A stretch of DNA of 64,000 bases. It comes from an uncultured Prevotellaceae bacterium. Its GTDB lineage: Bacteria > Bacteroidota > Bacteroidia > Bacteroidales > Bacteroidaceae. The notes under the pieces were generated by a model. That model saw only the letters and a program-made list of their open reading frames with translations. It was not told the DNA's origin and did no database searches. The DNA is taken from contig ONDA01000023.1 in assembly GCA_900316475.1 (NCBI GenBank), forward strand, positions 15,016 through 79,015. Reading direction: 5' to 3'. Numbering within the stretch: the first letter of the stretch is position 1; every line of letters begins with the position of its first letter. The translations under genes and the position numbers were made by a program. Positions 1 through 64,000 of the stretch are shown here, piece by piece.

Positions 1-632
1 TTGCCCATCTCGCGAAGCATCCAGCCGACGGCCTTATGCATCAGGTCGTGGGGGTGATGCAGGTGGATTTCGGCGTAGCGCAGGCACCACGACGGGTCGC
101 CCTGCTGCGACGTCTTCCACGAGCAGACGATGCTCATGCGCTGTTTCCAGAGGCAGGGACTTTGTGCCAGCTCGTCTAATACCTTTATCTTATAGTCCCT
201 GTCGCCAAGGTCCGAGGGCAGCAGAAGCCAATGGCCGAGAATCTTATGGACAGAGAGGTCGACGAGATCCCAGTTGTTGGCCTGCTCTGCGTATTTCAGA
301 TAGAGCGTGAGGATTTCGTCGCGACTGCGGATGGCCGACGCGTCGTTCGCCAACCGCTTCGTGGCCAGCTTTTCGAATTTCGACACGAGAATCAGCAGGC
401 CGCAAAGGCGCACCTCGTGCCAGCGGCTCATCAGCAGTTCGGGAACTTCGCTCAGTGGGAAGTCCTTCGGAACGGCCCGCACCACCTCGCGCGTCTGTGG
501 AACTTTCAGCCCTAAGAACTCGTCGCCCTCGCCGTATTCGCCGGGGGCCGTCTTGAAGAACCGTATCAGAATCCGCCGCTGCGCGTCATTCTGCAGCGAC
601 TCCATGTGCTGAATAATCTCCTTCGCCGTCAT
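1..632 (-). CDS. DNA alkylation repair protein (AlkD-like HEAT repeat), 3' end outside the window
   Basis: Not in ORF track. Manual translation from ATG at 632 gives MTAKEII...FFKTAPGEYGEGDEFLGLKVPQTR...HLHHPHDLMHKAVGWMLREMG, typical of this family. Confidence 0.85.
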   Translation of the reverse strand, partial: MTAKEIIQHMESLQNDAQRRILIRFFKTAPGEYGEGDEFLGLKVPQTREVVRAVPKDFPLSEVPELLMSRWHEVRLCGLLILVSKFEKLATKRLANDASAIRSRDEILTLYLKYAEQANNWDLVDLSVHKILGHWLLLPSDLGDRDYKIKVLDELAQSPCLWKQRMSIVCSWKTSQQGDPSWCLRYAEIHLHHPHDLMHKAVGWMLREMG

Positions 633-719
633 CTGTCTTTGATTTTGGGGGACAAAGATACGAAAAATCCCTGACATTCCGTGTGGATTGCAGGGATAAT
701 TTGTAGGGAAACTGTAAAA

Positions 720-2189
720 TCAGCGACGGAGGAAGACATCGACCTTCCTGGCAGTCTCGATGCCGCTGGCCATGGCGCGCACGACGAGCGAGGCGCCGTT
801 CTGGGCGTCGCCGCAGACGAAGACGCTCTCGGGGTAGGCGGGGTGCTCGGGCTTGAGGAAGCCCATGGCCAGGAGGCACAGCTCGGCCTTGATGACGAAG
901 GGGTCGCCCTTGGGGACCATGACGGGGCGGGCGGGTTTCCCCGCTGGAGAAGCAGCGGGCACGGGGGTGGGTTTTCCCGCTGGAGAAGCAGCGGGCACGG
1001 GGGCCGGCTGCCACTCGACTTCCTGGACGCGGACGCCGGTCAGGTGGCCGTTCTCGCCAAGGAATTCGAGCGTATTGATGTTCCAGCGGCGGGTGCAGCC
1101 CTCCTCGTGGCTTGATGTGGTTTTGAGTGTGCGCGGGTAGTTTGGCCACGGGTTCTGCGGGTCGTCAGGACCCTCGACGGGGCGGGGCATGATTTCAATC
1201 TGGGTGACGGAGCAGGCACCCTGGCGATGAGCCGTGCCGATGCAGTCGGAGCCAGTGTCGCCGCCGCCAATGACGAGGACGTCCTTGCCCCGGGCGGTGA
1301 TGCGGTCGGCCTTCGGGAACTCCATGCCGGCGAGGACGCGGTTCTGCTGGGCGAGGAGTTCGAGTGCGAAGTGGACGCCTTTCAGGTCACGCCCAGGTGC
1401 TTTCAAGTCGCGGGCGGTGGGGGTGCCGGTGGCGAGGACGATAGCCCCCCACCCAGCCTCCCCCGAGGGGGAGGAGTAATTACATAGTTCGTTGAGAGCT
1501 GCCAGTAGAGTATCTACGCCCTCCCCTCGGGGAGGGATGGGGAGGGGGCTATTGTAGCGGAACTCAATGCCCTCCTGCTCCATCAGACTGATGCGGCGGT
1601 CGATGATGGCTTTGTTGAGCTTGAAGTTGGGGATGCCGTAGCGGAGGAGGCCGCCGGCGGCCTCGTTCTGCTCGAAGACGGTGACGGTATAGCCCATCTG
1701 GTTGAGGGCATCGGCAGCGGCAAGGCCGGCGGGACCGGCACCGATGACGGCAACCTTCTTGCCATTCCTGACTGGCACCCGTGGTTGGATATACCCCTCG
1801 CGGAAGGCGGCCTCGATGATGGCGCACTCGTCTTCGCGGTTGGTGGTCGGCTCGTGGTTGAAGCGGTTCAGCACGCAAGCTTTCTCGCACAGCGCGGGAC
1901 AGATGCGACCGGTGAACTCAGGGAAGGGATTAGTCGAGGCAAGCAGGCGGAAGGCCAGTTCCCAGTCGCCGCGATAGAGCGCGTCGTTCCACTCGGGCGC
2001 CTTGTTGCCCAGCGGACAGGCCCAGTGGCAGAAGGGTACGCCGCAGTCCATGCAGCGGCTTGCCTGCAGCTTGCGTTCGCGCGTGCTGAGCGTCTGCTCC
2101 ACCTCGCCGAAATCGTGGATGCGGTCGTGGACGGGGCGGTAGCCGGCCTCCTGACGGCCGATTTCTAAAAATGCTTTCGGGTTTCCCAT
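720..2189 (-). CDS. gltD: Glutamate synthase small subunit
   Basis: ASRCMDCGVPFCHWACP Fe-S motif, GAGPAG and IGGGDTG nucleotide-binding motifs; downstream of gltB. Confidence 0.97.
   Translation of the reverse strand: MGNPKAFLEIGRQEAGYRPVHDRIHDFGEVEQTLSTRERKLQASRCMDCGVPFCHWACPLGNKAPEWNDALYRGDWELAFRLLASTNPFPEFTGRICPALCEKACVLNRFNHEPTTNREDECAIIEAAFREGYIQPRVPVRNGKKVAVIGAGPAGLAAADALNQMGYTVTVFEQNEAAGGLLRYGIPNFKLNKAIIDRRISLMEQEGIEFRYNSPLPIPPRGEGVDTLLAALNELCNYSSPSGEAGWGAIVLATGTPTARDLKAPGRDLKGVHFALELLAQQNRVLAGMEFPKADRITARGKDVLVIGGGDTGSDCIGTAHRQGACSVTQIEIMPRPVEGPDDPQNPWPNYPRTLKTTSSHEEGCTRRWNINTLEFLGENGHLTGVRVQEVEWQPAPVPAASPAGKPTPVPAASPAGKPARPVMVPKGDPFVIKAELCLLAMGFLKPEHPAYPESVFVCGDAQNGASLVVRAMASGIETARKVDVFLRR
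933..1003. repeat. 36-bp tandem duplication of a CCCGCTG-n6-CAGCGGG hairpin, translated in frame in gltD (PVPAASPAGKP x2)
   Basis: Copies start at 933 and 969; peptide repeat visible in the ORF translation. Confidence 0.9.
1443..1550. repeat. Inverted pair of C/G-rich palindromic repeats in frame in gltD (1443-1476, 1518-1550)
   Basis: agcccccc..cctcccccgagggggagg and gccctcccctcggggaggg..gggggct; peptides SPLPIPPRGEG and SSPSGEAGWGA. Confidence 0.85.
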
Positions 2190-2270
2190 ATTTCTATTCT
2201 GTTTTTAATTTCTATTGTTGTTTAATCGCTTGTTTCTGCTCTTTCGGAGCGTTTCGCTTATGCTGCCACG

Positions 2271-5200
2271 TCAATAGTCGCGCTGGATATCCGCAATCTT
2301 CTCATGCAGCCTCGCCATTTTCTCCTCTTCGAGCACGCGCTTGTACTCGATGGGGATGACCTGGATGAAGTCCTCGATGTAGCGGTGCCAGTCGTCGAGC
2401 ATCCGTCCGGCCAGTGCGCTGCCCGTGTGCAGGTAATGCTGGCGGATGAGTTCGAGCAGTTCCTTGCGTGAAACACTATCCTCGACCAACGAAAGCTCCA
2501 CCATGTCCATATTGCAGAAATAGTCGAACGTGTGGTCGGGGTCATAGACATAAGCCACGCCGCCCGACATGCCTGCCGCGAAGTTGCGGCCGGTCTTGCC
2601 CAACACTACCACGCGACCGCCTGTCATGTATTCGCAGCAGTGGTCGCCCGCGCCCTCGATGACGGCGATGGCCCCGCTGTTGCGCACGCCGAAGCGCTCA
2701 CCGACGATGCCGTTGACGTACAGCTCGCCCGAGGTGGCGCCGTAGAGTCCGGTGTTGCCCGCTATGATATTCTCTTCGGCCTTGAATTCTTCACTGCGAC
2801 GGGCTGGCGGCAGGATGCTGATGCGTCCGCCGGAGAGTCCCTTGCCGAAGTAGTCGTTGGTCTCGCCCTCCAGCCGCAGGTCCAAGCCCTTCACAGCAAA
2901 GGCACCGAACGACTGACCGGCAGAACCTTTGAATTTGATTCTGATGGTGCCGTCGGGCAGTCCAGCCTCGCCATATTTCTTGGCAATGATACCCGAGAGC
3001 ATCGTGCCCACAGCACGGTCGGTATTCTTGATGGCATAGTCGAGCGTCACCTCTTCCTGGCTTTCGATGGCTTTTGCTGCCGCTTTGACGATTTCCTCGT
3101 CCTTTACGCCCGTCACCTTCGTATAGGCCCCACGGTCCCAGTAAAGCGCCTTATCTGTGTCGGGCTTATGGAGCAAGCGACCGAAGTCTATGGAGCGCCA
3201 TTTCTCCACCGCTGTTCCGTTTGTTGCGACGTTGTCGCAACTCTTCACCTCAATCAGTTCCGTATGACCGATAATCTCCTTCAGACTGTGTACGCCAATC
3301 TCGGCCAGATACTCGCGCACCTGCTGCGCAAGGAAGGTAAAGTAGTTCACTACATACTCGGCACGCCCCTCGAAATGCTTACGCAGCTCCGGGTTCTGCG
3401 TCGCCACACCCATCGGACAGGTATTCGTATTACACTTGCGCATCATCACGCAGCCCAGCACGATGAGCGGCAGCGTGCCAAACGAGAACTCGTCGGCGCC
3501 CAGCATTGCCATGATGATAACGTCCTTCGCCGTCTTCAGCTGTCCGTCGGTCTGCAGGCGCACCTGGTTCCGAAGACCATTGCGGACCAGCGTCTGCTGC
3601 GTCTCGGCCAGGCCAATCTCCGGCGAGATGCCCGCAAAACGCATCGACGACGCAGGCGATGCGCCCGTACCGCCCTCGGCACCACTGATGACGATGAGGT
3701 CAGCTTTCGCTTTCGCCACACCTGCGGCAATGGTTCCCACACCACTCTCAGCCACGAGTTTCACGCTCACAGCTGCTGTGGGGTTGATATTCTTCAGGTC
3801 GAAGATGAGCTGTGCCAGGTCCTCGATCGAATAGATGTCGTGATGAGGCGGCGGCGATATGAGTGAGATGCCGGGGATGGCATTTCGCGTCTTGGCGATG
3901 ATGTCGTTCACCTTGAAGCCGGGCAGCTGTCCGCCCTCGCCGGGCTTCGCTCCCTGTGCCACCTTAATCTGTATCTCCTCAGCATTCACCAGATACTCCG
4001 CCGTCACGCCGAATCGTCCGCTGGCAATCTGCTTCGTCTTGCTCGACAGCGACACGCCGTCCACCTCCGTGTGGTAGCGGGCATTGTCCTCGCCGCCTTC
4101 ACCGGTATTCGAGCGCGTGCCCAGCTTGTTCATCGCCAAAGCCAGTGCCTCGTGGGCCTCGATGCTCAGTGCGCCGAACGACATGGCGCCGGTCACGAAG
4201 TGCTTCACGATGCTCTCCACGGGTTCGACATCCTCGACAGACCTTTCCCCTTGCCCCTCCCTGTGAGGGAGGGGAGTAGATACCTTCTTAAAGGTGAGGA
4301 AGTCGCGCAGGAAGATAGGCGATTCCTTCTCGTCGACAAGCTTTGACCATTCCTTAAACTTCTCGTAATCGCCAGTACGGCAGGCTAACTGCAGCTTCGC
4401 AATCGTCTCCGGGTTCCACGCGTGCTTGATGCCGTCCCTGCGCCACGAGAACTGCCCGTGATTAGCAAGGTAACCACTCCCCTCCCTCACAGGGAGGGGT
4501 TGGGGGAGAGTCTGCAGGCGAATGGCATCTCTTGCAATCTCCTTCAGTCCGATGCCTCCGATGGTGCTCACCTCTGTGCCGAAGTAACGTCTCAGCAAGT
4601 CCTCGCTAAGCCCGATACTCTCGAAAATCTTCGCACCGCGATAGCTTCGGATGGTCGAGATGCCCATCTTCGACATGATCTTCTTCAGACCTTTATCCAC
4701 CGCCTTGATGTAGTTCCGTTCCGCCGTCGCATATTCCTCCTGAATCCTTCCGCGTTTCACCAAATCATCGAGTATGGCGAAGGTCATATATGGACACAGC
4801 GCCGAGGCTCCGTAGCCCAGCAGCAGCGCCGCATGCATCACCTCGCGAATCTCGCCGCTCTCCACAATGAGCGCCGTCTGCACACGCTTGCCCACGCTGA
4901 TGAGATAGTGATGAACGGCCGAGACAGCCAACAGCGACGGGATATTGAACCAGCAAGCCCCCCCTACGGCCCCCGAGGGGGCTTCTATAGTTTTGTCTGT
5001 GAGGATAATGTAGTTCACACCTTCGTCCACGCTGGCCTCTGCATCTTTGCAAAGCTTATCAAGTGCTGCACGCAAAGCTTCTTCGGCTTTGTCTAATGTA
5101 GCCCCCTCGGGGGCAGAAGGGGGGGCTACGACCATTGACAGTTTCTTGGTGTTGAAGCCCTTGTAGCGGATGTTACAAAGTATGTCCAGCTGTGTGTTCG

Positions 5201-7022
5201 TCAGCACCGGCTGCGGCAGGCGCACCATCTTGCAGTTAGAGGCATCCGGCGTCAGGATGTTCGTCCCCACCGCCCCGATGTACTCCGTCAGGCTCATGAC
5301 CAGCTCCTCGCGAATAGGGTCAATCGCTGGGTTCGTCACCTGCGCAAACTGCTGGCGGAAATAGTTGAACAGCACCTGCGGACGGTCGCTGACGACGGCA
5401 AGCGGTGTGTCGTTACCCATGGCCGCCACCGGCTCCTGCCCCGTCGTGGCCATCGGCACAATCGTCTTGTCAATATCCTCCTGTCCGAAGCCGAAGGTAA
5501 CCAGTTTACGCTGGAGGTCGCTCACAGCGTTCTCTACCTTGCGACCACTTTTCAGCTTCTCCAGCTGTACACGGTTCTCGCTGAGCCACTCACGATACGG
5601 ATGCGCCTTGGCCAGCTTCTCCTTAATTTCGCCGTCGTAGTATATTTTGCCTTCCTGCGTGTCGATGAGCAGAATCTTGCCTGGCTGCAAGCGTCCCTTC
5701 GAGACCACGTCGCCCGGCTCGAAGTCCATCACGCCGACCTCCGATGCCACGACCATCATGCCCTGCTTCGTAATCGTATAGCGCGAGGGGCGCAGACCGT
5801 TCCTGTCGAGCATACCGCCCGCATACCGTCCGTCGCTGAACAGCAGCGCCGCCGGTCCGTCCCATGGTTCCATCAGGATAGAGTGGTACTCATAGAACGC
5901 CTTCAAATCCTCCGAGATGGGGTGGGGCCCTCCGCCAGACACTCGGTAGTCTGGCGGCAATCCCTTGTCGTTGAACGACTCCGGCACCAGTATCGCCATC
6001 GCCTGCGGCAGCGACATGCCGCTCATCATCAGGAACTCAAACACGTTATCCAGGCTTGCACTATCGCTCATCCCCTCCTGCACAATCGGCGAAATCTCTC
6101 TGATGTCGCCCAATGCCTCGCTCGAAAGCACACTCTCGCGCGCCTTCATCCATCCGCGATTGCCGCGAATGGTGTTAATCTCGCCATTATGAGCTAACAA
6201 GCGGAAGGGCTGGGCCAGCGACCACGTGGGGAATGTGTTTGTGCTGAATCGTGAGTGGACCAGCGCCAGTCCGCTTGTCAGGTAGGGATTCGACAAATCC
6301 GGGAAATACCGGCGCAGCTGTCCGCTGGTCAGCATTCCCTTGTAGATGATATTCTTCGTGGAAAGCGAGCAGATGTAGAAAGCCTCAACCCCCAGCAGAC
6401 TCTCCCCCGGCCCCTCCCTGTGAGGGAGGGGAGCAGATACCATTTCCGCTATCCTCTTCTCAATCCTTTTCCTTATTATATATAAAGTGCGCTCAAATAC
6501 CGTCTCTTCTTCGCCAGGAGTGTAATCACTCCCCTCCCTCACAGGGAGGGGTCGGGGGTGGGTCTGCTGGTGGGTCTGCTGAGTCACAAATATCTGCTTA
6601 ATCTCTGGCTCTACCCTCCTTGCCGCCTCGCCCAGCACCTCCGGGCATGTCGGCACCGTGCGCAGATGCATCAGCTGCAGGCCCTCGCGCTCAATCTCCT
6701 CAATCATCACCGACAGGATTTCCTGCTGCGCCTTTTCCTCTTTCGGCAGGAACACCAGGCCCGTGCCGTACTTTCCCTTCTCGGGCACGGGGATGCCCTG
6801 CAACAGAATAAACTCATGGGGAATCTGTAGCATGATGCCTGCGCCGTCGCCCGTCTTGTCGCGGGTCTCGGCTCCTCGGTGCTCCATGTTCTCCAGCACC
6901 TTCAGCGCGTTGTCCACCAGTTCATGACTCTTGCCGCCGTGAATATTCACCACCATGCCTACGCCGCAGGCGTCGCGTTCATATTGTGACTGATAAAGTC
7001 CTTTTGTCTTACTATTTGTCAT
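2271..7022 (-). CDS. gltB: Glutamate synthase large subunit (start reassigned to ATG 7022)
   Basis: ERDACGVG N-terminal Ntn Cys, GAMSFG, IKVAQGAKPGEGGQLPG, CNTNTCPMG; -7 box at 7064-7071 argues against the upstream in-frame start. Confidence 0.98.
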   Translation of the reverse strand: MTNSKTKGLYQSQYERDACGVGMVVNIHGGKSHELVDNALKVLENMEHRGAETRDKTGDGAGIMLQIPHEFILLQGIPVPEKGKYGTGLVFLPKEEKAQQEILSVMIEEIEREGLQLMHLRTVPTCPEVLGEAARRVEPEIKQIFVTQQTHQQTHPRPLPVREGSDYTPGEEETVFERTLYIIRKRIEKRIAEMVSAPLPHREGPGESLLGVEAFYICSLSTKNIIYKGMLTSGQLRRYFPDLSNPYLTSGLALVHSRFSTNTFPTWSLAQPFRLLAHNGEINTIRGNRGWMKARESVLSSEALGDIREISPIVQEGMSDSASLDNVFEFLMMSGMSLPQAMAILVPESFNDKGLPPDYRVSGGGPHPISEDLKAFYEYHSILMEPWDGPAALLFSDGRYAGGMLDRNGLRPSRYTITKQGMMVVASEVGVMDFEPGDVVSKGRLQPGKILLIDTQEGKIYYDGEIKEKLAKAHPYREWLSENRVQLEKLKSGRKVENAVSDLQRKLVTFGFGQEDIDKTIVPMATTGQEPVAAMGNDTPLAVVSDRPQVLFNYFRQQFAQVTNPAIDPIREELVMSLTEYIGAVGTNILTPDASNCKMVRLPQPVLTNTQLDILCNIRYKGFNTKKLSMVVAPPSAPEGATLDKAEEALRAALDKLCKDAEASVDEGVNYIILTDKTIEAPSGAVGGACWFNIPSLLAVSAVHHYLISVGKRVQTALIVESGEIREVMHAALLLGYGASALCPYMTFAILDDLVKRGRIQEEYATAERNYIKAVDKGLKKIMSKMGISTIRSYRGAKIFESIGLSEDLLRRYFGTEVSTIGGIGLKEIARDAIRLQTLPQPLPVREGSGYLANHGQFSWRRDGIKHAWNPETIAKLQLACRTGDYEKFKEWSKLVDEKESPIFLRDFLTFKKVSTPLPHREGQGERSVEDVEPVESIVKHFVTGAMSFGALSIEAHEALALAMNKLGTRSNTGEGGEDNARYHTEVDGVSLSSKTKQIASGRFGVTAEYLVNAEEIQIKVAQGAKPGEGGQLPGFKVNDIIAKTRNAIPGISLISPPPHHDIYSIEDLAQLIFDLKNINPTAAVSVKLVAESGVGTIAAGVAKAKADLIVISGAEGGTGASPASSMRFAGISPEIGLAETQQTLVRNGLRNQVRLQTDGQLKTAKDVIIMAMLGADEFSFGTLPLIVLGCVMMRKCNTNTCPMGVATQNPELRKHFEGRAEYVVNYFTFLAQQVREYLAEIGVHSLKEIIGHTELIEVKSCDNVATNGTAVEKWRSIDFGRLLHKPDTDKALYWDRGAYTKVTGVKDEEIVKAAAKAIESQEEVTLDYAIKNTDRAVGTMLSGIIAKKYGEAGLPDGTIRIKFKGSAGQSFGAFAVKGLDLRLEGETNDYFGKGLSGGRISILPPARRSEEFKAEENIIAGNTGLYGATSGELYVNGIVGERFGVRNSGAIAVIEGAGDHCCEYMTGGRVVVLGKTGRNFAAGMSGGVAYVYDPDHTFDYFCNMDMVELSLVEDSVSRKELLELIRQHYLHTGSALAGRMLDDWHRYIEDFIQVIPIEYKRVLEEEKMARLHEKIADIQRDY
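4241..4514. repeat. Inverted pair of palindromic repeats in frame in gltB (4241-4284, 4471-4514)
   Basis: CCCCTCCC-TGTGA/TCACA-GGGAGGGG stems; peptides VSTPLPHREGQGER and QTLPQPLPVREGSGY. Confidence 0.9.
4955..5128. repeat. Inverted pair of palindromic repeats in frame in gltB (4955-4984, 5099-5128)
   Basis: agccccccctacggcccccgagggggct and agccccctcgggggcagaagggggggct; peptides APSGAVGGA and APPSAPEGAT. Confidence 0.85.
5932..5957. repeat. Perfect 9-bp-stem hairpin in frame in gltB
   Basis: ccgccagac-actcggta-gtctggcgg; peptide GLPPDYRVSGGGPH inside FNDK...PISEDLKAF. Confidence 0.7.
6397..6566. repeat. Inverted pair of palindromic repeats in frame in gltB (6397-6441, 6521-6566)
   Basis: Same CCCCTCCC..GGGAGGGG stem; peptides VSAPLPHREGPGESL and QTHPRPLPVREGSDYT. 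Confidence 0.9.
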
Positions 7023-7063
7023 ATTATCCTTACTTTTTCTTACGTTTTGTCTAATTTTCGATG

Positions 7064-7071
7064 CAAAGGTA
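7064..7071 (-). promoter_or_regulatory. Bacteroidetes sigma-A -7 box for gltB-gltD
   Basis: TACCTTTG on the minus strand matches TAnnTTTG, about 40 nt upstream of the ATG. Confidence 0.75.
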
Positions 7072-7133
7072 ATACTATATGTCTGATTTGCCAAAGCTCT
7101 GATTTCCTTTTTCACCTTCATTTGGCACCCAAC

Positions 7134-7220
7134 TTACATTTTGTAAAGTCCAAGCCCGCGACACGCCCATTTTGCGGTGTCATACGGTGTCTGCGACACG
7201 CCGTAGCTTACACTTTGTCA
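7134..7220. promoter_or_regulatory. Paired candidate operator boxes upstream of gltB (7134-7146, 7208-7220)
   Basis: TTACATTTTGTAA and TTACACTTTGTCA, 74 bp apart; the same layout recurs at three other promoters. Confidence 0.7.
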
Positions 7221-7359
7221 TTTTCAGGCGAATAGTAACGCGACGGAACGACAATTGTTTTTCCAAACTCCATTTTCTTTTATCATAAGCGGAACATTAT
7301 TTGGCGTTTCCTGATTTTTTTTGTTACTTTGCACGCCATAAAGGTGACAACACAAAAAA

Positions 7360-8262
7360 ATGAATACAACCATATTAACCATTACAGGAAGCGACGGCAC
7401 AGGCGACTCCGGTGTGCAGGCAGACATACGGCTCATCTGCGAACTGGGCGGCAAGGCGGCGTCTGCCATCACCTCCATCACAGTGCAGAACACGCTGGGC
7501 ATCCAGGAATTCCACGACCTGCCGGCAGCCGTCGTCTACCAGCAAGTGGAAGCCATCATCAACGACCTGCAACCGCAGGTTATCAAGATAGGACTGCTGA
7601 GACACACGGAAGTGGTAGGGATGCTGGCCGACGTATTGCGCAAATACAAGCCGCGACACATCATCTATGTCCCCGTCCTGAAGTCCACAAAGGGCGAACG
7701 GCTGGTGTCGCCAAGTGTCTACGAGGCCATCGAACGCCTTCTCCTGCCGCTGTGTACCATCGTTCTGGCGCCCTCCGACCTGCCCGTAGGCCCGCGCCGC
7801 CACGGTCAGGCCAACAAGCTGGCTTCCGCCTTAGCCTATTACCTGAGTCTCGGCGAGACAGAGGCCGACGCCATGCTTCACGCCCAGACCTACCTGAAGA
7901 CCCTGCCTGCCGACTATGCCGACGGGAACAGCAGGAGCGAGGAACTCTACAACCAGTTCCTGACCGCCGTAGAACGCAACTATAGCCACTATGCCGACGT
8001 GGCGTTTTACGCCGAACAGCTTAACGTCAGTGCCAAGTACTTAGGACAAGTGACGCGACGCATAGCCAACCGTTCGCCGAAAGCCATTATCGACGACCGT
8101 ATCATCACAGAAATCGTGGCATTGCTCACCTCCACCAACCGTCCGCTGAAGGACATCGCCCAGCGTCTCGGTTTCTCCTCGCAGGCTCATCTCTCGCGCT
8201 TCTTCAAGAAGCACAAGGGAGTATCACCAACAGAATACCAACACAACAACAAACAATCATAA
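7360..8262 (+). CDS. ThiD/PdxK-like kinase domain fused to an AraC-family HTH; probable regulator
   Basis: N-term [32 protein letters not shown] (ThiD-like); C-term [37 protein letters not shown] (AraC). Confidence 0.8.
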
Positions 8263-8266
8263 ACAC

Positions 8267-9139
8267 ATGAACGAAAGAACATTGCTGAACCGCCAGTTGG
8301 CTCAGATGCTGAAGGGCGGTGTTATCATGGACGTGACGACTCCCGAACAGGCCCGGATTGCCGAGGCTGCCGGTGCCTGTGCCGTCATGGCCCTCGAACG
8401 CATCCCTGCCGACATCCGTGCTGCAGGTGGTGTGAGTCGTATGAGTGACCCGAAGATGATTCGCGGCATTCAGGAGGCTGTCTCCATCCCCGTCATGGCC
8501 AAGTGCCGCATTGGTCACATTGCCGAGGCGCAGATCCTGCAGGCCATCGAGATTGACTACATCGACGAGAGCGAGGTACTCTCGCCCGCCGACAACATCT
8601 ATCATATCGACAAGACGAAGTTCGACGTGCCCTTTGTCTGTGGCGCCAAGAACCTGGGTGAGGCCTTGCGCCGTATTGCCGAAGGTGCCACGATGATCCG
8701 CACCAAGGGTGAGCCCGGTACGGGCGATGTTGTTCAGGCCGTGAGTCACATGCGTCTGATGCAGAGCGAGATTCGCCGACTGACGAGCATGAGCGACGAC
8801 GAGCTCTTCGAGGCCGCCAAACAACTGCAGGCGCCCTACGAACTGGTGAAGTTCGTACATGACGAAGGCAAACTCCCCGTGGTCAACTTTGCGGCTGGCG
8901 GTGTGGCTACGCCTGCCGATGCTGCCATGATGATGCAGCTCGGTGCCGAGGGCGTGTTTGTGGGCAGTGGCATCTTCAAGAGCGGCAACCCCGCCAAGCG
9001 TGCTGCCGCCATCGTTCAGGCTGTGACCAACTACCAGGATGCCAAACTCCTGGCCGAACTCTCGGAAGACCTTGGCGAGGCGATGGTAGGTATCAATGAG
9101 CACGAGATAGAGCTGTTAATGGCCGAACGAGGGAAATGA
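8267..9139 (+). CDS. pdxS: Pyridoxal 5'-phosphate synthase lyase subunit
   Basis: [42 protein letters not shown]. Confidence 0.97.
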
Positions 9140-9684
9140 GGATAGCAGTATTGGCCCTGCAAGGGGCGTTTGTTGAGCACGAGCAGATGTTGCAGAAGCT
9201 CGGCGTGGAGACGGTGGAGATACGTCAGATGCGCGACTGGCAGCAGCCAAAGGACGGGTTGGTATTGCCCGGCGGTGAGAGTACCGTGCAGATGCGCCTG
9301 CTGAAGGAGCTGGGACTCTTCGACCCTATCCGCGAGGCTATCCTCGGCGGGATGCCCGTCCTCGGCACTTGTGCCGGCATGATTCTCCTTTCCGAACGTC
9401 GCCTCGGCACGATGGCCATCGAGGTGCGCCGCAATGCCTACGGTCGTCAGTTGGGCAGCTTTCATACCGTTGGCAGCGTCGAGGGTATCGGCAATGATGT
9501 TCCCATGACCTTCATCCGTGCCCCCTATATCGAACGTGTGCTGAGCGAGAAGGTCGAAGTGCTTTCCACCGTCGATGGCCATATCGTCGCTGCCCGACAG
9601 GGTCATCAGCTCGCCACCGCCTTCCATCCGGAGCTGGACGGAGACCGGCGCGTACACCAGATGTTTGTCGAAATGGCCCGTTAG
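9136..9684 (+). CDS. pdxT: PLP synthase glutaminase subunit
   Basis: LALQGAF, PGGEST, GTCAG, FIRAP, FHPEL; ATGA overlap with pdxS. Confidence 0.96.
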
Positions 9685-9771
9685 TGACTATTTGTTACAG
9701 TCTGACCGCTTTTTGAGCCAAAAAGTAAGCAAAGTGTAAAGAAACGAATTTGTTTTCTTTACACTTTGTTA
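9685..9771. promoter_or_regulatory. Paired candidate operator boxes upstream of glnK-amtB (9685-9697, 9759-9771)
   Basis: TGACTATTTGTTA and TTACACTTTGTTA, 74 bp apart, ending 63 bp before the -7 box. Confidence 0.65.
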
Positions 9772-9833
9772 TTTATTTTAATATTTTGAAAACATATCGA
9801 CATTGGATGCTTGCAGTTTCTGACAAAATGTCG

Positions 9834-9841
9834 TACTTTTG
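9834..9841 (+). promoter_or_regulatory. -7 promoter box for glnK-amtB
   Basis: TACTTTTG matches TAnnTTTG. Confidence 0.7.
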
Positions 9842-9892
9842 CACCCGAAAGCTTTCAAGATGACATTATATTAATTAAAAGAGGTAAAAAGT

Positions 9893-10240
9893 ATGAAAAG
9901 GATTGAAGCAATTATCCGCAAGACCAAGTTCGAGGAGGTCAAGGAGGCACTGCTCGCGTCGGACATCGACTGGTTTGAATACCATAACGTTCACGGTATC
10001 GGCCAGAGCCGACAGGAACGTATCTACCGTGGCGTGCAGTACTCTACGGATGTGATAGAGCGTGTGGCGCTGACCATCGTCTGCCGCGACGCCTTGGTGG
10101 AACCGACGGTGAAAGTGATACTCGACATGGCACACACAGGCGAGATAGGCGACGGTCGCATCTTCGTGAGCGACATGATAGACACATGGAGCATCCGCAC
10201 AGGCGAGAATGGCGACACCGTACTGAGAGATAAGAAGTAA
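9893..10240 (+). CDS. glnK: P-II nitrogen regulatory protein
   Basis: MKRIEAIIR, YRGVQY T-loop, TGEIGDGRIFVS..IRTGE; directly upstream of amtB. Confidence 0.93.
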   Translation: MKRIEAIIRKTKFEEVKEALLASDIDWFEYHNVHGIGQSRQERIYRGVQYSTDVIERVALTIVCRDALVEPTVKVILDMAHTGEIGDGRIFVSDMIDTWSIRTGENGDTVLRDKK

Positions 10241-10246
10241 GGGGTG

Positions 10247-10356
10247 CTCCCCTGCCCCCTCCAAGGAGGGGAGAGTCAAATAACACAAACACAAAAATCA
10301 CAACCCCATACCTCCGTTCGGGTTCCCCCTCCTCGGGAGGGGGTAAGGGGAGGCTT
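10247..10356. repeat. Intergenic inverted pair of the same palindromic repeat family (10247-10277, 10321-10356)
   Basis: ctcccctgccccctccaaggagggg and ccccctcctcgggagggggtaaggggaggctt. Confidence 0.85.
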
Positions 10357-10362
10357 ATACTT

Positions 10363-11616
10363 ATGAACGAAATAGGATTATCACTCGATACCGTATGGAT
10401 GCTGCTGGCAGCGATGTTAGTTTTCTGGATGCAGCCTGGCTTTGCCCTGTGTGAGGCTGGTTTTACACGAAGTAAGAATACGGTCAACATTCTGATGAAG
10501 AACTTTGTCGACTTCATGTTCGGCTCGCTCTTGTTCTTCTTCCTCGGCTTCGGCTTCATGTTCGGCAGCGAAGGTGCCGGTTTCATCGGTGCTCCCAACT
10601 GGGGCGACCTCTCATTCTACAAGGGCGACCTGCCCGTAGAGGGTTTCTTGATTTTCGAGACGGTCTTCTGCGCCACCTCTGCCACCATCGTCAGCGGAGC
10701 CATGGCTGAGCGCACGAAGTTCTCGATGTACCTGATTTACAGTGCCGTCATCTCGTTGTTTATCTATCCCATTGAAGGTCATTGGACGTGGGGCGGCGGC
10801 TGGCTCTGCAACGATGCTGCCGACGGCTTTATGATGTCTACCTTCGGCGACGTGTTTCACGACTTTGCCGGTTCGGCTGTCGTTCACTCCGTAGGTGGTG
10901 TGCTGGCACTGATTGGCGCTTTGGCACTGGGTCCCCGTGTTGGCAAGTATGCCAAGGACGGCAAGAGTCGTGCTATTCCCGGCCACAACCTGGCCATGGC
11001 CGCCCTGGGCGTGTTCATCCTCTGGTTAGGATGGTTTGGCTTCAACCCCGGTTCTCAGTTGGCTGCCAGTGGCGAGGTCAACCGTGTGGCCATCTCTCAT
11101 GTGTTCCTGACCACCAACCTTGCTGCTGTGGCAGGCGGTGTGGCCACGATGTTCCTCACCTACATCAAGTACGGCAAGCCGTCGCTCTCACTCACCCTGA
11201 ACGGCGTGTTGGCAGGTCTTGTGGGCATTACCGCCGGTTGCGACCTCGTATCGCCCCTTGGTGCCGTCGTCATCGGTCTGGTCTGCGGAACCGTTCTGGT
11301 TTACGCCATCGAGTTTATCGACCACAAGCTCCACATCGACGACCCTGTAGGTGCCAGTAGCGTACACGGCGTCTGCGGTATCCTGGGCACCCTCATGACC
11401 GGTCTGCTGTCCACATCCAACGGTGCCTTCTATGGCGGCGGTTGGGGATTCTTCGGAGCCGAGTGCTTCGGTATCCTTGTCATCGACGCCTGGGCTGCTG
11501 TCTGCGGTGTGATACTGTTCTACGGCATCAAGCACATTCACGGCTTACGCGTAGACAAGCGTATCGAGGAGGAAGGTCTCGACATCTATGAGCACGGAGA
11601 GGCGTGCTATAACTAA
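10363..11616 (+). CDS. amtB: Ammonium transporter
   Basis: DTVWMLLAAMLVFWMQPGFA, DFAGSAVVH, GWFGFN, DDPVGASSVHG. Confidence 0.97.
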   Translation: MNEIGLSLDTVWMLLAAMLVFWMQPGFALCEAGFTRSKNTVNILMKNFVDFMFGSLLFFFLGFGFMFGSEGAGFIGAPNWGDLSFYKGDLPVEGFLIFETVFCATSATIVSGAMAERTKFSMYLIYSAVISLFIYPIEGHWTWGGGWLCNDAADGFMMSTFGDVFHDFAGSAVVHSVGGVLALIGALALGPRVGKYAKDGKSRAIPGHNLAMAALGVFILWLGWFGFNPGSQLAASGEVNRVAISHVFLTTNLAAVAGGVATMFLTYIKYGKPSLSLTLNGVLAGLVGITAGCDLVSPLGAVVIGLVCGTVLVYAIEFIDHKLHIDDPVGASSVHGVCGILGTLMTGLLSTSNGAFYGGGWGFFGAECFGILVIDAWAAVCGVILFYGIKHIHGLRVDKRIEEEGLDIYEHGEACYN

Positions 11617-11640
11617 TCATAAATAATAAGGTAAAAGGTT

Positions 11641-12348
11641 ATGAAAAAGATTGTATTATTGGCCATAGGTCTGGTTGCGCTCGCAACCACCTATGCACAG
11701 GAGACAGTAGAAACCACTATCAGTAGCGACGTGGTGAGCAGTTACATCTGGCGTGGCCAGGATTTGGGCAGTGCAGCCATACAGCCCACCTTGGGCGTAG
11801 GCTATAAGGGCCTTTCGTTGTCGGCCTGGGGCAGCTACGGCATCGCCGATCCCGCCGACGCCAAGGAGTTCGACCTGACGCTTGCCTACACCCTTGACGG
11901 TCTGAATATCGGCATCACCGACTACTGGTTCAACGCTGGCGGTCTCGACCCTGACGGCAGATACTTCAAGTATGACGCCCACGGCACCAACCACGTCTTC
12001 GAAGCGAACGTCGGCTACGATTTCGGCTTTGCCAGCGTGCAGTGGTACACCAACTTCACTGGTAACGACGGTATCAACAAGGATGGCAAGCGGGCCTACA
12101 GCAGTTACGCCGAGATAGCCGTTCCCTTTAAGCTTGCCACCGTCGACTGGACGGCCAGAGCCGGTGCCGTGCCCTATTGCACAACGTTTTACGGCACAAC
12201 AGGCTTCGCCGTAACCCATCTCTCGCTGCAAGCGACAAAAGACATCAAAGTGACGGACGCATTCTCGATACCCGTCTTCGGGCAGGTCATAGCCAATCCC
12301 TGTACCCAGAAAGCCTACCTGGTTCTCGGCCTTACGCTGCGGCCATGA
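11641..12348 (+). CDS. Outer-membrane beta-barrel protein (TorF-like putative porin)
   Basis: Signal peptide, SSYIWRGQD..AIQP, EFDLTLAY alternating strands, terminal amphipathic strand. Confidence 0.7.
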   Translation: MKKIVLLAIGLVALATTYAQETVETTISSDVVSSYIWRGQDLGSAAIQPTLGVGYKGLSLSAWGSYGIADPADAKEFDLTLAYTLDGLNIGITDYWFNAGGLDPDGRYFKYDAHGTNHVFEANVGYDFGFASVQWYTNFTGNDGINKDGKRAYSSYAEIAVPFKLATVDWTARAGAVPYCTTFYGTTGFAVTHLSLQATKDIKVTDAFSIPVFGQVIANPCTQKAYLVLGLTLRP

Positions 12349-12362
12349 TCTTATCCAGGTTT

Positions 12363-12401
12363 CCCTCTCTTCTGTCGTAACAGGCGGAAGAGGGGGCTTT
12401 C
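12363..12401 (+). terminator. Possible intrinsic terminator after the porin gene
   Basis: ctcttctgtc..ggcggaagag stem followed by a T-rich tail. Confidence 0.45.
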
Positions 12402-12446
12402 TTCTGTTCTGCATCTGGCAAGAGTGCCTCCGGCAAAGTCCTTGCC

Positions 12447-12533
12447 TTACAAAATGCAAGGGAAACGACCGTTTTCAAGGCAAAACGAAAGGTTGCGCCC
12501 ACCCTTGCGCCTATAGATTCTTACACTTTGACA
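12447..12533. promoter_or_regulatory. Paired candidate operator boxes upstream of pyrG-purF (12447-12459, 12521-12533)
   Basis: TTACAAAATGCAA and TTACACTTTGACA, 74 bp apart, ending 64 bp before the -7 box TAATTTTG (12597-12604). Confidence 0.7.
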
Positions 12534-12629
12534 ACGAAGCGCGTTTTTAACAATCAAAAACAGGAGGCTATGATTGGCTGTCAGCGGGATTATCCGTAAT
12601 TTTGCAGTCCATAGAATAGAAATCGTTTT

Positions 12630-14351
12630 ATGGAAACAAAGTACATCTTCGTCACGGGCGGCGTCGTTTCCTCGTTGGGAAAAGGCATCATCTCCGCCAG
12701 CATCGGCAAACTGCTGCAGGCACGTGGCTTCAAAATCACCATCAAGAAGTTCGACCCGTACATCAACATCGACCCGGGCACACTGAACCCCTACGAGCAC
12801 GGCGAATGCTACGTGACGGAGGACAGTTTTGAAACCGACCTCGACTTAGGGCACTACGAGCGCTTTACGGGTATACGTACCACACGCCACAACAGCATCA
12901 CCACAGGCCGCATCTATAAGGCAGTCATCGACCGCGAGCGCCACGGCGACTATCTGGGCAAGACCATCCAGGTGGTGCCGCACATCACGGACGAGATAAA
13001 AAAGAGGATATTGGACACCCCGGGGGCAGTAGGAGGAGCTTTGGGGACTTCATCTTTCGTCATTTGCGAAATCGGCGGCACCATCGGCGACATCGAGAGT
13101 GCGCCGTTCATGGAGGCTATCCGCCAGCTGCGCTGGGAACTGGGGCGCAATGCCGTGTGTGTACACCTAACCTACGTGCCCTATCTGAAAGCCGCCGACG
13201 AGTTAAAGACAAAGCCCACGCAACATTCGGTCAAGGAATTGCAGAGCATGGGCATCCAGCCTGACATCCTCGTACTACGCACGGAACGTCATCTGGACGA
13301 AAGCCTGCGCAGGAAAGTGGCGTCGTTCTGCAATGTCGACCTGGATTGTGTCGTACAGAGCGAGGACTTGCCGAGTATCTATGAGGTGCCGGTGAGTATG
13401 CACCAGCAGGGGCTTGACACGGCCATATTAAGAAAGGCGGGAGCCTCCCCAAGCCCCTCCAAAGGAGGGGATGTTGAGACACCTGATTTCGCGGCTTGGA
13501 CTGCCTGGCTTGCCTTCCTCGACAAGCAGCGACACGCTACCCGTGAGTTGCACATCGGACTGGTGGGTAAATACGACCTGCAGGATGCCTACAAGAGCAT
13601 CCGCGAGAGCCTGAGTCTGGCTGGCGTCTATAACGACGTGAAGACGAAGATTCATTTCGTCAACAGCGAGGCGTTGACGGCGGAAAACGTCGCTACACAA
13701 TTGGCGGGCATGGCGGGCATCGTCATCTGTCCTGGTTTCGGACAGCGGGGCATCGAGGGGAAAATCATCGCCGCCGAATACACACGCACACACGACATCC
13801 CCACCTTCGGCATCTGCTTAGGCATGCAGATGATGGTCATTGAGTTTGCACGGAACGTGTTAGGCTATCCGGATGCGACGAGCAGCGAGATGGTGACCTT
13901 CCCCAAAGCCTCCCCAAGCCCCTCCGAAGGAGGGGGTGTGGCTCCCCACTGTGTGATAGACATGATGGAAGAACAGAAGAGTATTACGCAGATGGGTGGC
14001 ACGATGCGGTTGGGGGCATACGACTGCCAATTAGTGGAAGGCAGCAAAGCGTATGAAGCATACCTGCAGTCGGAGCAATCTACCCCCCTCGCTCACAGAG
14101 AGGAGCCGGGGGAGAGTCTCTTTGTCAAGGAACGCCATCGCCATCGCTATGAGTTCAACAATCAATATAAGGAGGAATACGAGCAGGCCGGCATGAAGTG
14201 CGTAGGCATCAACCCGACCGCCAACCTCGTCGAGATTGTCGAGATACCCGACAAGCGTTGGTACATCGGCACACAGTTCCATCCTGAGTATTCGTCAACG
14301 GTGCTGCACCCGCACCCACTGTTTATGTCGTTCATAAAGGCCTGCATCTGA
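12630..14351 (+). CDS. pyrG: CTP synthase
   Basis: FVTGGVVSSLGKG, KFDPYINIDPGTLNPYEHGE, CLGMQ, RHRHRYE, QFHPE. Confidence 0.98.
   Translation: METKYIFVTGGVVSSLGKGIISASIGKLLQARGFKITIKKFDPYINIDPGTLNPYEHGECYVTEDSFETDLDLGHYERFTGIRTTRHNSITTGRIYKAVIDRERHGDYLGKTIQVVPHITDEIKKRILDTPGAVGGALGTSSFVICEIGGTIGDIESAPFMEAIRQLRWELGRNAVCVHLTYVPYLKAADELKTKPTQHSVKELQSMGIQPDILVLRTERHLDESLRRKVASFCNVDLDCVVQSEDLPSIYEVPVSMHQQGLDTAILRKAGASPSPSKGGDVETPDFAAWTAWLAFLDKQRHATRELHIGLVGKYDLQDAYKSIRESLSLAGVYNDVKTKIHFVNSEALTAENVATQLAGMAGIVICPGFGQRGIEGKIIAAEYTRTHDIPTFGICLGMQMMVIEFARNVLGYPDATSSEMVTFPKASPSPSEGGGVAPHCVIDMMEEQKSITQMGGTMRLGAYDCQLVEGSKAYEAYLQSEQSTPLAHREEPGESLFVKERHRHRYEFNNQYKEEYEQAGMKCVGINPTANLVEIVEIPDKRWYIGTQFHPEYSSTVLHPHPLFMSFIKACI
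13017..14119. repeat. Four palindromic repeat copies in frame in pyrG (13017-13040, 13441-13473, 13906-13936, 14077-14119)
   Basis: Peptides TPGAVGGA, ASPSPSKGGDV, ASPSPSEGGGV, STPLAHREEPGESL match the gltB and intergenic copies. Confidence 0.8.
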
Positions 14352-14352
14352 C

Positions 14353-16146
14353 ATGGAACAACTCAAGCATGAGTGTGGCGTGGCGATGATTCGCCTGCTG
14401 AAACCGCTGGACTACTACGGACAGAAGTACGGCACCAACCGCTACGGGCTGAACAAACTCTACCTGATGATGGAGAAACAACACAACCGCGGTCAGGAGG
14501 GAGCAGGCATCGCCTCGGTGAGCCTGGACAAAGAGCCTGGCCGGGAGTATATGTTCCGAGAGAAGGCCGAAGGTAAGGATGCCATCACCGAAATCTTCAG
14601 AAGGGTGGCCTCAACAATACCCTCATCATGTCATCAGGCACCCTCGCCTTCGGAGGGACTTGGCGAGGCGTGGAGCACTTGCCAACTCCTGATGGGGCAC
14701 CTGCGCTACTCAACGACGGGCAAGAGCGGACTGCAATACGTACATCCTTTCCTGCGCCGCAACAACTGGCGGGCGAAGAACCTCTGTCTGTGCGGCAACT
14801 TCAACATGACCAACATCGACGAGGTCTTCCGCTTCCTGACAGCGCAGGGACAGTCGCCGCGTATCTATGGCGACTCGTACATCACGCTGGAACTGATGGG
14901 GCACCGCCTGGACCGCGAGGTCGAAAGGCTCTACAACGAGGCGATGGGCAAAGGACTGGAGGGACTCGACATCACGCACTATATAGACGAGCATGTGGAG
15001 ATGGCCAATGTGCTACGCACCACGATGCAGCACTACGACGGCGGTTACGTCATGTGTGGACTGACGGGCTCGGGCGAGATGTTCTCTGTACGCGACCCCT
15101 GGGGTATCCGTCCGGCATTCTACTATCGCGACGACGAGATAATAGCCGTCGCCAGCGAGCGCCCTGTGCTGCAGACCACGTTCGACATCCAGGCTGAGGA
15201 TGTGCATGAGCTGATGCCTGGTCAGGCACTCATCGTTCATCAGAACGGCACGAGCCAGCTGGAACAGATAATGCCTGCACAGCGGTTCAGTGCCTGTTCC
15301 TTCGAGCGCATCTACTTCAGTCGCGGCTCCGACCGTGACATCTATCAGGAGCGCAAACGGCTGGGCGAACAACTGACGCCAGCCATCCTCAAGGCTATTG
15401 ACAACGATGTTGCCAACACCGTGTTTTCATATATCCCCAACACGGCCGAGGTGGCCTACTATGGCATGACCGACGGTTTCCGACGGCAGGGCTACAGCGT
15501 GCGCACGGAGAAGGTGGTGTGGAAAGACATCAAACTGCGCACCTTCATTGCCGACAACTCAGAGCGCAACGACCTGGCGGCTCATGTCTACGACATCAGC
15601 TACGGTTCGCTGCGACCCTACGAGGACAACCTCGTCATCATCGACGACTCCATCGTGCGCGGAACGACACTCAAGGAGAGCATCTTCAAGATTCTGGACC
15701 GGCTGCACCCCAAGAAGATTGTCATGGTCAGCTCGTCGCCCCAGATTCGCTACCCCGACTACTACGGCATCGACATGGCGCGCCTGGAGGAGTTCTGCGC
15801 CTTCCGCGCCACGATGGCACTGATTGAGGAGCGTGGTATGTGGCAACTGGTCAACGACACCTATCTGGCCTGCAAACATAACCTTCAAACAGAGAATCAT
15901 GTCCGTGCGCTCTACGAGCCTTTCACCGTCGAGGAAATCAACAGGAAGATTGTGGAGATGCTGCGCCCGAAGGGCATGAAGGCACCTGTCGAACTGGTGT
16001 TCCAGAGTATCGAGGGTCTCCACGAGGCGTGCCCTAACCACCCTGGCGACTGGTATTTTACCGGTCACTATCCTACGCCTGGCGGCACACGGCTCTGTAA
16101 CGCTGCCTTTGTGAACTACATTGACAACAAACAGAAGAAACGGTAA
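14353..16146 (+). CDS. purF: Amidophosphoribosyltransferase (class II glutamine amidotransferase plus PRTase)
   Basis: KHECG, QHNRGQEGAG, GHLRYST, VRDPWGIRP, IIDDSIVRGTT. Confidence 0.88.
   Translation: MEQLKHECGVAMIRLLKPLDYYGQKYGTNRYGLNKLYLMMEKQHNRGQEGAGIASVSLDKEPGREYMFREKAEGKDAITEIFRRVASTIPSSCHQAPSPSEGLGEAWSTCQLLMGHLRYSTTGKSGLQYVHPFLRRNNWRAKNLCLCGNFNMTNIDEVFRFLTAQGQSPRIYGDSYITLELMGHRLDREVERLYNEAMGKGLEGLDITHYIDEHVEMANVLRTTMQHYDGGYVMCGLTGSGEMFSVRDPWGIRPAFYYRDDEIIAVASERPVLQTTFDIQAEDVHELMPGQALIVHQNGTSQLEQIMPAQRFSACSFERIYFSRGSDRDIYQERKRLGEQLTPAILKAIDNDVANTVFSYIPNTAEVAYYGMTDGFRRQGYSVRTEKVVWKDIKLRTFIADNSERNDLAAHVYDISYGSLRPYEDNLVIIDDSIVRGTTLKESIFKILDRLHPKKIVMVSSSPQIRYPDYYGIDMARLEEFCAFRATMALIEERGMWQLVNDTYLACKHNLQTENHVRALYEPFTVEEINRKIVEMLRPKGMKAPVELVFQSIEGLHEACPNHPGDWYFTGHYPTPGGTRLCNAAFVNYIDNKQKKR
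14638..14669. repeat. Degenerate palindromic repeat copy in frame in purF
   Basis: ccctcgccttcggagggacttggcgaggc; peptide APSPSEGLGEA. Confidence 0.65.
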
Positions 16147-16152
16147 TAATCT

Positions 16153-17085
16153 TGAACTTTCCCACCCCTTTCCTTTTTAATCCCATTTCTTTTCAACCAC
16201 TAATTGCTAATTGAACGAATTATTACTAATTCAACTTTCTCAAGTTTTATAACGACCACGAATTTAACGAATTAAACGAATTTTCTATGCAGGATGTTAT
16301 GATGCATCTAAGATGCAACGAATTTCACGAATTGGCTAGCGCCGGCAAGAAATCGCTTGCGATTTCATTCGTGAAATTCGTTTAAAATAACAACGCGCAG
16401 CCAAATTCGTGAAATTCGTGAAATTCGTGGTAAAAAAAATACTTACGAAACTTGAATTACTAATAAGTTGCGAATTTTCGCCGCAAGTGCCGATAGCCTG
16501 CGCGTAGCAAATTAGTGAAATCTTTGTCGTCTGTCGGCTCAAAATCTTTTAAATCTTCAAATCTTTGTTCATTACAAAAAGAATGGCCGTCATTTGTTTC
16601 GGAAAACAATTAGAAAAAATTAGAATAATCTGTTCCAACAATTAGAAATAAAGCTGTCTCGACAAATTAGAAATAATAAGCCCTGTCAGGGCATTTGTTG
16701 GGAAACGAATTGCCGTAATAATCATAATTTTTGCCGTAATTTTCATAATAATAATTACGGAGCACTGCGCGTAGCAAAATTAGTGAAATTAGTGCAATTA
16801 GTGGTTTATTATAATGTCATCTTTGTCGTCTGTCGGCTCAAAATCTTTTAAATCTTCAAATCTTTGTTCATTATTAAATTATTCAAGTTTCGTAAGTATT
16901 TTTTTACCACGAATTTCACGAATTTCACGAATTTGGCTGCGCGTTGTTAATTTAAACGAATTTCACGAATGAAATCGGAAAATTCGTTTAATTCGTTAAA
17001 TTCGTAGTCGTTATAAAACTTGAGAAAGTTGAATTAAATTAGTGAAATTAGTGGTTCTTAAAAGGTTTTAGGGGTGGGGAACTTG
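16153..17085. repeat. AT-rich non-coding fold-back region with long inverted arms and internal direct repeats
   Basis: 16227-16285 vs 16978-17036 inverted (1 mismatch in 59); 16360-16457 vs 16881-16977 inverted (1 mismatch, 1 indel); 16521-16574 = 16820-16873 direct; 9-bp AAATTCGTG repeats. Confidence 0.9.
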
Positions 17086-17120
17086 AGTAGTAATCTTTGC
17101 AGAATAATCTAAAATACCAA

Positions 17121-18035
17121 TCATAGTCCGTTTATCGTCTCAACTGTCAGCCCTGTGTATTTGGCTATCAGTTCTGCGGGCATGCCGTCAGCCTTCATAC
17201 GGCGGGCTGACTCTAAGGCCTTTTCATGCTCGCCCTCGGCACGACCCTTCTTCAGGCCCTCGGCACGACCCTCGGCGCGTCCCTTTGCCAAACCTTTCTC
17301 CATACCCTTCGCTGCGGCAGTGCGGAAAGCACCGTCGAGGTCGTAATAGGCCTTCTCGCTCTCGAAATACTTGGCGTAGTCCTCCTTCGACAGGTTGGCC
17401 GTCTCCGCCACGTCGAAGAACTTCTTGAAGATGCGCTCCTGCAGGGCGGCAGGGCGCTCCAGCAGGCGGGGCAGGTTCTTCAGCGCGTAGAGCCACTTGT
17501 CGAGCAGCGACTCCAGCTCGGCCTCCGTCTTGCGGAACTTGGGCATCTCGAGATAGATGTAAGTCAGGTTGTCGTAGAAGACCTCTTTTTTGTTGATATC
17601 CATCAGCTTCACCACGTGGTGGAAGTACTCCTCGTCGTCCTTGTCCTCGTCGAACACGAAGTCGAGGATGCCGATGGTGTAGACGGCCTTCAGGCCGAAG
17701 CGCCAGCGACCCCGCTCGCCCTGTGAGCGGATGGGGAACGAAGAGTAGTAGACCGAGCGGTCCTTGAAGTACTGCTGGTCGGCCTTCTGCATCTCGATGA
17801 TGATTTTCTCGCCGTGCTCGTTCTCGGCATACACGTCGAAGACGGCGCGGCGGTCGTCCTTCGTGTCGCCGAGCTGCTCGGACGGTATCAGCGTGAGCGA
17901 CTTGATGACCTCCTTACCACGCAGCAGCTCGTTGACGAGCGCCAGCGTGAACTCCTTGTTAGGCTCGGTGCCGAAGAGGTACTTGAAGCCGTAGTCGGTA
18001 AAGGGATTGATGTATCTGCCTGCTATCTCTTCCAT
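17121..18035 (-). CDS. Rpn family recombination-promoting nuclease / PD-(D/E)XK putative transposase
   Basis: YINPFTDYGFKYLFG, FDVYAENEHGEKIIIEMQ, YIYLEMPKF, C-terminal GRAEG repeats; start reassigned to 18035. Confidence 0.9.
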   Translation of the reverse strand: MEEIAGRYINPFTDYGFKYLFGTEPNKEFTLALVNELLRGKEVIKSLTLIPSEQLGDTKDDRRAVFDVYAENEHGEKIIIEMQKADQQYFKDRSVYYSSFPIRSQGERGRWRFGLKAVYTIGILDFVFDEDKDDEEYFHHVVKLMDINKKEVFYDNLTYIYLEMPKFRKTEAELESLLDKWLYALKNLPRLLERPAALQERIFKKFFDVAETANLSKEDYAKYFESEKAYYDLDGAFRTAAAKGMEKGLAKGRAEGRAEGLKKGRAEGEHEKALESARRMKADGMPAELIAKYTGLTVETINGL

Positions 18036-18190
18036 AAGTGATGTACTGAATTTCTGCTGCAAAAATAGCATTTTTCCCTGACACTGCCAAGGATTTTGCA
18101 GAATAAAATCTACTTGGCATAGCGTATTCTCCATGAATTGCCCAGGCTTTGTCACTATAAACCGAAGCGGGAATAGCAGAAAAAAAAGTA

Positions 18191-18591
18191 GGTGACACCT
18201 CTTACACCTGGCACTTAACTACTTGAAAATCAAGGGCCGTTCCGAGCAGCTTAGTCGCACCTGTGGTCACACCTATAGTCGCACCTGTGGTCGCTCCAAG
18301 GCGCTCGGCGACGCAAGGAGACGCATTCTTTGCAAGCAAAGCGTCGCAAGCGCCGAGCGGCCAAGAAAAAGGCAAGAATAGTGGCAGACCGTGAAACATT
18401 TACGAGAGGCCGTGAGATTTTTCTGAGAGGCCGTGAAATTTTTGCGAACGGCCGTGAAATTTTCGGCTTTGCCGTGAAACATTTTGGGAGTGGTTGGTGC
18501 GCCACTTGGTGTGGGTATTGGTGTGGGTATTGGTGTGGGCAAGTTCCTCGCTAACCTGCTGATAATCAGGCTTGGTGTAAGAGGTGTCACC
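18191..18591. mobile_element. MITE-like element with perfect 18-bp terminal inverted repeats
   Basis: GGTGACACCTCTTACACC (18191-18208) and its exact reverse complement (18574-18591); internal 12-bp and 21-bp tandem arrays; no credible ORF. Confidence 0.6.
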
Positions 18592-18680
18592 AAAATGCAG
18601 TCTTGCCTGTATACGCGCGCGAGAGAAGAGGCATTTTAGGGTGTGCGTAAGCCAAAGAGGTAGCATAGACGTTAGCCAAA

Positions 18681-18767
18681 TGACGCTTTGTAACAGAACT
18701 GACAGTTTTCCCGTCAAAGAGAAAGCATAATGACACTTATCGGCCATCATAATATTACAAAATGTCA
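18681..18767. promoter_or_regulatory. Paired candidate operator boxes upstream of asnB (18681-18693, 18755-18767)
   Basis: TGACGCTTTGTAA and TTACAAAATGTCA, 74 bp apart, ending 63 bp before the -7 box TACCTTTG (18830-18837). Confidence 0.7.
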
Positions 18768-18889
18768 GCAAACTGAAGTTTTAACAAACAAAAGAGTCAA
18801 GTTCCGAGGTCTCTCTCTCTTGTTTTGCTTACCTTTGCTGCCTGTTTATTGCAAGTACTAAGTAAATACTGATAATTGTTGATATAACT

Positions 18890-20628
18890 ATGTGTGGAAT
18901 AGTAGCAATATTAAACGTCAAGGAGCAGACACAGGCTCTGCGTGATAAAGCATTGAAGATGAGTCAGAAGATTCGCCATCGCGGACCCGACTGGAGCGGC
19001 ATCTACTGTGGCGGCAGTGCTATCCTTGCCCACGAACGGCTGAGCATCGTCGACCCGGAAAGCGGAGGGCAACCTTTGTTTTCGCCAGACAAGAAACAGG
19101 TCTTGGCTGTCAACGGCGAGATATACAACCACCAGGAGATTCGCCGCCGCTATGCCGGCCAGTACGAATTCCAGACTGGCAGCGACTGCGAGGTCATTCT
19201 GGCGTTGTACAGAAGCCTCACCCCCAGCCTCTCTCCGAAAGGCGAGGGGAGTGATTACACTCATGAGCAGATTTGTGAGATGCTGGAACAGTTGAGTGGA
19301 ATTTTTGCGTTTGTCTTGTACGACGAAGAGACTGACGTGTTCCTGATTGCCCGCGACCCCATCGGTGTGATTCCGCTTTATATCGGTTACGATGCCGATG
19401 GCAAGGTGTATGTGGCCTCCGAACTGAAAGCGCTCGAAGGACAGTGCGAGCACTACGAGCCGTTCCTGCCCGGTCATTACTATTGGAGTGCCGACCCAGG
19501 CATGAAGCGCTACTACAAGCGCGACTGGTTCAACTATGATGCCGTGAAGGATAATCCTGCTTCCGTAGAGGCTGTTCATGATGCCTTGGAGGATGCCGTC
19601 AGGCGCCAGCTGATGTCCGACGTGCCTTATGGCGTACTGCTCTCTGGCGGACTCGACTCCAGCGTCATCTCCGCCATCGCCGAGAAATACAGTGAGATGC
19701 GTATCGAGGACAACTCGAAAACCAAAGCCTACTGGCCCCGCCTGCACTCGTTTGCCGTGGGACTGAAAGGTGCACCCGACCTGGCCAAGGCAAAACTGGT
19801 GGCCGACCATATCGGCACCGTGCATCACGAAATCAACTACACCATCCAGGAAGGCCTCGATGCCATCCGCGACGTCATCTACTTCATCGAGACCTACGAC
19901 GTGACAACCGTCCGAGCCTCAACGCCGATGTATCTGCTGGCACGTGTCATCAAGTCGATGGGCATCAAGATGGTGCTCTCGGGTGAGGGTGCCGACGAGA
20001 TCTTCGGTGGCTATCTCTATTTCCACAAGGCGCCGACGGCCAAGGACTTCCACGAAGAGACCGTCCGCAAGCTCTCCAAGCTCTATATGTACGACTGTCT
20101 GCGCGCCAACAAGAGTCTGTCGGCCTGGGGCGTCGAGGGTCGTGTGCCGTTCCTCGACAAAGAGTTCCTCGACGTTGCCATGCGGACGAACCCCAAGGCC
20201 AAGATGTGTGGCCCCAGCTCCTCTCCAAAGGACGAGGGGAGTTTCATCATTGAGAAGAAGATTGTGCGCGAGGCCTTTGCCGACCTGCTACCCGACGAGG
20301 TGGCCTGGCGACAGAAAGAGCAGTTCAGCGACGGTGTGGGCTACTCATGGATTGACACGCTGAAACAGATGACCGCAGAAGCCGTCAGCGACGAGCAGAT
20401 GGCGCACGCCGCAGAGCGATTCCCCATCAACACGCCGAAGAACAAGGAGGAATACTACTACCGCAGCATCTTTGCCGAGCACTTCCCCAGCGACAGCGCG
20501 GCCAAGAGCGTGCCCTCAGAGGCCAGCGTGGCTTGCAGCACGGCCATCGCCCTGGAATGGGATGCCGCCTTCAAGGGCGTGAACGACCCCAGCGGCCGCG
20601 CCGTCAAGGGCGTTCACGAGCAGGCTTA

Positions 20629-20632
<4 letters not shown>
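18890..20632 (+). CDS. asnB: Asparagine synthetase B (glutamine-hydrolysing)
   Basis: MCGI, RHRGPDW, HERLSIVD, NGEIYN, LLSGGLDSS, SGEGADEIFGGY. Confidence 0.98.
19213..20245. repeat. Two palindromic repeat copies in frame in asnB (19213-19260, 20211-20245)
   Basis: Peptides SLTPSLSPKGEGSDYT and GPSSSPKDEGSF; the first shares GAGGGGAGTGATTACAC with the gltB 6521 copy. Confidence 0.8.
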
Positions 20633-24313
<3,681 letters not shown>

Positions 24314-24440
24314 ACGACTACGAAATTTGACGACTACGAAATTTGACGACTACGAATTACACGAATTATACGAATTATACGAATAGATTCCGAGGGGAAA
24401 AGACTGGATGGAAGTTCGTAAAATTCGTGTAATTCGTAGT
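24314..24440. repeat. Intergenic tandem and inverted ACGAATT-type repeat
   Basis: 16-bp tandem acgactacgaaatttg; 26-bp inverted arms 24349-24374 and 24415-24440 (1 mismatch). Confidence 0.8.
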
Positions 24441-24452
24441 AGAAGAAAGAAG

Positions 24453-24875
24453 ATGAGCAGTGAGGATTGTGAAGCGCTGTTGGTAGCGCACGACATTAAG
24501 CCGACGGCAAACCGCATTGTCGTGGCTAAGACATTGGCCGCCGCTGAGCGGCCAATGTCGTTATCGGAGCTGGAATACAAAATCCTGTCTATCGACAAGT
24601 CGGGCGTCTTCCGCGCACTGACGCTGTTCCGCGAGCACCATCTGGTACACGTCATCGAGGACGGCGGCGACGGCGTGCGCTACGAACTGTGCCACAGCCA
24701 CGACAGCCACGCCGAAGACGACGACCAGCACGTACACTTCTACTGCGAGCGCTGCCACCGCACATTCTGCCTGCACGACACCCCTATCCCAGCCGTACAA
24801 CTGCCTCATGGCTACCACCTGGCAAGCATCAACTACATGGCCAAGGGTCTATGCCCAGAATGCGCTTCCCACTAA
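24453..24875 (+). CDS. Fur-family metal-responsive repressor
   Basis: IKPTANR, SGVFRALTLF, HVHFYCERC, GLCPEC; start reassigned to MSSEDC. Confidence 0.9.
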   Translation: MSSEDCEALLVAHDIKPTANRIVVAKTLAAAERPMSLSELEYKILSIDKSGVFRALTLFREHHLVHVIEDGGDGVRYELCHSHDSHAEDDDQHVHFYCERCHRTFCLHDTPIPAVQLPHGYHLASINYMAKGLCPECASH

Positions 24876-25053
24876 TTTCCCCGTTACACCAACGGGCGCG
24901 GATATAGGGTCACAGTATAACAACTATATACCGTGCAATACTTGGGTATTTGCCTTTTTTATAGGCTTATCTGCGTTAATCTTCCAAAATTGCTTTGCCA
25001 CGTCAGCATTATTCCGTAACTTTGCAGGCTGAAAGAAAAAAACAGGATTTTTT

Positions 25054-27159
25054 ATGGAACAGAAACAGTATAAACGGACGACCGTGACGTCGGCCCTGCC
25101 CTATGCCAACGGCGGGGTACATATCGGTCACCTGGCTGGCGTCTACGTGCCGGCAGATATCTATGTGCGCTATCTTCGTCTGAAGAAGCGCGAGGTTCTT
25201 TTCATCGGCGGCTCCGACGAGCATGGCGTACCCATCACCGTGCGTGCCCGCAAGGAGGGCATCACGCCGCAGGACGTTGTGGACCGCTACCACAAGATGA
25301 TTAAGGACTCGTTCGAGGAGTTCGGCATCTCGTTCGACATTTACAGCCGCACCACCTCGGAGACCCACCATAAGTTTGCTGCCGACTGGTTCCGCAAGCT
25401 CTATGACGAGGGCAAGCTCGTGGAAGAGACCACCGAGCAGCTCTACGACGAGGAAGCGAAGCAGTTTCTGGCCGACCGCTACGTCGTGGGCGAGTGCCCC
25501 CACTGCCACAGCGAAGGAGCCTACGGCGACCAGTGCGAGAAATGCGGCCGCGACCTCTCGCCCACGGAGCTGATAAACCCCCGGTCGACCATCAGCGGTT
25601 CGACACCCGTACTGAAGAAGACCAAGAACTGGTACTTGCCGCTGAACGAGTATCAGGACTGGTTGAAGCAGTGGATACTGGAGGAGCACAAGGAGTGGCG
25701 TCCGAATGTCTACGGCCAGTGCAAGTCGTGGCTCGACATGGACCTGCAGCCCCGCGCCATGACTCGCGACCTGGACTGGGGTATCCCCGTGCCCGTGGAA
25801 GGAGCCGACGGCAAGGTGCTCTACGTATGGTTCGACGCCCCCATCGGCTATGTGTCGAACACGGTAGAACTGTGTGAGAAGGAGCCAGAGAAATGGGGTG
25901 ACTGGCGCAAGTGGTGGCAGGACGAGGACACCCGTCTGGTACACTTCATCGGCAAGGACAACATCGTGTTCCACTGCATCATCTTCCCCACGATGATGAA
26001 GGCCTGGAACGACGCAAACAAGCTCTCCTCCCTCGGAGGGACCGGGAGAGGCTTCATCATGCCCGACAACGTGCCCGCCAACGAGTTCCTGAACCTGGAG
26101 AACGACAAGATTTCGACCTCAAGGAACTGGGCCGTCTGGCTGCACGAATACCTGGAGGACATGCCCGGCAAGCAGGACGTACTGCGCTACGTGCTGACCG
26201 CCAATGCCCCGGAAACGAAGGACAACAACTTCACGTGGAAGGATTTCCAAGACCGCAACAACAACGAGCTGGTGGCCGTCTATGGCAATTTTGTCAACCG
26301 TGCCCTGCAGCTGACGAAGAAATACTGGAACGGCGTCGTTCCCGCCTGCGGCGAACTGACCGACGTTGACCGTCAAGCCCTGGAGGAGTTCAAGGACGTG
26401 AAGGCCAAGGTGGAAAACCTGCTGGAGCAGTTCAAGTTCCGCGACGCACAGTTTGAGGCCATGAACCTGGCCCGCATCGGCAACAAGTACATCACCGACT
26501 GCGAGCCGTGGAAAGTGTGGAAGACCGACCCGAAGCGCTGCAAAACCATCCTGAACATCTGTCTGCAACTGACGGCCAACCTCGCTATTGCCTTCGAGCC
26601 GTTCCTGCCGTTCTCGAGTAAAAAACTCCGCGAGATGCTTAACATCGACAGCTTTGAGTGGGAGCAGCTGGGCAGCACCGACCTGTTGCAGGCTGGCCAC
26701 CAGTTAGGCGAGCCGCAGCTGCTGTTCGAGAAGATTGAGGACGACGTCATACAGAAGCAGCTCGACAAGCTGGAAGCCACCAAGAAAGCCAATGAGGCTG
26801 CCGCCTTCAAGCCTGCTGACATCAAGGAAACGGTTAGCTTCGAGGACTTTGAGAAGCTCGACATCCGTGTGGGCTTGGTGAAGGACTGCCAAAAGGTGAA
26901 GAAGTCGAAGAAGCTCCTGCAGTTCACCATCGATGACGGTTCAGGCACCGACCGCACCATCTGCTCGGGCATCGCCCAGTTCTACGACGACCCGTCGGCG
27001 CTCGTGGGCAAGCGCATCCTCTTCGTGGCCAACTTCGCGCCGCGCACGATGATGGGCATCGAGAGCCAGGGCATGATTCTCTCGGCCGTCGATGCCGACG
27101 AGAGCCTGAGCGTAGTCACCACGACGAAAGACGTCAAGCCCGGCTGTCAGGTGGGATGA
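25054..27159 (+). CDS. metG: Methionyl-tRNA synthetase with C-terminal tRNA-binding domain
   Basis: [38 protein letters not shown]. Confidence 0.98.
26020..26054. repeat. Palindromic repeat copy in frame in metG
   Basis: aagctctcctccctcggagggaccgggagaggctt; peptide [12 protein letters not shown]. Confidence 0.75.
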
Positions 27160-27199
27160 TCCGTTCTGACGGACAAGCGCTCTGAAAAGTCAGAAACGG

Positions 27200-28660
27200 A
27201 TGGACACATTGAAGGAGAAGACCGCTAAAGGTCTGTTCTGGGGTGGACTAAGCAACGTGTTGCAGCAGATGCTGAACCTTGTGTTTGGCATCTTTCTGGC
27301 ACGGTTGCTGAGCACTGAGGATTATGGTCTGGTGGGTATGCTCACCATCTTCTCCCTTGTGGCAAACTCATTGCAGGAGGGCGGGTTCATCTCAGCTCTG
27401 AACAGGCGGAAGGAGGCGAGTCACAAGGATTATAACGCCGTGTTCTGGACTTGCACGCTGACGAGCCTTCTCCTTTATGTCATTTTCGCTCTCTGTACCC
27501 CCCTTATAGCGCGCTTCTATCACGAGCCACGGCTTGTGCCCTTGGCGCGCTATATCTTTCTTGGCTTTTTCATCTCAAGTCTTGGCATTGCGCCACGGGC
27601 CATCCTCTTCCGGAACATGAAGGTTCGCGAGACGGCCATCGTGAACTTCGTCGGTCTTCTGCTGTCGGGAATCGTGGGGGTGTGTATGGCCGCAGCGGAC
27701 TTTGCCTACTGGGGCATAGCGACCCAGTCTCTTGTATATGTAGGCGTCACGACGGGTCTTAACTTCTGGTATGCCCGCTGGCATCCCACGCTGCCTGTGG
27801 ATTTCTCTCCGGTACGTGAGATGATAGGCTTCAGCAGCAAGCTGATAGTCACCAGTCTGGTGGTGATATTCAACACGAATATGTTTTCCGTCATTCTGGG
27901 ACGTAAATTCCCGGCCAGTGTGGTTGGCAATTACACACAAGCCAACAAGTGGAACAATATGGGGTGGTTGCTCATCAACAACATGCTCAGCGGCATAGCT
28001 CAGCCAGTACTGGCTAAAACCGACGACGAACCCGAACGCCAGAAACGTATCTTCAGGAAACTGCTGCGCTTTACCGCCTTTGTCAGTTTTCCCGCTATGC
28101 TTGGCCTGGCACTGGTGTCACACGAGTTTATTGTCATCCTGCTTGGCGAGAAGTGGCTTGACAGTGCCCTCATCCTTCAGTGGCTGTGCGTGATGGGTGC
28201 TTTCTACCCGCTATCCAACCTGTTTTCCTATTACATGGTCAGCCATGGCCAGTCTTCACGCTTCATGTGGTGTCACACCGCTTTAGGAGCGGTTCAGTTG
28301 GCGGCGGTCTTCGTCTCGGCGCCCTACGGGATGGGGATGATGATTAAGGTGTATGTAGGAATAGCTGTCGGCTGGTTTTGGGTGTGGTATCGGCTGTCGC
28401 GGAACTGGATAGGTCTTACGCTATATGAAGTGGTGAAGGACATTTCGCCCTATTTCTTCATTACTGTAGCATTGGTGTTTTCGGCGCAAGTCATTACGGA
28501 GCCCATAGCGAGCATTTACATCAGGTTTGCTGCCAAGGTGCTGTTTGTGGCATCGCTCTACGTTCTGGTACTGTGGCTCTTAGGTTCGGCCATATTCCGT
28601 GAGAGTCTCGATTTTTTCGAAAGCAAAGTAAAATTTCCTTTTAAAAAGCACGCACAATGA
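27200..28660 (+). CDS. Polysaccharide flippase (Wzx/PST family)
   Basis: LKEKTAKGLFWGG, LARLLSTEDYGL, multiple TM segments. Confidence 0.9.
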   Translation: MDTLKEKTAKGLFWGGLSNVLQQMLNLVFGIFLARLLSTEDYGLVGMLTIFSLVANSLQEGGFISALNRRKEASHKDYNAVFWTCTLTSLLLYVIFALCTPLIARFYHEPRLVPLARYIFLGFFISSLGIAPRAILFRNMKVRETAIVNFVGLLLSGIVGVCMAAADFAYWGIATQSLVYVGVTTGLNFWYARWHPTLPVDFSPVREMIGFSSKLIVTSLVVIFNTNMFSVILGRKFPASVVGNYTQANKWNNMGWLLINNMLSGIAQPVLAKTDDEPERQKRIFRKLLRFTAFVSFPAMLGLALVSHEFIVILLGEKWLDSALILQWLCVMGAFYPLSNLFSYYMVSHGQSSRFMWCHTALGAVQLAAVFVSAPYGMGMMIKVYVGIAVGWFWVWYRLSRNWIGLTLYEVVKDISPYFFITVALVFSAQVITEPIASIYIRFAAKVLFVASLYVLVLWLLGSAIFRESLDFFESKVKFPFKKHAQ

Positions 28661-29649
28661 GTTTGAATTTCTACCATAAGGCCCTAACGGCAGGACGTCG
28701 TATTTATACTAAATACTGGTACCCGAAGACATCGTTGCTCACCTTTGAGTCAGACCCTGACAGGGCTGGAGACAGAATCTACGAACTGCTGGCAAGTGGC
28801 AAACCTTGCATGATAGCCAGATACGGTGCCAACGAACTGACGACCGTGTTCAACTATTTGGGCATTACGGAACATCGGGGAGATGCATGGGGGTATATGA
28901 CGCGAAAGAATGGTCCCTGGTGGTGGAACAAGCACATATTGATGCAGATGAAGCATGTAGCAGGTTTCTTCCCCATAGACAATGAACATCTATACCGCTT
29001 TAGCGAGATGATGCTTGAAGACTCGCAGCAGGTAGACATCCTGGGAAGCTGGCTGAATGAAGAGATTGCCGTCAGCCATCTATTAAAGAATGCCTACAAG
29101 GTAGCCCTCCCCTGTTTAGAACCCTGGCTTGCCAAAAAGCCTTGGAGCAGGGCTTTGGAAGGCAGGAAGGTGCTTGTCGTTCATCCTTTTGATGAACTGA
29201 TACGCCGGCAATATGAAAAGCGGCGGTTGTTGTTCTCCGACAATGTGCTTCCTACTTTTAAAGAGCTCCATGTCATCAAAGCCGTACAAAGCTATGGGAA
29301 TAATAGTGAATCATGTGGATATGACGACTGGTTTTCTGCCTTACATTGGATGGAGCAAGAAATGGACAAGAGCGAGTACGACGTCTGCATATTAGGATGC
29401 GGAGCCTATGGTTTTCCGTTAGCAGCCTATGCCAAGCGCCAAGGTAAGCAGGCCATCCATCTTGGTGGCGTCAGCCAGTTGCTGTTTGGCATCACAGGCC
29501 ATCGCTGGCTTAATCCGATGCACGGTGTAGAGCGATGGGGACTGCCCAAGGGCTTCTACGTCAACCTGATGAACGAGCATTGGATAAGACCTGACGCCAC
29601 CACCAAACCCAAGGACTCCGACAAGGTGGAGGGGAACTGCTATTGGTGA
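28657..29649 (+). CDS. Conserved polysaccharide-locus protein, possibly a glycosyltransferase
   Basis: ILGCGAYGFPLAAYAKRQGKQAIHLGG motif; coupled to wzx. Confidence 0.6.
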   Translation: MSLNFYHKALTAGRRIYTKYWYPKTSLLTFESDPDRAGDRIYELLASGKPCMIARYGANELTTVFNYLGITEHRGDAWGYMTRKNGPWWWNKHILMQMKHVAGFFPIDNEHLYRFSEMMLEDSQQVDILGSWLNEEIAVSHLLKNAYKVALPCLEPWLAKKPWSRALEGRKVLVVHPFDELIRRQYEKRRLLFSDNVLPTFKELHVIKAVQSYGNNSESCGYDDWFSALHWMEQEMDKSEYDVCILGCGAYGFPLAAYAKRQGKQAIHLGGVSQLLFGITGHRWLNPMHGVERWGLPKGFYVNLMNEHWIRPDATTKPKDSDKVEGNCYW

Positions 29650-29656
29650 GGGCTGC

Positions 29657-30751
29657 TTATCCCCTTCCGAAGAGCCACTTCTTGAAGAACGGACTGACGC
29701 GCAGGATGTTCGACGCTATGATGCTGAAGCCGATGACGATGAGGGCTATCAGTAGTGAGAGTGTAGTGTCAATGGCGAAATTGTGGCGATACTGGTTGAA
29801 GTAGGTGCCGATGGTAGGCAGGTTGGGCATGAAAAGGAAGTGGATGAGATAGATGTCGAGCGTGCGTCGGCCGATATACTGCAAGCTGGCGCCGATGACC
29901 GTCCGCTGCGTAAAGTACTGGTGGTAGTGGCGGAAGTACATAAAGACTATCGTCAACAGCGAGATGCGTGCCAACGTCAGTGGTATGACGGCCCAGGCAG
30001 CGTGTAGCCAATGCCATTTCTGTGAGTCGAGCCAAGCATACATAGCCAGCATGACAAGTGCAGGATAGAACCACTTGGAGTCCATGAGGCGTTGAGCCTG
30101 GTCCCAGTAGCGGCGTACCACGTTGCCATAGACGAAATAAGGGAAGTACATGAAGAGCTGCCCGAAGCTGCTGTAGTTCATAAACTCGTTGCCCGGTCCC
30201 TTTCTTCCCTGTGCCCAGCTGAAGTATTGAGGCTGGTAGCAGGTGTCGTAGCAGACCAGCGAGATGACGAAGAGCACGGCTATGGGCAGCCACGAAGGCA
30301 TCTTCGGGAAATGCTTCTTCAGTAACTCCTCAACGTAGCAGAACAAGTAGTAGACGATGAACATATAAAGCAGCACGATGGTGAACCAGTAGCCGCCCTT
30401 CGTCGGCAGTGCTAACCATTTCAGTGTCGTGGGCAGAAAATAGCCGCCCAGGATAGCTACGCCAAAGAAGAAGAAAACGACGGTTGGTATGGTCTGCACC
30501 CTGATTTTCTTCAGCAGCAGACTTTTGAGCGTGCCCATATTCCACACCAGCCCTGCCTTGTAAGCCAGGAAACCACTGACGAAGAAGAACAGCGGCATAC
30601 GGAAAAGGACGAGGAAGCGCATTGAAGACGACAAATTGTGCTGCTCGGAGAATCCGATAAGTGCTACGTGATAGGCTACAACAAGAATCATCGTGAACCC
30701 TCTGAGAGCGTCCAACCATTCCAACCGGGGCTTCTTTGCTACTGTTTCCAT
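29657..30751 (-). CDS. Acyltransferase family 3 (OafA-like) membrane protein
   Basis: RLEWLDALRG, FRMPLFFFVSG, YWF, LDIYLIH; start reassigned to 30751. Confidence 0.9.
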   Translation of the reverse strand: METVAKKPRLEWLDALRGFTMILVVAYHVALIGFSEQHNLSSSMRFLVLFRMPLFFFVSGFLAYKAGLVWNMGTLKSLLLKKIRVQTIPTVVFFFFGVAILGGYFLPTTLKWLALPTKGGYWFTIVLLYMFIVYYLFCYVEELLKKHFPKMPSWLPIAVLFVISLVCYDTCYQPQYFSWAQGRKGPGNEFMNYSSFGQLFMYFPYFVYGNVVRRYWDQAQRLMDSKWFYPALVMLAMYAWLDSQKWHWLHAAWAVIPLTLARISLLTIVFMYFRHYHQYFTQRTVIGASLQYIGRRTLDIYLIHFLFMPNLPTIGTYFNQYRHNFAIDTTLSLLIALIVIGFSIIASNILRVSPFFKKWLFGRG

Positions 30752-30784
30752 ACGTATGTGTTCTGTTTTTAAGTTTTTTTGGTG

Positions 30785-30823
30785 CAAAGATACAAAATAT
30801 TTCATAATAAATTCATACCTTTG
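30785..30823. promoter_or_regulatory. Overlapping divergent -7 promoter boxes (30785-30792 minus; 30816-30823 plus)
   Basis: TATCTTTG and TACCTTTG both match TAnnTTTG. Confidence 0.65.
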
Positions 30824-30845
30824 CAGCAAAAATGCGAAAAAGCTC

Positions 30846-32012
30846 ATGGAGGATTTGAGAATAGCGCTTCTGAAGCAGGATGTCTATCAGGATTTGTACG
30901 TTTGTCCTGTCACCGAGAAATCGGCAGCCAACGTACTGTTCAGCTCAATGATGCGGGTGGGACCTATTGGTCTGGTGAGCGACCTGCGAGCCGACTTCTA
31001 TATTGTCAAGGAAGAGCCAGCCCCCGAAACGCAGATTTACAAAAAGGTAATCCCTCATATCGTCTGGATGCTGCCGCTGCTGAAGACGAAGCCGTTGAAC
31101 CAGGTGCCGGGCTATGAAAAATGGCAGTTGGAGACCGACCATGCCAATGGCGACTTCTCCGTCGACTGCCATGACGTAGACTGGGGGCAGTATGATGTCG
31201 TCATTTCCGTCAATGTCTGTCTGCCTACGGAGGTGGTGAAGCAGTACCCTAAGACCCTCTTTGCCTATATGATTGGTGAGGCAAATATGGCTATGGGCAA
31301 GGCACGCTTCGGCTACGACATCACGCTGAACCAAATGGCACGCGGTATAGTGGCCAACGGCTTAGGTGAGGTGGACTTCCCCTATACCTTCGTGGGGCGT
31401 GACACCCTGGAGCGCATCATTCATTCCAAGGTAAGACGCGCTTCGAAGCGCGATGGCGTGTTTGTGGAAATCAACTCCGTGGCCAAGGACCGTGATAAGG
31501 TGCCGCCTCAGTTCCTGCCTATTCAGGAAGCAGGCTACGCCATCCACCTGCACAAGCCGAAAATCAGTGACAACCTGATGACCATCTACGACTCAAAATA
31601 CTTCGTAAAGATTGGCGGACGCCCCATCCGTGGCAACTCCGTGGCAGAGGCCGTGTCGTTAGGTACATTGGCCATTATGAACCGCGACGAGGTGACCCAC
31701 GGCGAACTGATTATCGACGAGTGTAATGTCGGTACGTCAGAGGAAGTGCTTCAGCTGATGCGCCGCCTCGATGCCGACGACGCCCTTTACGAGCGTCTGT
31801 TGGAGAAGCAGAGGCAGGCGCTCCACCACCTGTTCTTCGAGACGCCCGTTGAGTCGCTGCGCAACTGTCTCAACATCAAGCGGCAGATGAAGCCACGGCG
31901 CTACAGCCTATGGGATAAACTTGGGGACCTCCTCTATCTGAAAGGCTGCGACGTCTACAACTTTCTGAAGGAGAAGAAGCGCTGGTTAAAAAGCTTGAAG
32001 AAGAACAAATAA
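30846..32012 (+). CDS. Hypothetical protein heading the phosphonate operon
   Basis: 388-aa ORF behind a -7 box; no family recognised; start reassigned to MEDLRI. Confidence 0.6.
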
Positions 32013-32031
32013 CAGTAAGAACAGAATATAT

Positions 32032-33339
32032 ATGGAAAAAGAAAAGATAGTTTACGTCGGCATGAGTGCCGACATCATACACCCGGGACATCTCAACATC
32101 CTGCATGAAGCCCAGAAATACGGACGCGTCATCGTGGGCGTACTGACCGACGCGGCCATTGCCAGCTACAAGCGGCTGCCCTACTTGAACTACGAACAGC
32201 GCTCGCTGATAGTCAGTGACCTGAAAGGCGTTTCAGAGGTGATACCCCAGACGACGCTTGACTACCGCCCGAATCTGGAGAAAATCAAACCAGACTACGT
32301 GGTTCACGGCGACGACTGGAAACAGGGTGTACAGGCAAAGACCCGTCAGCAGATTATCGAGAAGCTGGCGGAATGGGGCGGCAAGGTCATAGACGTGCCC
32401 TACACCAAAGGTATATCCTCGACGATGCTGAATGAGCGTCTGAAGGAAATCGGCACGACGCCCGACGTCCGTCTGAAGCGTCTCCGCCGGCTCATTGGTG
32501 CCAAGAAGATTGTGCGATTCTGCGAGTCGCACAGCGGACTGACAGGTCTGATTATCGAGAACACATCGGTGATGATTAACAATATGAAACACGAGTTCGA
32601 CGGTATGTGGGCCAGTTCGCTAACCGACTCGACGTCAAAAGGCAAGCCCGACATCGAGGCCGTTGACCTGACGACACGACTGCACGACCTGAACGACGCT
32701 TTGGAGGTGACCACCAAGCCCGTCATCTTCGACGGCGATACGGGGGGCAAGCCAGAACATCTGGCCTTTTCCGTGCGCACGCTGGAACGACTGGGCATCT
32801 CGGCGATTATCATCGAGGACAAAGTAGGACTGAAGAAGAACTCTCTCTTCGGCACGGAGGTGAAACAGGAACAAGACACCATAGAGGGTTTCTGCGAGAA
32901 AATACGTTCAGGCAAACGGGCACAGATAACCAGCGACTTCATGCTGATAGCCCGTATTGAGAGCCTCATTGCCGGCAAGGGCATTGACGATGCTATGGAG
33001 CGCGCCTTGGCCTATATCGAGGCAGGGGCCGACGGCATCATGATTCACAGCAAAGAACAGACGGGCGAGGACATCAAGGAGTTCTGCCAGCGATTGCGAG
33101 CTAAGAACGCCTCTGTGCCCATTGTGGTAGTGCCTACGACTTACAACCAGATTACCGAGGACGAACTGGCTTCTTGGGGCGTCAACGTCGTCATCTATGC
33201 CAACCACTTGCTGCGCGCTGCCTACCCGGCAATGGTACAGTGTGCCAAGTCTATTCTGGCCAACGGCCGCTCATACGAAGCCAACAGTCTATGTATGCCC
33301 ATCAAGGAAATCTTAGAACTTATTCCCGGCACGAAATGA
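32032..33339 (+). CDS. aepX: Phosphoenolpyruvate mutase with N-terminal cytidylyltransferase domain
   Basis: [10 protein letters not shown] matches the PEP mutase EDKxxxxxNS signature; N-term DIIHPGH (HxGH) TagD-like domain. Confidence 0.96.
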
Positions 33340-34463
33340 TACGTCCTTCATTCTTCTACGATACCCTGGCATCCAACGGCATAAACTTCTATGCCGGCGT
33401 GCCCGACTCCCTGTTGAAGCAACTCTGTGCCTACATCACAGACCATGCCGATGCCACGCATAACATTATCGCTGCCAACGAGGGCGGTGCACTGGGTGTG
33501 GCCGCAGGGCACTATCTGGCCACGCGCCAGATTCCCGTCGTCTATATGCAGAACTCAGGCGAGGGAAACATCATTAACCCGCTGGCGTCGCTGACCGACA
33601 AGGATGTGTACAACATTCCCGTCCTGCTGCTGATAGGCTGGCGCGGACGTCCCGGCGTACACGACGAGCCGCAGCACGTGAAACAGGGGAAGGTGACGCT
33701 GACACTGCTGGAGACGATGGGCGTCAGGTATGAGGTGCTTAGCAAGGACGAGGTTCAGGCGGCAGCGCAGGTCAAGGCGGCCGTCGACTATATGCACGAG
33801 ACAGGTGAGGTTTTTGCGCTGGTCGTTGAAAAGGACACGTTCGATAGCTATGCGCTACAGAATGTCGTGATTAACTACTTGACGATGACACGTGAAGACG
33901 CCATTCAGACCGTGGCGGCGGCATTAGCCCCACGGGACGTGATAGTGTCAACAACGGGCATGATCAGCCGCGAACTCTTCGAATACCGTACGGCGAAAGG
34001 CGAAGGTCACGAGCGCGACTTCCTGACAGTTGGCTCCATGGGGCACGCCAGTCAGATAGCATTGGGTATCGCTATGGAGAAGCCAGAGCGCCGCGTTTGG
34101 TGCTTCGACGGCGACGGTGCTGCCATTATGCACATGGGCGGTTTGGCTATCGTGGCCAGCAAGCGCCCTCGGAATTATGTTCACGTCGTCTTTAATAATG
34201 GTGCTCACGACTCTGTTGGCGGCCAGCCAACGGTAGGTCTCGACATCGACTTGCCCGCCATAGCCAAGGCCGTGGGCTATGCCCATGCCTATAGCGTCAG
34301 TACACTGGAGGAACTGACGGCACGGTTGGACGACGTAAAGCAACAGGCAGGGCCGATGCTGCTACAGGTGTGTGTGAAGAAGGGCAACCGCAAGGATTTG
34401 GGCCGTCCCACGACCACGCCTGTACAGAACAAGGAAGCCCTGATGGATTTTTTGGAGGACTGA
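33336..34463 (+). CDS. aepY: Phosphonopyruvate decarboxylase
   Basis: [47 protein letters not shown]; ATGA overlap with aepX. Confidence 0.95.
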
Positions 34464-34464
34464 T

Positions 34465-35571
34465 ATGGCACAACAGATTTTGAACGGTATAGAGCACCTG
34501 AACGGCGTAGTGGCAGACAGCAGGAAGGTTATGCTGGTTTGCGACGGCTCATTCCCGTTCCTCAGTATTAAAACGGCCGTCGAGAGCATAGGCGTGCCTT
34601 TTGTCAAGTTCGACCAGTTTACTCCCAATCCGCTGTACGAGGACGTCTGTAAGGGTGTTGAACTGTTCAATCAAGAGCAGTGTGACACCATTCTCGCCGT
34701 TGGAGGCGGAAGTACTATCGACGTGGCAAAGTGTATCAAGCTGTATTGCCGGATGCCGGCAGACAAGCTTTTCCTGGAACAAGAATACCACGACACGGGC
34801 GTGCAGCTCATTGCTATTCCTACCACAGCCGGCACGGGCAGTGAGTCGACCCGCTTCGCCGTAATATATTATGGTGGAAAGAAACAAAGTGTGACGCATG
34901 AGAGCATCATACCCAACGTGGCCATCTTGGAACCACAGGTGCTGAAGACGCTGCCGGTCTATCAGAAAAAGTGTACGATGATGGATGCCTTATGTCAAGG
35001 CATAGAGTCGTGGTGGTCGGTGAACAGTACGGACGAAAGCAGATGTCTTTCGGAAAAAGCCGTGACAACCATTATGCACTGGTGGCGCGACTACATCTTC
35101 GATAATTCCGATGAGGCTGCCCGGCAAGTGATGGCCGCAGCCAACCTGGCCGGCCGTGCCATCTGTATCACGCAGACGACGGCGCCCCACGCTTTCAGCT
35201 ATAAGATTACGTCGCTCTACAAATTGCCACACGGCCATGCCGTAGCAGTCTGTTTACCAGAAATCTGGCAGTATATGCAGAGTCATCCCGACCGTTGTAT
35301 CGACCGTCGGGGAACCGGCTATCTACAGGCTACTTTCAAAGAAATAGCACAGGCTATGCAGGTAGCCGACGTTCCGTCGGCCATCGGCTGTTTCCGCGAA
35401 ATGATGAAAGTGCTGGGCCTGCAGAATCCTGTGTCGTCGGAAAAGCGGGATGAAGAATTACACACGCTGAGCACTTCCGTCAACCCTATCCGTCTGCGTA
35501 ACAACCCCGTAGAACTCGACGCAGAGGCCATCATGGGATTGTACCATACCATCATTGACAAACCGCTATGA
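34465..35571 (+). CDS. Iron-containing alcohol dehydrogenase, probable phosphonoacetaldehyde reductase
   Basis: AVGGGSTIDVAK, IPTTAGTGSE, PHAFSY, PHGHAVA; directly after aepY. Confidence 0.85.
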   Translation: MAQQILNGIEHLNGVVADSRKVMLVCDGSFPFLSIKTAVESIGVPFVKFDQFTPNPLYEDVCKGVELFNQEQCDTILAVGGGSTIDVAKCIKLYCRMPADKLFLEQEYHDTGVQLIAIPTTAGTGSESTRFAVIYYGGKKQSVTHESIIPNVAILEPQVLKTLPVYQKKCTMMDALCQGIESWWSVNSTDESRCLSEKAVTTIMHWWRDYIFDNSDEAARQVMAAANLAGRAICITQTTAPHAFSYKITSLYKLPHGHAVAVCLPEIWQYMQSHPDRCIDRRGTGYLQATFKEIAQAMQVADVPSAIGCFREMMKVLGLQNPVSSEKRDEELHTLSTSVNPIRLRNNPVELDAEAIMGLYHTIIDKPL

Positions 35572-36506
35572 ACAGTATTAAAGAGAAGATAACCATGCCG
35601 CTTGACGATAGCTTCCTTCAGGAAGAGGTCAGGTGCGAGTATACAGTGTCGTCAAGGCAGAAACGGATATGGGCCATTGAGATGGATCTGCTTTACCAGT
35701 TGCTGGCGGTATGCAAGAAGCACGACATCAAGGTCTTTGCCTTTGCCGGTACATTATTGGGAGCCGTCAGGCACCGTGGCTTTATTCCCTGGGATGACGA
35801 CATTGACGTGTGTATGACGCGGCCGGAGTTTGAGAAGCTTCGTGCCATAGCCGCCACAGAGTTCCGCCATCCGTATTTCCTACAGACGGATTTGTCTGAC
35901 AGACGCTACTTCTGTCAGGGCTATGCCCGCTTGCGAAACTCGTTGACAACGGGGCACATCCTGGCTCACGAGTCGCCAGACTACAATCACGGCATTTATA
36001 TTGACGTCTTTGTGATGGACGGCTATGTGGATGGCGCAGCGTTCAAGCGCCAGATGCTGGTTAAGGATACCCTCGTCAGTCTGGTGTCACTATACCGCCC
36101 TAAACAGCAGAACAATCTGTTGCGGCGCCTGTATCGTAGCGTGATGGCCCATACGTTCTGCAAACTGGTACCCTACGAGACCGTGGTAGGCTGGTATGAC
36201 AAGAACCTCAGGAAGTATAGTGCTACCGCTAAGCGGCTGACGATTCTGACACATCCTATGTATTTCATCACACGCTACTGGTGTGAGGCTGCCGATTTGG
36301 ACGAGACGGTCTATCTGCCTTTCGAGAACATGACGGTTCCTGTTCCGGCAAACTACGACAAGGTGCTGAGAAACATATATGGCGACTATATGGCCTTCCC
36401 GCCTGTTGAGGAGCGGGGCAAATGGCATTCCAATGACATTTACTTCGACCCCGATATGGCTTATACCGATTATTTCAAACAGAAAAAGGATTCATGGCGG
36501 AAGTGA
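35568..36506 (+). CDS. LicD family phosphotransferase
   Basis: GTLLGAVRHRGFIPWDDDIDV, IYIDVF, YGDYM. Confidence 0.92.
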   Translation: MNSIKEKITMPLDDSFLQEEVRCEYTVSSRQKRIWAIEMDLLYQLLAVCKKHDIKVFAFAGTLLGAVRHRGFIPWDDDIDVCMTRPEFEKLRAIAATEFRHPYFLQTDLSDRRYFCQGYARLRNSLTTGHILAHESPDYNHGIYIDVFVMDGYVDGAAFKRQMLVKDTLVSLVSLYRPKQQNNLLRRLYRSVMAHTFCKLVPYETVVGWYDKNLRKYSATAKRLTILTHPMYFITRYWCEAADLDETVYLPFENMTVPVPANYDKVLRNIYGDYMAFPPVEERGKWHSNDIYFDPDMAYTDYFKQKKDSWRK

Positions 36507-37330
36507 CGAAGACAGCCGTCTTACTGACGGTGTTCAACAGGAGAGAGATGACGCTTGTCAGCCTGCGCACATTGTATGCAGCCATCGACAGGTTAGGTCC
36601 GGGCTATGCGTTTGATGTCTATCTGGTAGACGACGGTTCTACGGACGGGACGTCTGAAAGCGTGGGTAGTGAGTTCCCGGCTGTCAGACTGTTCAAGGGT
36701 GATGGCGGTCTCTATTGGGGACATGGTATGCTGATGGCGTGGGAGAAGGCTGTTGAGTCGGGTGTCGGCTACGACTATTTCCTCTGGTATAATGATGATT
36801 CCGAGTTGTACCCCGATGCCTTACAGACGCTATTCAAGTCGATGGATGACAATGGCGAACGCTGCGTCGTGACGGGCGCCTTCTGTGACCATCAGGGTTG
36901 CTGTTCATACGGCGGCGGGGATGAAAACAACAAGGGGTTAGTCCCGGATGGCAGTTATCAGAAGGTGGTGACGATGAACGGCAACTTGGTGCTTATCCCC
37001 TATCAGGTCTACAAGGCCGTAGGAATGATTGACCGAGGGTATCGTCATGCGTTCGGTGACCATGATTACGGTTACAGAGTCCAGAAGCAGGGCTTCAGTG
37101 TGCTGTTGACGCCTCGCTACGTGGGCGTGGTTGACAATCATACCGAAACACCTTACTCTGGTATTGCGAGTTTTAAGAAGCGGTGGAAGAACTTGCATAG
37201 CCCGAAGAACTCGCCCCGCTATGGTTTCCGCTATCTGCGGACTTACAAAGGTTGGAACAGCGCTTTACGCTATTGGATCAGTTCCTACCTATACACATTT
37301 TTCCCCTCTCTTGCACCAAAGCGAAACTAA
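36494..37330 (+). CDS. Glycosyltransferase family 2
   Basis: LLTVFNR, VDDGSTDGT, LWYNDD, GDHDYG. Confidence 0.88.
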   Translation: MAEVTKTAVLLTVFNRREMTLVSLRTLYAAIDRLGPGYAFDVYLVDDGSTDGTSESVGSEFPAVRLFKGDGGLYWGHGMLMAWEKAVESGVGYDYFLWYNDDSELYPDALQTLFKSMDDNGERCVVTGAFCDHQGCCSYGGGDENNKGLVPDGSYQKVVTMNGNLVLIPYQVYKAVGMIDRGYRHAFGDHDYGYRVQKQGFSVLLTPRYVGVVDNHTETPYSGIASFKKRWKNLHSPKNSPRYGFRYLRTYKGWNSALRYWISSYLYTFFPSLAPKRN

Positions 37331-37343
37331 TAAAAAAGGAAAC

Positions 37344-38366
37344 ATGAAAAAAGCAGCTCAAGTTGATATCGCAGTATTGATGTTGTTCTTCACCCGTTCT
37401 GATACGTTTCAGCAGGTATTCGACGAAGTAAGGAAGGCGCGCCCCTCGCGGTTGTTCCTCTTTCAGGACGGTCCCCGTGGCGAGCGCGATATGGCGGGTA
37501 TAGAAGCCTGCCGACAGATTGCCAGCGACGAGAACATCGACTGGGAGTGTGAGGTACACCGAAACTATCAGGAGCGTAACTTAGGCTGTATGATAGCTGG
37601 ATATACGTCCCATCAGTGGGCTTTCTCGCTGGCCGACAAGTGTATGGTGCTTGAGGACGACGTGGTACCGTCGCAGTCGTTCTTCCCGTTCTGTAAGGAG
37701 ATGCTCGACCGCTACGAGCACGACGAGCGCATCTCGATGGTGGCGGGCTTCAACGTCGACGAGGTGACGCCCGACATTCCCTACGACTACTTCTTCACTT
37801 CTGCCTTCAGCATCTGGGGCTGGGCGTCGTGGCGCAGGGTTGTTAAACAATGGGATAAGGATTACACATTCCTTGACGATGCGTTCAGTATGCGACAGCT
37901 TGAGGCGCTCATCAAGCAGCGCGGCTATAGGAAGAGCTTTGTCAAAATGTGTCGCGACCATCGCGAGACAGGACACCCTCAATTCGAGAGCGTCTTCTGG
38001 GCGACGATGCTGTTCAATTCGGCCATGGCCATTGTGCCCTGTAAGAATATGATTAATAATGTAGGTGCCTCGGAGGACTCTACACACTATTCGGCCTTCC
38101 GCACCTTACCCCGTCGCCTAAAGCAGCTGTTTACTATGAAACGCTATGACATCGATTTCCCTCTGCGTCATCCACGGTACGTGATTGAGGAAGTGGGCTA
38201 TTGGAAGCGCTTCTATAAGGCTCAGGGCTGGGGCCATCCACTGACGAAGGTCGGACGCTCCTTCGAAGAACTGGTTCTGAATATCCGCTACGGCAACTGG
38301 TCGTTCATCATGAATTCTGTCAAGCGGCGTGTCCGAAAATGGAGGGGCGTGGAGAAGTTTGGATAA
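37344..38366 (+). CDS. GT-A fold glycosyltransferase-like protein
   Basis: LFQDGPR, NLGC, MVLEDDVVP, WGWASW; start reassigned to 37344. Confidence 0.7.
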   Translation: MKKAAQVDIAVLMLFFTRSDTFQQVFDEVRKARPSRLFLFQDGPRGERDMAGIEACRQIASDENIDWECEVHRNYQERNLGCMIAGYTSHQWAFSLADKCMVLEDDVVPSQSFFPFCKEMLDRYEHDERISMVAGFNVDEVTPDIPYDYFFTSAFSIWGWASWRRVVKQWDKDYTFLDDAFSMRQLEALIKQRGYRKSFVKMCRDHRETGHPQFESVFWATMLFNSAMAIVPCKNMINNVGASEDSTHYSAFRTLPRRLKQLFTMKRYDIDFPLRHPRYVIEEVGYWKRFYKAQGWGHPLTKVGRSFEELVLNIRYGNWSFIMNSVKRRVRKWRGVEKFG

Positions 38367-38405
38367 GTTTTGTTGATGGGAAATCTCAGGACGGTGTGTG
38401 CTTCC

Positions 38406-39455
38406 TCACGAAAGATGTTGTAAGAGTTCCTTCAATTCTTCAACGCTTTTCCCCAATTTTGCTGAAATAGCCTCTAACGACAATCCATTATCCTGCATTA
38501 TCTGAATAGAATAGCCTAATAGTTTTTGCTGTTCACTCAGCTGGACCTGCTGTTCACTCAGCTGGACCTGCTGTTCACTCAGCTGGACCTGCTGTTCACT
38601 CAGTTGGACTTGCTGTTCACTCAGCTGGACCTGCTGTTCACTCAGTTGGACTTGCTGTTCACTCAGCTGGACCTGCTGTTCAGCGAGTTTGCGGTCACGA
38701 AGCATAATTTCCGTGTCACGTTTCTCAATGGCTGCGAAATATTCGTCTTCGACATTCATATCCTGACGTACGTCGGCATCAGTAGAAGCCATTAACAGGC
38801 GGTGGACGATGTGTTTCATATCGGCATCGTCCTCGTACAGACTATCATCAAGTGTCAGTACTTGCTGACTTTCCTTGCTCTTATGCGTCTGGTCAAAGAT
38901 GCTCAGAACTTTGTCCAACCGAGTATTCACCTGACCGTGCAGACGGGGAATCTGCACAATGATACTGTCATGCGTTAGGCTGTCTACAAACGGATTTGGA
39001 ATTCCTTTGGTGACGGGATGTCCTTCATAGTCATAGGCTTTATGCTGTACGTACAACACTGGTTCCTCAATATCTCCTACTCTGTGACCTAACAGGTATA
39101 TTGCCACCATAGGCAAGGCAAAACTATCCCGATTTGCTCCTACGATGTTTTTGGGATTCTGATACTGCGTACCCAAATATTGGCGGAAGCGAAGCGTTTC
39201 TGTCTCAAGCCACGTCTTCTGCAGTTCCACAAGAATCAGTTGCTCTGAACCGTCACTGTTTCGTACGGTGGCTCCAAAGTCAATGCGGAACACGGAAAGC
39301 GTGTCACGTTGCGTATTTGAGTATTCGTGAGGGCGAATTTCAACACGAACGATGTCCATCTTCAAAAGAGCCGACAAGATTGTGCGGGCAATGCGCTCGT
39401 CCTCCATGAGATACTTGAATACGATGTCGTAAATCGGGTTCGCTATATTAACCAT
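38406..39455 (-). CDS. Rpn/PD-(D/E)XK-like protein with C-terminal heptad repeat
   Basis: IANPIYDIVFKYLM, RIDF..ILVELQK, RFRQYLG; start reassigned to 39455. Confidence 0.65.
   Translation of the reverse strand: MVNIANPIYDIVFKYLMEDERIARTILSALLKMDIVRVEIRPHEYSNTQRDTLSVFRIDFGATVRNSDGSEQLILVELQKTWLETETLRFRQYLGTQYQNPKNIVGANRDSFALPMVAIYLLGHRVGDIEEPVLYVQHKAYDYEGHPVTKGIPNPFVDSLTHDSIIVQIPRLHGQVNTRLDKVLSIFDQTHKSKESQQVLTLDDSLYEDDADMKHIVHRLLMASTDADVRQDMNVEDEYFAAIEKRDTEIMLRDRKLAEQQVQLSEQQVQLSEQQVQLSEQQVQLSEQQVQLSEQQVQLSEQQVQLSEQQKLLGYSIQIMQDNGLSLEAISAKLGKSVEELKELLQHLS
38527..38686. repeat. 21-bp VNTR (7 full units plus a partial) encoding LSEQQVQ
   Basis: tgctgttcactcagctggacc units with few variants. 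Confidence 0.95.
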
Positions 39456-39600
39456 ATAAAAACGTTTTTTCTTTTGGGCAAAGATAGGAAGAAAAATTGA
39501 AATGGCCAAGAAAGCGACGTATTAAAATGTTAAATAATCGTAAATATGGAACTATTGGCTCTAAGTATGTCTTCTAAAAGAAGAAAAAGCAGTACCTTTG

Positions 39601-39798
39601 CAGTCCGATTATTGGGGAGAGACTTAGAATCCCCGGAAATGCTGTGTGAATAGCGGCGTCTTTGGCCGGACGAAGCGGTTCGTGAATCAGTGTTTCAGCA
39701 GACGTTAGACTTGCACCTGGGCGGCTAACCCCAGATGTGAGTTCTGTGTGTGCAAATAATTTAATGTATAACTGTTTTTTAGTAAACCAAAAAGAGAA
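39601..39798 (+). promoter_or_regulatory. Long structured 5' leader of rplM
   Basis: -7 box 39593-39600 followed by about 200 nt with several hairpins (ggggag/tcccc, ctggg/cccag). Confidence 0.45.
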
Positions 39799-40260
39799 AT
39801 GAACACTTTAAGTTACAAGACGCTTTCCGTCAACAAGGAAACCGCACAGAAAGAGTGGGTCGTCATCGACGCTACCGACCAGGTGGTGGGTCGTCTCTGC
39901 TCAAAGGTAGCCAAGCTGCTCCGCGGAAAGTACAAGCCTACTTTCACACCGCACGTTGACTGCGGTGACAACGTTATCCTTATCAATGCCGATAAGGTGG
40001 TATTCACTGGTAAGAAGGAGACCGACAAGGTCTACACGCGCTATACGGGCTATCCCGGTGGCCAGCGCTTCAACACGCCAGCCCAGCTGCGCCAGCGCAA
40101 GGACGGTATCGACAAGATTCTGCGTCACGCTGTGAAGGGTATGCTGCCGAAGGGTCCCCTCGGCCGCTCGCTCATGACCAACCTCTTCATCTACGAGGGT
40201 ACAGAGCATCCCCATGAGGCCCAGAAGCCCAAGGCAATTGATATTAACCAGTATAAATAA
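39799..40260 (+). CDS. rplM: 50S ribosomal protein L13
   Basis: WVVIDA..VVGRL, KPTFTPHVDCGD, GMLPKGPLGR. Confidence 0.98.
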   Translation: MNTLSYKTLSVNKETAQKEWVVIDATDQVVGRLCSKVAKLLRGKYKPTFTPHVDCGDNVILINADKVVFTGKKETDKVYTRYTGYPGGQRFNTPAQLRQRKDGIDKILRHAVKGMLPKGPLGRSLMTNLFIYEGTEHPHEAQKPKAIDINQYK

Positions 40261-40276
40261 TAGATAAGGTATAGCA

Positions 40277-40663
40277 ATGGAAGTAATAAATGCAATCGGT
40301 CGTCGCAAGAGCTCGGTAGCTCGTGTGTATCTCCAGGAAGGTTCTGGTAAGATTACGATCAACAAGAAGGATCTCGAAGTTTATTTCCCCTCTGCCATCC
40401 TGCAGTACGTGGTTAAGCAGCCGCTGAACCTGCTCGAGGTGGCTGAGAAGTACGACATCAAGGTGAACCTCGACGGTGGTGGTTTCACTGGCCAGAGCCA
40501 GGCCCTGCGCATGGCTATCGCCCGTGCCCTCGTCAAGGTGAACGAAGAGGATAAGAAGAAGCTGAAGGACGCTGGTTTCCTGACACGTGATAGCCGTGAG
40601 GTTGAGCGTAAGAAGCCAGGTCAGCCGAAGGCTCGTCGTCGCTTCCAGTTCAGTAAGCGTTAA
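40277..40663 (+). CDS. rpsI: 30S ribosomal protein S9
   Basis: GRRKSSVARV, GGGFTGQ, RDSREVERKKPG, QFSKR. Confidence 0.98.
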   Translation: MEVINAIGRRKSSVARVYLQEGSGKITINKKDLEVYFPSAILQYVVKQPLNLLEVAEKYDIKVNLDGGGFTGQSQALRMAIARALVKVNEEDKKKLKDAGFLTRDSREVERKKPGQPKARRRFQFSKR

Positions 40664-40941
40664 TCTTGAATGGAGAGTTGAGAGCGGAGAACTGAGAGGT
40701 ATGGAAGCCTCTCCTCTGAAGGAGACTCAAAGCAAGAGACTGAACAGTTTAGTATCTAAACCCATGAGACTTGGTGCCTGTGGTGTGAGTATGGTGGTAA
40801 TCATACCTCTTCAACTCTCACTTCTCAGTTCTCAATTACTCAAGGGCTGATTCTAACAAGTAATCGCTTTAGCGCTTTTACCAAGCGTAGCGACTAAAAG
40901 AATTAAAAAGAAAGTAAACAACAATTAAAGTAAAAAGCAAA

Positions 40942-41769
40942 ATGTCAAGAACAAATTTTGATCAGTTGCTGCAGGCTGGCTGCCACTTCGGCCACCTGAA
41001 GCGTAAGTGGAACCCCGCTATGGCTCCCTACATCTACACCGAGCGTAACGGCATCCATATCATCGACCTGCATAAGACGGTAGCCAAGATTGACGAGGCT
41101 GCCGAGGCTCTGAAGCAGATTGCCAAGAGCGGCAAGAAAATCCTCTTCGTAGGTACTAAGAAACAGACTAAGGACGTGATTGCCGAGAAGGCAGCCAGCG
41201 TCAATATGCCTTACGTCATCGAGCGTTGGCCAGGCGGTATGCTCACCAACTTCCCCACCATCCGTAAGGCTGTGAAGAAAATGGCCAATATCGACAAGCT
41301 GATGAACGACGGTACATACGGCAACCTGTCGAAGCGCGAACTCCTGCAGATTACCCGCCAGCGTGCCAAGCTCGAGAAGAACCTCGGCTCCATCGCCGAC
41401 CTGACCCGTCTGCCCAGCGCACTGTTCGTCATCGACGTGCTGAAGGAGCAGATTGCCGTCAAGGAGGCTAACCGCCTGGGTATCCCCGTGTTCGCTATCG
41501 TCGACACCAACAGCGACCCGAAGAACATCGACTTCGTCATCCCCGCTAACGACGATGCCAAGGACAGTGTTGAGGTGATTCTCAATGCTTGCTGCGCTGC
41601 TATCGCCGAGGGTGTCGAGGAGCGCAAGGTAGAGAAGGCCGACGAGAAGGCTGCCGACGCGCAGGAGGAGGCTGAGGCCGAGGAGAAGGCTGCAAAGCGC
41701 CCCGCCCGCAAGGCTCCCAAGGTTGAGGAGGCTCCCGCCGCTGAGGAAGAGGCTCCCGCCGCTGAGTAA
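40942..41769 (+). CDS. rpsB: 30S ribosomal protein S2
   Basis: GCHFGH, WNPAM, RWPGGMLTN, DTNSDP, PANDD. Confidence 0.98.
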   Translation: MSRTNFDQLLQAGCHFGHLKRKWNPAMAPYIYTERNGIHIIDLHKTVAKIDEAAEALKQIAKSGKKILFVGTKKQTKDVIAEKAASVNMPYVIERWPGGMLTNFPTIRKAVKKMANIDKLMNDGTYGNLSKRELLQITRQRAKLEKNLGSIADLTRLPSALFVIDVLKEQIAVKEANRLGIPVFAIVDTNSDPKNIDFVIPANDDAKDSVEVILNACCAAIAEGVEERKVEKADEKAADAQEEAEAEEKAAKRPARKAPKVEEAPAAEEEAPAAE

Positions 41770-41807
41770 TAAACAGTAAATAGTAAATAGTAAAATTGTA
41801 AATCAAA

Positions 41808-42803
41808 ATGGCAATTTCAATTGACGATATCAAGAAGCTTCGCGCAATGACTGGCGCTGGTCTGGCTGACGTTAAGAAGGCTCTGACCGAGGCTGAGGGC
41901 GACTTCGACAAGGCTAAGGAGCTGCTCCGTGAGCGTGGCCTGGCCATCGCTGCCAAGCGTAGCGACCGTGAGACCTCTAATGGTTGTGTACTCGTAAAGA
42001 AGGTGGACGGCTTTGCTGCTATGCTCGCCTTGAAGTGCGAGACCGACTTCGTGGCCAATGGTGCTGACTTCATCGCTCTGACACAGAGCATCCTCGACGC
42101 TGCTATCGCCGCTAAGGCTGCCGACATTGAGGCCGTGAAGACGCTCGACATCAACGGTCAGACAGCCCAGGAAGCTGTGACACAGCGCAGCGGTATCACC
42201 GGCGAGAAGATGGAGCTGGACGGCTACCTGACGCTCGAGGGCGATAACATCGAGGTTTACGACCACATGGGCAAGCACACCCTGTGCACCATGGTACAGA
42301 CCAACAAGCCTGCTGCTGAGCAGGGTCACCTCGTGGCTATGCAGGTGGCTGCCATGAAGCCCGTCGCTCTCAACAAGGAAAGCGTTGAACAGAAGATTCT
42401 GGACGAGGAGTACAAGACTGCCGTCGAGAAGACCAAGCTCGAGCAGGTGGAGAAGTTCGTGGAGATGAAGATCAAGAAGGCTGGTATCAACCCCAATCTC
42501 GTCGACAGCGAAGACCACATCGAGTCGAACATGGCAAAGGGCTGGCTCACCAAGGAGCAGGCTGACGAGGCTCGCAAGATCATTGCCGAGGCAAAGGTCG
42601 AGGGCGAGGCTCAGCTGAAGATGCCTATGATTGAGAACATCGCCAAGGGTCGTGTGCAGAAGTTCCTGAAGGAGAACTGCCTCGTTGACCAGGAGTTCCA
42701 GTTCGGCGACGGCGACAAGGCTACTGTCGAGCAGTGGCTGGCCAAGCAGGACAAGGAGCTGAAGATTACCGCTTTCAAGCGCTTCACGCTCGTTGCTGAC
42801 TAA
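41808..42803 (+). CDS. tsf: Elongation factor Ts
   Basis: IKKLRAMTGAG, CETDFVA, ITGEK. Confidence 0.97.
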   Translation: MAISIDDIKKLRAMTGAGLADVKKALTEAEGDFDKAKELLRERGLAIAAKRSDRETSNGCVLVKKVDGFAAMLALKCETDFVANGADFIALTQSILDAAIAAKAADIEAVKTLDINGQTAQEAVTQRSGITGEKMELDGYLTLEGDNIEVYDHMGKHTLCTMVQTNKPAAEQGHLVAMQVAAMKPVALNKESVEQKILDEEYKTAVEKTKLEQVEKFVEMKIKKAGINPNLVDSEDHIESNMAKGWLTKEQADEARKIIAEAKVEGEAQLKMPMIENIAKGRVQKFLKENCLVDQEFQFGDGDKATVEQWLAKQDKELKITAFKRFTLVAD

Positions 42804-42824
42804 GTAAAACCACTCTTAATAGTT

Positions 42825-42859
42825 TGAGGGATGCGCCGCCCGGCACATCCCTCATTTTT
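42825..42859 (+). terminator. Intrinsic terminator after tsf
   Basis: tgagggatg..catccctca followed by a T run. Confidence 0.75.
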
Positions 42860-42862
42860 ATA

Positions 42863-44197
42863 ATGATGTATCACCCGCTACATACCAGCATCCAGCGCCC
42901 GTCGCGCTTCACCTATCCTTTCTGCTACGAGCCCCATCCGCTCTGTCTCTTAGCTGCGCATGAAGTGCAGCAGGAACTCGGACGTATGACGCTGACAGAA
43001 GGGAAAATGTTCGGCGTGCTCGTCGTGGCCGACAGCAACGGCCAGTTAGGCTTTGCCGCTGCCTATTCAGGACTCCTCGAAGGACGTAATGACTGGTCTT
43101 ATTTCGTGCCGCCCGTCTACGACGCCCAGCAGCCCGACGGCCATTTCAAGCAGGAGGAGCGCCTCATCTCGGCCATGCGCGCCGACAACCAGAAAGAGGA
43201 GCGCCGCCAGCGGTCGCAGCAACTACAGCTATGGCTCTTCGACCAATACCGCTTCCTGAACGCCCATGGTGAGCGTCGCCGGCTGGTCGACGTGTGGCAG
43301 GACTATCACTGCTCAGAGCGCATACGCCGGAAATATCCGCTGCCGCCTGGCGGCACCGGCGACTGCTGTGCCCCGAAGCTGCTGCAGTATGCCTACACGC
43401 AAGCACTGAAGCCGCTCTGTATGGCCGAGTTCTGGTGGGGGCCGTCGCCGAAGACCGAGGTGCGCCAGCACGGACAGTTCTATCCCGCCTGCCGTGGCAA
43501 GTGCAAGCCCGTGCTCACGTGGATGCTCCAGGGGCTTGACGTAGAGCCGAACCCAGAGGAGCTGACAGCACCGCCACAGCTCGATATTGAGGTGATTTAC
43601 GAGGACGATGCCATTATCGTCATCAACAAGCCGTCAGGCCTGCTCAGTGTCCCCGGACGCATTGGCAGCTACTCGGTGGCTACCATCCTCAGCCAGCGCT
43701 ATCCCGGCGCACTGTTAGCCCACCGCCTCGACATGGGCACCAGCGGCTTGATGGTGGCCGCCAAGACACGTGACGCTTACCGGCATCTACAGCAGCAGTT
43801 CTCCGACCACACCATCCGTAAGACTTACGTAGCCCTCTTGGACACGTCGTTGCTCACCTCTCATTCTTTGCATCCCATAACAGGCACCATCTCACTGCCT
43901 CTGCTCTGCGACCCCATTAACCGTCCCCGTCAGGTCGTCGACTACGAGCACGGCAAAGCTGCCGTCACCGACTACGAGATGGTTGGTACAGACCGCGTCC
44001 GCCTCTATCCACATACCGGTCGAACACACCAGTTGCGCATGCACTGTGCCCATCCCGACGGTCTCGGCTGTCCCATCCGTGGCGACGAACTCTACGGTCA
44101 CCCTGCCGACCGGCTCTATCTTCACGCCGAACGCCTGGAGCTGACACATCCCGTAACGGGAGAGCGGATGACCTTTGAACAGCCTGCAAGTTTTTAG
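42863..44197 (+). CDS. RluA-family pseudouridine synthase with long N-terminal extension
   Basis: INKPSGLLSVPG, HRLDMGTSG, TGRTHQLR, GDELYG. Confidence 0.92.
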   Translation: MMYHPLHTSIQRPSRFTYPFCYEPHPLCLLAAHEVQQELGRMTLTEGKMFGVLVVADSNGQLGFAAAYSGLLEGRNDWSYFVPPVYDAQQPDGHFKQEERLISAMRADNQKEERRQRSQQLQLWLFDQYRFLNAHGERRRLVDVWQDYHCSERIRRKYPLPPGGTGDCCAPKLLQYAYTQALKPLCMAEFWWGPSPKTEVRQHGQFYPACRGKCKPVLTWMLQGLDVEPNPEELTAPPQLDIEVIYEDDAIIVINKPSGLLSVPGRIGSYSVATILSQRYPGALLAHRLDMGTSGLMVAAKTRDAYRHLQQQFSDHTIRKTYVALLDTSLLTSHSLHPITGTISLPLLCDPINRPRQVVDYEHGKAAVTDYEMVGTDRVRLYPHTGRTHQLRMHCAHPDGLGCPIRGDELYGHPADRLYLHAERLELTHPVTGERMTFEQPASF

Positions 44198-44202
44198 TTA
44201 AT

Positions 44203-44247
44203 AAAAAAATAACGGCCTCGCTCAAAAACGAGGCCGTTATTTTTTTT
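44203..44247. terminator. Bidirectional terminator between rluA and secDF
   Basis: A-run-aacggcctcg..cgaggccgtt-T-run. Confidence 0.85.
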
Positions 44248-44260
44248 CCGTATATAAAGG

Positions 44261-47200
44261 TTACTTGGCTTCAGCCACAGCAGCCTCGTCCTCGCGGATG
44301 GTGCGGCCCATGGTGAGGTAAGCCACGGGAGCAGCGATGAAGAGCGACGACAGGGTACCGAAGATAACACCCAGAATCATGGCGAATGAGAAGCTGCGGA
44401 TGCTGTCACCACCGAGGATGAAGATACAGAGCAGCACAATCAGGGTCGTCACAGAGGTGTTGATGGTACGAGCCAACGTCTGGTTCAGCGAGTCGTTGAA
44501 CAGCATCTGACGGTCACGCTTGCCGAAGAGCTGGATGTTCTCACGGACGCGGTCGAAGACCACCACCTTATCATTAATAGAGTAACCGATCACCGTCAGG
44601 ATAGCACCGATGAACGTCTGGTCAATCTCAAGCGACATGGGTACCCAACCCCAGAGCACGCTGTAGAAGCCGATAACCACGAGGGCGTCGAAGGCCAGGG
44701 CGACCGTTGAGCCTACAGAGAAGGCTACGTTGCGGAAGCGGATGAGGATGTAGATGAAGATAGCAATCAGGGCGATGATAACCGAGATGATAGCACCGTA
44801 GGTGATGTCCTTAGCCACTGACGGGCCTACCTTAGCCGAGCTGATGATAGAGCCACCCTCACGGACATCGGGGTTCTTGAAGGCGCTGACATCAGCCTGA
44901 TTGATGAGGCTGGCCTTCTTCAGGGCATTGTACAGGATGGTCTCAGCCTTGTCGTCCACCTCGGGATTGTTCGACTCGATATCCCAGTTGGTAGAGATAC
45001 GTACCGTCTTGCCGTCGGTACCCAGTGCGATAACGCTGGTGTTAGCCTCCTGGTTGGCTTTCTCGCCGATGGTGTTGATGAAGGCACCGGCAAGAGCCTG
45101 ACGGACAGTCTCTACGGGTGTCTCCTTGTCGAGCACCACGACGTAGTTGCGTCCACCGGTGAAGTCGATGCTCTGGCTCAGGCCGCGGACGGCGAACGAG
45201 ATGCAGAAGATAACAGCTGCAGCGCCCCAGATGATGAATGACTTCTTATAGGCACCCATGAAGTTGAAGTGGGCATTCTGCATCATGTTCTTCGAGTAGG
45301 CTGTGACGAAGGTGAGCTTTGTCCACTTATCCTTCTTCAGCATGTGCTCATAGACCAGCCGTGTCAGGAACACGGCGGTGAAGAACGAGCAGAAGATACC
45401 GATAATCCAAGTGGTGGCGAAGCCCTTGACGGGGCCCGTACCGAAGAACAGCAAGATGAAACCGGTAATCAGTGAAGTGACGTTCGAGTCGAAGATAGCC
45501 GAGAAGGCGTTCGAGTAACCCTTGTTCAGAGCCTCCTTGACGCTGAGACCCTTGCGCAGCTCCTCCTTGGCGCGCTCGTAGATCAGCACGTTGGCGTCGA
45601 CGGCCGTACCGAGCGTCAGCACGATACCGGCGATACCAGGCATGGTCAGAGCGGCCTGGAACGAGGTGAGAATACCCATTGTGAAGAACAGGTTGAACAG
45701 CAGGGCGCAGTCAGCCATCAGACCGGGAACAGGACCGTACAGCATAATCATGTAGATCATCAGCAGTACGAAGGCTACGATGAACGAGATGATACCCTGC
45801 TGGATAGACTGTGCACCGAGTGACGGGCCTACCACCTCTTCTTGTACGATGCGCGTAGGAGCCGGCATCTTACCAGAGTTCAGCGTGTTAGCCAGGTCCT
45901 TGGTATCCTCGATGGTGAAGTTACCCGTAATCTGTGAGTTACCACCGTCAATCTGTGTGAGGATACGGGGAGCGGAGTAAACGGCATCATCGAGGACGAT
46001 AGCTACGCCGCGACCGATGTTCTGCTTTGTTATCTGGCTCCAGCGGCGGGCACCGTCAGAGTTCATCTGCATTGACACAGAGGGGTGGCCCATCTGGTCG
46101 AAGTCGTCCTTGGAGCTGGTGATGACGTCACCCTCTAACGGAGCACGGCCGTTAGGCTCGGTAATCTTCAGTGCATAGAGAGCGAAGATGTCGCCATGGG
46201 TGGTCTCACCGCCAAAGTCCTCGGCCTTGGCACCCCAGCGCAGTTTGCACTCTGCAGGCAGCACCTGAGCAGCAAGCTCAGAGTAGATAATCTTGTTGAC
46301 GTCAGCAGTATCGCGGGCGTTAGCATAACCGACAACGGCCAGTCCCTGTCCCTGAACGGGCTGGAAGACGGCAAACAGCGGGTTCTGCTGCTTCATCTGC
46401 TCGCGAACCTGTGCTTCTACGCCCTTGTTGGCAGCGCCTTTCTTGGCCAGCTTGGCAGCCAGGTCGGTGGCAGCGGCCTTCACGGTGTCAGTAGCAGCAG
46501 CCTCAGCAACGGCGGTCGTATCGGCAGCAACGGTGTCGTTGCTGACGGTGGCCTCACCACCCTGGGCAGCATATTTCTGGTTCAGCGTAGCCAACAGGGG
46601 AACAATCTCCTGCGAGTTGTAGGTCTCCCAGAACTCCAGGTTGGCCGAGCCCTGGAGCAGCTTACGCACACGCTCCGGCTCCTTGATACCAGGCATCTCG
46701 ACCATGATGCGGCCCGACTGTCCCTCCAGCTTCTGGATGTTGGGCTGAACGACGCCGAACTTGTCGATACGGTTACGAACCACGTTGAACGAGTTGTCGA
46801 CGGCCGACTGGATTTCTGCGCGCAGGGCAGTCTCCACCTCTGAGTCGGTAGACTGTGTGCTCACCTTGCCCTTCATCTGCTGGGTAGCAAAGATGGCGGC
46901 CAGGGGGCGACCGTTCGAATTCTGTTTCCAATACTTGATGAACAGCGAGAGGAAGTCGTCCTGACTGGTCTCCTCTTCCTTTTTAGCCTGCTCCATCGAC
47001 TTCTTGTAGGCAGCGTCCTGCTTGTGGTCGGCCAGCACGTCGACGACGTCGGGCACTGACACCTCGAGGATAACGTTCATACCGCCTTTCAGGTCAAGAC
47101 CCAGGCCAATTTCCATCTCACGGCACTGCTTCAGCGAGTAAATGCCCATGTAGACTTTCTCGTTCATGATGCTGTCGAGATACTCCTGACCAGCCTCCTC

Positions 47201-47317
47201 GCCCATAGCGGCAGCCTTACTCTCGTAGTGGCGTGTGACGAATGAGAAGGAGAGGTAGAAGCAGCATACCAGCACCAGAAGCACTGCAATAAACTTTACA
47301 ATTCCTTTGTTTTGCAT
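44261..47317 (-). CDS. secDF: Protein translocase subunit SecDF
   Basis: GLGLDLKGG, RNRIDKFGV, VGPSLG, AVDANVLIYER, IDFTGG, GYSINDKVVVFDR. Confidence 0.97.
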   Translation of the reverse strand: MQNKGIVKFIAVLLVLVCCFYLSFSFVTRHYESKAAAMGEEAGQEYLDSIMNEKVYMGIYSLKQCREMEIGLGLDLKGGMNVILEVSVPDVVDVLADHKQDAAYKKSMEQAKKEEETSQDDFLSLFIKYWKQNSNGRPLAAIFATQQMKGKVSTQSTDSEVETALRAEIQSAVDNSFNVVRNRIDKFGVVQPNIQKLEGQSGRIMVEMPGIKEPERVRKLLQGSANLEFWETYNSQEIVPLLATLNQKYAAQGGEATVSNDTVAADTTAVAEAAATDTVKAAATDLAAKLAKKGAANKGVEAQVREQMKQQNPLFAVFQPVQGQGLAVVGYANARDTADVNKIIYSELAAQVLPAECKLRWGAKAEDFGGETTHGDIFALYALKITEPNGRAPLEGDVITSSKDDFDQMGHPSVSMQMNSDGARRWSQITKQNIGRGVAIVLDDAVYSAPRILTQIDGGNSQITGNFTIEDTKDLANTLNSGKMPAPTRIVQEEVVGPSLGAQSIQQGIISFIVAFVLLMIYMIMLYGPVPGLMADCALLFNLFFTMGILTSFQAALTMPGIAGIVLTLGTAVDANVLIYERAKEELRKGLSVKEALNKGYSNAFSAIFDSNVTSLITGFILLFFGTGPVKGFATTWIIGIFCSFFTAVFLTRLVYEHMLKKDKWTKLTFVTAYSKNMMQNAHFNFMGAYKKSFIIWGAAAVIFCISFAVRGLSQSIDFTGGRNYVVVLDKETPVETVRQALAGAFINTIGEKANQEANTSVIALGTDGKTVRISTNWDIESNNPEVDDKAETILYNALKKASLINQADVSAFKNPDVREGGSIISSAKVGPSVAKDITYGAIISVIIALIAIFIYILIRFRNVAFSVGSTVALAFDALVVIGFYSVLWGWVPMSLEIDQTFIGAILTVIGYSINDKVVVFDRVRENIQLFGKRDRQMLFNDSLNQTLARTINTSVTTLIVLLCIFILGGDSIRSFSFAMILGVIFGTLSSLFIAAPVAYLTMGRTIREDEAAVAEAK

Positions 47318-47424
47318 TTTTGTTATTTATAATAATTATTTATTTATACGCGCAATTGAGCCTGCAAATATACACATTTTTTTATGGTTGGGAAAATTTC
47401 TTGGCATTTTTCAGCAAAAAAACG

Positions 47425-48516
47425 CTATTTATCCTTCATTTTTAACGAACAAACCACAGGATAATGGTCACTGAAGTCAATTTTAGAGTCAATTTCACAA
47501 TTGTATGGCGTGAAGTGAGAAGAGCATAAAATGTGGTCTATACGCACCCAAAATCCTTTCTGATTATATGACAAACCGATTCCCCGTCCAGATTGTTTGA
47601 AGCAGTCAGTCAGGCGCTGTGCCAAGGCGTGGCGCGTATAGGATATTGGGGTGTCGTTGAAGTCGCCACATACGATGGTGGGATATTGGCTGTGCTCCTC
47701 CATGTAGCGCAAAATATTGTCAACGCCGTTGGCTCGAAGTACCGCAGCTTCTCCCAACTTGTCGATAAGCAGCATCGACTCTGCGCGTGCAGTATCGCTG
47801 TCCATATCGCCTCGCAACAGGTCCTTATATCGTGTGCGGTCCTCTGTGGTGAGATGAGAACTTTCCAAGTGGTTGTTGATGACCAACAGCGTGTCGCTTC
47901 CGCATAGCAGGAAATAGGCGACGGAGCCGTTTGCCGATGACGGGTACATGATACGCTCTTTGCGCAGGATGGGATAGCGGCTGTGTATGCCCACGGCATT
48001 CAAAGATTCCGATGTGTTACAGACGACGGTAGTGTCGTTATAGGGGAAATATTTCTCAAAACGCAGAAAGGCATAGCGGCGCCACGTGTCGACATCTTCC
48101 TGCAGACAGACGATGTCGGCCTGCTGCTGGCCCAGATAGTCCACAATACGTTCAAAGGCATCTTCGTACTTATAGTTGCCGCCATAGGAGCACACGTTAT
48201 AGGTCACCACCTTGATGGAGCCATCGGGAATATCCTGACGCGGGTTCAATGGCAGGTAGATCGAGATGGGCGGGTATGCCAGCAGATAGCCGACAATGGG
48301 AATCCACAGCCGCTTCCATTTAAAGACAATCCAGAATAGCAGAAACAGCAGGTTTAACAACAGGAACATCGGAAACGTCAGCCCCAGCACAGACAATAGC
48401 GGATGGTCAGGAGGATACAGACGGTCGGCATAGCCTGTTGCCAGCATAAGAAGCACCGTCGCGAAGTTGGCTCCGGCTATCAGGTTGAGTGTAAATTGCT
48501 TAAGTTGCTTAATCAT
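47425..48516 (-). CDS. Endonuclease/exonuclease/phosphatase family membrane protein
   Basis: TYNV, VCLQE, NNHL, CGDFND, RIDHI, SDHYPV. Confidence 0.9.
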   Translation of the reverse strand: MIKQLKQFTLNLIAGANFATVLLMLATGYADRLYPPDHPLLSVLGLTFPMFLLLNLLFLLFWIVFKWKRLWIPIVGYLLAYPPISIYLPLNPRQDIPDGSIKVVTYNVCSYGGNYKYEDAFERIVDYLGQQQADIVCLQEDVDTWRRYAFLRFEKYFPYNDTTVVCNTSESLNAVGIHSRYPILRKERIMYPSSANGSVAYFLLCGSDTLLVINNHLESSHLTTEDRTRYKDLLRGDMDSDTARAESMLLIDKLGEAAVLRANGVDNILRYMEEHSQYPTIVCGDFNDTPISYTRHALAQRLTDCFKQSGRGIGLSYNQKGFWVRIDHILCSSHFTPYNCEIDSKIDFSDHYPVVCSLKMKDK

Positions 48517-49439
48517 GAATTCCTGCTGGCTTCGAAGAGCTTCTGTTTCTCTTCCTTAGTCAGACTGTCGTAGCCGCTTTTGCGTATCTTGTCGAGGATG
48601 GCGTCTATCTCGTCCTGATGTTGCTTCTTGCGGGCGTTATACTCCATGTCGTCCATTCGGTCGGTCCCTCCTTGCTCTACGTGCATATGGCTATTGCCGC
48701 GCCGCCGGTCGAAATTCTGCTTCAGACGGTCGAAGAACTCCTGACCGCCCGAACGGTTGTAGCTTGAGTCGGGATGGCTGTTCCAGTAGCGTATCATCAG
48801 GAATCCGAAGAGCATACCGCCCAAGTGGGCCATATGGGCGACGCCGTCGCCCGACGAGCCGATGGCAGAGAACAGTTCGATGGCTGCATAGCCACAAACA
48901 AACCACTTCGCCTTGATGGGAATAGGCAGCGGAAAGATGAAGATGCGCTCGTTGGGAAATATCATGCCGAAGGCCAAGAGCACGGCGTAGGTGGCTCCAG
49001 AAGCACCGATGGTTGTCCAGCCATTGAGTGCTTGGCTCAGCTGCCGTCCAAGGACAAAGAGTTCTGAGAAGGTGACACTTGGCTCTTGGGCTGTAATGCG
49101 GAAATAGAAGTCGAAGAACTGTACGATTTCCTGCATAAGTCCGGCGCCGATGCCGCACGAAATGTAATAAAAAAGGAATTTCTTCGGTCCCCATACATTC
49201 TCTACTACGCAACCGAACATCCACAGTGCAAACATATTAAAGAAAATATGCGTCAGGTTGGCGTGCAGGAACATATAAGTGACGAACTGGAACAGGTGGA
49301 AATCGCTGGCCATGAAAAAGTGCAGGCCACCGATGTTGGCCAGGTCGATTCCGCGCAGTTGTAGAATCCATGTTGCTACAAATGCCAGGAAATTGACAAT
49401 GAGCAGATTCTTGGTGATAGTGGGTATACTGCGAAACAC
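48513..49439 (-). CDS. Rhomboid family intramembrane serine protease
   Basis: HIFFNM, IGASGA, AHMAHLGG. Confidence 0.93.
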   Translation of the reverse strand: MFRSIPTITKNLLIVNFLAFVATWILQLRGIDLANIGGLHFFMASDFHLFQFVTYMFLHANLTHIFFNMFALWMFGCVVENVWGPKKFLFYYISCGIGAGLMQEIVQFFDFYFRITAQEPSVTFSELFVLGRQLSQALNGWTTIGASGATYAVLLAFGMIFPNERIFIFPLPIPIKAKWFVCGYAAIELFSAIGSSGDGVAHMAHLGGMLFGFLMIRYWNSHPDSSYNRSGGQEFFDRLKQNFDRRRGNSHMHVEQGGTDRMDDMEYNARKKQHQDEIDAILDKIRKSGYDSLTKEEKQKLFEASRNS

Positions 49440-49696
49440 GGTTTTTCTAACTATTTACTGATTAACTCCTTGATGCTTTTTGTCGCGGCACGTTTTTTGC
49501 CGCTTTTCGAATGCAAAATTACGAAAAATATCTGTTTCTCAGTACAAAAATGGCCGTTAAGCAACTATTTTTCATTAAAAAAGCAATTTTTTTTGTTTTT
49601 TTGTTGTTTATCTGAATACTTTACCCTATATTTGCGGTGAAATTCTGAACTTAAAGCAATTTTATCATTTATAAATCATTAAATTAATAACAAATT

Positions 49697-49969
49697 ATGA
49701 ACAAAACAGAATTAGTAGAGAAGATTGCAGCTGGTGCTGGTCTTTCAAAAATTGACGCAAAGAAGGCTTTGGACGCTACTGTAGCAGCTATTAAGGACGC
49801 TCTTGTAGCAGGCGACAAGATTGCCCTCGTTGGTTTCGGTACTTTCAGCATTAGCGAGCGTCCTGCTCGTGAGGGTATCAACCCCGCTACTAAGGAGAAG
49901 ATCACCATCGCTGCCAAGAAGGTTGCCAAGTTTAAGGCTGGTGCTGAGCTGGCTGACGCCCTGAACTAA
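49697..49969 (+). CDS. hup: DNA-binding protein HU
   Basis: MNKTEL, LVGFGTF, GINPAT, KFKAG. Confidence 0.97.
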   Translation: MNKTELVEKIAAGAGLSKIDAKKALDATVAAIKDALVAGDKIALVGFGTFSISERPAREGINPATKEKITIAAKKVAKFKAGAELADALN

Positions 49970-49987
49970 TTTTTGTAATAAAAAATC

Positions 49988-50030
49988 AAAGGAAAAGAGG
50001 CGGTTCCTGCGGAGCCGCCTCTTTTCCTTT
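49988..50030. terminator. Bidirectional terminator after hup
   Basis: aaaggaaaagaggcggttcc-tgc-ggagccgcctcttttccttt. Confidence 0.85.
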
Positions 50031-50049
50031 ATGATGAGGAAGGCGAGCC

Positions 50050-50943
50050 TTAGCTTTCCAGTCCGCGCAATATCATGCCCCAGCCGCTGAAGACGAACCA
50101 CAGAGCGACGATGGTCAACAGGCCACCTACTAAGCCGATAACGGGAATGAGTCCGATGATAAAGGCGACGATAACCAGAATCATGCTGGTACGCAGCTTA
50201 CCGGCACCAGCCTGACCTTCCAATCCGACGGTTGCTGATCGCGTGAGGTTGCCGTAGCCGATAAACTCGAGAATGAAGGCAACGATGTTGGCAATGCCGA
50301 TGAGGATGCCGAGGACGAAGCCGATGAGTGGAATCCAGCCAAGCAGCACCTTGATGGCAAAGCCGATGATGCCTATCCATGCGGCAATCTTCAGTTTCGA
50401 CACACCGCTCTGGCCATTGGCATCGAGCGAACGGCCGAACTTGCCAAGTGCGATGATAAAGATAACCAGTGCCACAAGACCGGCGATGGCCGTAGAAATC
50501 TTTCCGTCGATGTTGTAGTAGAAGTGTACAAGGGTTGTCATCAGAATGAGATAGGCTCCCTGTGAACTCTCCAGTTTCCAGACGATTCCCAGACTGTCCT
50601 TACCCATATAGAGGGCGACGAGCATCAGGATCAAGGCTACGTAGTCGAGCCAGACGGGGGTACCGGGAATCAGGGTGATGAGTGTCAGGGCCAGAGCACC
50701 TCCCAGCACACAGAGATAGGGCACAGGAATCTGGTCTTTCATACCATCATACAGTTTGTAACAGGCCCAGCCGGCCCCCAAGAGACCCACGACGCGAGCG
50801 ATGATAACGGTGATGCTTAGACCGCCTAAGCCCAGTGCAGAGCTGATGACCGACCCGAAGTCTGGCAGAAGCGAACAGGCCAGGAGTAGTGTGCAGAACT
50901 GCAGTTGAACGAATTGGTCTTTCTTTAATGTTTCTTCCATCAT
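50050..50943 (-). CDS. Multi-pass membrane protein of unknown function
   Basis: About 9 hydrophobic segments; own -7 box at 50986-50993. Confidence 0.7.
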   Translation of the reverse strand: MMEETLKKDQFVQLQFCTLLLACSLLPDFGSVISSALGLGGLSITVIIARVVGLLGAGWACYKLYDGMKDQIPVPYLCVLGGALALTLITLIPGTPVWLDYVALILMLVALYMGKDSLGIVWKLESSQGAYLILMTTLVHFYYNIDGKISTAIAGLVALVIFIIALGKFGRSLDANGQSGVSKLKIAAWIGIIGFAIKVLLGWIPLIGFVLGILIGIANIVAFILEFIGYGNLTRSATVGLEGQAGAGKLRTSMILVIVAFIIGLIPVIGLVGGLLTIVALWFVFSGWGMILRGLES

Positions 50944-51071
50944 AGAAATAATTGTTTAAAGGTTAGTATAATAGGTAATCGGCCACAAAGTTACAAAAAT
51001 AATTTAAATTGACAGCTTAAATAGATAATTTTTCGTAACTTTGCAGCCAAATTTTTTAATTTGACTAAAAA

Positions 51072-52577
51072 ATGGCTTACACACGTATGACGGCTGCCGA
51101 GGCGGCAGCGCTTATCAAGAATGGCGACCATATCGCCATGAGTGGTTTTACTCCTGCCGGTGTGGCAAAGGCTACGACCAAGGAGCTGGCAAAGATTGCA
51201 GTGGCTAAGCACGAGGCTGGCCGCGAGTTCAAGGTTGCTATTTTCACGGGTGCTTCCACGGGACAGTCTACCGACGGCGACCTGGCCAATGCTCAGGCCA
51301 TCCTCTACCGTGCACCTTACACGACGAACCCCGACTTCCGCAAGCATGTCAATCTGGGAGAGATTCCCTACAACGACCTGCACCTGAGCCACATGGCACA
51401 GGAGCTGCGCTATGGCTTCTACGGCGATGTGGACTGGGCCATCCTCGAGGTCTGCGACATCGAGGAGGTGGGCAACGACTATCACGTCTATCTGACAGCT
51501 GCCGGTGGCATCTCGCCCACGGCTGCCCGTCTGGCCAAGCACGTCATCCTGGAGCTGAACTCGTTCCACAATCCCAACGCCAAGTTCATCCACGACGTCT
51601 ATGAGCCTCTGGACCCCCCTTATCGCAAGGCTATACCCATCGAGCACGTCGGCGACCGCATCGGCAAGTCCTACGTGTCGATTCCCAAGGAGAAGGTGGC
51701 AGGCGTCGTAGAGTGCAACATCCCCGACGAGGCCCGTGCCTTCAAGGACAGCGACCCCGTGACCGACAAGATTGGTTTCCTGACCGCAGAGTTCCTCGTT
51801 GAGGAGATGCACAAGGGCCGCATTCCCCGCGAGTTTCTGCCCCTGCAGAGTGGTGTCGGCTCGACGGCCAATGCCATCCTTGGCGCCCTGGGCGAGGACA
51901 AGCACGTGCCCGACTTCAACATCTATACCGAGGTTATCCAGAACTCCGTCATCGAGATGATGCTCAACGGTCGTGTGAAGGACGCTTCGGCCTGCTCGCT
52001 CACCGTGTCGAACGAGTGTCTGATGCAGGTCTACGACAATATGGACTATATGAAGCAGCACCTGACGCTGCGCCAGAGCGAGATTTCCAACTCGCCGGAG
52101 ATTATCCGCCGCTTAGGTGTCATCGCCATCAACACGGCTATCGAGGCCGACCTCTACGGCAACGTCAACTCGACGCACATCAGCGGCACGAAGATGATGA
52201 ACGGCATCGGCGGCAGCGGCGACTTCATCCGCAACGCGTACCTCTCTATATTTACGTGCCCGTCGGTGGCCAAGGGTGGCGTCATTTCCAGCATCGTGCC
52301 TTTCGTCTCTCATCAGGACAGCTCGGAGCACGACGTGAACATCATCGTCACCGAGCAGGGTGTTGCCGACCTTCGCGGCAAGTCGCCTGCCCAGCGTGCC
52401 GAGTGCATCATCGAGAACTGTGCCCACCCCGACTACAAGCAGTTGCTCTGGGACTACCTCAAGATCTCGAAGATGGGCCAGACGCGCCACAACCTCACCG
52501 CCGCCTTCGCCATGCACGACACGCTGGCTCGCAAGGGCGACATGAAGCTGACCGACTTTGCGGAATACGTCAAGTAA
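51072..52577 (+). CDS. Acetyl-CoA hydrolase/transferase family (succinate CoA-transferase-like)
   Basis: SGFTPAG, PLQSGVG, EADLYGNVNS, NGIGGSGDF, VTEQGVADLRG. Confidence 0.92.
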   Translation: MAYTRMTAAEAAALIKNGDHIAMSGFTPAGVAKATTKELAKIAVAKHEAGREFKVAIFTGASTGQSTDGDLANAQAILYRAPYTTNPDFRKHVNLGEIPYNDLHLSHMAQELRYGFYGDVDWAILEVCDIEEVGNDYHVYLTAAGGISPTAARLAKHVILELNSFHNPNAKFIHDVYEPLDPPYRKAIPIEHVGDRIGKSYVSIPKEKVAGVVECNIPDEARAFKDSDPVTDKIGFLTAEFLVEEMHKGRIPREFLPLQSGVGSTANAILGALGEDKHVPDFNIYTEVIQNSVIEMMLNGRVKDASACSLTVSNECLMQVYDNMDYMKQHLTLRQSEISNSPEIIRRLGVIAINTAIEADLYGNVNSTHISGTKMMNGIGGSGDFIRNAYLSIFTCPSVAKGGVISSIVPFVSHQDSSEHDVNIIVTEQGVADLRGKSPAQRAECIIENCAHPDYKQLLWDYLKISKMGQTRHNLTAAFAMHDTLARKGDMKLTDFAEYVK

Positions 52578-52596
52578 ACCTGATACACAGCAAAAG

Positions 52597-52626
52597 AAGA
52601 ATGGGACCCGCCTGGGTCCCATTCTT
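52597..52626. terminator. Hairpin terminator between convergent genes
   Basis: aagaatgggaccc-gcct-gggtcccattctt perfect stem. Confidence 0.8.
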
Positions 52627-52709
52627 TCATAAACGGGCTTTCGCTCAGAAGAGCATCATCATCTGTTCTGCACTATTGCGGTACAAGGATAACGAAAGAG
52701 TGATAACCG

Positions 52710-53417
52710 TTAATCGTATTCTACTTTCCACGCAGCACTGCCAGCATTGACAAATCGGAGCAAGTCGCTAAACTGGCTTATCTTCTGCATCTGGGGGTGC
52801 TCGAACTCCTCCACCGTCTCCAACTGCCACGTCACGTGGAAGGGAATGTGTATAGCCCAGGCGCCGACAGCCAAGGCCGGCGCTATGTCGCTCTTCAGCG
52901 AGTTGCCCACCATAAGCAGCTCCGAGGGATGACACTGCTGGTGCTCGCAGAGAGCCAGGAACTCCGCCTGCCCCTTGTCGCTGGTAATCTCGACGTCGTC
53001 GAAATACTTCAGCAGTCCGGAGCGGCGCAGCTTGTTCTCCTGATCCTGCAGCTCACCTTTGGTGAAGCACACTTTGCGGTAGCCGTCGATGGCTGCCAGG
53101 GTCTGCTCCACACCGGGCAGTGGCGTGGCCGGCAGTTGCAGCAGTTTCTTACACTGGCCGAGCAGTGCTGACAATTCCTCGCTGCCGACATGGCTTCCCC
53201 CTACCCTCAAGGCCGTCTCTATGATAGAAATGGTAAAAGCCTTGCAGCCGTAGCCCAGGTCGGTCATGTTGCCGCTCTCGGTCTTGAACAGCTCGCGTGC
53301 GGGGTCGTCACAGAAAGGGGCAATGAGGCTGTAGAGCTGATTCTCTACGGCCTCAAAGTACGACTGACAGTCCCACAGTGTGTCGTCGGCATCGAAAGCA
53401 ATAACTTTCCAGTTCAT
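52710..53417 (-). CDS. HAD-superfamily hydrolase
   Basis: FDADDTLW, TKG, MVGNSLKSDI. Confidence 0.88.
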   Translation of the reverse strand: MNWKVIAFDADDTLWDCQSYFEAVENQLYSLIAPFCDDPARELFKTESGNMTDLGYGCKAFTISIIETALRVGGSHVGSEELSALLGQCKKLLQLPATPLPGVEQTLAAIDGYRKVCFTKGELQDQENKLRRSGLLKYFDDVEITSDKGQAEFLALCEHQQCHPSELLMVGNSLKSDIAPALAVGAWAIHIPFHVTWQLETVEEFEHPQMQKISQFSDLLRFVNAGSAAWKVEYD

Positions 53418-53430
53418 CGCCCCAGCCAGC

Positions 53431-54963
53431 TCAGTCGTCAGTCTCGCCTTTTACCTCCAGGATGGGTTCACCGATGCAGGCATTGGGCTGCTGGATGTGC
53501 AACATCTGGCAAACGGTGGCGGCAATGTCGGTGATATGCACCTCGCGAGAGGTAGCGCCGTGATCGACCTTCCACCCGTAGAAGAGCAAGGGGATATGAG
53601 CGTCGTAGGGATTCCACTCGCCATGAGTGGTGCCTACGGGCGACGACGCTTTGCCAAAGCTGTAATAGCCAGGCTCGGGCACCACCAGGATGTCGCCCGA
53701 GCGGCGGTAGTGATAGCCTAACAAGGCACGGTCGCGAATGACGGCGGGCAGACTCTGACTTGCGGCATGCTCGAAATCGACGACGAAGCTGACGTGCGGC
53801 GACTGCCGCAGGTATTCAATAGCGATGGCCTTCACCTGCTCGTAGTCGAGACCTTGCTCACTGATGGCCTGACGGTCGAGGAAGTATCGGCAGTCCAGCT
53901 CGCCGGCCACCACCGGACGGCTGTTGCCCAGCTTCTTGGCAATAGCAGCGTCCATACCGTTCTGCATATCGGGGTTGAGCCATTTGCCCGCTGGCAGCTT
54001 GTGGTCTTGCATGAACTGGAAGTTATGGGCAGCACCGTGGTCGGCGGTCAGGAACAACAGATAGTTGCCGCGTCCCACCTGCTCGTCGAGTGCCGTCAGC
54101 AGACGGCCCAGGTCCTTGTCCAGCTGCAGGTAGGCAGCGTCGGTACGCTCACCGCGTGTGCTCCACTTATGGCCGATGACGTCGGTCTGCGAGTAGCTCA
54201 CGCAGAGCATGTCGGTGACGTCGCCCTTGCCCAGCTGCTCACCCTTCAGGGCGGCGATGGCCATGTCGGTGGTGACAGTGCCGCAGAGGGGAGAGAGGCC
54301 GATGTCGCCTTTGGCTTTCTTGATGGCCTTCACCTCTTTATCGGCATCCATCTTCTTGTTAAAGTCACGTACCCACGACGGCAGCTCCGTCATGTAATAG
54401 GTGCTGGTGATAAACTGCAGGTTCTTCGTGTCGAGCCAGTAGGCTGCCGTTGCCGAGTGGCCGGCAGGGAGGATGGCGGCACGGTCTTTATAGCTCACGC
54501 CGATGACCTTCGACTTGAAGTCGGTATGCAGGCGCAGCTGGTCGCCGATGGTTGTGGCCAGCATATTGCGCGGCGACATCTGGCCCTTCTTCTGGTTGTC
54601 GGTACCGACGACGTTGACCGTAGAGTCGTCGGTGCAGTAGATCTTACGGCCGTCTTTGAAGAAGTTGTTGCCACAGATGCCGTGGAACGCCGGCGTGGTG
54701 CCAGTATAGATGGACGTGTGGCCTATCGACGTCACCGTCGGGATATAGTTGATCAGGCAGTTGTCGCAGGAAAAGCCATCACCTATCAGCCGCCGGAAGC
54801 CGTCGTTGGTAAACTGGTGGTAGTAACGCGACAGGTAGTCCCAGCGCATCTGGTCTACGACGACGCCTACTACTAACTTCGGCTGTTCGCCGAACTGGGG
54901 CTGAGCGACGGCCGGTGTCAGACAGGCCGCCAACAGCACCAAAAGCAATAATTTCTTCATCAT
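53431..54963 (-). CDS. Alkaline phosphatase family protein (PafA-like)
   Basis: GVVVDQMRWDYL, TVTSIGH, TADHG, HGEWNPYDAHIPL; start reassigned to 54963. Confidence 0.9.
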   Translation of the reverse strand: MMKKLLLLVLLAACLTPAVAQPQFGEQPKLVVGVVVDQMRWDYLSRYYHQFTNDGFRRLIGDGFSCDNCLINYIPTVTSIGHTSIYTGTTPAFHGICGNNFFKDGRKIYCTDDSTVNVVGTDNQKKGQMSPRNMLATTIGDQLRLHTDFKSKVIGVSYKDRAAILPAGHSATAAYWLDTKNLQFITSTYYMTELPSWVRDFNKKMDADKEVKAIKKAKGDIGLSPLCGTVTTDMAIAALKGEQLGKGDVTDMLCVSYSQTDVIGHKWSTRGERTDAAYLQLDKDLGRLLTALDEQVGRGNYLLFLTADHGAAHNFQFMQDHKLPAGKWLNPDMQNGMDAAIAKKLGNSRPVVAGELDCRYFLDRQAISEQGLDYEQVKAIAIEYLRQSPHVSFVVDFEHAASQSLPAVIRDRALLGYHYRRSGDILVVPEPGYYSFGKASSPVGTTHGEWNPYDAHIPLLFYGWKVDHGATSREVHITDIAATVCQMLHIQQPNACIGEPILEVKGETDD

Positions 54964-55091
54964 TTCTTGTCTGTTTATGTTATAACGGTTGCAAATATAA
55001 CACAATTTCCCGATATCTGCAACTTTTTCCTTACGAAACATTTCTATGTTTTGAAATTAATTCGTAACTTTGCCAGAAAAACAGAAAATCT

Positions 55092-56639
55092 ATGCTTGTT
55101 AAGACATTCTGCGCAGCCGTCAACGGACTGGAGGTTACAACGGTAACAGTAGAGGTCAGTATGGCGCGCGGCGTGCAGTTCCACCTGACAGGACTGGCCG
55201 ACACGGCCGTCCGCGAAAGTTACGACCGCATCAAAGCCGCCCTGACGAACAACGGGTTCAAGATGCCTGCCATGGACATCACTGCCAATCTGTCGCCTGC
55301 CGACATCAAGAAGGAGGGGTCTTCCTACGACCTGCCCTTAGCCATCGCCATATTGGCGGCAAGCACGAAGCTGGAGAACACGCGGCTGGCGCGTTTTATG
55401 ATGGTAGGCGAACTGGGCCTCGACGGCCGTCTGCTGCCTGTGCGAGGCGCACTGCCCATTGCCATCCGTGCCCGTGCAGAGCATTTCGAAGGTCTCATCG
55501 TGCCCATGCAAAATGTCCGCGAAGCGGCTGTCGTCAACAACATTAACATCTACGGCATGGAGACGCTGAGCGATGTCGTCAACTTCTTCAATGGCGACAC
55601 CAGCTACCAGCCTACTGTCATCGACACCCGCCGCGAGTTCTACGAACAGCAGAACCAATACGAACTCGACTTCAGCGACGTTCGCGGTCAGGAGAGCGTC
55701 AAACGTGCCCTCGAGGTAGCGGCTGCCGGCGGTCACAACCTCATCATGATAGGACCACCGGGCAGCGGCAAGTCGATGCTCGCCAAGCGCCTGCCCTCCA
55801 TCCTGCCTCCACTCTCGCTGGCCGAAAGCCTTGAGACGACGCAGATACACTCCGTAGCGGGCAAGCTGAACCGTGACACAAGCCTCATCTCGCAACGTCC
55901 TTTCCGCGCTCCGCATCACACCATCTCACAGGTGGCTCTCGTTGGTGGCGGCAATAATCCGCAGCCAGGAGAGATTTCTCTCGCGCATAACGGTGTGCTC
56001 TTCCTCGACGAGATGCCAGAGCTCAGCCGCTCCGTCCTCGAAGTGCTCCGCCAGCCTCTCGAAGACCGGATAATCACCATCAGCCGTGCGAAATACAACG
56101 TGGAATATCCCTGCTCGTTCATGCTCGTCGCCTCTATGAACCCCTGTCCCTGCGGCTACTATGGCGACCCGACCCACCACTGTGTCTGCACCCCCGGCCA
56201 GATTCAGCGCTACATGAACAAGATCAGCGGTCCCCTACTCGACCGTATCGACATCCACTGCGAGATACAAGCTGTACCCTTCGCCCAGCTCTCGCAGATG
56301 CAGCCAGGAGAACCATCGGCTGCTATCCGTGAACGAGTGATTGCCGCCCGTAAGATTCAGGAGGAGCGCTTCAAACCCTTCAAGGGCATCCACTCCAACG
56401 CCATGATGACCGAGCGCATGCTCCACGAGTTTGCAGAGCCTGATGCTGCCAGCCTCGACATGCTTCGCATGGCAATGGAGAAGTTGAAGCTCTCAGCCCG
56501 TGCCTACAGTCGCATCCTTAAGGTTGCACGTACCATCGCCGACCTCGCCGGCAGCGAAAAGGTTGAGTCTATGCATATCGCTGAGGCCATCGGCTACCGC
56601 AATCTGGACCGAGGCGACTGGGCAGAGCGCGGGATATAA
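55092..56639 (+). CDS. comM: YifB/ComM Mg-chelatase-like AAA+ ATPase
   Basis: GPPGSGKSM, RPFRAPHH, GEISLAHNGVLFLDE, MNPCPCG, LSARAY. Confidence 0.93.
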   Translation: MLVKTFCAAVNGLEVTTVTVEVSMARGVQFHLTGLADTAVRESYDRIKAALTNNGFKMPAMDITANLSPADIKKEGSSYDLPLAIAILAASTKLENTRLARFMMVGELGLDGRLLPVRGALPIAIRARAEHFEGLIVPMQNVREAAVVNNINIYGMETLSDVVNFFNGDTSYQPTVIDTRREFYEQQNQYELDFSDVRGQESVKRALEVAAAGGHNLIMIGPPGSGKSMLAKRLPSILPPLSLAESLETTQIHSVAGKLNRDTSLISQRPFRAPHHTISQVALVGGGNNPQPGEISLAHNGVLFLDEMPELSRSVLEVLRQPLEDRIITISRAKYNVEYPCSFMLVASMNPCPCGYYGDPTHHCVCTPGQIQRYMNKISGPLLDRIDIHCEIQAVPFAQLSQMQPGEPSAAIRERVIAARKIQEERFKPFKGIHSNAMMTERMLHEFAEPDAASLDMLRMAMEKLKLSARAYSRILKVARTIADLAGSEKVESMHIAEAIGYRNLDRGDWAERGI

Positions 56640-56666
56640 TTGCGAATTTGATTATATAAATAAGGT

Positions 56667-58058
56667 ATGGACGAACAGCAGAATATACAGCCGATGCAGT
56701 CGGACTTCGAAAGGGTTAGAAAGGAGACTGCTGACGGCAAGGAGTATTGGAGTGCGAGGGAACTCAGCAATGTTATGGGCTATAGTACATGGCAGAAGTT
56801 CAACCGTGTGCTGAATAAGGCATTACTAGTGGCCCAGAACAGGGCAATGAATATCAGCGAGCATTTTAACCAAGTGGTTGAAATGGCGAAGGTGGGTTCT
56901 GGAACATTTCGCAAGGTAGACAATTGGCACCTGACACGCTTGGCCTGTCTGATTATCGCAGAGAATGCAGATAGCAAGAAGCCACAGGTACAAGCAGCGC
57001 GACAGTATTTCAAGGAGCAAGTTACTACCACTGAACTTGTTGAGAATCAGATTTCTTCAAAGATTCTGCTCTATAAGACTAACCAAGGAGAAACATATAT
57101 AGAAGTAGTATTCAACAGCGAAACTTTCTGGCTAACACAGAAGCGAATGAGTGAATTGTATGGGGTGGATGTGAGAACTGTAAACTATCATTTGAAAGAG
57201 ATTTTCAATAGCGGAGAACTGAAAGAGCAGTCAGTTATCCGAAAAATTGGGATAACTGCCGCTGACGGTAAGAACTATGACACGATGCTTTACAACCTCG
57301 ATGCCATCATTGCTGTAGGATATCGCGTAAACAGTTATCAGGCCACTCAGTTCCGCATTTGGGCAACGGCTGTGCTGAAGGAATTGATTATCAAAGGCTT
57401 TGTGTTGGATGATGAACGACTGAAGCAGGGCAAGCACTTCGGCAAGGACTATTTCGATGACTTACTAGAACGTATCAGGGAGATACGCACTTCTGAACGC
57501 AGGTACTACCAGAAGATTACAGATGTATATGCGGAGTGCAGTGCCGACTATGACGCTAAAGCGGAAACTACAAAACTGTTCTTTAAGATGGTACAGAACA
57601 TGATGCACTGGGCTGTCACACATCAGACGGCAGCAGAAATCATCTACACCAGAGCAGACGCAGAGATGCCACACATGGGATTGACTACATGGAAGAATGC
57701 CCCTGATGGCAGAGTCCAGAAGTCTGATACGATAATAGCGAAGAACTATTTGTCGGACAAGGAAGTAACATCACTAAATCGTCTTTCCAATGCTTTCCTT
57801 GATGTGGCAGAGGACAGGGCAGACCGCCAGTTGGTCATGACGATGGCAGATTGGAAGAAAGAACTGGAGAGATTTCTTGGATACTACCGCTACGACATTT
57901 TGGAGAATGCAGGAACTGTATCTGCTGAAGAAGCTAAAGAAAAAGCGTATGCTGAGTATGACAAATTCCGTATAGTACAAGACCGTGAATATCTTTCTGA
58001 CTTTGACCAGGAAATCAAAAAGTGGCGTGAAAACGGATTGTTTGATGACAATAGTTAA
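56667..58058 (+). CDS. RhuM-family protein with N-terminal DinD-like domain
   Basis: [21 protein letters not shown]-terminus; [44 protein letters not shown] RhuM core. Confidence 0.8.
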
Positions 58059-58063
58059 TTGGC

Positions 58064-58273
58064 ATGACAGGAATTAACAAACGAAAAGCGGACCTCCTCC
58101 GCATGGCGATGGAGCGTCTAAAACTCTCCGCTCGCGCGTACAATAGAATATTAAAGGTCGACCGCACCATTGCCGACTTAGAAGGAAGCGAGAATGTCCA
58201 AAGCCAACATATCGCCGAAGCAGTAGGATATAGAAACCTTGACCGTGGCGACTGGGCGGAGAGAGGGGTGTAG
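58064..58273 (+). pseudogene. Orphan 3' fragment of a second, diverged comM/yifB allele
   Basis: 50 of the last 60 aa identical to the comM C-terminus by manual alignment, with many synonymous differences. Confidence 0.85.
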
Positions 58274-58307
58274 TATATTTGCAAGTTAGAGGATAAAAAT
58301 AGAAAGT

Positions 58308-59168
58308 ATGACAAAGTTCAATCAGATAAAGCTCTTTGAAGAGAAGAAAGTTCGCGCTGTGTATGATGACGTGGAAGAGAAGTGGTATTTCTCTATAGTG
58401 GATGTTTGTGGAGTGCTTACGGAAAGTAAGGATCCATTAACAGCACGAAAGTATTGGAACAAGTTGAAACAGCGACTCAAGGAAGAAGGAAATGAAACGG
58501 TGACAAATTGTCACCAGTTGAAACTTCAAGCTGCTGACGGCAAGATGCGAAAGACGGATGTGGCTGATACAGAACAGCTTTTCCGACTGATTCAATCCAT
58601 TCCGTCACCAAAGGCTGAACCCTTTAAACAATGGATGGCACAGGTGGCTGCACAGCGACTTGACCAGATGCAAGACCCTGAGTTGGGTATTCAGCAGGCA
58701 CTGGCAGACTACAAGCGTTTGGGCTATTCGGATAACTGGATTAACCAGCGTCTGAAATCTATAGAGATTCGCAAGGATCTGACTGATGAGTGGAAACGTC
58801 GGGGTTTGGAAGAGGGTGTACAGTTTGCCACACTGACCGACATCATCTATCATACTTGGGCTGGCATGACGGCGCGTGAATACAAGAAGTTCAAAGGTCT
58901 AAAGAAAGAGAACCTGCGCGACAACATGACCAATCGCGAACTAGTGATGAATATGCTGGCCGAACTTTCTACCAAGGAAATATCTGAGAGCCAGAATCCA
59001 GAAACGTTTGGTGACCATATCGACGTAGCCCGTCAAGGTGGTGAGATTGCCCGCAACGCCCGCATGGAACTTGAAGCCAAGACAGGCAAGCCTGTAGTAT
59101 CGCCCCTCAATGCGAAAAAGGGTCTGTTATTAAATAAAGACAACTATAAAGAAAAAGAAAGTGAGTAA
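58308..59168 (+). CDS. Bro-N domain-containing protein
   Basis: KWYFSIVDVCGVL..YWNKLKQRL..TNCHQLK..DGKMRKTD..RLIQSIPSPKAEPFK; -7 box 58274-58281. Confidence 0.85.
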   Translation: MTKFNQIKLFEEKKVRAVYDDVEEKWYFSIVDVCGVLTESKDPLTARKYWNKLKQRLKEEGNETVTNCHQLKLQAADGKMRKTDVADTEQLFRLIQSIPSPKAEPFKQWMAQVAAQRLDQMQDPELGIQQALADYKRLGYSDNWINQRLKSIEIRKDLTDEWKRRGLEEGVQFATLTDIIYHTWAGMTAREYKKFKGLKKENLRDNMTNRELVMNMLAELSTKEISESQNPETFGDHIDVARQGGEIARNARMELEAKTGKPVVSPLNAKKGLLLNKDNYKEKESE

Positions 59169-59352
59169 TGGCTACGATAACAATATACTTAATCGCTGCA
59201 ATGGTAATAATTACACTTCTCACAGAGTCGAATTATCGAACGATACGGGGTTACATAATCTTCGATAGTATCGACATACAGTGCGAGATACTGGCCGTGC
59301 CCTTCGCCCACCTTTTGTGAAATTAAAGCTACATTTTAAGCATGTCAGAACT

Positions 59353-60708
59353 ATGATAACGATAAACAAACTACTGAAGCCATGCCTACTTTTGGTCATG
59401 GTTGTATTGACAAACAATGCAGACGCGAAGAAGAAAACTGTAGTTAAAGATTACTGGCCCAATGGTGAACCCATAGCTGAGTGGTTCAGCGATACGGCAA
59501 AGGTGGATGTCGCCACGCTGGGCAAACGCTACCTTCTGACCGACTACGGCGTGCGCCAGGGCACTAACGAGGTGCAGACACGCGCCATTCAGGCCGTGAT
59601 AGACCGTGCCGCCAAGCAGGGCGGCGGAGTGGTGGTAGTGCCTAAGGGCACATTCTACAGCGGCAGTCTGTTCTTCCGCCAAGGCACCCATCTGATGGTA
59701 GAAGAGGGTGGGGTATTGAAGGGCTCCGACCGCATACGTGACTTCGAGATACGCGAGACGCGCATCGAGGGGCAGACCTGCAAGTACTTCACCGCCCTGG
59801 TGAATGCCGACAGCATCAACGGATTCACTATCTGTGGCAAGGGCACCATCGACGGTAATGGCACCTCCTACTGGGAAGAGTTTTGGATTCGGCGCCAGTG
59901 GAACCGGCAGTGTACTAACAAGGATGCACAACGCCCGCGCCTGACCTACATCACCAACTCAGAAAACGTCACCATACAAGACGTGCGGCTCATCAACTCG
60001 CCCTACTGGACCAACCACATCTATCGTTGCCACCACGTGCGCTATCTCGACCTTTATATCTATTCCTCCACAGTGGATATCAAGGGACCATCGACCGATG
60101 CCATCGACATCGACGTGTGCCACGACGTGCTGGTGCGAGGCTGCTATATGAACGTCAACGACGATGCCGTAGTGCTCAAGGGCGGCAAGGGCACCTTTGC
60201 CGACCAAGCACCGGAAAACGGCCCCTGCTACAACATCTTGGTAGAGAACTGTCACTACGGCACCACCCACGGCTGCATGACGCTCGGCTCGGAGAGCGTG
60301 ACCGACTGGAATGTCATCATGCGCAATTGTAGGGCCGACAACACCAATAATGTGCTGTGGCTGAAGATGCGTCCCGACACGCCGCAACGCTATCAGCATG
60401 TGCGAATAGAGAACTTCACCGGCAAGTGTCGCAACTTCCTGCTCGTGCGTCCCTGGACTCAGTTCTACGAGAAACAGGAGCGTCAGGACATGCCACTCTC
60501 AGAATGCAGCAACATGACCTTCCGCAACATACGAATGACGTGCAACGTGTTCTTCAACGTCACCGGGTCGGATAAATACGCACTGAGAAACTTCGACTTC
60601 GAAGACATCGACTGCAGTGACTATGGCAAGGAGAAACCTTTCAGCAAGCGGCCCGTGGAGGGGCTGACGTTGAAGAATGTCAAGATAAACGGCGAAATGA
60701 TAGAATAG
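59353..60708 (+). CDS. Glycoside hydrolase family 28 (polygalacturonase-like)
   Basis: Signal peptide, IQAVID, STDAIDID, NDDAVVLKGG, HGCMTLGS; start reassigned to 59353. Confidence 0.88.
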   Translation: MITINKLLKPCLLLVMVVLTNNADAKKKTVVKDYWPNGEPIAEWFSDTAKVDVATLGKRYLLTDYGVRQGTNEVQTRAIQAVIDRAAKQGGGVVVVPKGTFYSGSLFFRQGTHLMVEEGGVLKGSDRIRDFEIRETRIEGQTCKYFTALVNADSINGFTICGKGTIDGNGTSYWEEFWIRRQWNRQCTNKDAQRPRLTYITNSENVTIQDVRLINSPYWTNHIYRCHHVRYLDLYIYSSTVDIKGPSTDAIDIDVCHDVLVRGCYMNVNDDAVVLKGGKGTFADQAPENGPCYNILVENCHYGTTHGCMTLGSESVTDWNVIMRNCRADNTNNVLWLKMRPDTPQRYQHVRIENFTGKCRNFLLVRPWTQFYEKQERQDMPLSECSNMTFRNIRMTCNVFFNVTGSDKYALRNFDFEDIDCSDYGKEKPFSKRPVEGLTLKNVKINGEMIE

Positions 60709-60711
60709 CCT

Positions 60712-62640
60712 ATGAACGTGTTTCTAAAAAAAATCATTTGCCTCGCCTTAATGCTTATGGCGGTGATGGCCGACAGTGCTCAGAGCAGGACCGACGTGCA
60801 GCTCAACGACGGATGGACCATACGACCCATCAGCGACCCTTCACCCGGCAAGCAAGGCACTTTAGTGACGCTGCCACACACGTGGAATGCCAACTACGTG
60901 AAGGGCACTTTCTACAATCGTGAGACGATGGTTTATACTCGTTCGCTCAACGTCAGCAACGAAATGCTTCGTGAACATCGTGTGTTTCTCCGTTTTGAGG
61001 GCGTGAACTCAGTGGCCGATGTCTTTGTAAACCGGAAGACTGCTGGTCAACACAAGGGTGGCTATACAGCCTTCTGCATGGAGGTGACCGACCTTCTGCA
61101 TGAGGGTGACAACGAATTGGAGGTATGGGTTGGCAATGCCTTCCGCACCGACGTGCTGCCTATCGCAGGCGATTTCAACGTCTATGGCGGAATCCATCGC
61201 CCCGTACACCTGTTGATAACAGCCAAAGACTGTATCTCACCCACTGACTATGCCTCGAGTGGCGTGTATGTGCACCAGGAGAAAGTATCGCGGACGGTGA
61301 AAATGAACAAACGGGGACTTTCCACTCGCCAGATACAGACGGCCATCGACCGCATGAGCCGACAGGGTGGCGGCACGGTCATCGTCCCCGATGGTCAGTG
61401 GACCAGCGGACGCATCGAACTGAAGTCAGGCGTTTGCCTGCACCTCAGCGACAGTGCCGTGCTGACGTTCAGCGGCCGCATCAGCGACTATCAACCAGCC
61501 GTGCCCACTCGCAACGAGGGCTACGATGTGATGTCGCTCGGAGCCATGATTTACGCCAACGGAGCTGAGAACATCGGACTGACGGGACGAGGTCATATCG
61601 TGGGTCCATCGACCGACTGCGAGATATATCAGGAAAACCGGAAATACTTGGTAGTGGAGGAATGCGTTGATGTCACGAAACCTATTGCAGAGCGACTGTG
61701 TGACGGACAGCAGGGACACCCCGTGCTGCTGCCCATGACGGTGGCACCCGTACACTGCAAGAACGTGCTGATAGAGGGCATCACCATCGACCAGGGGCTG
61801 TTTTGGAACATCGTGCCGCAGTATTGCGACAACGTCATCATACGCGGCGTGACCGTCAACAGTGCCGGACACGGACGCACCGACGGCATCGACATCGAAT
61901 CGACCACCAATTCACTGATAGAGTACTGCCAACTTGACTGCGGTGACGACTGCTATACCATCAAGTCGGGGCGCGGCGAAGACGGCGTACGGACTGCCTG
62001 TCCGTCTGTGGGCTGCGTCATCCGCCACAGTGTGGCTCTGCGTGGTGGCGGTGGCTTAGTGCTGGGCTCTGAGACGGCTGCCTCGATGTGGAATATATAC
62101 ATGCACGACTGCCGTTTTGAGGGCACCGAGCAAGGGATCCGTATCAAGACACGACGCCCGCGCGGCGGTGGTGCCCACGACGTGTGGGTGGAGCGTGTGA
62201 TGGCAAGGAACATCAAGTGGAATGGCCTGACCGTCGACATGCTCGGCTCAAAGAAATGGGTGGGCGAACTGGCCAACCGCTTCCCCGCCCGTCAGGTGAA
62301 CGAGCTGACGCCCGAGTTCAAGAACATCTATATCAAGGACTTCACCGTAGACGGCTGTCAGCGCCTTATTGATGTCAAAGCCTTGCCTGAGCGTCCGCTA
62401 ACCAATGTACTTATTGAGAATTTCGAAGGACATGGCAAAGACTTCCTGCGGCTACAGGATGTGAGCGGTTTCGTCATGAAAGGAGGAAAAATCCACACGG
62501 CGGCACCTTCTGCTGTGCTTGATGGCTGCCAAAGCGTAATGTTACTTGACATGGACTTCAACGGCAAACAACTGAAGCAGATTACAAATAATGCTACATT
62601 ATATGTGACACAGCCATGTTTATCCTCTAAGTCTTTTTAA
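60712..62640 (+). CDS. Chimeric GH2 N-terminal sugar-binding domain fused to a GH28-like beta-helix
   Basis: LPHTWN..LRFEGVNS..HKGGYTAF..GGIHRPV, then IQTAID..RTDGIDI..GDDCYTIKSG..GIRIKT. Confidence 0.8.
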   Translation: MNVFLKKIICLALMLMAVMADSAQSRTDVQLNDGWTIRPISDPSPGKQGTLVTLPHTWNANYVKGTFYNRETMVYTRSLNVSNEMLREHRVFLRFEGVNSVADVFVNRKTAGQHKGGYTAFCMEVTDLLHEGDNELEVWVGNAFRTDVLPIAGDFNVYGGIHRPVHLLITAKDCISPTDYASSGVYVHQEKVSRTVKMNKRGLSTRQIQTAIDRMSRQGGGTVIVPDGQWTSGRIELKSGVCLHLSDSAVLTFSGRISDYQPAVPTRNEGYDVMSLGAMIYANGAENIGLTGRGHIVGPSTDCEIYQENRKYLVVEECVDVTKPIAERLCDGQQGHPVLLPMTVAPVHCKNVLIEGITIDQGLFWNIVPQYCDNVIIRGVTVNSAGHGRTDGIDIESTTNSLIEYCQLDCGDDCYTIKSGRGEDGVRTACPSVGCVIRHSVALRGGGGLVLGSETAASMWNIYMHDCRFEGTEQGIRIKTRRPRGGGAHDVWVERVMARNIKWNGLTVDMLGSKKWVGELANRFPARQVNELTPEFKNIYIKDFTVDGCQRLIDVKALPERPLTNVLIENFEGHGKDFLRLQDVSGFVMKGGKIHTAAPSAVLDGCQSVMLLDMDFNGKQLKQITNNATLYVTQPCLSSKSF

Positions 62641-62642
62641 AA

Positions 62643-62708
62643 GATCATGGGGACAGGTTGTTTGAAGTGAATTCAACGAATTCATTCAAACAACCTGTCC
62701 CCATGATC
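62643..62708. repeat. Long near-perfect palindrome (REP-like or terminator)
   Basis: 24-bp perfect arms gatcatggggacaggttgtttgaa, one bulged G, 7 further base pairs, 3-nt loop. Confidence 0.85.
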
Positions 62709-62882
62709 CCCTCGAAAACGATGCATCTTGGCCCGCTTTTGCCTTAATATTATTAAAAAGGTGGGGGCGATTGAACAATAAATCACAAAAAAGTTGTAAC
62801 TTTGCAACTAGAAACATATAAACAACAAGCGCTCGGCATCCCAAAGGGGGTGATGCTTGCACAATAAAATGGAGCAAGAATT

Positions 62883-63038
62883 ATGGAATCAACAACGACT
62901 TTCAGAACCCCGAAGAAGGGTATTTCAAAAACAGCAAGGTGGGCAAGAGCCCACAAGTGGGTAATCGAAGTGGTTGACCCTGAACTGCAGAAGCAGTGCA
63001 AGGCATACAAGGACGGACAAAGAATCATACGGCCATGA
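62883..63038 (+). CDS. Small 51-aa protein, probable antitoxin
   Basis: Manual translation MESTTTFRTPKKG..RIIRP; -7 box 62797-62804; ATGA overlap with the PIN fragment. Confidence 0.5.
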   Translation: MESTTTFRTPKKGISKTARWARAHKWVIEVVDPELQKQCKAYKDGQRIIRP

Positions 63039-63160
63039 GACTGATGCTCGACACCTGTGTCATCATCTCGCACGCCATTACCGAGCGCATGGCTCTAATG
63101 TCGAGCGACACGAAATTCCCCTTCTACCGCAACCAAGGACTCGAATTGATAGAATACTAA
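63035..63160 (+). pseudogene. Internally deleted PIN/VapC toxin remnant (41 aa)
   Basis: MRLMLDTCVII (PIN N-terminal LDT) joined directly to ISHAITERMALMSSDTKF (PIN C-terminal motif). Confidence 0.6.
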
Positions 63161-63168
63161 TTTCCCCC

Positions 63169-64000
63169 ATGCCCCCGACCGCACTCACATATCGCCCCTT
63201 GTCGCTGCGCTGCCTGACCCTTGGCGGCTTTATTTTTGCGGTTCTCTTTCTTTTGCTGGCATTCGTGTCCTGCACGAAAAGTTCATCGGACTGGCAGGCT
63301 TTGCGCGAGGAGGCCAATCAATTGTACAACGGTCAGCAGTATCAGGAGGCTCTTGACGCGTATGAGGCGGCCTTGTCGAAAGCACAAGGGAATGACAGGC
63401 TGACGCTCCGCCAGGACATGATTGACTGCTATCAGGCATTGGGCAACCAGACGAAGGCCCGAGAACTGCTGAAGACCCAGTTGGCAGAGGCTCATGCGGC
63501 TGGCAACATTCAGATGGAAGCCGAGGCCATGCTCACCCTGGGTATGCAAATCTACGATACGGGCGACAAGCAGACGGCTTACGACTACATGACGCAGGCT
63601 GTCAGGCTGATGGAGAAAAGCACCGCAGACGATGCCCCTTATCTGCTGGCCTACTACCACTACGTGCTGATGAAGCGGCGTGCGCTGGATGAAGACTATG
63701 CCCAAGCCCTCATCGACTCAAAGGAGGTAGAAGCGAACTTACTGAAGTCCGGACAGCCGGAGAAAGGTGAGCAGATGCTGGTTCGCACTTTGGCTACGAG
63801 GGCCTACCTCTATTACATGACGGACAGCACCTCGAAAGCCGACAGCACATACGGCCTCTGGCAGCATCACCAGCCCATGACCGTATCCAACGAGCGCGAC
63901 ATCTGTCCTTACCTAACCAGTCGCGGACGGTATCAGGAGGTTGTGGAAATTCAAAGACGATATGTGGAATGGGTACGCGAGAAGAAAGGCCAGTGGACGG
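63169..64000 (+). CDS. Membrane-anchored TPR-like protein, runs off the window (possibly the sensor part of a regulator)
   Basis: Not in ORF track. Open frame from ATG 63169 with a hydrophobic segment ending FVSC, then helical repeats (YQEALDAYEAAL). Confidence 0.65.
   Translation, partial: MPPTALTYRPLSLRCLTLGGFIFAVLFLLLAFVSCTKSSSDWQALREEANQLYNGQQYQEALDAYEAALSKAQGNDRLTLRQDMIDCYQALGNQTKARELLKTQLAEAHAAGNIQMEAEAMLTLGMQIYDTGDKQTAYDYMTQAVRLMEKSTADDAPYLLAYYHYVLMKRRALDEDYAQALIDSKEVEANLLKSGQPEKGEQMLVRTLATRAYLYYMTDSTSKADSTYGLWQHHQPMTVSNERDICPYLTSRGRYQEVVEIQRRYVEWVREKKGQWT

Follow-up and report, generated by a model that had tools for sequence, protein, structure and literature searches.

A family of mirror-repeat hairpin elements, inserted in frame in housekeeping genes of a rumen Prevotella and arranged as tail-to-tail inverted pairs

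The genome of an uncultured Prevotellaceae bacterium carries a dispersed family of G/C-rich hairpin repeats, each unit ~45 nt long, most of which lie as inverted pairs with their tails inward and their C/G tracts outward, and most of which sit in frame within intact housekeeping genes. A full census of the genome gives 131 copies at 87 loci. An iterated nhmmer model returns 105 matches genome-wide at E<0.05 and a family-agnostic scan for the triplex motif returns 108, against 4 in a reversed-genome control; the family is far above chance level. The copies are probably non-coding selfish or neutral repeats of the REP or intrastrand-triplex-motif kind. That a dispersed palindromic family exists had been predicted from a 64,000-nt stretch of this DNA (the window), and all 18 copies then listed are indeed there, at or near the positions given. 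The obligate inverted pairing, the mirror-repeat (triplex-type) design and the spread over rumen Prevotella were not part of that original prediction.

Genes in the window were identified by full-length NCBIfam matches, and 16 of 16 intragenic copies, in one orientation or the other, keep the frame of an intact, full-length housekeeping gene, as had been anticipated along with the Pro/Gly/Ser/Glu-rich loop peptides that they add. The gltD pair consists of a variant with the arm CCTCCCCC (1443..1483, + strand; peptide SSPSGEAGWG) and, after a spacer of 26 nt, its partner at 1510..1555 on the − strand (SPLPIPPRGEG). There are three pairs in gltB. The first, of A type (4243..4286, +, peptide VSTPLPHREGQGERS, a gap in five congeners; 4470..4518, −, peptide QTLPQPLPVREGSGY), brackets ~180 nt of conserved coding sequence. 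The second is of D type, its left member (4950..4990, +; AGCCCCCCC..GCCCCCGAGGGGGC) encoding APSGAVGG where congeners have a gap and its right member (5093..5130, −) encoding VVAPPSAPEGATL. The third, again of A type (6397..6443, +; 6522..6579, −), brackets TPGEEETVFERTLYIIRKRIEKRIAEM, and its right member has a 12-nt tandem duplication at the outer end (QQTHQQTH). Between glnK and amtB a further pair occupies the spacer (10244..10278, +; 10316..10352, −), ending 11 nt short of the amtB start codon.

Four loops of pyrG are occupied: loop 1 by the remnant right half of a D-type pair (13014..13052, −; DTPGAVGGALGT), loop 2, at the position of the interdomain linker, by a C-type copy (13441..13480, +; GASPSPSKGGDV), loop 3 by another of C type (13908..13945, +; KASPSPSEGGGV) and loop 4 by one of A type (14076..14124, −; STPLAHREEPGESL). 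The purF-like gene has a degenerate C-type copy (14635..14675, −; APSPSEGLGEAW). A B-type copy in asnB (19214..19262, +) reads CCTCACCCCC-AG-CCTCTCTCC..GGCGAGGGG-AGTGATTAC, and a degenerate one follows in the same gene (20205..20250, +; GPSSSPKDEGS), in a loop where the congener G005 has a diverged insert. The last, in metG (26025..26060, −), is degenerate and C-like, and amounts to a 13-aa insert absent in G005.

Each unit opens with a C-rich tract; a linker of 2-3 nt leads on to a 9-bp G/C hairpin, and a tail of 9-10 nt, AGTRRTTAC, ends the unit. The 5' arm of the hairpin is the mirror image of the tract, as in the 9-nt mirror ACCCACCCC-CGG-CCCCTCCCT. In the A type the arms are CCCCTCCCT-(3-5 nt)-AGGGAGGGG; types B, C and D have equivalent arms, and across the subfamilies A to D the A/T interruption in the tract shifts together with that in the arm. 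The hairpin core has two 8-9-bp arms around an asymmetric centre of 3-5 nt, and on the opposite strand the tail starts with GTA(A/T), 5 nt from the stem. In order, a C arm and a G arm, each of 9 nt with a loop between them, are followed by a 3-nt linker and the mirror-image tract; 89% of positions conform to this 9/5/9/3/9 geometry with its mirror relation, more than in any of 200 shuffles (200/200). On the G strand, 33 nt long (CCCCTCCCTCACAGGGAGGGGCCGGGGGTGGGT), the hairpin is followed by 3 nt of loop and then by a G tract that runs antiparallel to the purine arm. No Rfam family covers the element, the sole Rfam match in the window being the L13 leader.

Judged from its sequence, this layout is the geometry of the purine-motif triplex of E. 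coli TMECO/BoxC. The latter, also called PIT, occurs in E. coli and other Proteobacteria and is of the intrastrand-triplex kind (Holder et al. 2015, PMC4666352, which cites Hoyne et al. 2000), with the consensus CCCTCNCCC N3-6 GGGNGAGGG N3 GGGNGAGGG (PMC4666352). In both, the G strand pairs a C-rich with a G-rich stem, each of 9 nt, across a loop (3-6 nt in TMECO), and carries a mirror G tract beyond a second loop of 3 nt; the second G tract fits G.GC triads and, at the A/T interruption, A.AT or T.AT triads, and a triplex is predicted for the Prevotella element likewise. Both are G/C-rich, run to tens to hundreds of copies, are patchily distributed among strains or species, sometimes form inverted pairs and have no known associated mobile-element gene. 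They differ in host (Bacteroidota against Proteobacteria), in arms (CCCCTCCCT / AGGGAGGGG against CCCTCNCCC / GGGNGAGGG) and in the tail AGTRRTTAC, which TMECO lacks. TMECO is moreover described as ‘always intergenic’ (PMC4666352), whereas 71% of the Prevotella copies are intragenic and in frame, and in 4 of 5 E. coli pairs the G tracts face inward (PMC4666352, Table 1), whereas here the tracts always face outward.

Are the intragenic copies really additions? Alignment with orthologues and solved structures answers that they are extra loop segments, as the original prediction required. At 1616 aa, GltB is longer than its counterparts in five congeners (1496-1523 aa), whose gaps fall exactly at the six copies. 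PyrG shows gaps in G005 at all four sites and, against CTP synthases in the PDB, at three sites in both alignments, the third site along the gene being a gap only against the E. coli enzyme. MetG has its 13 extra residues relative to G005. At the gltD, purF and asnB sites the same loops of G005 hold different or decayed inserts. In the 98%-identical pyrG homologue P0005 the whole pair is kept in loop 1, so that our copy has suffered a half-deletion; the loop 4 site is also filled in several other rumen Prevotella MAGs, and the same two pyrG loops carry different subfamilies in different lineages. Aligned as DNA and as codons with its closest congener, which has 79% nt identity, the genome yielded no exact empty site with a target duplication: the junctions are too diverged, and the congener often has remnants in the same loops. 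The proposal that the copies make new surface loops is plausible, since the gaps fall in variable loops; an AlphaFold2 model of PyrG from a 70-sequence alignment has a mean pLDDT of 52, too low to place the inserts on it.

The most striking regularity is that of pairing. All neighbours less than 400 nt apart in this genome (39/39) are in the order (+,−), and 6 further partners, degenerate and always on the inner side, are likewise inverted. The same holds for 8/8 pairs at the pyrG and gltB loci of other MAGs and for 12/12 pairs in nine other genomes, giving 65 tail-to-tail pairs out of 65 close pairs in more than 10 genomes. What they bracket is host DNA of 25-300 nt, either coding segments or a start-codon region: around 18 of the 39 pairs enclose an AT-rich leader, the start codon and the first ~10 codons. 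Pair mates are more alike than randomly drawn mates (z=4.6; 0 of 2000 permutations). The spacers have a GC content of 43% vs 57%, a difference owed mostly to the pairs that enclose intergenic leaders; among wholly intragenic pairs it shrinks to 50% vs 57% (P=0.05), which is marginal, and AT-rich spacers were rejected as a targeting signal.

Genome-wide, 93 of the 131 copies (71%) are intragenic while genes cover 81% of the genome, so that relative to the chance prediction copies are slightly under-represented inside genes. A strong enrichment in nitrogen-assimilation transcripts had also been proposed, and it stands only in part. The 26-kb region that contains these genes is the densest of the genome (6 loci vs 0.69 expected, P=8e-5 in a test over 126 bins, ~0.01 after correction), but the carriers outside it, which include DnaG, UvrA, BamA, RimO, FeoB, Lgt, DapF, Era, PriA, a ParE/GyrB-like protein, Mfd and TopB, are functionally unrelated to one another, and function is therefore inseparable from location. 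The absence of copies between 27 and 64 kb of the window carries no weight, since only ~1.5 would be expected there. Among 301 related genomes at the family level, 65 have the element, in 13 of 35 genera, and its presence is patchy even within a genus. Phage are an unpromising vehicle: only 6 IMG/VR contigs have an A-type core, with one copy each and no phage enrichment.

Two further classes of known repeat invite comparison. Rickettsia palindromic elements (RPEs), reportedly described by Ogata et al. in 2000, are like ours palindromic and found both intergenically and, in either orientation, in frame in unrelated housekeeping ORFs that are left intact; the Prevotella element is likewise both intergenic and in frame in intact, unrelated ORFs and is absent from orthologues, so the Rickettsia-like behaviour suggested at the outset is what is seen. 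The classic RPE-1 is longer, ~100-150 bp, and we know of no triplex or mirror design, nor any report of obligate tail-to-tail pairing, in RPEs. Their hosts are obligate intracellular bacteria, ours a free-living rumen anaerobe, and the two are presumed to be unrelated in sequence. RPE-4 and RPE-6 have been equated with CGTC REPs (PMC3733652). A literature search for in-frame palindromic elements in Prevotella or Bacteroidetes found no relevant description, and the in-gene habit, known from Rickettsia, is apparently new for the Prevotella group.

REPs, whose doublets, REPINs, were reportedly described by Bertels and Rainey in 2011, are hairpin repeats of 20-40 nt with a short tail and inverted dimers. 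Those tagged GTAG or CGTC form dimers and include intragenic REPs (Di Nocera et al. 2013, PMC3733652). Tail-to-tail dimers with variable spacers, of 20-100 bp in REPs, are common to both, as are intragenic singles or dimers, which as REPs encode 20-30 aa, notably in genes for DNA replication and repair (uvrA, uvrB), and which here lie in UvrA, DnaG, PriA, Mfd and TopB. The element differs in that its tag beside the stem is neither GTAG nor CGTC, in having no head-to-head dimers at all, in its additional mirror tract, which is not a REP feature, and in not being co-distributed with a RAYT gene.

This last point bears on whether the elements are REPINs, doublets mobilised in trans by RAYT, the REP-associated Y1 HUH transposase. 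Short palindromic repeats in inverted doublets would fit, the GTA(A/T) start of the tail on the opposite strand recalls the GTAG tag, published REP dimers include tail-to-tail ones with spacers of varying length and intragenic ones in DNA-repair genes (PMC3733652), and the genome does have one Y1_Tnp gene. This sole RAYT-like gene (C33:27991-28857) has no element match within ~10 kb, and of the 22 genomes among 301 with RAYT-like homologues only 2 are among the 65 that bear elements. The GTA(W) stands off from the stem by 5 nt, where a REP tag would adjoin it, and the 25-300 nt between mates belong to the host, as coding sequence or leader, so that the doublet cannot move as one unit. We rejected RAYT mobilisation on the grounds of adjacency and co-distribution, and hold the REPIN reading as a whole to be very improbable. 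Resident spacer DNA, such as the conserved core segments of GltB and PyrG, also disposes of a MITE bounded by the inverted copies; no target duplication was seen at the copies, though the empty sites are not sharply defined. Neither a transposase nor any other mobilising enzyme was found for the element.

Inverted pairs could instead be recombination sites, with the hairpin core as the core site of a recombinase and the bracketed segment flipped, by site-specific or homologous recombination, as in intragenic or start-codon invertons, thereby switching genes off or recoding them. The inverted orientation of every close pair and the ~18 of 39 around leaders and start codons speak for this, and intragenic invertons are documented in Bacteroidales (PMC10028968). 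Yet inversion in silico, with approximate block boundaries, breaks the ORF in 14 of 21 cases, flipping gltB, pyrG and most other intragenic segments would introduce stop codons, and recoding invertons were rejected on that basis. The targets, moreover, are essential housekeeping genes, no recombinase is linked to the pairs, and the exclusive tails-inward order would be left unexplained, since inversion would work equally well with the repeats facing tails-inward or tails-outward. We regard flipping as quite unlikely. Similarly improbable is that the pairs have a host function at the level of RNA or DNA and are kept by selection, for instance because 45-bp dsRNA stems act as RNase III or stability signals, or because triplexes or G-quadruplexes pause replication or transcription in glutamine-amidotransferase genes that are highly expressed. 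By duplex and G-quadruplex energy models the gltB mRNA could form very stable long stems (computed at −112 and −139 kcal/mol), and the density of the 26-kb region, the occupation of the same pyrG loops in many species and the conservation of the mirror-repeat design across subfamilies are also in keeping with a function. Against it, the elements are patchy even within a genus, orthologous genes work without them in close relatives, copies decay freely, and in E. coli TMECO has no promoter or terminator activity (PMC4666352).

Under the favoured explanation, selfish or neutral repeats, units would be deposited, or else kept, in tail-to-tail inverted pairs that enclose 25-300 nt of resident DNA. 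Inside genes, an insertion would survive only if it preserves the reading frame, is not read in one of the element's frames with stops and lies in a variable loop that tolerates it. Such insertions would presumably be read through as loop peptides rich in Pro, Leu, Gly, Glu and Ser; later they would suffer point mutation, partial deletion or overwriting by other subfamilies. That the same loops are filled in many species need not mean repeated transposition; vertical inheritance and gene conversion could account for it. A tentative extension, which we think rather doubtful, is that tails-inward pairs whose mates share private variants record a mode of insertion not previously described. A single event might use one ~45-nt template twice, copying it onto the two strands at a pair of nicks 25-300 nt apart; alternatively, an inverted second copy might be templated nearby by a resident one. 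In either case a stretch of host DNA would be left bracketed by a triplex- or G4-prone element; tandem repeats of 9-12 nt at outer ends would then be reiterated initiation on the template.

Prevotella is a dominant genus of the rumen and gut. To our knowledge triplex-type repeats have so far been met only as intergenic elements of enterobacteria and cyanobacteria, and we know of no account of how they are mobilised even in E. coli. If it is true that about one-fifth of Prevotella species translate tens to hundreds of such insertions as part of core enzymes (glutamate synthase, CTP synthase, primase, UvrA and BamA among them), selfish DNA would be shaping protein lengths and loop sequences in these genomes, and systematic ‘insertions’ would have to be expected in orthologue alignments, MAG quality checks and protein-family profiles. 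These genomes would then also be a second, much larger natural test bed for triplex-type repeats, in which the strict pairing rule offers a concrete handle on how such elements arise.

The repeat at issue, a G/C-rich hairpin of ~45 nt with a mirror tract and a tail, is scattered through the 3.29 Mb genome (83 contigs, 52.9% G+C) to which the window (C60:15016-79015) belongs. All 18 copies listed in the original prediction were recovered by repeat finding and alignment, and their observation is thereby confirmed. The alignment of copies gives the consensus (C)AGACCCACCCCC-NN-CCCCTCCCT-GTG-AGGGAGGGG-AGTRRTTAC, to which subfamily A corresponds, with subfamilies B, C and D being represented by CCTCACCCCC / CCCCTCTCC, GCCTCCCCAAGCCCCTCCGAAGGAGGGGATGTT and AGCCCCCCC..GCCCCCGAGGGGGC, respectively. 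An iterated nhmmer model applied to the whole genome returned 105 copies at E<0.05, rising to 125 at E<1. Since a family-agnostic scan (mirror C tract, 1-4-nt linker, C-arm/loop/G-arm hairpin) found 108 sites versus 4 in the reversed, non-complemented genome used as control, the copy number is above chance; the union census stands at 131 copies at 87 loci.

What the original prediction did not contain is a rule of pairing. Where two neighbouring copies lie within 400 nt of each other, their arrangement is (+,-) in 39 of 39 cases and in none any of the other three, so that tails face each other and the C/G tracts point outward. Six further apparent singles have a degenerate partner, inverted and on the tail side every time, and the same orientation is found in 8/8 pairs in pyrG and gltB from other MAGs and in 12/12 close neighbours detected with a covariance model in nine other genomes. 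Mates are of the same subfamily and often have rare loop or linker variants in common; their mean identity is 0.70, and random pairing gives 0.66 (z=4.6; 0/2000 permutations as high). The DNA between them is resident: in gltB and pyrG it is conserved coding sequence, and ~18 of the 39 pairs enclose an AT-rich leader, the start codon and the first ~10 codons. The RNA of a pair is predicted to fold into a ~45-bp stem (-112 kcal/mol for the first gltB pair). For this architecture the closest parallel comes from Di Nocera et al. 2013 (PMC3733652), who describe tail-to-tail REP dimers whose spacers vary from 20 to 100 bp and, in other phyla, intragenic REP dimers in uvrA and uvrB.

The design of the single copy has its counterpart elsewhere. 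According to Holder et al. 2015 (PMC4666352), the E. coli motif TMECO (BoxC/PIT) has the form CCCTCNCCC-N3-6-GGGNGAGGG-N3-GGGNGAGGG, and it folds in vitro as an intrastrand triplex of the purine-motif type. On its G-rich strand the present element reads CCCCTCCCT-N3-5-AGGGAGGGG-CCG-GGGGTGGGT, and the two have a 9/loop/9/3/9 geometry in common. Its third tract mirrors the purine arm, the A being faced by T or A. This mirror symmetry is kept at 89% of positions, none of 200 shuffles reached the observed score, and across subfamilies the non-C interruption of the tract shifts in position together with that of the arm. However, the sequence is other than the TMECO consensus, there is an additional conserved tail, the pairs have their tracts outward where four of the five E. 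coli pairs have them inward (Table 1, PMC4666352), and many copies are intragenic whereas TMECO is ‘always intergenic’ (PMC4666352). The element is therefore a motif of the TMECO kind that belongs to a separate family.

Are the intragenic copies really additions to otherwise ordinary proteins? The first 27 kb of the window encodes GltD, GltB, a P-II protein, an ammonium transporter, PyrG, a PurF-like amidotransferase, AsnB and MetG, each of which is matched by NCBIfam over its full length. GltB has 1616 aa versus 1496-1523 aa in five congeners, all of which are gapped at each of its six copies; what lies between the two copies of a pair aligns as normal, conserved GltB, as was also viewed at codon level. 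The four extra segments of PyrG (CTP synthase), whose relatives place the genome among uncultured rumen Prevotella/Prevotellaceae MAGs, are all gaps with respect to the reference congener G005; compared with two solved CTP synthases, three of the sites are gapped in both, and the remaining one, site 3, with the E. coli enzyme alone. In MetG an insert of 13 aa is missing from G005; in gltD, purF and asnB, G005 has inserts of its own at the sites concerned, of different or decayed sequence. Insertion boundaries are approximate, the closest relative being 79% identical and often having remnants, and no target duplication was seen. Partial deletion is a route of decay, since the PyrG of another assembly (P0005), 98% identical, has a whole D-type pair in loop 1, of which the window keeps just the right half. 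Direct reading of the A-type consensus gives one stop-free frame of three in sense and two of three in antisense, and these are the frames that surviving intragenic copies occupy, yielding PLPVREGS-type and STPLPHREG- or SPPSQGG-type peptides. The likeness to Rickettsia palindromic elements (RPE) that had been proposed thus holds, there being in-frame occupancy of intact genes in either orientation. The term ‘surface loop’ reflects alignment gaps in variable regions, and the AF2 model of PyrG is poor (pLDDT 52).

Two other in-frame additions are present in these genes. At window 940-995, in gltD, a 36-nt unit with hairpin CCCGCTGGAGAAGCAGCGGG, unique in the genome, is tandemly duplicated to encode PVPAASPAGKP twice, a duplication missing from the G005 orthologue. 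At window 5924-5962, in gltB, there is a clean 39-nt insertion of a different palindrome, CCGCCAGAC..GTCTGGCGG, with peptide GLPPDYRVSGGGP; it is single-copy in the genome and missing in five congeners.

Enrichment in nitrogen-assimilation genes had also been proposed. The 26 kb concerned has the highest density of any bin in the genome: 6 loci (10 census copies) where 0.69 loci are expected (Poisson P=8e-5; ~0.01 when corrected for 126 bins). The other 38 kb of the window has none, where only ~1.5 are expected. The local cluster is real but modest; it may stem from spreading within the region, from high expression or from the tolerance of large enzymes. Specificity for nitrogen assimilation fails, since carriers elsewhere are of unrelated function, among them DnaG (two pairs), UvrA, BamA, RimO, FeoB, Lgt, DapF, Era, PriA, a ParE/GyrB-like protein, Mfd and TopB. 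Nor are copies preferentially intragenic: 93/131 (71%) are inside genes versus 81% gene coverage of the genome, a depletion (P=0.003) that depends on crude, hexamer-model-based gene calls.

The neighbourhood has repeats of other sorts. Within the cluster lies a gene for an Rpn-family recombination-promoting nuclease/putative transposase (17121-18155, minus strand; TIGR01784, E=3e-33). Between purF and it, an AT-rich intergenic block (16147-17120) has nested long inverted repeats (16357-16438/16899-16980, 82 nt, 98%; 16227-16285/16978-17036, 59 nt, 98%) and 9-nt tandem units (AATTCGTGA)n, with a smaller relative at 24346-24446, upstream of metG; a MITE, an invertible segment and a leader-repeat mosaic are all possible identities for the block. 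The spacer from the Rpn gene to asnB contains two 12-nt tandem-repeat arrays (18252-18297 and 18494-18539), one TAGTCGCACCTG-like and the other related but not its exact complement. The sole Rfam match in the window is an L13-Bacteroidia ribosomal protein leader (39614-39688, plus strand; RF03127, 68.6 bits).

The four pyrG loops are recurrent insertion sites across species, the pairs at loops 3 and 4 being A/A or B/B depending on the lineage, and C/A in the clade of the window. Loop 1 in other rumen MAGs (loci L016, L018, L019, L020, L051 and L062) has unrelated-looking 15-35-aa inserts, e.g. EVRGERQEVRDYSQPQDYSLTSHLSPLPSNY, which suggests further repeat families colonising the same loops. 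This genome has 38 strict A-type cores, one congener has 3 and another 23 congeners have none; the covariance model finds the element family in 65/301 genomes of the bacterial family (13/35 genera), with at least 20 matches per genome in many of the 65. Our literature search found no published description of such an element in this phylum or genus. Examination of a Y1/RAYT gene and of viral contigs identified no mobilising enzyme, and only six viral contigs (IMG/VR) carry the A-type core, with one copy each. The single-copy RAYT-like gene (C33:27991-28857, minus strand; 289 aa, HVHLLL motif, C-terminal extension) has no element match within ~10 kb, and of the 22/301 genomes with homologues, concentrated in another genus of the family (g42), only 2 carry the element; it is rejected as mobiliser on both grounds.

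How might pairs originate? One event may copy the same short template at two nicks on opposite strands, or a resident copy may serve as template for a second, inverted one nearby. Many copies have tandem reiterations of 9-12 nt at the outer end, on the side of the C tract, with units such as CAGACCCAC or AGACCCTCC; cases lie at window 6560-6579 and, on other contigs of the genome, C32:9784, C71:64022, and C81:16811 and 17049; as translated from the sequence they give QTHQQTH-type repeats. Such reiterations fit copying at two nicks, as synthesis would then start at outer ends. Selection on frame, absence of stops and loop position would subsequently filter the intragenic survivors. Of the interpretation originally offered, the RPE-like behaviour stands and the tie to nitrogen assimilation does not. 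The element joins a triplex motif of the TMECO type to tail-to-tail dimers like those of REPs and to the in-frame occupancy of genes characteristic of RPEs: a dispersed structured repeat, tolerated in frame in variable loops, set in tail-to-tail pairs, decaying and turning over.

Follow-up and report, generated by a model that had tools for sequence, protein, structure and literature searches.

Inverted hairpin arms within core metabolic genes of a rumen Prevotella: probable ends of small, nuclease-linked palindromic elements

The paired inverted repeats that lie in gltD, gltB and pyrG, and between glnB and amtB, of an uncultured Prevotellaceae bacterium are probably (at a probability of roughly 0.65) the terminal arms of a single family of small palindromic selfish elements of rumen Prevotella, a family that is linked to a nuclease and forms cassettes with host DNA. 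Within the window (the whole stretch of 64,000 nucleotides that was analysed), six such pairs had been described in an earlier note, and all of them were recovered in place by profile search. The same polarity had been claimed for them and is indeed observed in every pair: the left copy runs C-tract, hairpin, tail, with the reverse complement of this arrangement on the right. The earlier note did not recognize the pairs as the probable ends of a mobile element associated with a nuclease. Unique host DNA is enclosed by five of the six, the exception being the compact pair in gltD.

A census using a profile built from this genome, in which weak matches (E up to 10) were accepted, returned 179 arms, each 35–60 nt long and GC-rich; the same search of a shuffled genome returned none. 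From outside to inside, an arm consists of a C-tract (AGACCCACCCCC or AGCCCCCCC), a GC hairpin (CCCCTCCC-loop-GGGAGGGG or GCCCCCGAGGGGGC) and a conserved tail (GTAATTAC or GTAGATAC), with type A being the commonest type in the genome. The orientation of neighbouring arms is not random: among the 58 neighbours lying no more than 400 nt apart in the whole genome, 57 are in the '+-' arrangement, one is '-+' and none are on the same strand (binomial p about 2e-33), and at the gltB loci of relatives (n = 80) the arrangement is '+-' in 33/36 cases and otherwise in 3/36. The two partners share their major type in 47/57 pairs, against 25 expected and a maximum of 35 in 2000 shuffles, and are 76–91% complementary, yet they are not identical in form. 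Of the pairs that can be classified, 22/25 join two different arm forms, as is true of both compact and extended pairs: B1 is found with B2 in 11/11 pairs and A-alpha with A-beta in 11/14, whilst for the extended pairs alone the proportion is 7/9, which is not significantly above 50%. Most pairs abut to give compact palindromes of 90–130 bp, the spacer being shorter than 30 nt in more than half, and at least 20 pairs of the genome bracket 37–280 bp of unique host DNA, namely segments of gltB, pyrG, dapF and cbiD or stop-to-start intergenic regions (about 12 pairs span a stop-intergenic-start region). Every spacer that reaches 24 nt is unique, and no internal sequence is conserved among copies. 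No direct repeats indicative of target-site duplication were found at the outer junctions of compact pairs, and tandem duplications of 9–18 nt are frequent at the outer tips of the arms.

Coding DNA is occupied in proportion to its share of the genome, in all reading frames and both orientations, such that 159/179 arms (about 89%) fall within open frames that are 150 codons or longer, compared with 88% of random positions. The frames of gltB, gltD, pyrG, dnaG, dapF and cbiD are uninterrupted despite the arms that they carry. Most arm reading frames are open and are translated as Pro/Gly/Ser-rich linkers, and the arms can therefore survive where essential enzymes have variable loops and at the borders of genes. 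In gltD (glutamate synthase small subunit; 720..2189, minus strand) the left arm (1436..1487, +) has the tail GTAATTAC and is translated, in the frame of the minus-strand gene, as ...CNYSSPSGEAGWGA, the right arm (1508..1552, -) has the tail GTAGATAC and is translated as NSPLPIPPRGEGVDT, and only about 24 nt, of ambiguous origin, separate the tails. The neighbouring gltB (glutamate synthase large subunit; 2271..7121, minus strand) hosts three pairs and has a product of 1616 aa, compared with about 1490 aa in arm-less relatives. Its cassette 1 comprises a type A beta left arm (6390..6444, +; MVSAPLPHREGPGESL), an enclosed host segment (6445..6517, -; residues about 203–224, EEETVFERTLYIIRKRIEKRIAE) and a type A alpha right arm (6518..6584, -, with the profile match at 6518–6572; QQTHQQTHPRPLPVREGSDY) that contains a 12-nt tandem duplication of its outer tip, CAGCAGACCCAC. 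Cassette 2 comprises a type B1 left arm (4952..4994, +; KTIEAPSGAVGGA), an enclosed segment (4995..5087, -; residues about 676–709, EALRAALDKLCKDAEASVDEGVNYIILTD) and a type B2 right arm (5088..5131, -; VAPPSAPEGATLD). Cassette 3 has type A arms on both sides (left, 4234..4287, +, KKVSTPLPHREGQGERS; right, 4466..4520, -, QTLPQPLPVREGSGY), and the segment between them (4288..4465, -; residues about 885–945, ...HAWNPETIAKLQLACRTGDYEKFKEW...) is homologous to arm-less alleles yet belongs to a distinct allele class.

Outside the glutamate synthase genes, one arm begins directly after the stop codon of glnB (P-II) (10240..10284, +) and its partner terminates at the amtB start codon (10322..10363, -; ATG at 10363), so that the pair encloses the unique, non-coding glnB-amtB spacer (10285..10321). 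Four arms are found in pyrG (CTP synthase; 12630..14351, plus strand). The first (13004..13044, -; PGAVGGA) is a degenerate type-B half, at a site where the 98%-identical strain P0125 retains a full compact B pair, and the comparison of P0125 with the window indicates that deletion of a partner yields solo arms. The second (13433..13486, +; ASPSPSKGGDVE) is a solo type-C arm, the partner of which is present in the relatives P0127, P0131 and P0137. The remaining two form a pair around a host segment (13946..14072, +; APHCVIDMMEEQKSITQMGGTMRLGAYDC...), and this pair is composite: its left arm (13898..13945, +; ASPSPSEGGGV) is what remains of a type-C compact pair found complete in relatives including P0131, whilst the type A beta right arm (14073..14126, -; STPLAHREEPGESL) is older, occurring in 11/12 aligned Prevotella PyrG sequences and being absent from P0129. 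The window also holds a degenerate type-C arm in the next, amidotransferase-like gene (14633..14674, -; gene 14353–16146), a solo type-D arm in frame within a 588-codon open frame (19207..19262, +) and a further solo arm in frame within a 708-codon open frame (26016..26062, -). The description of the enclosed DNA as enzyme sequence thus holds for the three gltB pairs and the pyrG pair, in which it is homologous coding sequence; the gltD pair is ambiguous, and the 10240/10322 pair is non-coding.

The association of arms with a nuclease gene is observed both in this genome and in others. The sole gene of the genome for a DUF559 (Vsr-like, PD-(D/E)XK) endonuclease lies outside the window, at C71:54653-55024 (PF04480, 119.9 bits), and is bracketed by a B1 arm (+) and a B2 arm (-), the same forms as in the window pair 4952/5088. 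In complete copies the encoded endonuclease has roughly 124 aa, and its structural relatives are PDB 3HRL (9e-21) and 3R3P, the catalytic domain of I-Bth0305I (4.9e-4). Arms in the '+ ... -' arrangement surround DUF559 homologues in 10/12 loci from other genomes, and in relatives arm-nuclease-arm units are found in frame inside or fused to host genes, namely inside a DegT aminotransferase, at the C-terminus of ispG and at the N-terminus of gmk. The nuclease is present in 8/9 arm-rich genomes versus 21/142 others (Fisher p 6e-6); the one arm-rich genome without it, G132, is 88% complete, and several nuclease-bearing genomes have few matches to the strict hairpin pattern. Only one nuclease copy is present here, and it is of type B, whereas type-A arms are the most numerous.

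The earlier note had also proposed that the copies are replaced as cassettes together with the coding segment between them, and this is supported by tree incongruence, by differentiation confined to the segment and by a block swap. When enclosed and flanking parts of gltB were compared their ancestries differed: on trees of the enclosed segments arm presence changes 5 and 3 times, versus about 16 and 14 times with shuffled labels, and on the tree of the remaining gltB it changes 14 and 11 times, which is near random. Differentiation between armed and arm-less alleles is limited to the enclosed segment and reaches background about 6–12 codons beyond the arms. The enclosed segments share their ancestry with the arms and not with the flanks. 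The swap itself is seen in L114, a strain whose gltB nearly matches that of the window, the sole difference being the block of arm, enclosed segment and arm at cassette 2; the block edges lie 6–12 nt outside the arms, and about 28% of the nucleotides of the segment 4995..5087 differ, nearly all synonymously. Across 81 genomes the left and right arms in gltB occur together in 13, the left only in 3, the right only in 2 and neither in 63 (p 1e-10), and the enclosed segment is in its native orientation in all 81 gltB sequences. The arms and the enclosed host piece are inherited and exchanged between strains as a single block. Arms are also carried by ordinary recombination tracts (residues 1269–1430 in L115 and 40–460 in L116), and the sharp cassette edges could have arisen from old polymorphism and frequent homologous recombination, without any activity specific to the arms.

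Under the reading that we favour, the element is made of two slightly different arms (alpha/beta or B1/B2), inverted and with their tails inward, and it is because of this arrangement that polarity is identical in every pair. The content between the arms varies, being the DUF559 gene in complete copies, almost nothing in most, or unique host DNA. Given heterologous arms around a short, divergent piece, arms and segment would act as one non-recombining block, which would therefore move between strains and species as a cassette via homologous recombination in the flanks. The data show the geometry, the build from two arms, the link to the nuclease, and the ancestry and swap of the cassettes; as an inference beyond these, the DUF559 enzyme would nick or cut DNA, and recombinational repair (homing-like copying) would then spread the arms. 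Our working guess for host DNA between arms is that two arms may be installed at two nearby nicks on opposite strands; no transitional state between arms alone and arms around host DNA was seen. A bolder version, possible but on balance doubtful, is that the arms and the DUF559 nuclease constitute a homing system whose cargo may be the host's own coding sequence, driven as cassettes. Alleles without arms, or the two half-sites on either side of a segment, would be the targets that the nuclease nicks or cuts; the whole block, a host segment with its two arms, would be copied in during repair, and internal gltB and pyrG segments would in this way spread as driven cassettes across Prevotella species.

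Alternatively, partner arms may pair at long range in mRNA, as the earlier note suggested, and would then control its decay, processing or translation, with selection keeping the pairs. Such pairing is thermodynamically plausible according to folding predictions, in which arm-arm stems dominate (z -6.9 for RNA 4230–4524; z -5.3 for 1432–1558 folded as DNA); moreover, at orthologous gltB sites left and right arms from the same genome resemble each other more closely than arms from different genomes do (0/5000 and 98/5000 permutations), and the stop-intergenic-start regions enclosed by about 12 pairs would suit an RNA role. However, within type A the similarity between partners does not exceed that between non-partners (p 0.10), arms occur in every frame and either orientation and follow the share of coding DNA, and no Rfam family was matched; in addition, ribosomes would unwind a 45-bp duplex in translated mRNA, or RNase III would cut it, destroying essential transcripts. 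The prevalence of compact palindromes is as predicted for DNA-level elements, and because the same arm geometry flanks the nuclease gene, RNA pairing is not needed for the pattern. We regard this explanation as improbable. To much the same degree it is unlikely that each extended pair is what is left of two separate compact insertions after the loss of their inner arms, with the cassette pattern reflecting only old linkage. The outer arms of adjacent elements would necessarily be '+-', deletion does generate solo arms, and the 7/9 extended pairs with different forms are too few to exceed 50% significantly. However, intermediates of the '+- ... +-' type should contain a '-+' junction, which is found once in 58 neighbours here and in 0/36 in relatives; random loss should also leave '++', '--' and '-+' pairs, which are essentially absent; and the tight co-occurrence of left and right arms across the 81 genomes is likewise at odds with it.

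The other origin raised in the earlier note, local inverted copying, would have one arm insert and an inverted copy arise nearby through template switching in replication or fold-back synthesis. The inverted arrangement and shared major type of the partners fit this, and the tandem duplications at outer tips suggest slippage, but a copy would be of the same form as its template, whereas the partners are systematically of two different forms and so are not copies of each other; local inverted copying is therefore rejected, as very unlikely. The nuclease gene is, moreover, flanked by the same two arm forms, and neither microhomology nor copied flanking sequence was found at the arms. It is scarcely credible that the arms are recombinase sites of intragenic invertons, in which inversion of the enclosed segment would switch or recode the gene: invertons have been described in Bacteroidales (bioRxiv 10.1101/2023.03.11.532203) and their geometry is matched by inverted repeats around 40–280 bp within genes, but flipping introduces stop codons in 8/9 coding pairs, all of them in housekeeping genes, more than half of the pairs have spacers (<30 nt) too short for inversion, and the gltB segments are always in native orientation. 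Mobilization as a REP/REPIN system by a RAYT (Y1 HUH transposase) is equally remote, for although the GC-rich hairpins are arranged as inverted doublets, with a GTAG/GTAA motif beside the stem, and the genome has a 289-aa Y1_Tnp gene (C33:27991-28857), no arms lie near this gene, none of the 8 other arm-rich genomes has a homologue, the 7 other genomes with a homologue carry no arms, and REPINs are extragenic with conserved spacers, as opposed to 89% intragenic with unique ones.

To our knowledge, in-frame selfish DNA in essential genes is textbook material for Rickettsia only. A comparable in-frame family in an abundant rumen genus is now tied to a specific small nuclease, and the mechanism is therefore experimentally approachable. 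Within core metabolic enzymes, short internal stretches differ in ancestry from the rest of the gene and are exchanged between near-identical strains, which affects Prevotella phylogenetics, strain typing and estimates of recombination, and protein annotation is affected because of the extra Pro/Gly loops and embedded nuclease domains. If it is true that the nuclease installs or drives the cassettes, this would be a new route for mobile DNA to reshape proteins, and the homing version would add a new mode of insertion in which palindrome halves are installed at separate nicks on opposite strands. The arms could also offer natural, well-tolerated sites for linker insertion.

No description of this family of arms or elements was found within the searchable literature. 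For the Rickettsia palindromic elements (RPEs), we know of no mobilizing enzyme or nuclease. RPEs are in-frame palindromes in protein genes (Ogata et al. 2000, 2002, as summarized in PMC10969869) and resemble the arms in being short palindromic repeats, in many copies and several families, that lie in frame in unrelated, often essential genes and are translated as peptide loops. The arms differ in belonging to another phylum, in being far more GC-rich with a hairpin in each arm, in having an associated nuclease gene and in having halves that can be separated by host DNA. The arm family is an analogue of the RPEs, likened to them by description and hosted by rumen Prevotella, and not a member. 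With the Vsr-like/EDxHD homing endonucleases, among them stand-alone insertions within protein-coding genes (Dassa et al. 2009, PMC2677866), the family shares a gene for a small putative nuclease of the Vsr fold placed inside or against host genes without destroying them, a match of this nuclease to 3R3P (I-Bth0305I; E 4.9e-4), and patchy presence at orthologous sites off the host tree with co-transfer of adjacent sequence, which here applies to arms and cassettes and not to the nuclease gene. The differences are that no intron or intein is involved, the host gene being read through and not split, and that translatable inverted repeats with hairpins stand on both sides of the nuclease, about 180 of them per genome also occurring without it. 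Likewise, MITE/foldback elements resemble the arm elements in having terminal inverted repeats (57 convergent pairs) and in being small, with many non-autonomous and few protein-coding copies, but the arm elements have neither target-site duplications nor conserved internal sequence, their parent copy carries a DUF559 nuclease and no known transposase, and coding DNA is not avoided.

REPINs and RAYT transposases were reportedly treated by Bertels and Rainey in 2011; REPINs are extragenic, have conserved spacers and are RAYT-linked. An inverted doublet of hairpin repeats is the unit in both cases, with a short conserved motif beside the stem, but the RAYT-like gene does not co-occur with the arms, which are mostly intragenic. 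The pdif modules of Acinetobacter plasmids comprise whole accessory genes and depend on XerC/D; as in these and in recombinase-mediated cassette exchange, unique DNA between inverted sites acts here as an exchangeable module, but what is exchanged is part of the interior of an essential gene, and homologous recombination can account for the exchange seen so far. Intragenic invertons, finally, have in common with the pairs the inverted repeats around an intragenic segment and differ in that inversion here brings stop codons into 8/9 segments, all in housekeeping genes, in place of an alternative open frame or a plausible switch.

The first 15 kb of the window is a nitrogen-assimilation cluster, in which gltD (720-2189, minus strand), gltB (2271-7121, minus strand), glnB (9893-10240), amtB (10363-11616) and pyrG (12630-14351) are found alongside pdx genes. 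Similarity of gltB places the organism with the rumen Prevotella/Xylanibacter, and the assembly comprises 3.29 Mb in 83 contigs with a GC content of 52.9%. The repeat copies in this cluster, here termed arms, consist from the outside inwards of a C-tract (AGACCCACCCCC, CAGACTCTCCCCC or AGCCCCCCC) and 2-5 nt, a GC hairpin (CCCCTCCC-TGTG-AGGGAGGGG or GCCCCCGAGGGGGC) and a conserved tail (AGTAATTAC or AGTAGATAC). The earlier note had described six inverted pairs of arms that all share one polarity, and each of the six was recovered in place. A profile made from the window copies was run over the genome and over a shuffled genome, finding 179 non-overlapping arms in the former vs 0 in the latter. 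Where two neighbouring arms were separated by 400 nt or less, the '+-' arrangement (C-tract outermost at either side of the pair) was seen in 57 of 58 cases, '-+' in one and direct orientation in none (p ~2e-33), and the same profile gave 33 '+-' pairs vs 3 of any other kind in 80 gltB loci of other rumen Prevotella. In 47/57 pairs both partners belong to one major type (A, B, C or D), against a shuffled expectation of 25 and maximum of 35. The number of arms, their orientation, its recurrence in relatives and the sharing of type therefore confirm same-polarity pairing and show it to be general.

The arms lie in frame within gltD, gltB and pyrG, where the encoded peptides vary with orientation and frame (for example PLPVREGSDY, STPLPHREGPGESL, APPSAPEGA and ASPSPSKGGD); one arm-spanning peptide in GltB reads PLPHREGPGESL. 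Stop-free frames of at least 150 codons contain 159 of the 179 arms, as they do 88% of random 50-nt windows. REPs and most MITEs avoid coding DNA, whereas these arms do not. Arms of one orientation are read in all three frames and those of the opposite orientation in two, and because several frames are used in both orientations there is no selection for one particular arm peptide.

The two arms of a pair are generally of different form. Type-B pairs join a B1 arm (..CTACGGCCCCCGAGGGGGCTTCATTAC) to a B2 arm (..TTCKKCCCCCGAGGGGGMYACAA..) in 11/11 cases and type-A pairs an alpha tail (GTRATTAC-TCTCAAGAC) to a beta tail (GTAGATAC-TTCTGC) in 11/14, such that differing forms are combined in 22 of 25 classifiable pairs (p 8e-5). 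A local inverted copy would share the form of its template, and the suggestion that arms spread by local inverted copying is therefore rejected, the partners not being template and copy. Compact pairs, in which the arms nearly abut once extended tails are counted, make up more than half of the total; each forms a palindrome of 90-130 bp whose apparent spacer is mostly extended arm tail. In DnaG, the entire 33-aa compact unit is an insertion where orthologues have 0-2 residues, which rules out for compact pairs a variable-stagger model with all spacers native. At least 20 pairs are extended, with unique host DNA of 37-282 nt between the tails. Target-site duplications were looked for at the elements and none was found; there is no conserved internal sequence, spacers of at least 24 nt each being unique in the genome, and as candidate filler copied from nearby flanks the spacers gave no matches above controls.

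The claim that pairs bracket native enzyme sequence holds for pyrG and for three gltB cassettes (arm, enclosed host segment, arm), numbered 1 (6390-6584), 2 (4952-5131) and 3 (4234-4520), but fails for the pair 10240/10322, which lies between glnB and amtB. Homologous host coding sequence is also enclosed in dapF (C60:14161-14413) and cbiD (C49:2431-2646), whilst in about 12 further pairs, the glnB-amtB pair among them, arm 1 starts at or just past a stop codon and arm 2 lies at or just inside the start of the following gene. Tandem duplications of 9-18 nt are common at the outer tips of arms (QQTH-QQTH in GltB, for example). The type-A outer tip (CAGACCCAC...) often shows 2-3 rounds of such duplication, examples among many arms genome-wide being window 6573-6584, C67:8979, C71:64024 and C81:16822; the length of the 9-18 nt unit is without exception divisible by three where the arm is in coding DNA. 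These duplications suggest that the outer junction is processed repeatedly or is prone to slippage.

Two other accounts of the paired geometry seem improbable. Partner arms might pair in mRNA and act at the RNA level, and arm-arm stems do dominate the predicted folds (z -6.9 and -5.3); partners within one type are, however, not specially matched, and the geometry is accounted for at the DNA level, which leaves this an unlikely explanation. Partner-specific coevolution within type A was not significant, and searches for known RNA families matching the arms returned only sub-threshold miRNA-precursor look-alikes. That extended pairs are two independent elements, each minus its inner arm, is equally doubtful, as the expected intermediates are essentially never seen in the source genome or in the gltB loci of relatives. 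Recoding invertons are very unlikely, as the flipped enclosed segment gains stop codons in 8/9 cases.

Across 81 gltB sequences, many species share the same three or four arm sites, whereas others, L018 and L002 for example, have arm-less alleles. Both arms of cassette 1 are present in 13 sequences, the left only in 3, the right only in 2 and neither in 63 (p 1e-10), and the corresponding figures for cassette 2 are 9, 3, 3 and 66 (p 2e-7). Arm presence at the two cassettes requires 14 and 11 changes on the tree of the rest of gltB (16.6 and 14.1 with shuffled labels) vs only 5 and 3 on the trees of the enclosed segments, which supports the proposal that arms are replaced as cassettes along with the coding segment that they enclose. 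Armed and arm-less alleles show a nucleotide differentiation of 0.10-0.20 within cassettes, which has fallen to background (0.01-0.03) by about 6-12 codons beyond the arms. Comparison was also made with close strains found in metagenomes. Over most of gltB one such strain, L114, differs from the window at 0-3 positions per 60 nt, with two short tracts at 8-11; a block at approximately gene positions 1990-2185, exactly cassette 2, has 16-19 mismatches per 60 nt together with indels. The boundaries of this block are 6-12 nt beyond the arm tips, the arms are type A where those of the window are type B, and about 28% of nucleotides in the enclosed segment differ, almost all synonymously. From the tree incongruence, the confined differentiation and the L114 swap, it follows that arms and enclosed segment behave as a single linkage block that is exchanged between strains and between species. 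Such exchange needs no more than homologous recombination in the flanks, because neither the heterologous arms nor the short and divergent insert permit recombination within the block; an activity specific to the arms may also take part. In two further strains (L115, residues 1269-1430; L116, residues 40-460), ordinary recombination tracts include arms but do not have their ends at them, and L003 is a recombinant inside cassette 3 that retained the right arm alone. Arms aside, rumen Prevotella gltB is strongly mosaic: measured over 30 codons at a time, identity to L018, the closest species-level relative of the window, is ~0.57-0.96 overall and 0.68-0.96 away from the cassettes.

Arm type at a single orthologous site varies from genome to genome (A, B, D or E), and the two arms of a site in the same genome are more alike than the arms of other genomes at that site. 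Nested arms also occur, as in the N-side arm of locus L052. Solo arms arise by deletion: where half an arm is left in the window (13004-13044), a 98% identical PyrG (P0125) still has the compact B pair in full, and the solo type-C arm at 13433 has its partner preserved in relatives. The pair 13898/14073 is a composite of a type-C remnant beside an old type-A beta arm, the original alpha partner of which survives in P0137.

Two further in-frame insertions were observed in the glt genes. At 5925-5963 in gltB (minus strand) lies a 39-nt palindrome, GGATTGCCGCCAGACTACCGAGTGTCTGGCGGAGGGCCC, with a 9-bp stem (CCGCCAGAC/GTCTGGCGG) and encoding GLPPDYRVSGGGP; it is missing from all five strains of 93-99% identity and from 80 relatives, is unique in the genome and, with flanks otherwise near-identical, is evidently very recent. 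It is not an arm, yet has an arm-like CAGAC/GTCTG tip motif. In gltD (900-1000, residues ~397-420), two 36-nt direct repeats in tandem (929-964 and 965-1000), 94% identical to each other, each encode PAPVPAASPAGK and together take the place of the 4-residue PNPD/PNPE motif of 73/73 relatives, an in-frame expansion unlike the arms in kind.

The genome encodes one DUF559 protein (a Vsr-like endonuclease family; PF04480, 119.9 bits) of 124 aa, at C71:54653-55024 on the minus strand. Directly beside the gene is a B1 arm (C71:54604-54657, '+') and on its other side a B2 arm (C71 ~55031-55072, '-'), identical in forms and polarity to window pair 4952/5088. The complete element thus spans C71:54604-55072, outside the window; the upstream host frame stops at a TAA within the B2 tail and the DUF559 stop codon falls within the B1 tail. 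DUF559 homologues in other genomes have '+ ... -' flanks in 10/12 loci, and the remaining two have arm-like GC-rich sequence on the side(s) missed by the model, the flanking hairpins of one (L126) being complementary. Within 151 genomes of the family, DUF559 is present in 8/9 with at least 14 type-A hairpins vs 21/142 others (Fisher p 6e-6), and the nuclease is lacking from the three genomes sampled within the genus that have no more than one type-A hairpin match (G001, G036 and G113). The protein resembles PDB 3HRL (9e-21) and also the catalytic domain of the homing endonuclease I-Bth0305I (3R3P; 4.9e-4). Protein-coding genes with inserted Vsr-like putative homing endonucleases have been described previously (PMC2677866). 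In relatives, arm-nuclease-arm is found as an internal in-frame insertion in a DegT-family aminotransferase, fused at the C-terminus of IspG and elsewhere at the N-terminus of Gmk (guanylate kinase). Arm-encoded linkers join DUF559 in frame to IspG, guanylate kinase and DegT aminotransferase in other Prevotellaceae (L120, L123/L124/L128 and L127). The gmk locus of the source genome, considered as a decayed nuclease copy, is an empty site. A RAYT/REPIN system was also rejected: the single Y1_Tnp (RAYT-like) gene, encoding 289 aa with a C-terminal extension (C33:27991-28857, locus L081), is without arms nearby, and its homologues are missing from every other arm-rich genome.

To give arm-host-arm, unequal recombination, duplicative inversion, circle integration and centre-break repair each need intermediates unseen in the data. 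As a working guess, a nicking enzyme might act at two nearby points on opposite strands, and each 3' end at a nick would then copy one arm off an existing element, which would account for why polarity is fixed while the arms differ in form and their spacing varies. Our literature search found no account of such repeats for Prevotella or for Bacteroidota and none of a palindromic element that carries DUF559, and a 2024 review of MITEs mentions neither Prevotella nor Bacteroidota. What is unusual is that the enclosed host segments behave as cassettes. The elements are like the Rickettsia palindromic elements (RPE) in being in-frame selfish DNA, and like homing endonucleases in the homing-endonuclease-like gene that they carry; the finding is a combination of the two.

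Follow-up and report, generated by a model that had tools for sequence, protein, structure and literature searches.

Phased operator boxes at nitrogen promoters of rumen Prevotella and a candidate AsnC-type regulator

In Escherichia coli, AsnC is an octameric protein that activates an asparagine-synthesis gene at low asparagine and represses its own gene, and Lrp activates glutamate synthase (gltBDF) through several phased upstream sites, wraps DNA, and follows a global feast/famine logic. SELEX with four members of the Lrp/AsnC family defined binding sites of the form abcdeWWWe'd'c'b'a' with an AAT/ATT centre (PMC2715240), and sites lying two to three helical turns apart, together with DNA wrapping, are described for the family (PMC2995911). 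The archaeal proteins FL11, Ss-LrpB, LysM, and Sa-Lrp combine wrapping with an effector-driven switch from dimer to octamer (PMC2715240, PMC2995911); Sa-Lrp is glutamine-responsive (PMC3584215).

In other organisms, NtcA, GlnR/TnrA, or NtrC with sigma-54 jointly adjusts glnK-amtB, GOGAT/GS, and amidotransferase genes to nitrogen status. In Prevotella ruminicola 23, ammonium as compared with peptides brought about 4- to 47-fold co-induction of amt, PRU_1977, glnK, gltBD, dapF, and GSIII, a set that also includes asnB, pyrG, PRU_1973, PRU_2766 (Phos_pyr_kin/AraC), pdxS, and the SNO amidotransferase and that is also induced under ammonium limitation. We analyzed a 64,000-nucleotide stretch of DNA (here, the window) from an uncultured Prevotellaceae bacterium, in which the box-flanked operons match this published stimulon. 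The amidotransferase encoded after pyrG has the same product description as PRU_1973, and the 235-amino-acid protein after amtB would correspond to PRU_1977 by its position in the cluster. A literature search found no published description of the Prevotella operator system reported here.

Paired boxes at four nitrogen promoters

A preliminary description of this DNA had placed two 13-bp pseudo-palindromes 74 bp apart upstream of gltB, glnK, pyrG, and asnB. Direct reading of the sequence recovered all eight boxes at those positions (Table 1); the start-to-start distance was 74 bp in four of four pairs, and the proximal box ended 63 (gltB), 63 (glnK), 64 (pyrG), and 63 bp (asnB) ahead of the TAnnTTTG −7 box, exactly as claimed. 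The proposed consensus, T(T/G)ACA-n3-TGT(A/C/T)A, was matched by only half of the boxes, with those at 9685, 12447, 12521, and 18681 deviating by one base each. The −149/−75 sites are the sole strong sites common to all four promoters, and the pyrG and asnB promoters contain this pair with no recognizable middle or core sites. Reading of the four promoters showed no TTTG −33 element where one would be expected. Seven of the eight boxes lie outside hairpins; the exception, at 9759, doubles as the 3' arm of a hairpin that is strong (9729 to 9769, −21.5 kcal/mol) and resembles the pdxT terminator. A terminator-like hairpin (12363 to 12396) also lies ahead of the pyrG promoter.

The gene products named in the preliminary description were backed by NCBIfam, save for "PurF", which scored 139.8 bits where the cut-off is 350 and is no more than a distant class-II amidotransferase. 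The plus-strand gene that follows the box at 7208 is unrelated to gltB; it encodes an AraC-HTH/Phos_pyr_kin fusion and is followed by pdxS and pdxT. This operon, divergent from gltB and adjacent to the 7134/7208 pair, is a possible fifth member of the regulated set, and its P. ruminicola 23 counterparts (PRU_2766, PRU_2767, and the SNO amidotransferase) are co-induced within the stimulon described above; its geometry departs by about 2 bp from the lattice described below.

Table 1. Boxes, promoter elements, and genes in the window. Positions are box starts counted from the first T of TAnnTTTG.
Feature	Coordinates	Strand	Position	Sequence	Score and remarks
gltB	2271..7022	−			operon gltB-gltD-dapF-aminotransferase-glnN (GSIII), extending beyond the window start
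gltB box	7009..7021		+50		16.1; overlaps gltB start codon (7022-7020)
gltB box, weaker	7040..7052		+19	AGACAAAACGTAA (minus strand)	9.4; also at +19 in L046 and L061
gltB −7 box	7064..7071	−		TACCTTTG	also in relatives' gltB promoters
gltB proximal box	7134..7146		−75	TTACATTTTGTAA	18.9; kept in relatives
gltB distal box	7208..7220		−149	TTACACTTTGTCA	18.1; position kept in relatives
Phos_pyr_kin/AraC-HTH fusion, pdxS, pdxT	7360..9684	+			
glnK box	9685..9697		−149	TGACTATTTGTTA	
glnK middle box	9727..9739		−107	AAGCAAAGTGTAA	8.6, weak; doubles as hairpin 5' arm
glnK box	9759..9771		−75	TTACACTTTGTTA	
glnK box	9821..9833		−13	TGACAAAATGTCG	11.7; abuts −7 box
glnK −7 box	9834..9841	+		TACTTTTG	
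glnK box, degenerate	9853..9865		+19	TTTCAAGATGACA	7.1; position most conserved across Prevotella
glnK (P-II), amtB, 235-aa protein	9893..12348	+			
pyrG box	12447..12459		−150	TTACAAAATGCAA	
pyrG box	12521..12533		−76	TTACACTTTGACA	box at same position in L003
pyrG −7 box	12597..12604	+		TAATTTTG	
pyrG, class-II glutamine amidotransferase (purF-like)	12630..16146	+			
asnB box	18681..18693		−149	TGACGCTTTGTAA	
asnB box	18755..18767		−75	TTACAAAATGTCA	
asnB −7 box	18830..18837	+		TACCTTTG	
asnB	18890..20632	+			

The layout proved, as the preliminary description had held for the promoters it compared, to be confined to these four. Of 22 strict-consensus matches in the 3.29-Mb genome, four fall inside this 11.7-kb stretch, and 12 of the 16 window sites with at most one mismatch lie between 7009 and 18755. 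A position weight matrix (PWM) returned 203 sites with a score of at least 11 genome-wide; among these, the 74-bp spacing occurred four times, always here, and each other spacing once. The matrix had been trained on the boxes of the preliminary description itself, whereas leave-one-promoter-out matrices and the genomes of relatives are independent of that training. In the leave-one-out genome scans every held-out pair was regained as a 74-bp pair and none was found beyond the four promoters, other spacings averaging 0 to 0.16 pairs. Chance origin of the 74-bp pairs is thereby excluded. Strong boxes also precede asnA, serC, and gdhA in this genome.

The sites also differ, as had been stated, from those of the established nitrogen regulators. 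For the NtcA site (GTA-N8-TAC near −41.5), which has the opposite half-site orientation to that of the boxes with their N3 spacer, the four promoters gave at best matches with one or two mismatches at unrelated positions. No GlnR/TnrA site (TGTNA-N7-TNACA) was common to the four promoters, and the lone one-mismatch match, at glnK, is a by-product of the box at 9685. The sigma-54 element TGG-N9-TGC (−24/−12, TGGCAC-N5-TTGCW) was absent from the four promoters in gene orientation, with no shared GG-N10-GC; a near-match on the opposite strand (7123 to 7138) is not kept in relatives.

A lattice registered to the promoter

Comparison across relatives, which are rumen metagenome-assembled genomes of Prevotella/Prevotellaceae, showed that the 74-bp spacing, although exact in the four pairs, is not the unit: it links the −149 and −75 positions in a lattice of about 31 bp. 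Across 27 distinct Prevotella glnK promoters, boxes are fixed with respect to the −7 box at −149, −138, −118, −107, −75, −44, −13, and +19, of which +19 is the commonest (14 of 27) and −13 recurs; the same holds for boxes at gltB in 11 or more species. Spacings in relatives peak at 31 (10 pairs), 43 (5), 74 (6), 93/94 (5), and 125/126 bp (4), with 35 of 47 distances deviating by no more than 1 bp from an integral number of helical turns and a modal spacing of 31 bp. A middle box divides the 74 bp into 31 + 43 bp in many relatives. Dozens of species share these box positions but not the sequence between them.

The lattice extends across the core promoter. The gltB +50 box reads the same (ATGACAAA..GTAA) in relatives, a conservation that may be partly due to coding sequence. 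Together, these observations make the lattice in cis well supported with respect to its sites, phasing, conservation, limitation to nitrogen operons, and family-typical site form. With respect to the latter, the boxes are A/T-centred 5-3-5 palindromes that fit abcdeWWWe'd'c'b'a', with TTACA[AAT/ATT]TGTAA in the best copies, and the modal 31-bp step, together with the lattice of the 27 glnK promoters, places sites on the same face in an arrangement compatible with wrapping.

A candidate regulator outside the window

The protein most likely to bind the boxes is an AsnC/Lrp-type regulator whose gene lies elsewhere in this genome; as the preliminary description had noted, none was found in the window. 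The candidate is a 152-amino-acid AsnC-like protein encoded on another contig of the same genome (C29:14200-14658, hereafter the C29 protein). Both it and a second, Lrp-like protein (C26:5565-6029) match PF13404 (HTH_AsnC) and PF01037 (AsnC_trans_reg). The best solved relatives of the C29 protein are E. coli AsnC (3e-30 over a full-length alignment; structure 2CG4) and FL11, and ungapped alignment to FL11 gave the contact residues F24, S34, R35, A36, A37, and H39. Applying Table 4 of PMC2715240, S34/A37 specify T at position a, A36 specifies T at b as in LysM, H39 specifies A at c as in FL11, and F24 specifies A at e as in FL10; by extrapolation, Arg35 would pair with G at d. The half-site predicted by this analogy, T-T-A-(C/G)-A, agrees with the observed T-(T/G)-A-C-A, under a residue-to-base code that derives from archaeal proteins and whose characterized examples lack Arg at position 35.

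The contact residues FSRAAH are present in 24 of 24 close orthologues (73 to 100% identical), which come from 23 same-genus genomes and one genome (G025) of a sister family. The C29 gene's own promoter reads TACTTTTGC-TGACAAATTGTAA, where the box overlaps the start site. In seven orthologues, including that of this genome, a canonical box immediately follows the −7 element; about 17 others have a degenerate or different sequence there. The C29 type is the only family member found in every array-bearing genome examined. It also occurs in same-genus genomes that lack amtB or gltB; therefore, presence or absence does not discriminate.

Compared with the systems outlined above, the arrangement recalls E. 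coli AsnC and its control of asnC and asnA, as boxes lie here at asnB, at asnA, and at the candidate regulator's own promoter. The contact residues of E. coli AsnC, S-P-E-T-x-H, differ from S-R-A-A-x-H here, and its DNA site should therefore differ as well. The regulon proposed here would be far wider, adding GOGAT/GSIII, P-II/AmtB, CTP synthase, and possibly PLP synthase, and its sites, unlike those of E. coli AsnC, form a promoter-registered lattice. The phased sites upstream of gltB, from which the gene would be controlled, are reminiscent of Lrp at gltBDF and ilvIH; however, the E. coli Lrp consensus (AGAAT-TTT-ATTCT type) differs from the TTACA boxes, the fixed spacing from a −7 element of Bacteroidota type is peculiar to the system described here, and the Lrp-like C26 protein is not the best candidate. 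The 13-bp site form and, by prediction, the residue-to-base contact pattern are shared with archaeal FL11, Ss-LrpB, LysM, and Sa-Lrp, in contrast to which the host is bacterial, the half-site is TTACA, and Arg occupies position 35.

Proposed control and competing explanations

We consider it probable, at roughly 60%, that the boxes are operators of a multimeric Lrp/AsnC regulator, most likely the C29 protein. In this model, one C29-type dimer would occupy each 13-bp site (TTACA-WWW-TGTAA), and dimers within one assembly would touch same-face sites three or four turns apart (31/43 bp), wrapping the DNA; steps of 31 or 43 bp yield 74 as 31 + 43. If transcription begins about 12 nt past the start of the −7 box, the centre of the −75 site would lie near −81 relative to the transcription start. 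The upstream sites (−149/−75) would be filled when an amino-acid effector, with Asn or Gln as candidates, is scarce, and transcription would be stimulated; spread over −13 and +19, strongest and best kept at glnK-amtB, would shut the promoter when amino nitrogen is plentiful. In this model, the binding protein, its effector, and the direction of its control are inferred. The fuller proposal assigns master control of nitrogen in Prevotella to an AsnC-type protein that senses Asn/Gln and acts through a lattice of about 31.4 bp tied to the Bacteroidota −7 element, one assembly activating from −149/−75 and repressing from −13/+19; it is tentative, at somewhat less than even odds.

A wrapped octamer is no more than hypothetical at pyrG and asnB, which here have no recognizable middle or core sites. 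That these two carry just the −149/−75 pair fits the in-phase, looping or wrapping activator of the preliminary description, read as a regulator of any family that only activates, from two fixed upstream sites, leaving the core and +19 boxes incidental. The lack of a −33 element and the centre of the −75 box near −81, a classical upstream-activator position, point the same way. Phasing and wrapping survive as the best reading of the sites; a purely activating role is unlikely, if still a serious contender, given that +19 is the most conserved position at glnK, that −13 recurs, that +19 and +50 boxes occur at gltB too, and that the box of the candidate regulator overlaps its own start site. A regulator of another family, either the XRE-HTH/cupin protein (C42:27840-28400) or a Bacteroidota-specific factor, with phasing that reflects dimer-dimer looping, is rather improbable. 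A box, TGTCAAATTGTAA, does sit 15 nt ahead of the XRE-cupin gene, and the box at the AsnC-like gene's own promoter shows poor conservation beyond close relatives, but 5-3-5 palindromes with a W3 centre in arrays of 31-bp steps are a signature of the Lrp/AsnC family, and the half-site predicted from the AsnC-like contact residues fits the boxes.

Within that family, binding by a different paralogue seems quite improbable. The Lrp-like C26 type and a 47%-identical C29 paralogue of many relatives belong to the same family, and the latter, with contact residues F-S-G-A-A-H, could accept TTAnA-type sites. However, this paralogue is missing from array-bearing G000, G003, G015, and G016, and the C26 type from G005, which has strong arrays; moreover, the C26 contact residues (T24, T34, A35, T36, P37, and F39) do not predict TTACA. 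There is a negligible probability that the pairs are nonregulatory, be they AT-rich palindromes that arose by chance, arms of terminators, or what is left of promoter modules that were duplicated. AT-rich motifs are favoured in intergenic DNA, and the box at 9759 is indeed a hairpin arm, but the other seven are not, positions are conserved where intervening sequence is not, and the leave-one-out scan, the spacing peaks, and the glnK lattice effectively refute this reading.

If the fuller proposal is correct, an AsnC-type feast/famine protein would take in Prevotella the role held elsewhere by NtrC, GlnR, TnrA, or NtcA, and no circuit for global nitrogen control would have been defined earlier in Bacteroidota. 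The C29 protein offers a testable candidate for the nitrogen regulator of rumen Prevotella.

Paired boxes at four nitrogen promoters

The four promoter regions were read directly, and all eight 13-bp boxes were found where the preliminary description had placed them, with every pair starting exactly 74 bp apart. The gap between the end of the proximal box and the -7 element was 63, 63, 64 and 63 bp for gltB, glnK, pyrG and asnB, respectively, as described, and all four elements are perfect matches to TAnnTTTG. The proposed consensus, T(T/G)ACA-n3-TGT(A/C/T)A, was satisfied by four boxes only, as those at 9685, 12447, 12521 and 18681 are each off by one base. Likewise, the gene reported as purF encodes a class-II amidotransferase whose likeness to PurF is only distant by NCBIfam. 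Beyond the window, where genes were called with a crude ORF caller, the gltB operon extends through dapF, an aminotransferase gene and a gene for a type III glutamine synthetase.

Coordinates of genes, promoter elements and boxes (positions in the window unless a contig of the same genome, C plus number, is given; lattice positions are measured to the box start from the first T of the -7 element)
Feature	Coordinates	Strand	Basis or motif	Lattice positions filled
gltD	720-2189	-	NCBIfam	
gltB	2271-7022	-	NCBIfam	
gltB -7 element	7071..7064	-	TAnnTTTG	
gltB boxes	7134/7208			-149, -75, -13 (weak), +19, +50
AraC-HTH/Phos_pyr_kin fusion	7360-8262	+	NCBIfam	
pdxS	8267-9139	+	NCBIfam	
pdxT	9136-9684	+	NCBIfam	
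glnK boxes	9685/9759			-149, -107, -75, -44 (weak), -13, +19 (weak)
glnK -7 element	9834	+	TAnnTTTG	
glnK	9893-10240	+	NCBIfam	
amtB	10363-11616	+	NCBIfam	
235-aa protein	11641-12348	+	gene map	
pyrG boxes	12447/12521			-149/-150 and -75/-76 only
pyrG -7 element	12597	+	TAnnTTTG	
pyrG	12630-14351	+	NCBIfam	
class-II amidotransferase	14353-16146	+	NCBIfam	
Rpn-family recombination-promoting nuclease/transposase-like gene	17121-18155	-	gene map	
asnB boxes	18681/18755			-149/-150 and -75/-76 only
asnB -7 element	18830	+	TAnnTTTG	
asnB	18890-20632	+	NCBIfam	
asnA boxes (two, 78 bp apart)	C35:28488 and 28566		high-scoring, upstream	
serC box	C43:52408		high-scoring, upstream	
gdhA (one copy) box	C33:7030		high-scoring, 20 bp past -7 start	
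XRE-HTH/cupin regulator box	C42:27825		high-scoring, upstream	
DEAD-box helicase box	C31:12694		TTACAAATTGTAA, best score in genome, upstream	

The strict consensus occurred 22 times in the 3.29-Mb assembly (91% complete), with 5 sites in the window and 4 of these in an 11.7-kb cluster; with at most one mismatch, 12 of the 16 window sites fell within 7009-18755. A symmetrised matrix returned 203 sites genome-wide at a score of at least 11, and pairs of such sites were spaced 74 bp apart four times, all in this cluster, against once for any other spacing of 13 to 200. Because these same boxes had served to train it, the matrix was rebuilt four times with one promoter left out each time. The leave-one-out matrices recovered all four held-out pairs; without gltB in the training set, the boxes of that promoter came 5th and 6th of 3.29 million positions. 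The corresponding scans of the genome, a check proposed in the preliminary description, found no 74-bp pair outside the four nitrogen promoters, and other spacings gave a mean of 0 to 0.16 pairs. A chance origin of the paired boxes is excluded. Far from the nitrogen cluster, a perfect-consensus box (TGACAAATTGTCA, 58501-58513) lies within an ORF (C60:73323-74183) and is probably a chance match in a coding region.

A promoter-registered lattice in related genomes

Orthologous clusters from related rumen Prevotella and Prevotellaceae genomes were compared, and boxes upstream of glnK, gltB and pyrG were found to be preserved, a point on which the preliminary description had made its proposal depend, with the intervening DNA diverged. 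Box-to-box distances in these relatives peaked at 31 bp (10 pairs), 43 bp (5), 74 bp (6), 93/94 bp (5) and 125/126 bp (4), and 35 of 47 distances were within 1 bp of whole 10.5-bp turns. In many species a middle box divides the 74-bp interval into 31+43 or 43+31 (for example, loci L002, L003 pyrG, L047, L060, L061 and L096); in the source genome only glnK has one, a weak box at 9727. Across 27 distinct Prevotella glnK promoters, boxes occupied positions -149 (9 promoters), -138 (9), -118 (4), -107 (12), -75 (12), -44 (4), -13 (4) and +19 (14). Positions -138, -107, -75, -44, -13 and +19 recur every 31.4 bp, and -149 stands one turn out of this series. Given these few fixed positions, the 74-bp spacing, which is exact at the four promoters, is not a fixed unit in itself; the pair represents positions -149 and -75 of a larger lattice registered to the promoter. 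In L003, with gltB and glnK transcribed directly away from each other, one box pair is symmetric for both promoters, with each box 63 bp from one -7 element.

Boxes at glnK were found in Prevotella and Prevotellaceae loci and were absent from nearly all fetched Bacteroides, Parabacteroides, Tannerella, Alistipes and flavobacterial loci, the exception being a Bacteroidales MAG (L122) with five boxes. This absence is weak evidence, because operon structure differs in those groups. Outside the genus, co-variation of the box with residue 35 of the candidate regulator was also examined: a different gene precedes glnK in other families, and upstream regions of gltB contain only scattered TTATA/TTACA hybrids. 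Overall, we conclude that the boxes constitute a genuine operator lattice of a nitrogen regulon, with a probability of about 0.9.

Several further features were observed around these promoters. The AraC-fusion-pdxS-pdxT unit adjoins the 7134/7208 pair. It probably uses TTACTTTG at 7324 as its -7 element, an imperfect match, and for this unit box 7208 falls some 2 bp away from the expected lattice position. Since gltB and glnK are directly divergent in relatives, the three-gene block was apparently inserted between them. The fusion protein (300 aa), encoded directly upstream of the PLP synthase genes, joins half of a Phos_pyr_kin (ThiD/PdxK-like) domain to an AraC-type HTH, an arrangement suggestive of a regulator that senses vitamin B6. 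Between the gltB boxes, GCGACACGCC is repeated directly and perfectly over 10 bp at 7158-7167 and 7193-7202 (35 bp apart); this repeat may be an operator of the adjoining AraC-type protein. Just past pdxT, a strong hairpin at 9729-9769 (-21.5 kcal/mol, z = -5.4) leads into a T-rich stretch and looks like the pdxT terminator; the glnK boxes at 9727 and 9759 serve as its two arms, and the terminator thereby overlaps the operators. Farther downstream, a stretch of about 1 kb that lacks any long ORF (16150-17120), together with the Rpn-family gene, splits the class-II amidotransferase from asnB. These two genes are adjacent in L004 and L013, where asnB has no boxes of its own, and asnB of the source genome has its own complete -149/-75 module.

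Correspondence with the nitrogen stimulon of P. ruminicola 23

In P. ruminicola 23, amtB, glnK, gltBD and asnB were measured to respond 40- to 70-fold to nitrogen, with regulator and operator unnamed (PMC5552732), and chemostats displayed a strong response of the same core gene set to ammonium availability. Induction on ammonium versus peptides (SI Table 3 of PMC5552732) was 47-fold for amt, 46.5-fold for PRU_1977, 43-fold for glnK, 26-fold for gltB, 23-fold for dapF, 22.5-fold for GSIII, 22-fold for gltD, 15-fold for asnB, 13-fold for PRU_1974, 6.9-fold for pyrG, 6.8-fold for PRU_1973 (class-II amidotransferase), 6.3-fold for PRU_2766 (phosphomethylpyrimidine kinase/AraC family regulator), 4.6-fold for pdxS and 4.4-fold for the SNO glutamine amidotransferase. 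By gene name and product description, all transcription units within 2271-20632, the AraC-fusion unit included, have counterparts in this stimulon, except for the transposase-like insert. The regulon in the window therefore matches the measured stimulon. Judged from their boxes, asnA, serC, gdhA, the XRE/cupin regulator and the DEAD-box helicase may be additional members; the genome scan also found high-scoring upstream boxes at htrA and metK.

A candidate regulator and its proposed mode of action

Known nitrogen systems were weighed against the architecture of the four promoters. A scan for NtcA, GlnR/TnrA and sigma-54 sites found none common to the four, in agreement with the preliminary description, which had set the box apart from the NtcA and GlnR/TnrA sites, and the system does not have the attributes of NtcA, GlnR/TnrA or sigma-54/NtrC control. 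The one sigma-54-like candidate, TGGCACCCAACTTACA (TGGCAC-N5-TTAC, 7123-7138, + strand), is oriented opposite to gltB, falls one base short of the -24/-12 consensus, overlaps box 7134 and lacks conservation in relatives; chance probably accounts for it. A sigma-70-type promoter scan is uninformative for Bacteroidota. No RNA family was detected by Rfam within 6500-19500 at E <= 0.1, so a riboswitch or leader does not explain the co-regulation. The AraC-HTH/Phos_pyr_kin protein, whose gene adjoins the gltB boxes, was also considered as the regulator and rejected, as L003 and L013 keep the shared gltB/glnK box pair without this gene. AraC proteins typically bind direct repeats, not 13-bp palindromes.

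The attributes that are present are those of the Lrp/AsnC ("feast/famine") family: site form, phasing, a resident regulator and compatible contact residues. Sites of this family, defined by SELEX and a co-crystal, have the form abcdeWWWe'd'c'b'a' with AAT/ATT preferred at the centre (PMC2715240), and members of the family typically occupy regularly spaced same-face sites at intervals of 2 to 3 turns and wrap the DNA around an octamer or interacting dimers (PMC2995911). The boxes have this form (13 bp, 5-3-5 palindrome, A/T centre), and the best copies in the genome read TTACA[AAT/ATT]TGTAA. The system resembles Lrp at gltBDF and ilvIH, AsnC at asnA, and archaeal FFRPs.

Two family members were found in the assembly, a 152-aa protein at C29:14200-14658 and another on C26. 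The C29 protein is nearest to E. coli AsnC (3e-30), aligns ungapped with FL11 across the DNA-binding domain and has contact residues F24, S34, R35, A36, A37 and H39 (FL11 numbering). From Table 4 of PMC2715240, S34/A37 would specify T at position a, A36 T at b (LysM precedent), H39 A at c (FL11 precedent) and F24 A at e (FL10 precedent); residue 35 contacts position d, and by extrapolation Arg35 should select a G:C pair. The half-site so predicted, T-T-A-(C/G)-A, compares with the observed T-(T/G)-A-C-A, and this analogy-based prediction owes nothing to the procedure that found the boxes. The contact set FSRAAH is invariant in 24 of 24 close orthologues (73-100% identical; 23 same-genus genomes and G025 from a sister family); in homologues farther removed, position 35 is Gly. 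The C26 protein has E. coli Lrp-like contact residues (T, T, A, T, P, F), for which TTACA is not predicted, and its type is missing from a genome with strong arrays (G005). Four genomes that all carry arrays (G000, G003, G015 and G016) lack a third paralogue (47% identical); the C29 type alone was present in every array-bearing genome examined. In the promoter of the C29 gene, TACTTTTGC-TGACAAATTGTAA, a top-scoring box directly follows the -7 element; a box is kept at this position in seven orthologues and is degenerate in the rest. We consider it likely that an Lrp/AsnC protein binds the lattice and, with somewhat less confidence, that the C29-type protein is the binder. Just downstream of its gene, C29:14853-16448 looks by eye as if it joins a class-I glutamine amidotransferase/gamma-glutamyl hydrolase-like domain to a membrane-dipeptidase-like one, which could be a nitrogen-scavenging function tied to the regulator.

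The preliminary description proposed an activator. Only the upstream pair is common to all four promoters, reading by eye revealed in none of them a normally spaced TTTG -33 element, and, assuming a transcription start some 12 nt past the -7 start, the -75 box would have its centre near -81; these features point to activation from upstream. However, the most conserved glnK position, +19, would overlap the early transcribed region and counts against a pure activator; boxes also recur at -13, and the gltB promoter carries boxes at +19 and +50. The favoured reading is therefore dual control, as is typical of the Lrp/AsnC family. Under amino-nitrogen scarcity, upstream occupancy would stimulate transcription, and under amino-nitrogen plenty an effector-bound assembly would extend over the core promoter, most strongly at glnK-amtB, where the fold changes measured in P. 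ruminicola are greatest. Repression during growth on peptides fits an amino-acid effector, for which Asn and Gln are candidates.

Within the searchable literature, which lacks most subscription journals and curated regulon databases, no account of the motif was found, nor any of a nitrogen regulator from Prevotella or Bacteroides, consistent with the earlier statement that no described regulator was known. Phased Lrp/AsnC arrays are already well known as a mechanistic class, which limits the surprise. Prevotella is dominant in the rumen and in many human guts, where much of the nitrogen economy is determined by how it assimilates ammonium; for this process, the analysis yields a precise cis-element, a promoter geometry, a regulon that matches the stimulon and a candidate protein with a predicted recognition code.

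Follow-up and report, generated by a model that had tools for sequence, protein, structure and literature searches.

A predicted hydroxyethylphosphonate module in a probable locus for protein O-glycosylation from a rumen Prevotella

The window analysed here, the whole stretch of 64,000 nucleotides, carries what we read as the variable outer-glycan part of a rumen Prevotella locus of the LFG type, with an inserted five-gene phosphonate module; we put the probability of this reading at roughly 55%. All readings are drawn from one metagenome-assembled genome (MAG) that is 91% complete. In the proposed pathway, the mutase domain of a bifunctional enzyme would convert PEP to phosphonopyruvate, phosphonopyruvate decarboxylase (Ppd) would convert phosphonopyruvate to phosphonoacetaldehyde, and an Fe-type alcohol dehydrogenase (Fe-ADH) would convert the aldehyde to 2-hydroxyethylphosphonate (HEP), which the cytidylyltransferase (CyTase) domain fused to the mutase would activate to CMP-HEP. 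Neighbouring glycosyltransferases (GTs) would build an undecaprenyl-linked oligosaccharide, LicD, with CMP-HEP as donor, would place the HEP-phosphonyl group on a hydroxyl of one of its sugars, and an O-glycosylation-type Wzx would flip the HEP-bearing oligosaccharide for attachment to the core glycan that many envelope proteins bear on Ser/Thr. Given the placement of the module in a metG-linked O-glycosylation locus, many envelope proteins may, if this reading is true, carry a carbon–phosphorus group. The logic of the pathway has been published before; what is new is its position within an O-glycosylation locus, and our literature search found no paper with a phosphonate module in an LFG-type locus.

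Organization of the locus

The following features were assigned (window coordinates, strand).

25054..27159, +, metG, methionine--tRNA ligase (NF001100, 857 bits)
27200..28660, +, wzx, O-glycosylation-type flippase (NF058658 Oglyco_Wzx, 662 bits)
28657..29649, +, GT-D-fold-like protein, weak match (PF22882, E 1e-5, under cut-off)
29657..30847, likely true start 30805, −, acyltransferase_3 membrane protein (PF01757, 82.6 bits)
30816..30823, +, TAccTTTG, candidate Bacteroides -7 promoter motif (direct sequence reading)
30846..32012, +, LFG-associated 388-aa protein (homologues near Oglyco_Wzx genes)
32032..33339, +, bifunctional cytidylyltransferase–PEP mutase (Ppm), Fom1-like (PF01467 and PF13714; TIGR02320, 410 bits)
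33336..34463, +, Ppd (TIGR03297, 514 bits)
34465..35571, +, Fe-ADH, predicted phosphonoacetaldehyde reductase of the PhpC/FomC type (PF00465 and PF25137)
35568..36506, +, LicD-family phosphotransferase (PF04991, 132 bits)
36494..37330, +, GT2 glycosyltransferase (PF00535, 45.9 bits)
37344..38366, +, GT-A-like glycosyltransferase, last gene (homology to a canonical LFG GT; EDD motif)

An earlier note had listed wzx, GT-like genes, an acyltransferase, PEP mutase, Ppd, Fe-ADH, LicD and two GTs, all of which are found at 27200–38366. These identities stand, with some corrections: the acyltransferase gene runs along the minus strand, the mutase is fused to a CyTase, metG lies directly upstream, the flippase is an O-glycosylation-type Wzx and the locus has no Wzy polymerase. 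The gap from metG to wzx is 40 nt, and the start of the GT-D-like gene overlaps the wzx stop (ATGA). On direct reading of the sequence, all junctions in Ppm–Ppd–ADH–LicD–GT2 overlap or span 1 nt, and the genes are translationally coupled: the Ppd ATG overlaps the Ppm stop (ATGA), Fe-ADH starts 1 nt past the Ppd stop, the LicD start overlaps the Fe-ADH stop (ATGA) and GT2 overlaps the 3' end of LicD by 13 nt. The start codons of Ppd and of the last GT fall within longer listed open reading frames. All five reading frames of the module are intact, with catalytic motifs, and the module proteins are 98–100% identical in a second MAG of the same species (L005).

Predicted synthesis and activation of HEP

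The PEP mutase domain scores 410 bits against a TIGR02320 cut-off of 319.55 and has the EDKXXXXXNS-type motif. Its N-terminus is a fused PF01467 CyTase domain (55.5 bits), and residues 5–140 of the protein match the CyTase domain of Fom1 (PDB 5X3D; E 2e-56, 62% identity), with the HPGH and ISST motifs kept. In a domain tree, loci linked to an AEP transaminase form one clade (support 100/98), and Fom1 and the ADH-linked loci, this one included, fall outside it. Against a CMP-HEP product, CyTase domains 49–58% identical to that of Fom1 are also found in AEP-type clusters. The genome encodes one Ppm and only two PF01467 genes. We consider it likely that the fused domain makes CMP-HEP as Fom1 does. 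The Ppd matches TIGR03297 over its full length (profile positions 1–360; 514 bits, cut-off 312.5). In one related species (L007) Ppd is absent genome-wide, so such modules can decay.

The Fe-ADH matches PF00465 (124 bits) and has the NAD(P) GGGS motif (AVGGGSTIDVAK). Its top NCBIfam match is TIGR03405, the only curated phosphonate-ADH model, yet the score of 146 bits lies far below the cut-off of 423.7, outside the family, and, against the HEP reading, it scores about equally on unrelated Fe-ADH families. Wide divergence is reported among PhpC-type enzymes (PMC13576164). The top match in the PDB is 6jko, which has the same sequence as 6jkp, a sulfoacetaldehyde reductase that serves as the PhpC reference structure (PMC13576164). 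Among the metal ligands, Asp and two His are kept and the second ligand is Gln rather than the canonical His, as it is in about half of 39 Ppm-linked ADHs. In 80 related loci, an Fe-ADH adjoins Ppm/Ppd in 39 and a PntC–AEP-transaminase fusion occurs in 24; the two occur together in none.

The earlier note saw no aminotransferase (aepZ) in the operon, and none lies within the locus. The genome search for aepZ that it proposed was run on the whole 91%-complete assembly and returned no AepZ/PhnW-type transaminase (best score 39.5 bits, cut-off 360.8). Its proposal that the product is HEP, not AEP, holds up and gains strength: the lack of an AEP transaminase, the mutual exclusivity of ADH and AEP transaminase and the grouping of the CyTase domain with Fom1 support HEP well in silico, and HEP is probably the product.

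Predicted transfer by LicD

The LicD protein (132 bits on PF04991) has an acidic DDDID motif at residue 76 and is the sole copy in the genome. The gene order ADH–LicD–GT2 recurs on a metagenome contig (L099). A LicD gene lies within a few kb of an Oglyco_Wzx gene in at least 10 family genomes, and in 10 or more of the 31 Ppm-positive family genomes Ppm and a LicD are within 2–7 kb of each other. Against such a role, no LicD enzyme has to our knowledge been shown to use a CMP-phosphonate, and another contig encodes an Fe-ADH–NTP-transferase fusion that could feed LicD. Transfer of the HEP-phosphonyl group to the glycan by LicD nevertheless appears fairly likely. A phosphodiester head group, in the form of HexNAc-phosphate-alditol, is present on the O-glycan of Prevotella intermedia (PMC10897501); LicD enzymes install such groups, and this supports a LicD-type decoration here.

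Assignment to protein O-glycosylation

The definition of LFG loci was taken from PMC12871550 and PMC8698959. Here metG is followed directly by wzx, the locus start of that definition (PMC12871550), and this metG is 68–77% identical to the wzx-adjacent metG of canonical loci (L091–L095) and of L085. The Wzx scores 662 bits on the Oglyco_Wzx model, under the cut-off of 720, and the next family reaches 174; on the same model the genome's one further wzx reaches 348 bits. It is also 49–53% identical to the Wzx of canonical metG–wzx loci. Of 301 family genomes, 238 have a match to this model, mostly a single gene each; matches at E ≤ 1e-186 occur in all 16 same-genus genomes (listed scores about 640–667 bits), and among 14 controls only B. 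thetaiotaomicron has a match. No Wzy polymerase, ligase or export gene is found in the locus, membrane segments are confined to wzx and the acyltransferase, and the variable GTs are without a polymerase, as in the LFG definition. Canonical Bacteroides-type metG–wzx…GT4–GT2 loci contain homologues of two genes of this locus, the 388-aa gene and the last GT.

The terminal LFG pair, GT4 followed by a BF4306-type GT2 fucosyltransferase, is not at the end of the locus. Orthologues of the canonical GT4 (55%) and GT2 (49%) lie 32 kb upstream of metG, outside the window (C60:6273-8302), which suggests that the LFG is split; an orthologue of the YfhO-like protein (59%) is elsewhere in the genome. Against the LFG assignment, metG does not adjoin wzx in five of the six same-genus genomes examined. 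The combination of metG, an O-glycosylation-type Wzx and GTs without a polymerase nevertheless points to an outer-glycan locus with an oligosaccharide on proteins as its product, and this is probably the outer-glycan (LFG-type) locus of Bacteroidota general protein O-glycosylation, not a capsule locus. The same features make the polysaccharide coat of the earlier note probably wrong. We lean towards protein as the target, the general protein O-glycan being most plausibly decorated in its outer part. That the coat would resist phosphatases is speculation: the C–P bond is stable, which does not guarantee a stable ester between phosphonate and sugar.

The remaining genes vary in how closely they can be assigned. 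The 388-aa protein has no match in Pfam or NCBIfam. Homologues at 54–63% identity occur in 16 of 300 family genomes and lie 2–4 kb downstream of an Oglyco_Wzx gene in all eight checkable cases; its AF2 model is poor (pLDDT 55), with GT-B enzymes as the best fold matches (E 1.5e-3 and weaker), and it is probably a GT-B-like glycosyltransferase. The TAccTTTG motif lies 22 nt ahead of its ATG and fits what we take to be the Bacteroides -7 promoter consensus; it is a putative promoter. The GT-D-like protein has a 47% homologue beside wzx in same-genus L085 and in a second locus of its own genome (C37). The last GT is homologous to the conserved GT that stands in antepenultimate position in canonical LFG loci; its identity with the gene before the GT4–GT2 pair of L091, L092 and L093 is 22–25% (E 1e-10 to 1e-16), and the L091 homologue matches PF00535 and GNT-I; closer homologues (52–55%) occur in L007 and L089. 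The acyltransferase_3 protein has seven hydrophobic segments, is a probable sugar O-acyltransferase, and has homologues (73–75%) that adjoin the Ppm gene in L006 and L007.

Alternative explanations

HEP could be made and activated as proposed and yet be attached to an acceptor other than protein, such as a lipooligosaccharide, a glycolipid or a short surface oligosaccharide. The detached BF4306-type GT, the sub-threshold Wzx score and the patchy metG adjacency within the genus would fit such an acceptor, as would other Prevotella-type contigs in which the same Ppm–Ppd–ADH set belongs to polysaccharide loci of the classical kind, alongside pyruvyl transferases and an EpsG polymerase. This locus, however, is without polymerase, ligase and export genes, two of its genes are specific to Oglyco_Wzx loci and its Wzx is the only high-scoring Oglyco_Wzx of the genome, so that we consider a non-protein acceptor unlikely. 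It is less probable still that LicD moves some other head group, such as an alditol phosphate or another CDP-activated alcohol made elsewhere, and that the phosphonate goes to a phosphonolipid or small molecule. LicD is common in related O-glycosylation loci without Ppm, the LicD homologues of other Ppm loci are only 23–32% identical, and the Fe-ADH–NTP_transf_3 fusion on contig C73 lies beside a PfkB kinase; set against these are the overlap of LicD with ADH and the recurrence of their order, the single LicD of the genome, its proximity to Ppm in other family genomes and a locus containing no lipid-synthesis or Fom3-like tailoring gene.

An AEP product, made by an unassembled or unrelated transaminase, would find room in the 9% of the genome that is missing, and three weak class-V aminotransferase matches are present. 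These reach only 26–40 bits against a cut-off of 361, an AEP transaminase and an ADH of this kind co-occur in none of the 80 loci, the CyTase domain lies outside the AEP-transaminase-linked clade and a transaminase would have to compete for the aldehyde with an ADH whose translation is coupled to that of Ppd; AEP is accordingly a very improbable product. Most improbable is a silent or decaying module that leaves the glycan unchanged. The loss of Ppd from the close relative L007 is a precedent, but the intact frames, catalytic motifs and tight coupling of the five genes, and their near-identity in L005, speak against it.

Comparison with known systems

The first three module genes resemble the early steps of fosfomycin synthesis in Streptomyces wedmorensis, namely Fom1 (CyTase–PEP mutase, the same fusion), Fom2 (Ppd) and FomC (Fe-ADH), and the predicted product is likewise CMP-HEP (Fom1 activity as cited in PMC6697681). 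In the fosfomycin route Fom3/Fom4 tailoring follows, whereas here both tailoring steps are missing and LicD and GTs come next, which would make CMP-HEP a donor for decorating glycans instead of an intermediate on the way to an antibiotic. The Pnt pathway comprises Ppm, Ppd, an AEP transaminase, the cytidylyltransferase PntC and a LicD-like transferase (Rice et al. 2019, PMC6697681), and both systems would pass a CMP-activated phosphonate to a LicD-like enzyme for cell-surface glycans. They differ at the branch point (an alcohol dehydrogenase here, a transaminase in Pnt), in the activating domain (PF01467 here; the assayed Pnt enzyme is a PF12804 PntC) and in the head group (predicted HEP here, AEP in Pnt). 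Fusions of Ppm to nucleotidyltransferases have been catalogued, those with PF01467 making up 23.6% of Ppm proteins (PMC6697681).

With the LFG loci of Bacteroides fragilis and Tannerella forsythia, this locus shares metG, an O-glycosylation-type Wzx, variable GTs without a polymerase and two genes common to canonical loci; it differs in its detached terminal GT4 and BF4306-type GT2, 32 kb upstream, and in its phosphonate module. The Wzy-dependent B. fragilis PS B-type AEP capsule locus (aepX-aepY-aepZ) was also considered as a match and rejected, there being no AepZ/PhnW in the genome and no polymerase-like membrane protein. P. intermedia, also a Prevotella, has a protein O-glycan whose head group is joined by a phosphodiester, as would be expected from a LicD-type transferase, in a study that assigned no genes (PMC10897501); its head group is a sugar alcohol phosphate, whereas a phosphonate ester (HEP) is predicted here. 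HEP-containing phosphonoglycans are described for Glycomyces sp. and Stackebrandtia nassauensis (Yu et al. 2014, as cited in PMC8942020), in which esterification of HEP to glycans is chemically established; those glycans are actinomycete exopolysaccharides. In Prochlorococcus SB, phosphonate was recovered in a protein fraction and phosphonylated O-glycoproteins were proposed (PMC8931226). Unlike that marine hypothesis, which comes without a defined glycosylation system, the module described here would lie within a genetically defined protein O-glycosylation locus.

Gene content and operon structure

The window is chromosomal and corresponds to C60:15016-79015 in a 3.29-Mb, 91% complete MAG of a rumen Prevotella. 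The ORF listing, combined with Pfam and NCBIfam scans, gave the gene map below. It bears out the gene list of the earlier note, a reading of the sequence alone, which had overlooked that the mutase carries a cytidylyltransferase (CyTase) domain and that the acyltransferase is on the minus strand, and had not identified the flanking gene (metG) or the kind of flippase.

Gene map of the metG-linked locus (window coordinates)
25054-27159, plus strand, metG (Pfam/NCBIfam)
27200-28660, plus strand, wzx, starting 40 nt past metG
28657-29649, plus strand, GT-D-like gene
29657-30847, minus strand, acyltransferase_3
30846-32012, plus strand, 388-aa gene without a Pfam/NCBIfam family
32032-33339, plus strand, cytidylyltransferase-PEP mutase (CyTase-Ppm) fusion
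33336-34463, plus strand, phosphonopyruvate decarboxylase (Ppd)
34465-35571, plus strand, Fe-ADH
35568-36506, plus strand, LicD
36494-37330, plus strand, GT2
37344-38366, plus strand, GT-A-like gene, last of the locus

ATGA overlaps occur at three junctions (Ppm/Ppd, ADH/LicD and wzx/GT-D-like), the Ppd-ADH gap is 1 nt and LicD overlaps GT2 by 13 nt; the overlaps and the 1-nt gap thus make Ppm-Ppd-ADH-LicD-GT2 a single translationally coupled unit, here termed the phosphonate module. A scan for sigma-70 promoters and terminators performed no better than on shuffled sequences. An imperfect hairpin (CCGTTCTGAC ... GTCAGAAACGG, 27161-27199) spans the 40 nt that separate the stop of metG from the wzx ATG, just upstream of the wzx start and without a T-run after it. 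In L005, a roe-deer reticulum Prevotella MAG, the fused mutase has 100% identity and adjoining proteins 97-100%. Downstream of the GT-A-like gene lie an unrelated PD-(D/E)XK-like gene on the minus strand and then rplM. The former (38406-39455, PD-(D/E)XK/Rpn-like) carries seven tandem QQVQLSE repeats near its C-terminus and has a 72% paralogue on contig C46 of the same genome; it was not detected in L005, which is of the same species.

Relationship to protein O-glycosylation loci

As described in reviews, the outer-glycan locus of Bacteroidota general protein O-glycosylation (LFG) comprises metG, a wzx flippase, variable GTs and a closing pair of conserved GTs, of which the second is of BF4306 type (PMC12871550, PMC8698959). 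The wzx product scores 662 bits on the NCBIfam O-glycosylation Wzx model (Oglyco_Wzx, NF058658; cut-off 720) and 174 on the next family. This model matches 238/301 family genomes, mostly through a single gene, and among 14 controls only B. thetaiotaomicron; all 16 same-genus genomes match at E <= 1e-186, with scores of ~640-667 bits among the matches listed. The genome encodes one other wzx (contig C37), which was considered as an alternative O-glycosylation locus and rejected: it scores only 348 bits and lies within an ordinary polysaccharide locus.

The earlier note had taken 27200-38366 for a polysaccharide locus; elsewhere, Ppm-Ppd-ADH triads do occur in classical polysaccharide loci. Membrane segments are confined to wzx and the acyltransferase and the locus therefore has no polymerase; it also contains no export gene, is linked to metG and carries an O-glycosylation-type Wzx, and the capsule or polysaccharide reading was rejected on these grounds. 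The terminal BF4306-type GT, a defining LFG feature, is not found at this site. In canonical loci, taken from genomes with a Wzx above the model cut-off, the order is metG-wzx-...-GT-A-like-GT4-GT2 (L091, L092 and L093), and the last gene of our locus is a distant, significant homologue of the antepenultimate conserved GT (22-25%, E 1e-10 to 1e-16); a PDB sequence search with it gave no match. The terminal GT4 and BF4306-like GT2 have orthologues (55% and 49%, respectively) that adjoin each other at about C60:6273-8332 on the same contig, outside the window, 32 kb upstream of metG and detached from metG-wzx, and contig C57 encodes a 59% orthologue of the YfhO-like protein found beside the canonical locus, so the O-glycosylation system is present and its locus split.

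The 388-aa gene has 54-63% homologues in 16/300 family genomes; in 8/8 cases with both coordinates, the homologue is 2-4 kb downstream of Oglyco_Wzx. Its AlphaFold model is poor (pLDDT 55), with weak GT-B matches only in Foldseek. Comparison locus L030 resembled another phosphonate locus linked to metG but was dismissed: metG and Ppm are separated there by a 950-aa gene on the minus strand, with no wzx.

Predicted route to 2-hydroxyethylphosphonate

The mutase, the only Ppm copy in the genome, exceeds the equivalog cut-off and contains the EDKXXXXXNS motif, and Ppd exceeds its family cut-off. After phosphonoacetaldehyde, known pathways branch: one route uses an AEP (2-aminoethylphosphonate) transaminase, the other an Fe-ADH of PhpC type (PMC8942020). 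The ADH route is favoured by four results, two from genome and locus searches and two from the conserved residues and the closest PDB structure of the Fe-ADH itself, with enzyme specificities predicted from sequence. The genome search for aepZ proposed in the earlier note found no AepZ/PhnW-type gene in the whole 91%-complete assembly (best score 39.5 bits against a cut-off of 360.8; B. thetaiotaomicron control positive). Among 80 fetched loci encoding relatives of the fused mutase, whose ORFs were clustered, Fe-ADH is beside Ppm/Ppd in 39, a PntC-AEP-transaminase fusion takes its place in 24, and none has both. In a tree of CyTase domains, transaminase-linked loci form one clade (support 100/98), and Fom1 and the ADH-linked loci, ours included, fall outside it; the lone 'ADH' entry within that clade, L030, is a false positive, its match being an unrelated gene upstream of metG. 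The missing transaminase, the mutual exclusion of ADH and transaminase, and the CyTase position make AEP an unlikely product and favour 2-hydroxyethylphosphonate (HEP), as the earlier note had proposed.

The Fe-ADH retains the GGGS motif, Asp and two His ligands; its second metal ligand is Gln, likewise in about half of Ppm-linked ADHs. Its best PDB relative, 6jko, has the same sequence as 6jkp, a sulfoacetaldehyde reductase and structural reference for PhpC (PMC13576164). On TIGR03405 it scores 146 bits against a cut-off of 424, and unrelated Fe-ADH families score about equal; its assignment therefore rests on context, not family membership. A homologue search with it returned no informative names. 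HEPD and MpnS need O2 and are hence unlikely in a rumen anaerobe; all ORFs of the locus are accounted for, and none is a radical-SAM or other Fom3-like tailoring gene.

The N-terminal part of the fusion (residues 5-140) matches the CyTase domain in the crystal structure of Fom1 (5X3D; E 2e-56, 62% identity), an enzyme that cytidylylates HEP according to work cited in PMC6697681. The genome has only one further PF01467 gene and a single LicD. On the simplest reading, the LicD donor would be CMP-HEP and the product a sugar-O-P(O)(O-)-CH2CH2OH phosphonate ester. Elsewhere in the genome, C73:45924-47852 (minus strand, outside the window) encodes a 642-aa fusion of an N-terminal Fe-ADH with a C-terminal NTP_transf_3/LicC-like nucleotidyltransferase; genes for a PfkB-type kinase and an acyl-ACP thioesterase-like protein flank it. 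This fusion might provide another nucleotide-activated alcohol, a second possible donor for the sole LicD.

A candidate head-group cassette

Genomes differ in the segment that separates the GT-A-like gene from the 388-aa gene. The two genes are adjacent in L094, whereas in L091:6847-10393, a canonical LFG (genome G067), they enclose an NTP_transf_3-aminotransferase (class I/II) fusion, an ornithine-cyclodeaminase (OCD)/mu-crystallin protein and LicD. Homologues of this fusion and LicD adjoin a GT-A-like gene in L089:10227-13875, where no homologue of the 388-aa gene or OCD protein was detected. In our locus the same segment is occupied by CyTase-Ppm, Ppd, ADH, LicD and GT2. LicD is present in 210/301 family genomes; in at least 10, including 5/6 same-genus genomes examined, no more than ~7 kb separates it from Oglyco_Wzx. 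It is 2-7 kb from Ppm in at least 10 of the 31 Ppm-positive genomes. The O-glycan of Prevotella intermedia bears HexNAc-phosphate-alditol, on 224 proteins (PMC10897501), a phosphodiester head group of the kind that LicD-family enzymes install. The variation in this slot, the proximity of LicD to Oglyco_Wzx and the P. intermedia glycan lead us to read the module as a replacement head-group cassette, which would place HEP where relatives carry a phosphate-linked alcohol. We give a probability of about 0.4 to the full reading, in which the general protein O-glycan of this Prevotella and at least one sister species bears a HEP ester, which would make phosphonoglycoproteins of hundreds of proteins in the periplasm and outer membrane, and in which LFG-type loci would have an exchangeable 'LicD slot' flanked by two conserved genes.

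Ppm-CyTase fusions, LicD-type 'Pnt' logic and HEP-type neighbourhoods (8.5% of ppm clusters) are already published (PMC6697681, PMC8942020), HEP phosphonoglycans are known from work cited in PMC8942020, and a phosphonoglycoprotein hypothesis exists for Prochlorococcus (PMC8931226). Our literature search found no paper that connects Prevotella, or a Bacteroidota O-glycan, with a phosphonate; the new part is the placement of a known type of pathway in an O-glycosylation locus. On bacterial surfaces, phosphonates have chiefly been described as AEP attached to capsules and lipids. HEP esters have been described from a small number of actinomycete exopolysaccharides and from marine dissolved organic matter, and phosphonylated glycoproteins so far exist only as a postulate. 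Bacteroidota O-glycosylation places one species-specific glycan, of poorly mapped chemical range, on hundreds of proteins, and the module would bring a new modification type to that system. If this reading holds, bacterial phosphonoglycoproteins would for the first time have a route defined by genes; the module would offer glycoproteomics of the rumen and gut a handle (+107.998 Da), supply a defined candidate for the phosphonate donor of LicD-type enzymes, and suggest that phospho-head-group modules are swapped as cassettes at one locus position. The cassette, common to many unrelated rumen taxa, also bears on phosphorus cycling there.

Distribution and origin

Ppm occurs in 31/301 family genomes and in 0/16 same-genus genomes sampled, all of which also lack the 388-aa gene. 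Among 12 Ppm-positive genomes with readable Oglyco_Wzx coordinates, only ours has the two close together. Its Wzx shares 49-53% identity with its counterparts in other genera versus 40-42% within the genus (L085-L095 comparison), which, with the absence of Ppm and the 388-aa gene from the genus, suggests that the whole variable block was exchanged. The block was thus probably acquired by exchange, though its GC content (0.526) equals the genome mean (0.529) and shows no sign of recent transfer.

A single locus of the rumen Prevotella sp. Tb.RUG.330 (L007) combines CyTase-Ppm, ADH and LicD with an Oglyco_Wzx that scores 604 bits and a 52% homologue of the last GT. There ADH comes immediately after the fused Ppm (92% identical), without Ppd between them (L007:10001-12415), and no Ppd was found anywhere in the 2.8-Mb MAG, reflecting either a decaying module or an incomplete MAG. 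The module adjoins rplM in L006, and the ADH-LicD-GT2 order is repeated on a metagenome contig (L099). The Ppm-Ppd-ADH triad extends across Bacteroidota, Spirochaetota, Bacillota and Pseudomonadota, mostly in rumen and gut MAGs. One cultured member of the Bacteroidota, Capnocytophaga cynodegmi DSM 19736 (L022), also has it. Bacilli MAGs (L054:12438-14255, L059:4443-6254 and L066:3096-4922) encode a Ppm-linked ADH fused to an N-terminal, PntC-like NTP_transf_3 domain (~605 aa in total), and some Bacillota and Bacteroidales loci (L074, L075 and L080) encode triple NTP_transf_3-CyTase-Ppm fusions of 668-690 aa.
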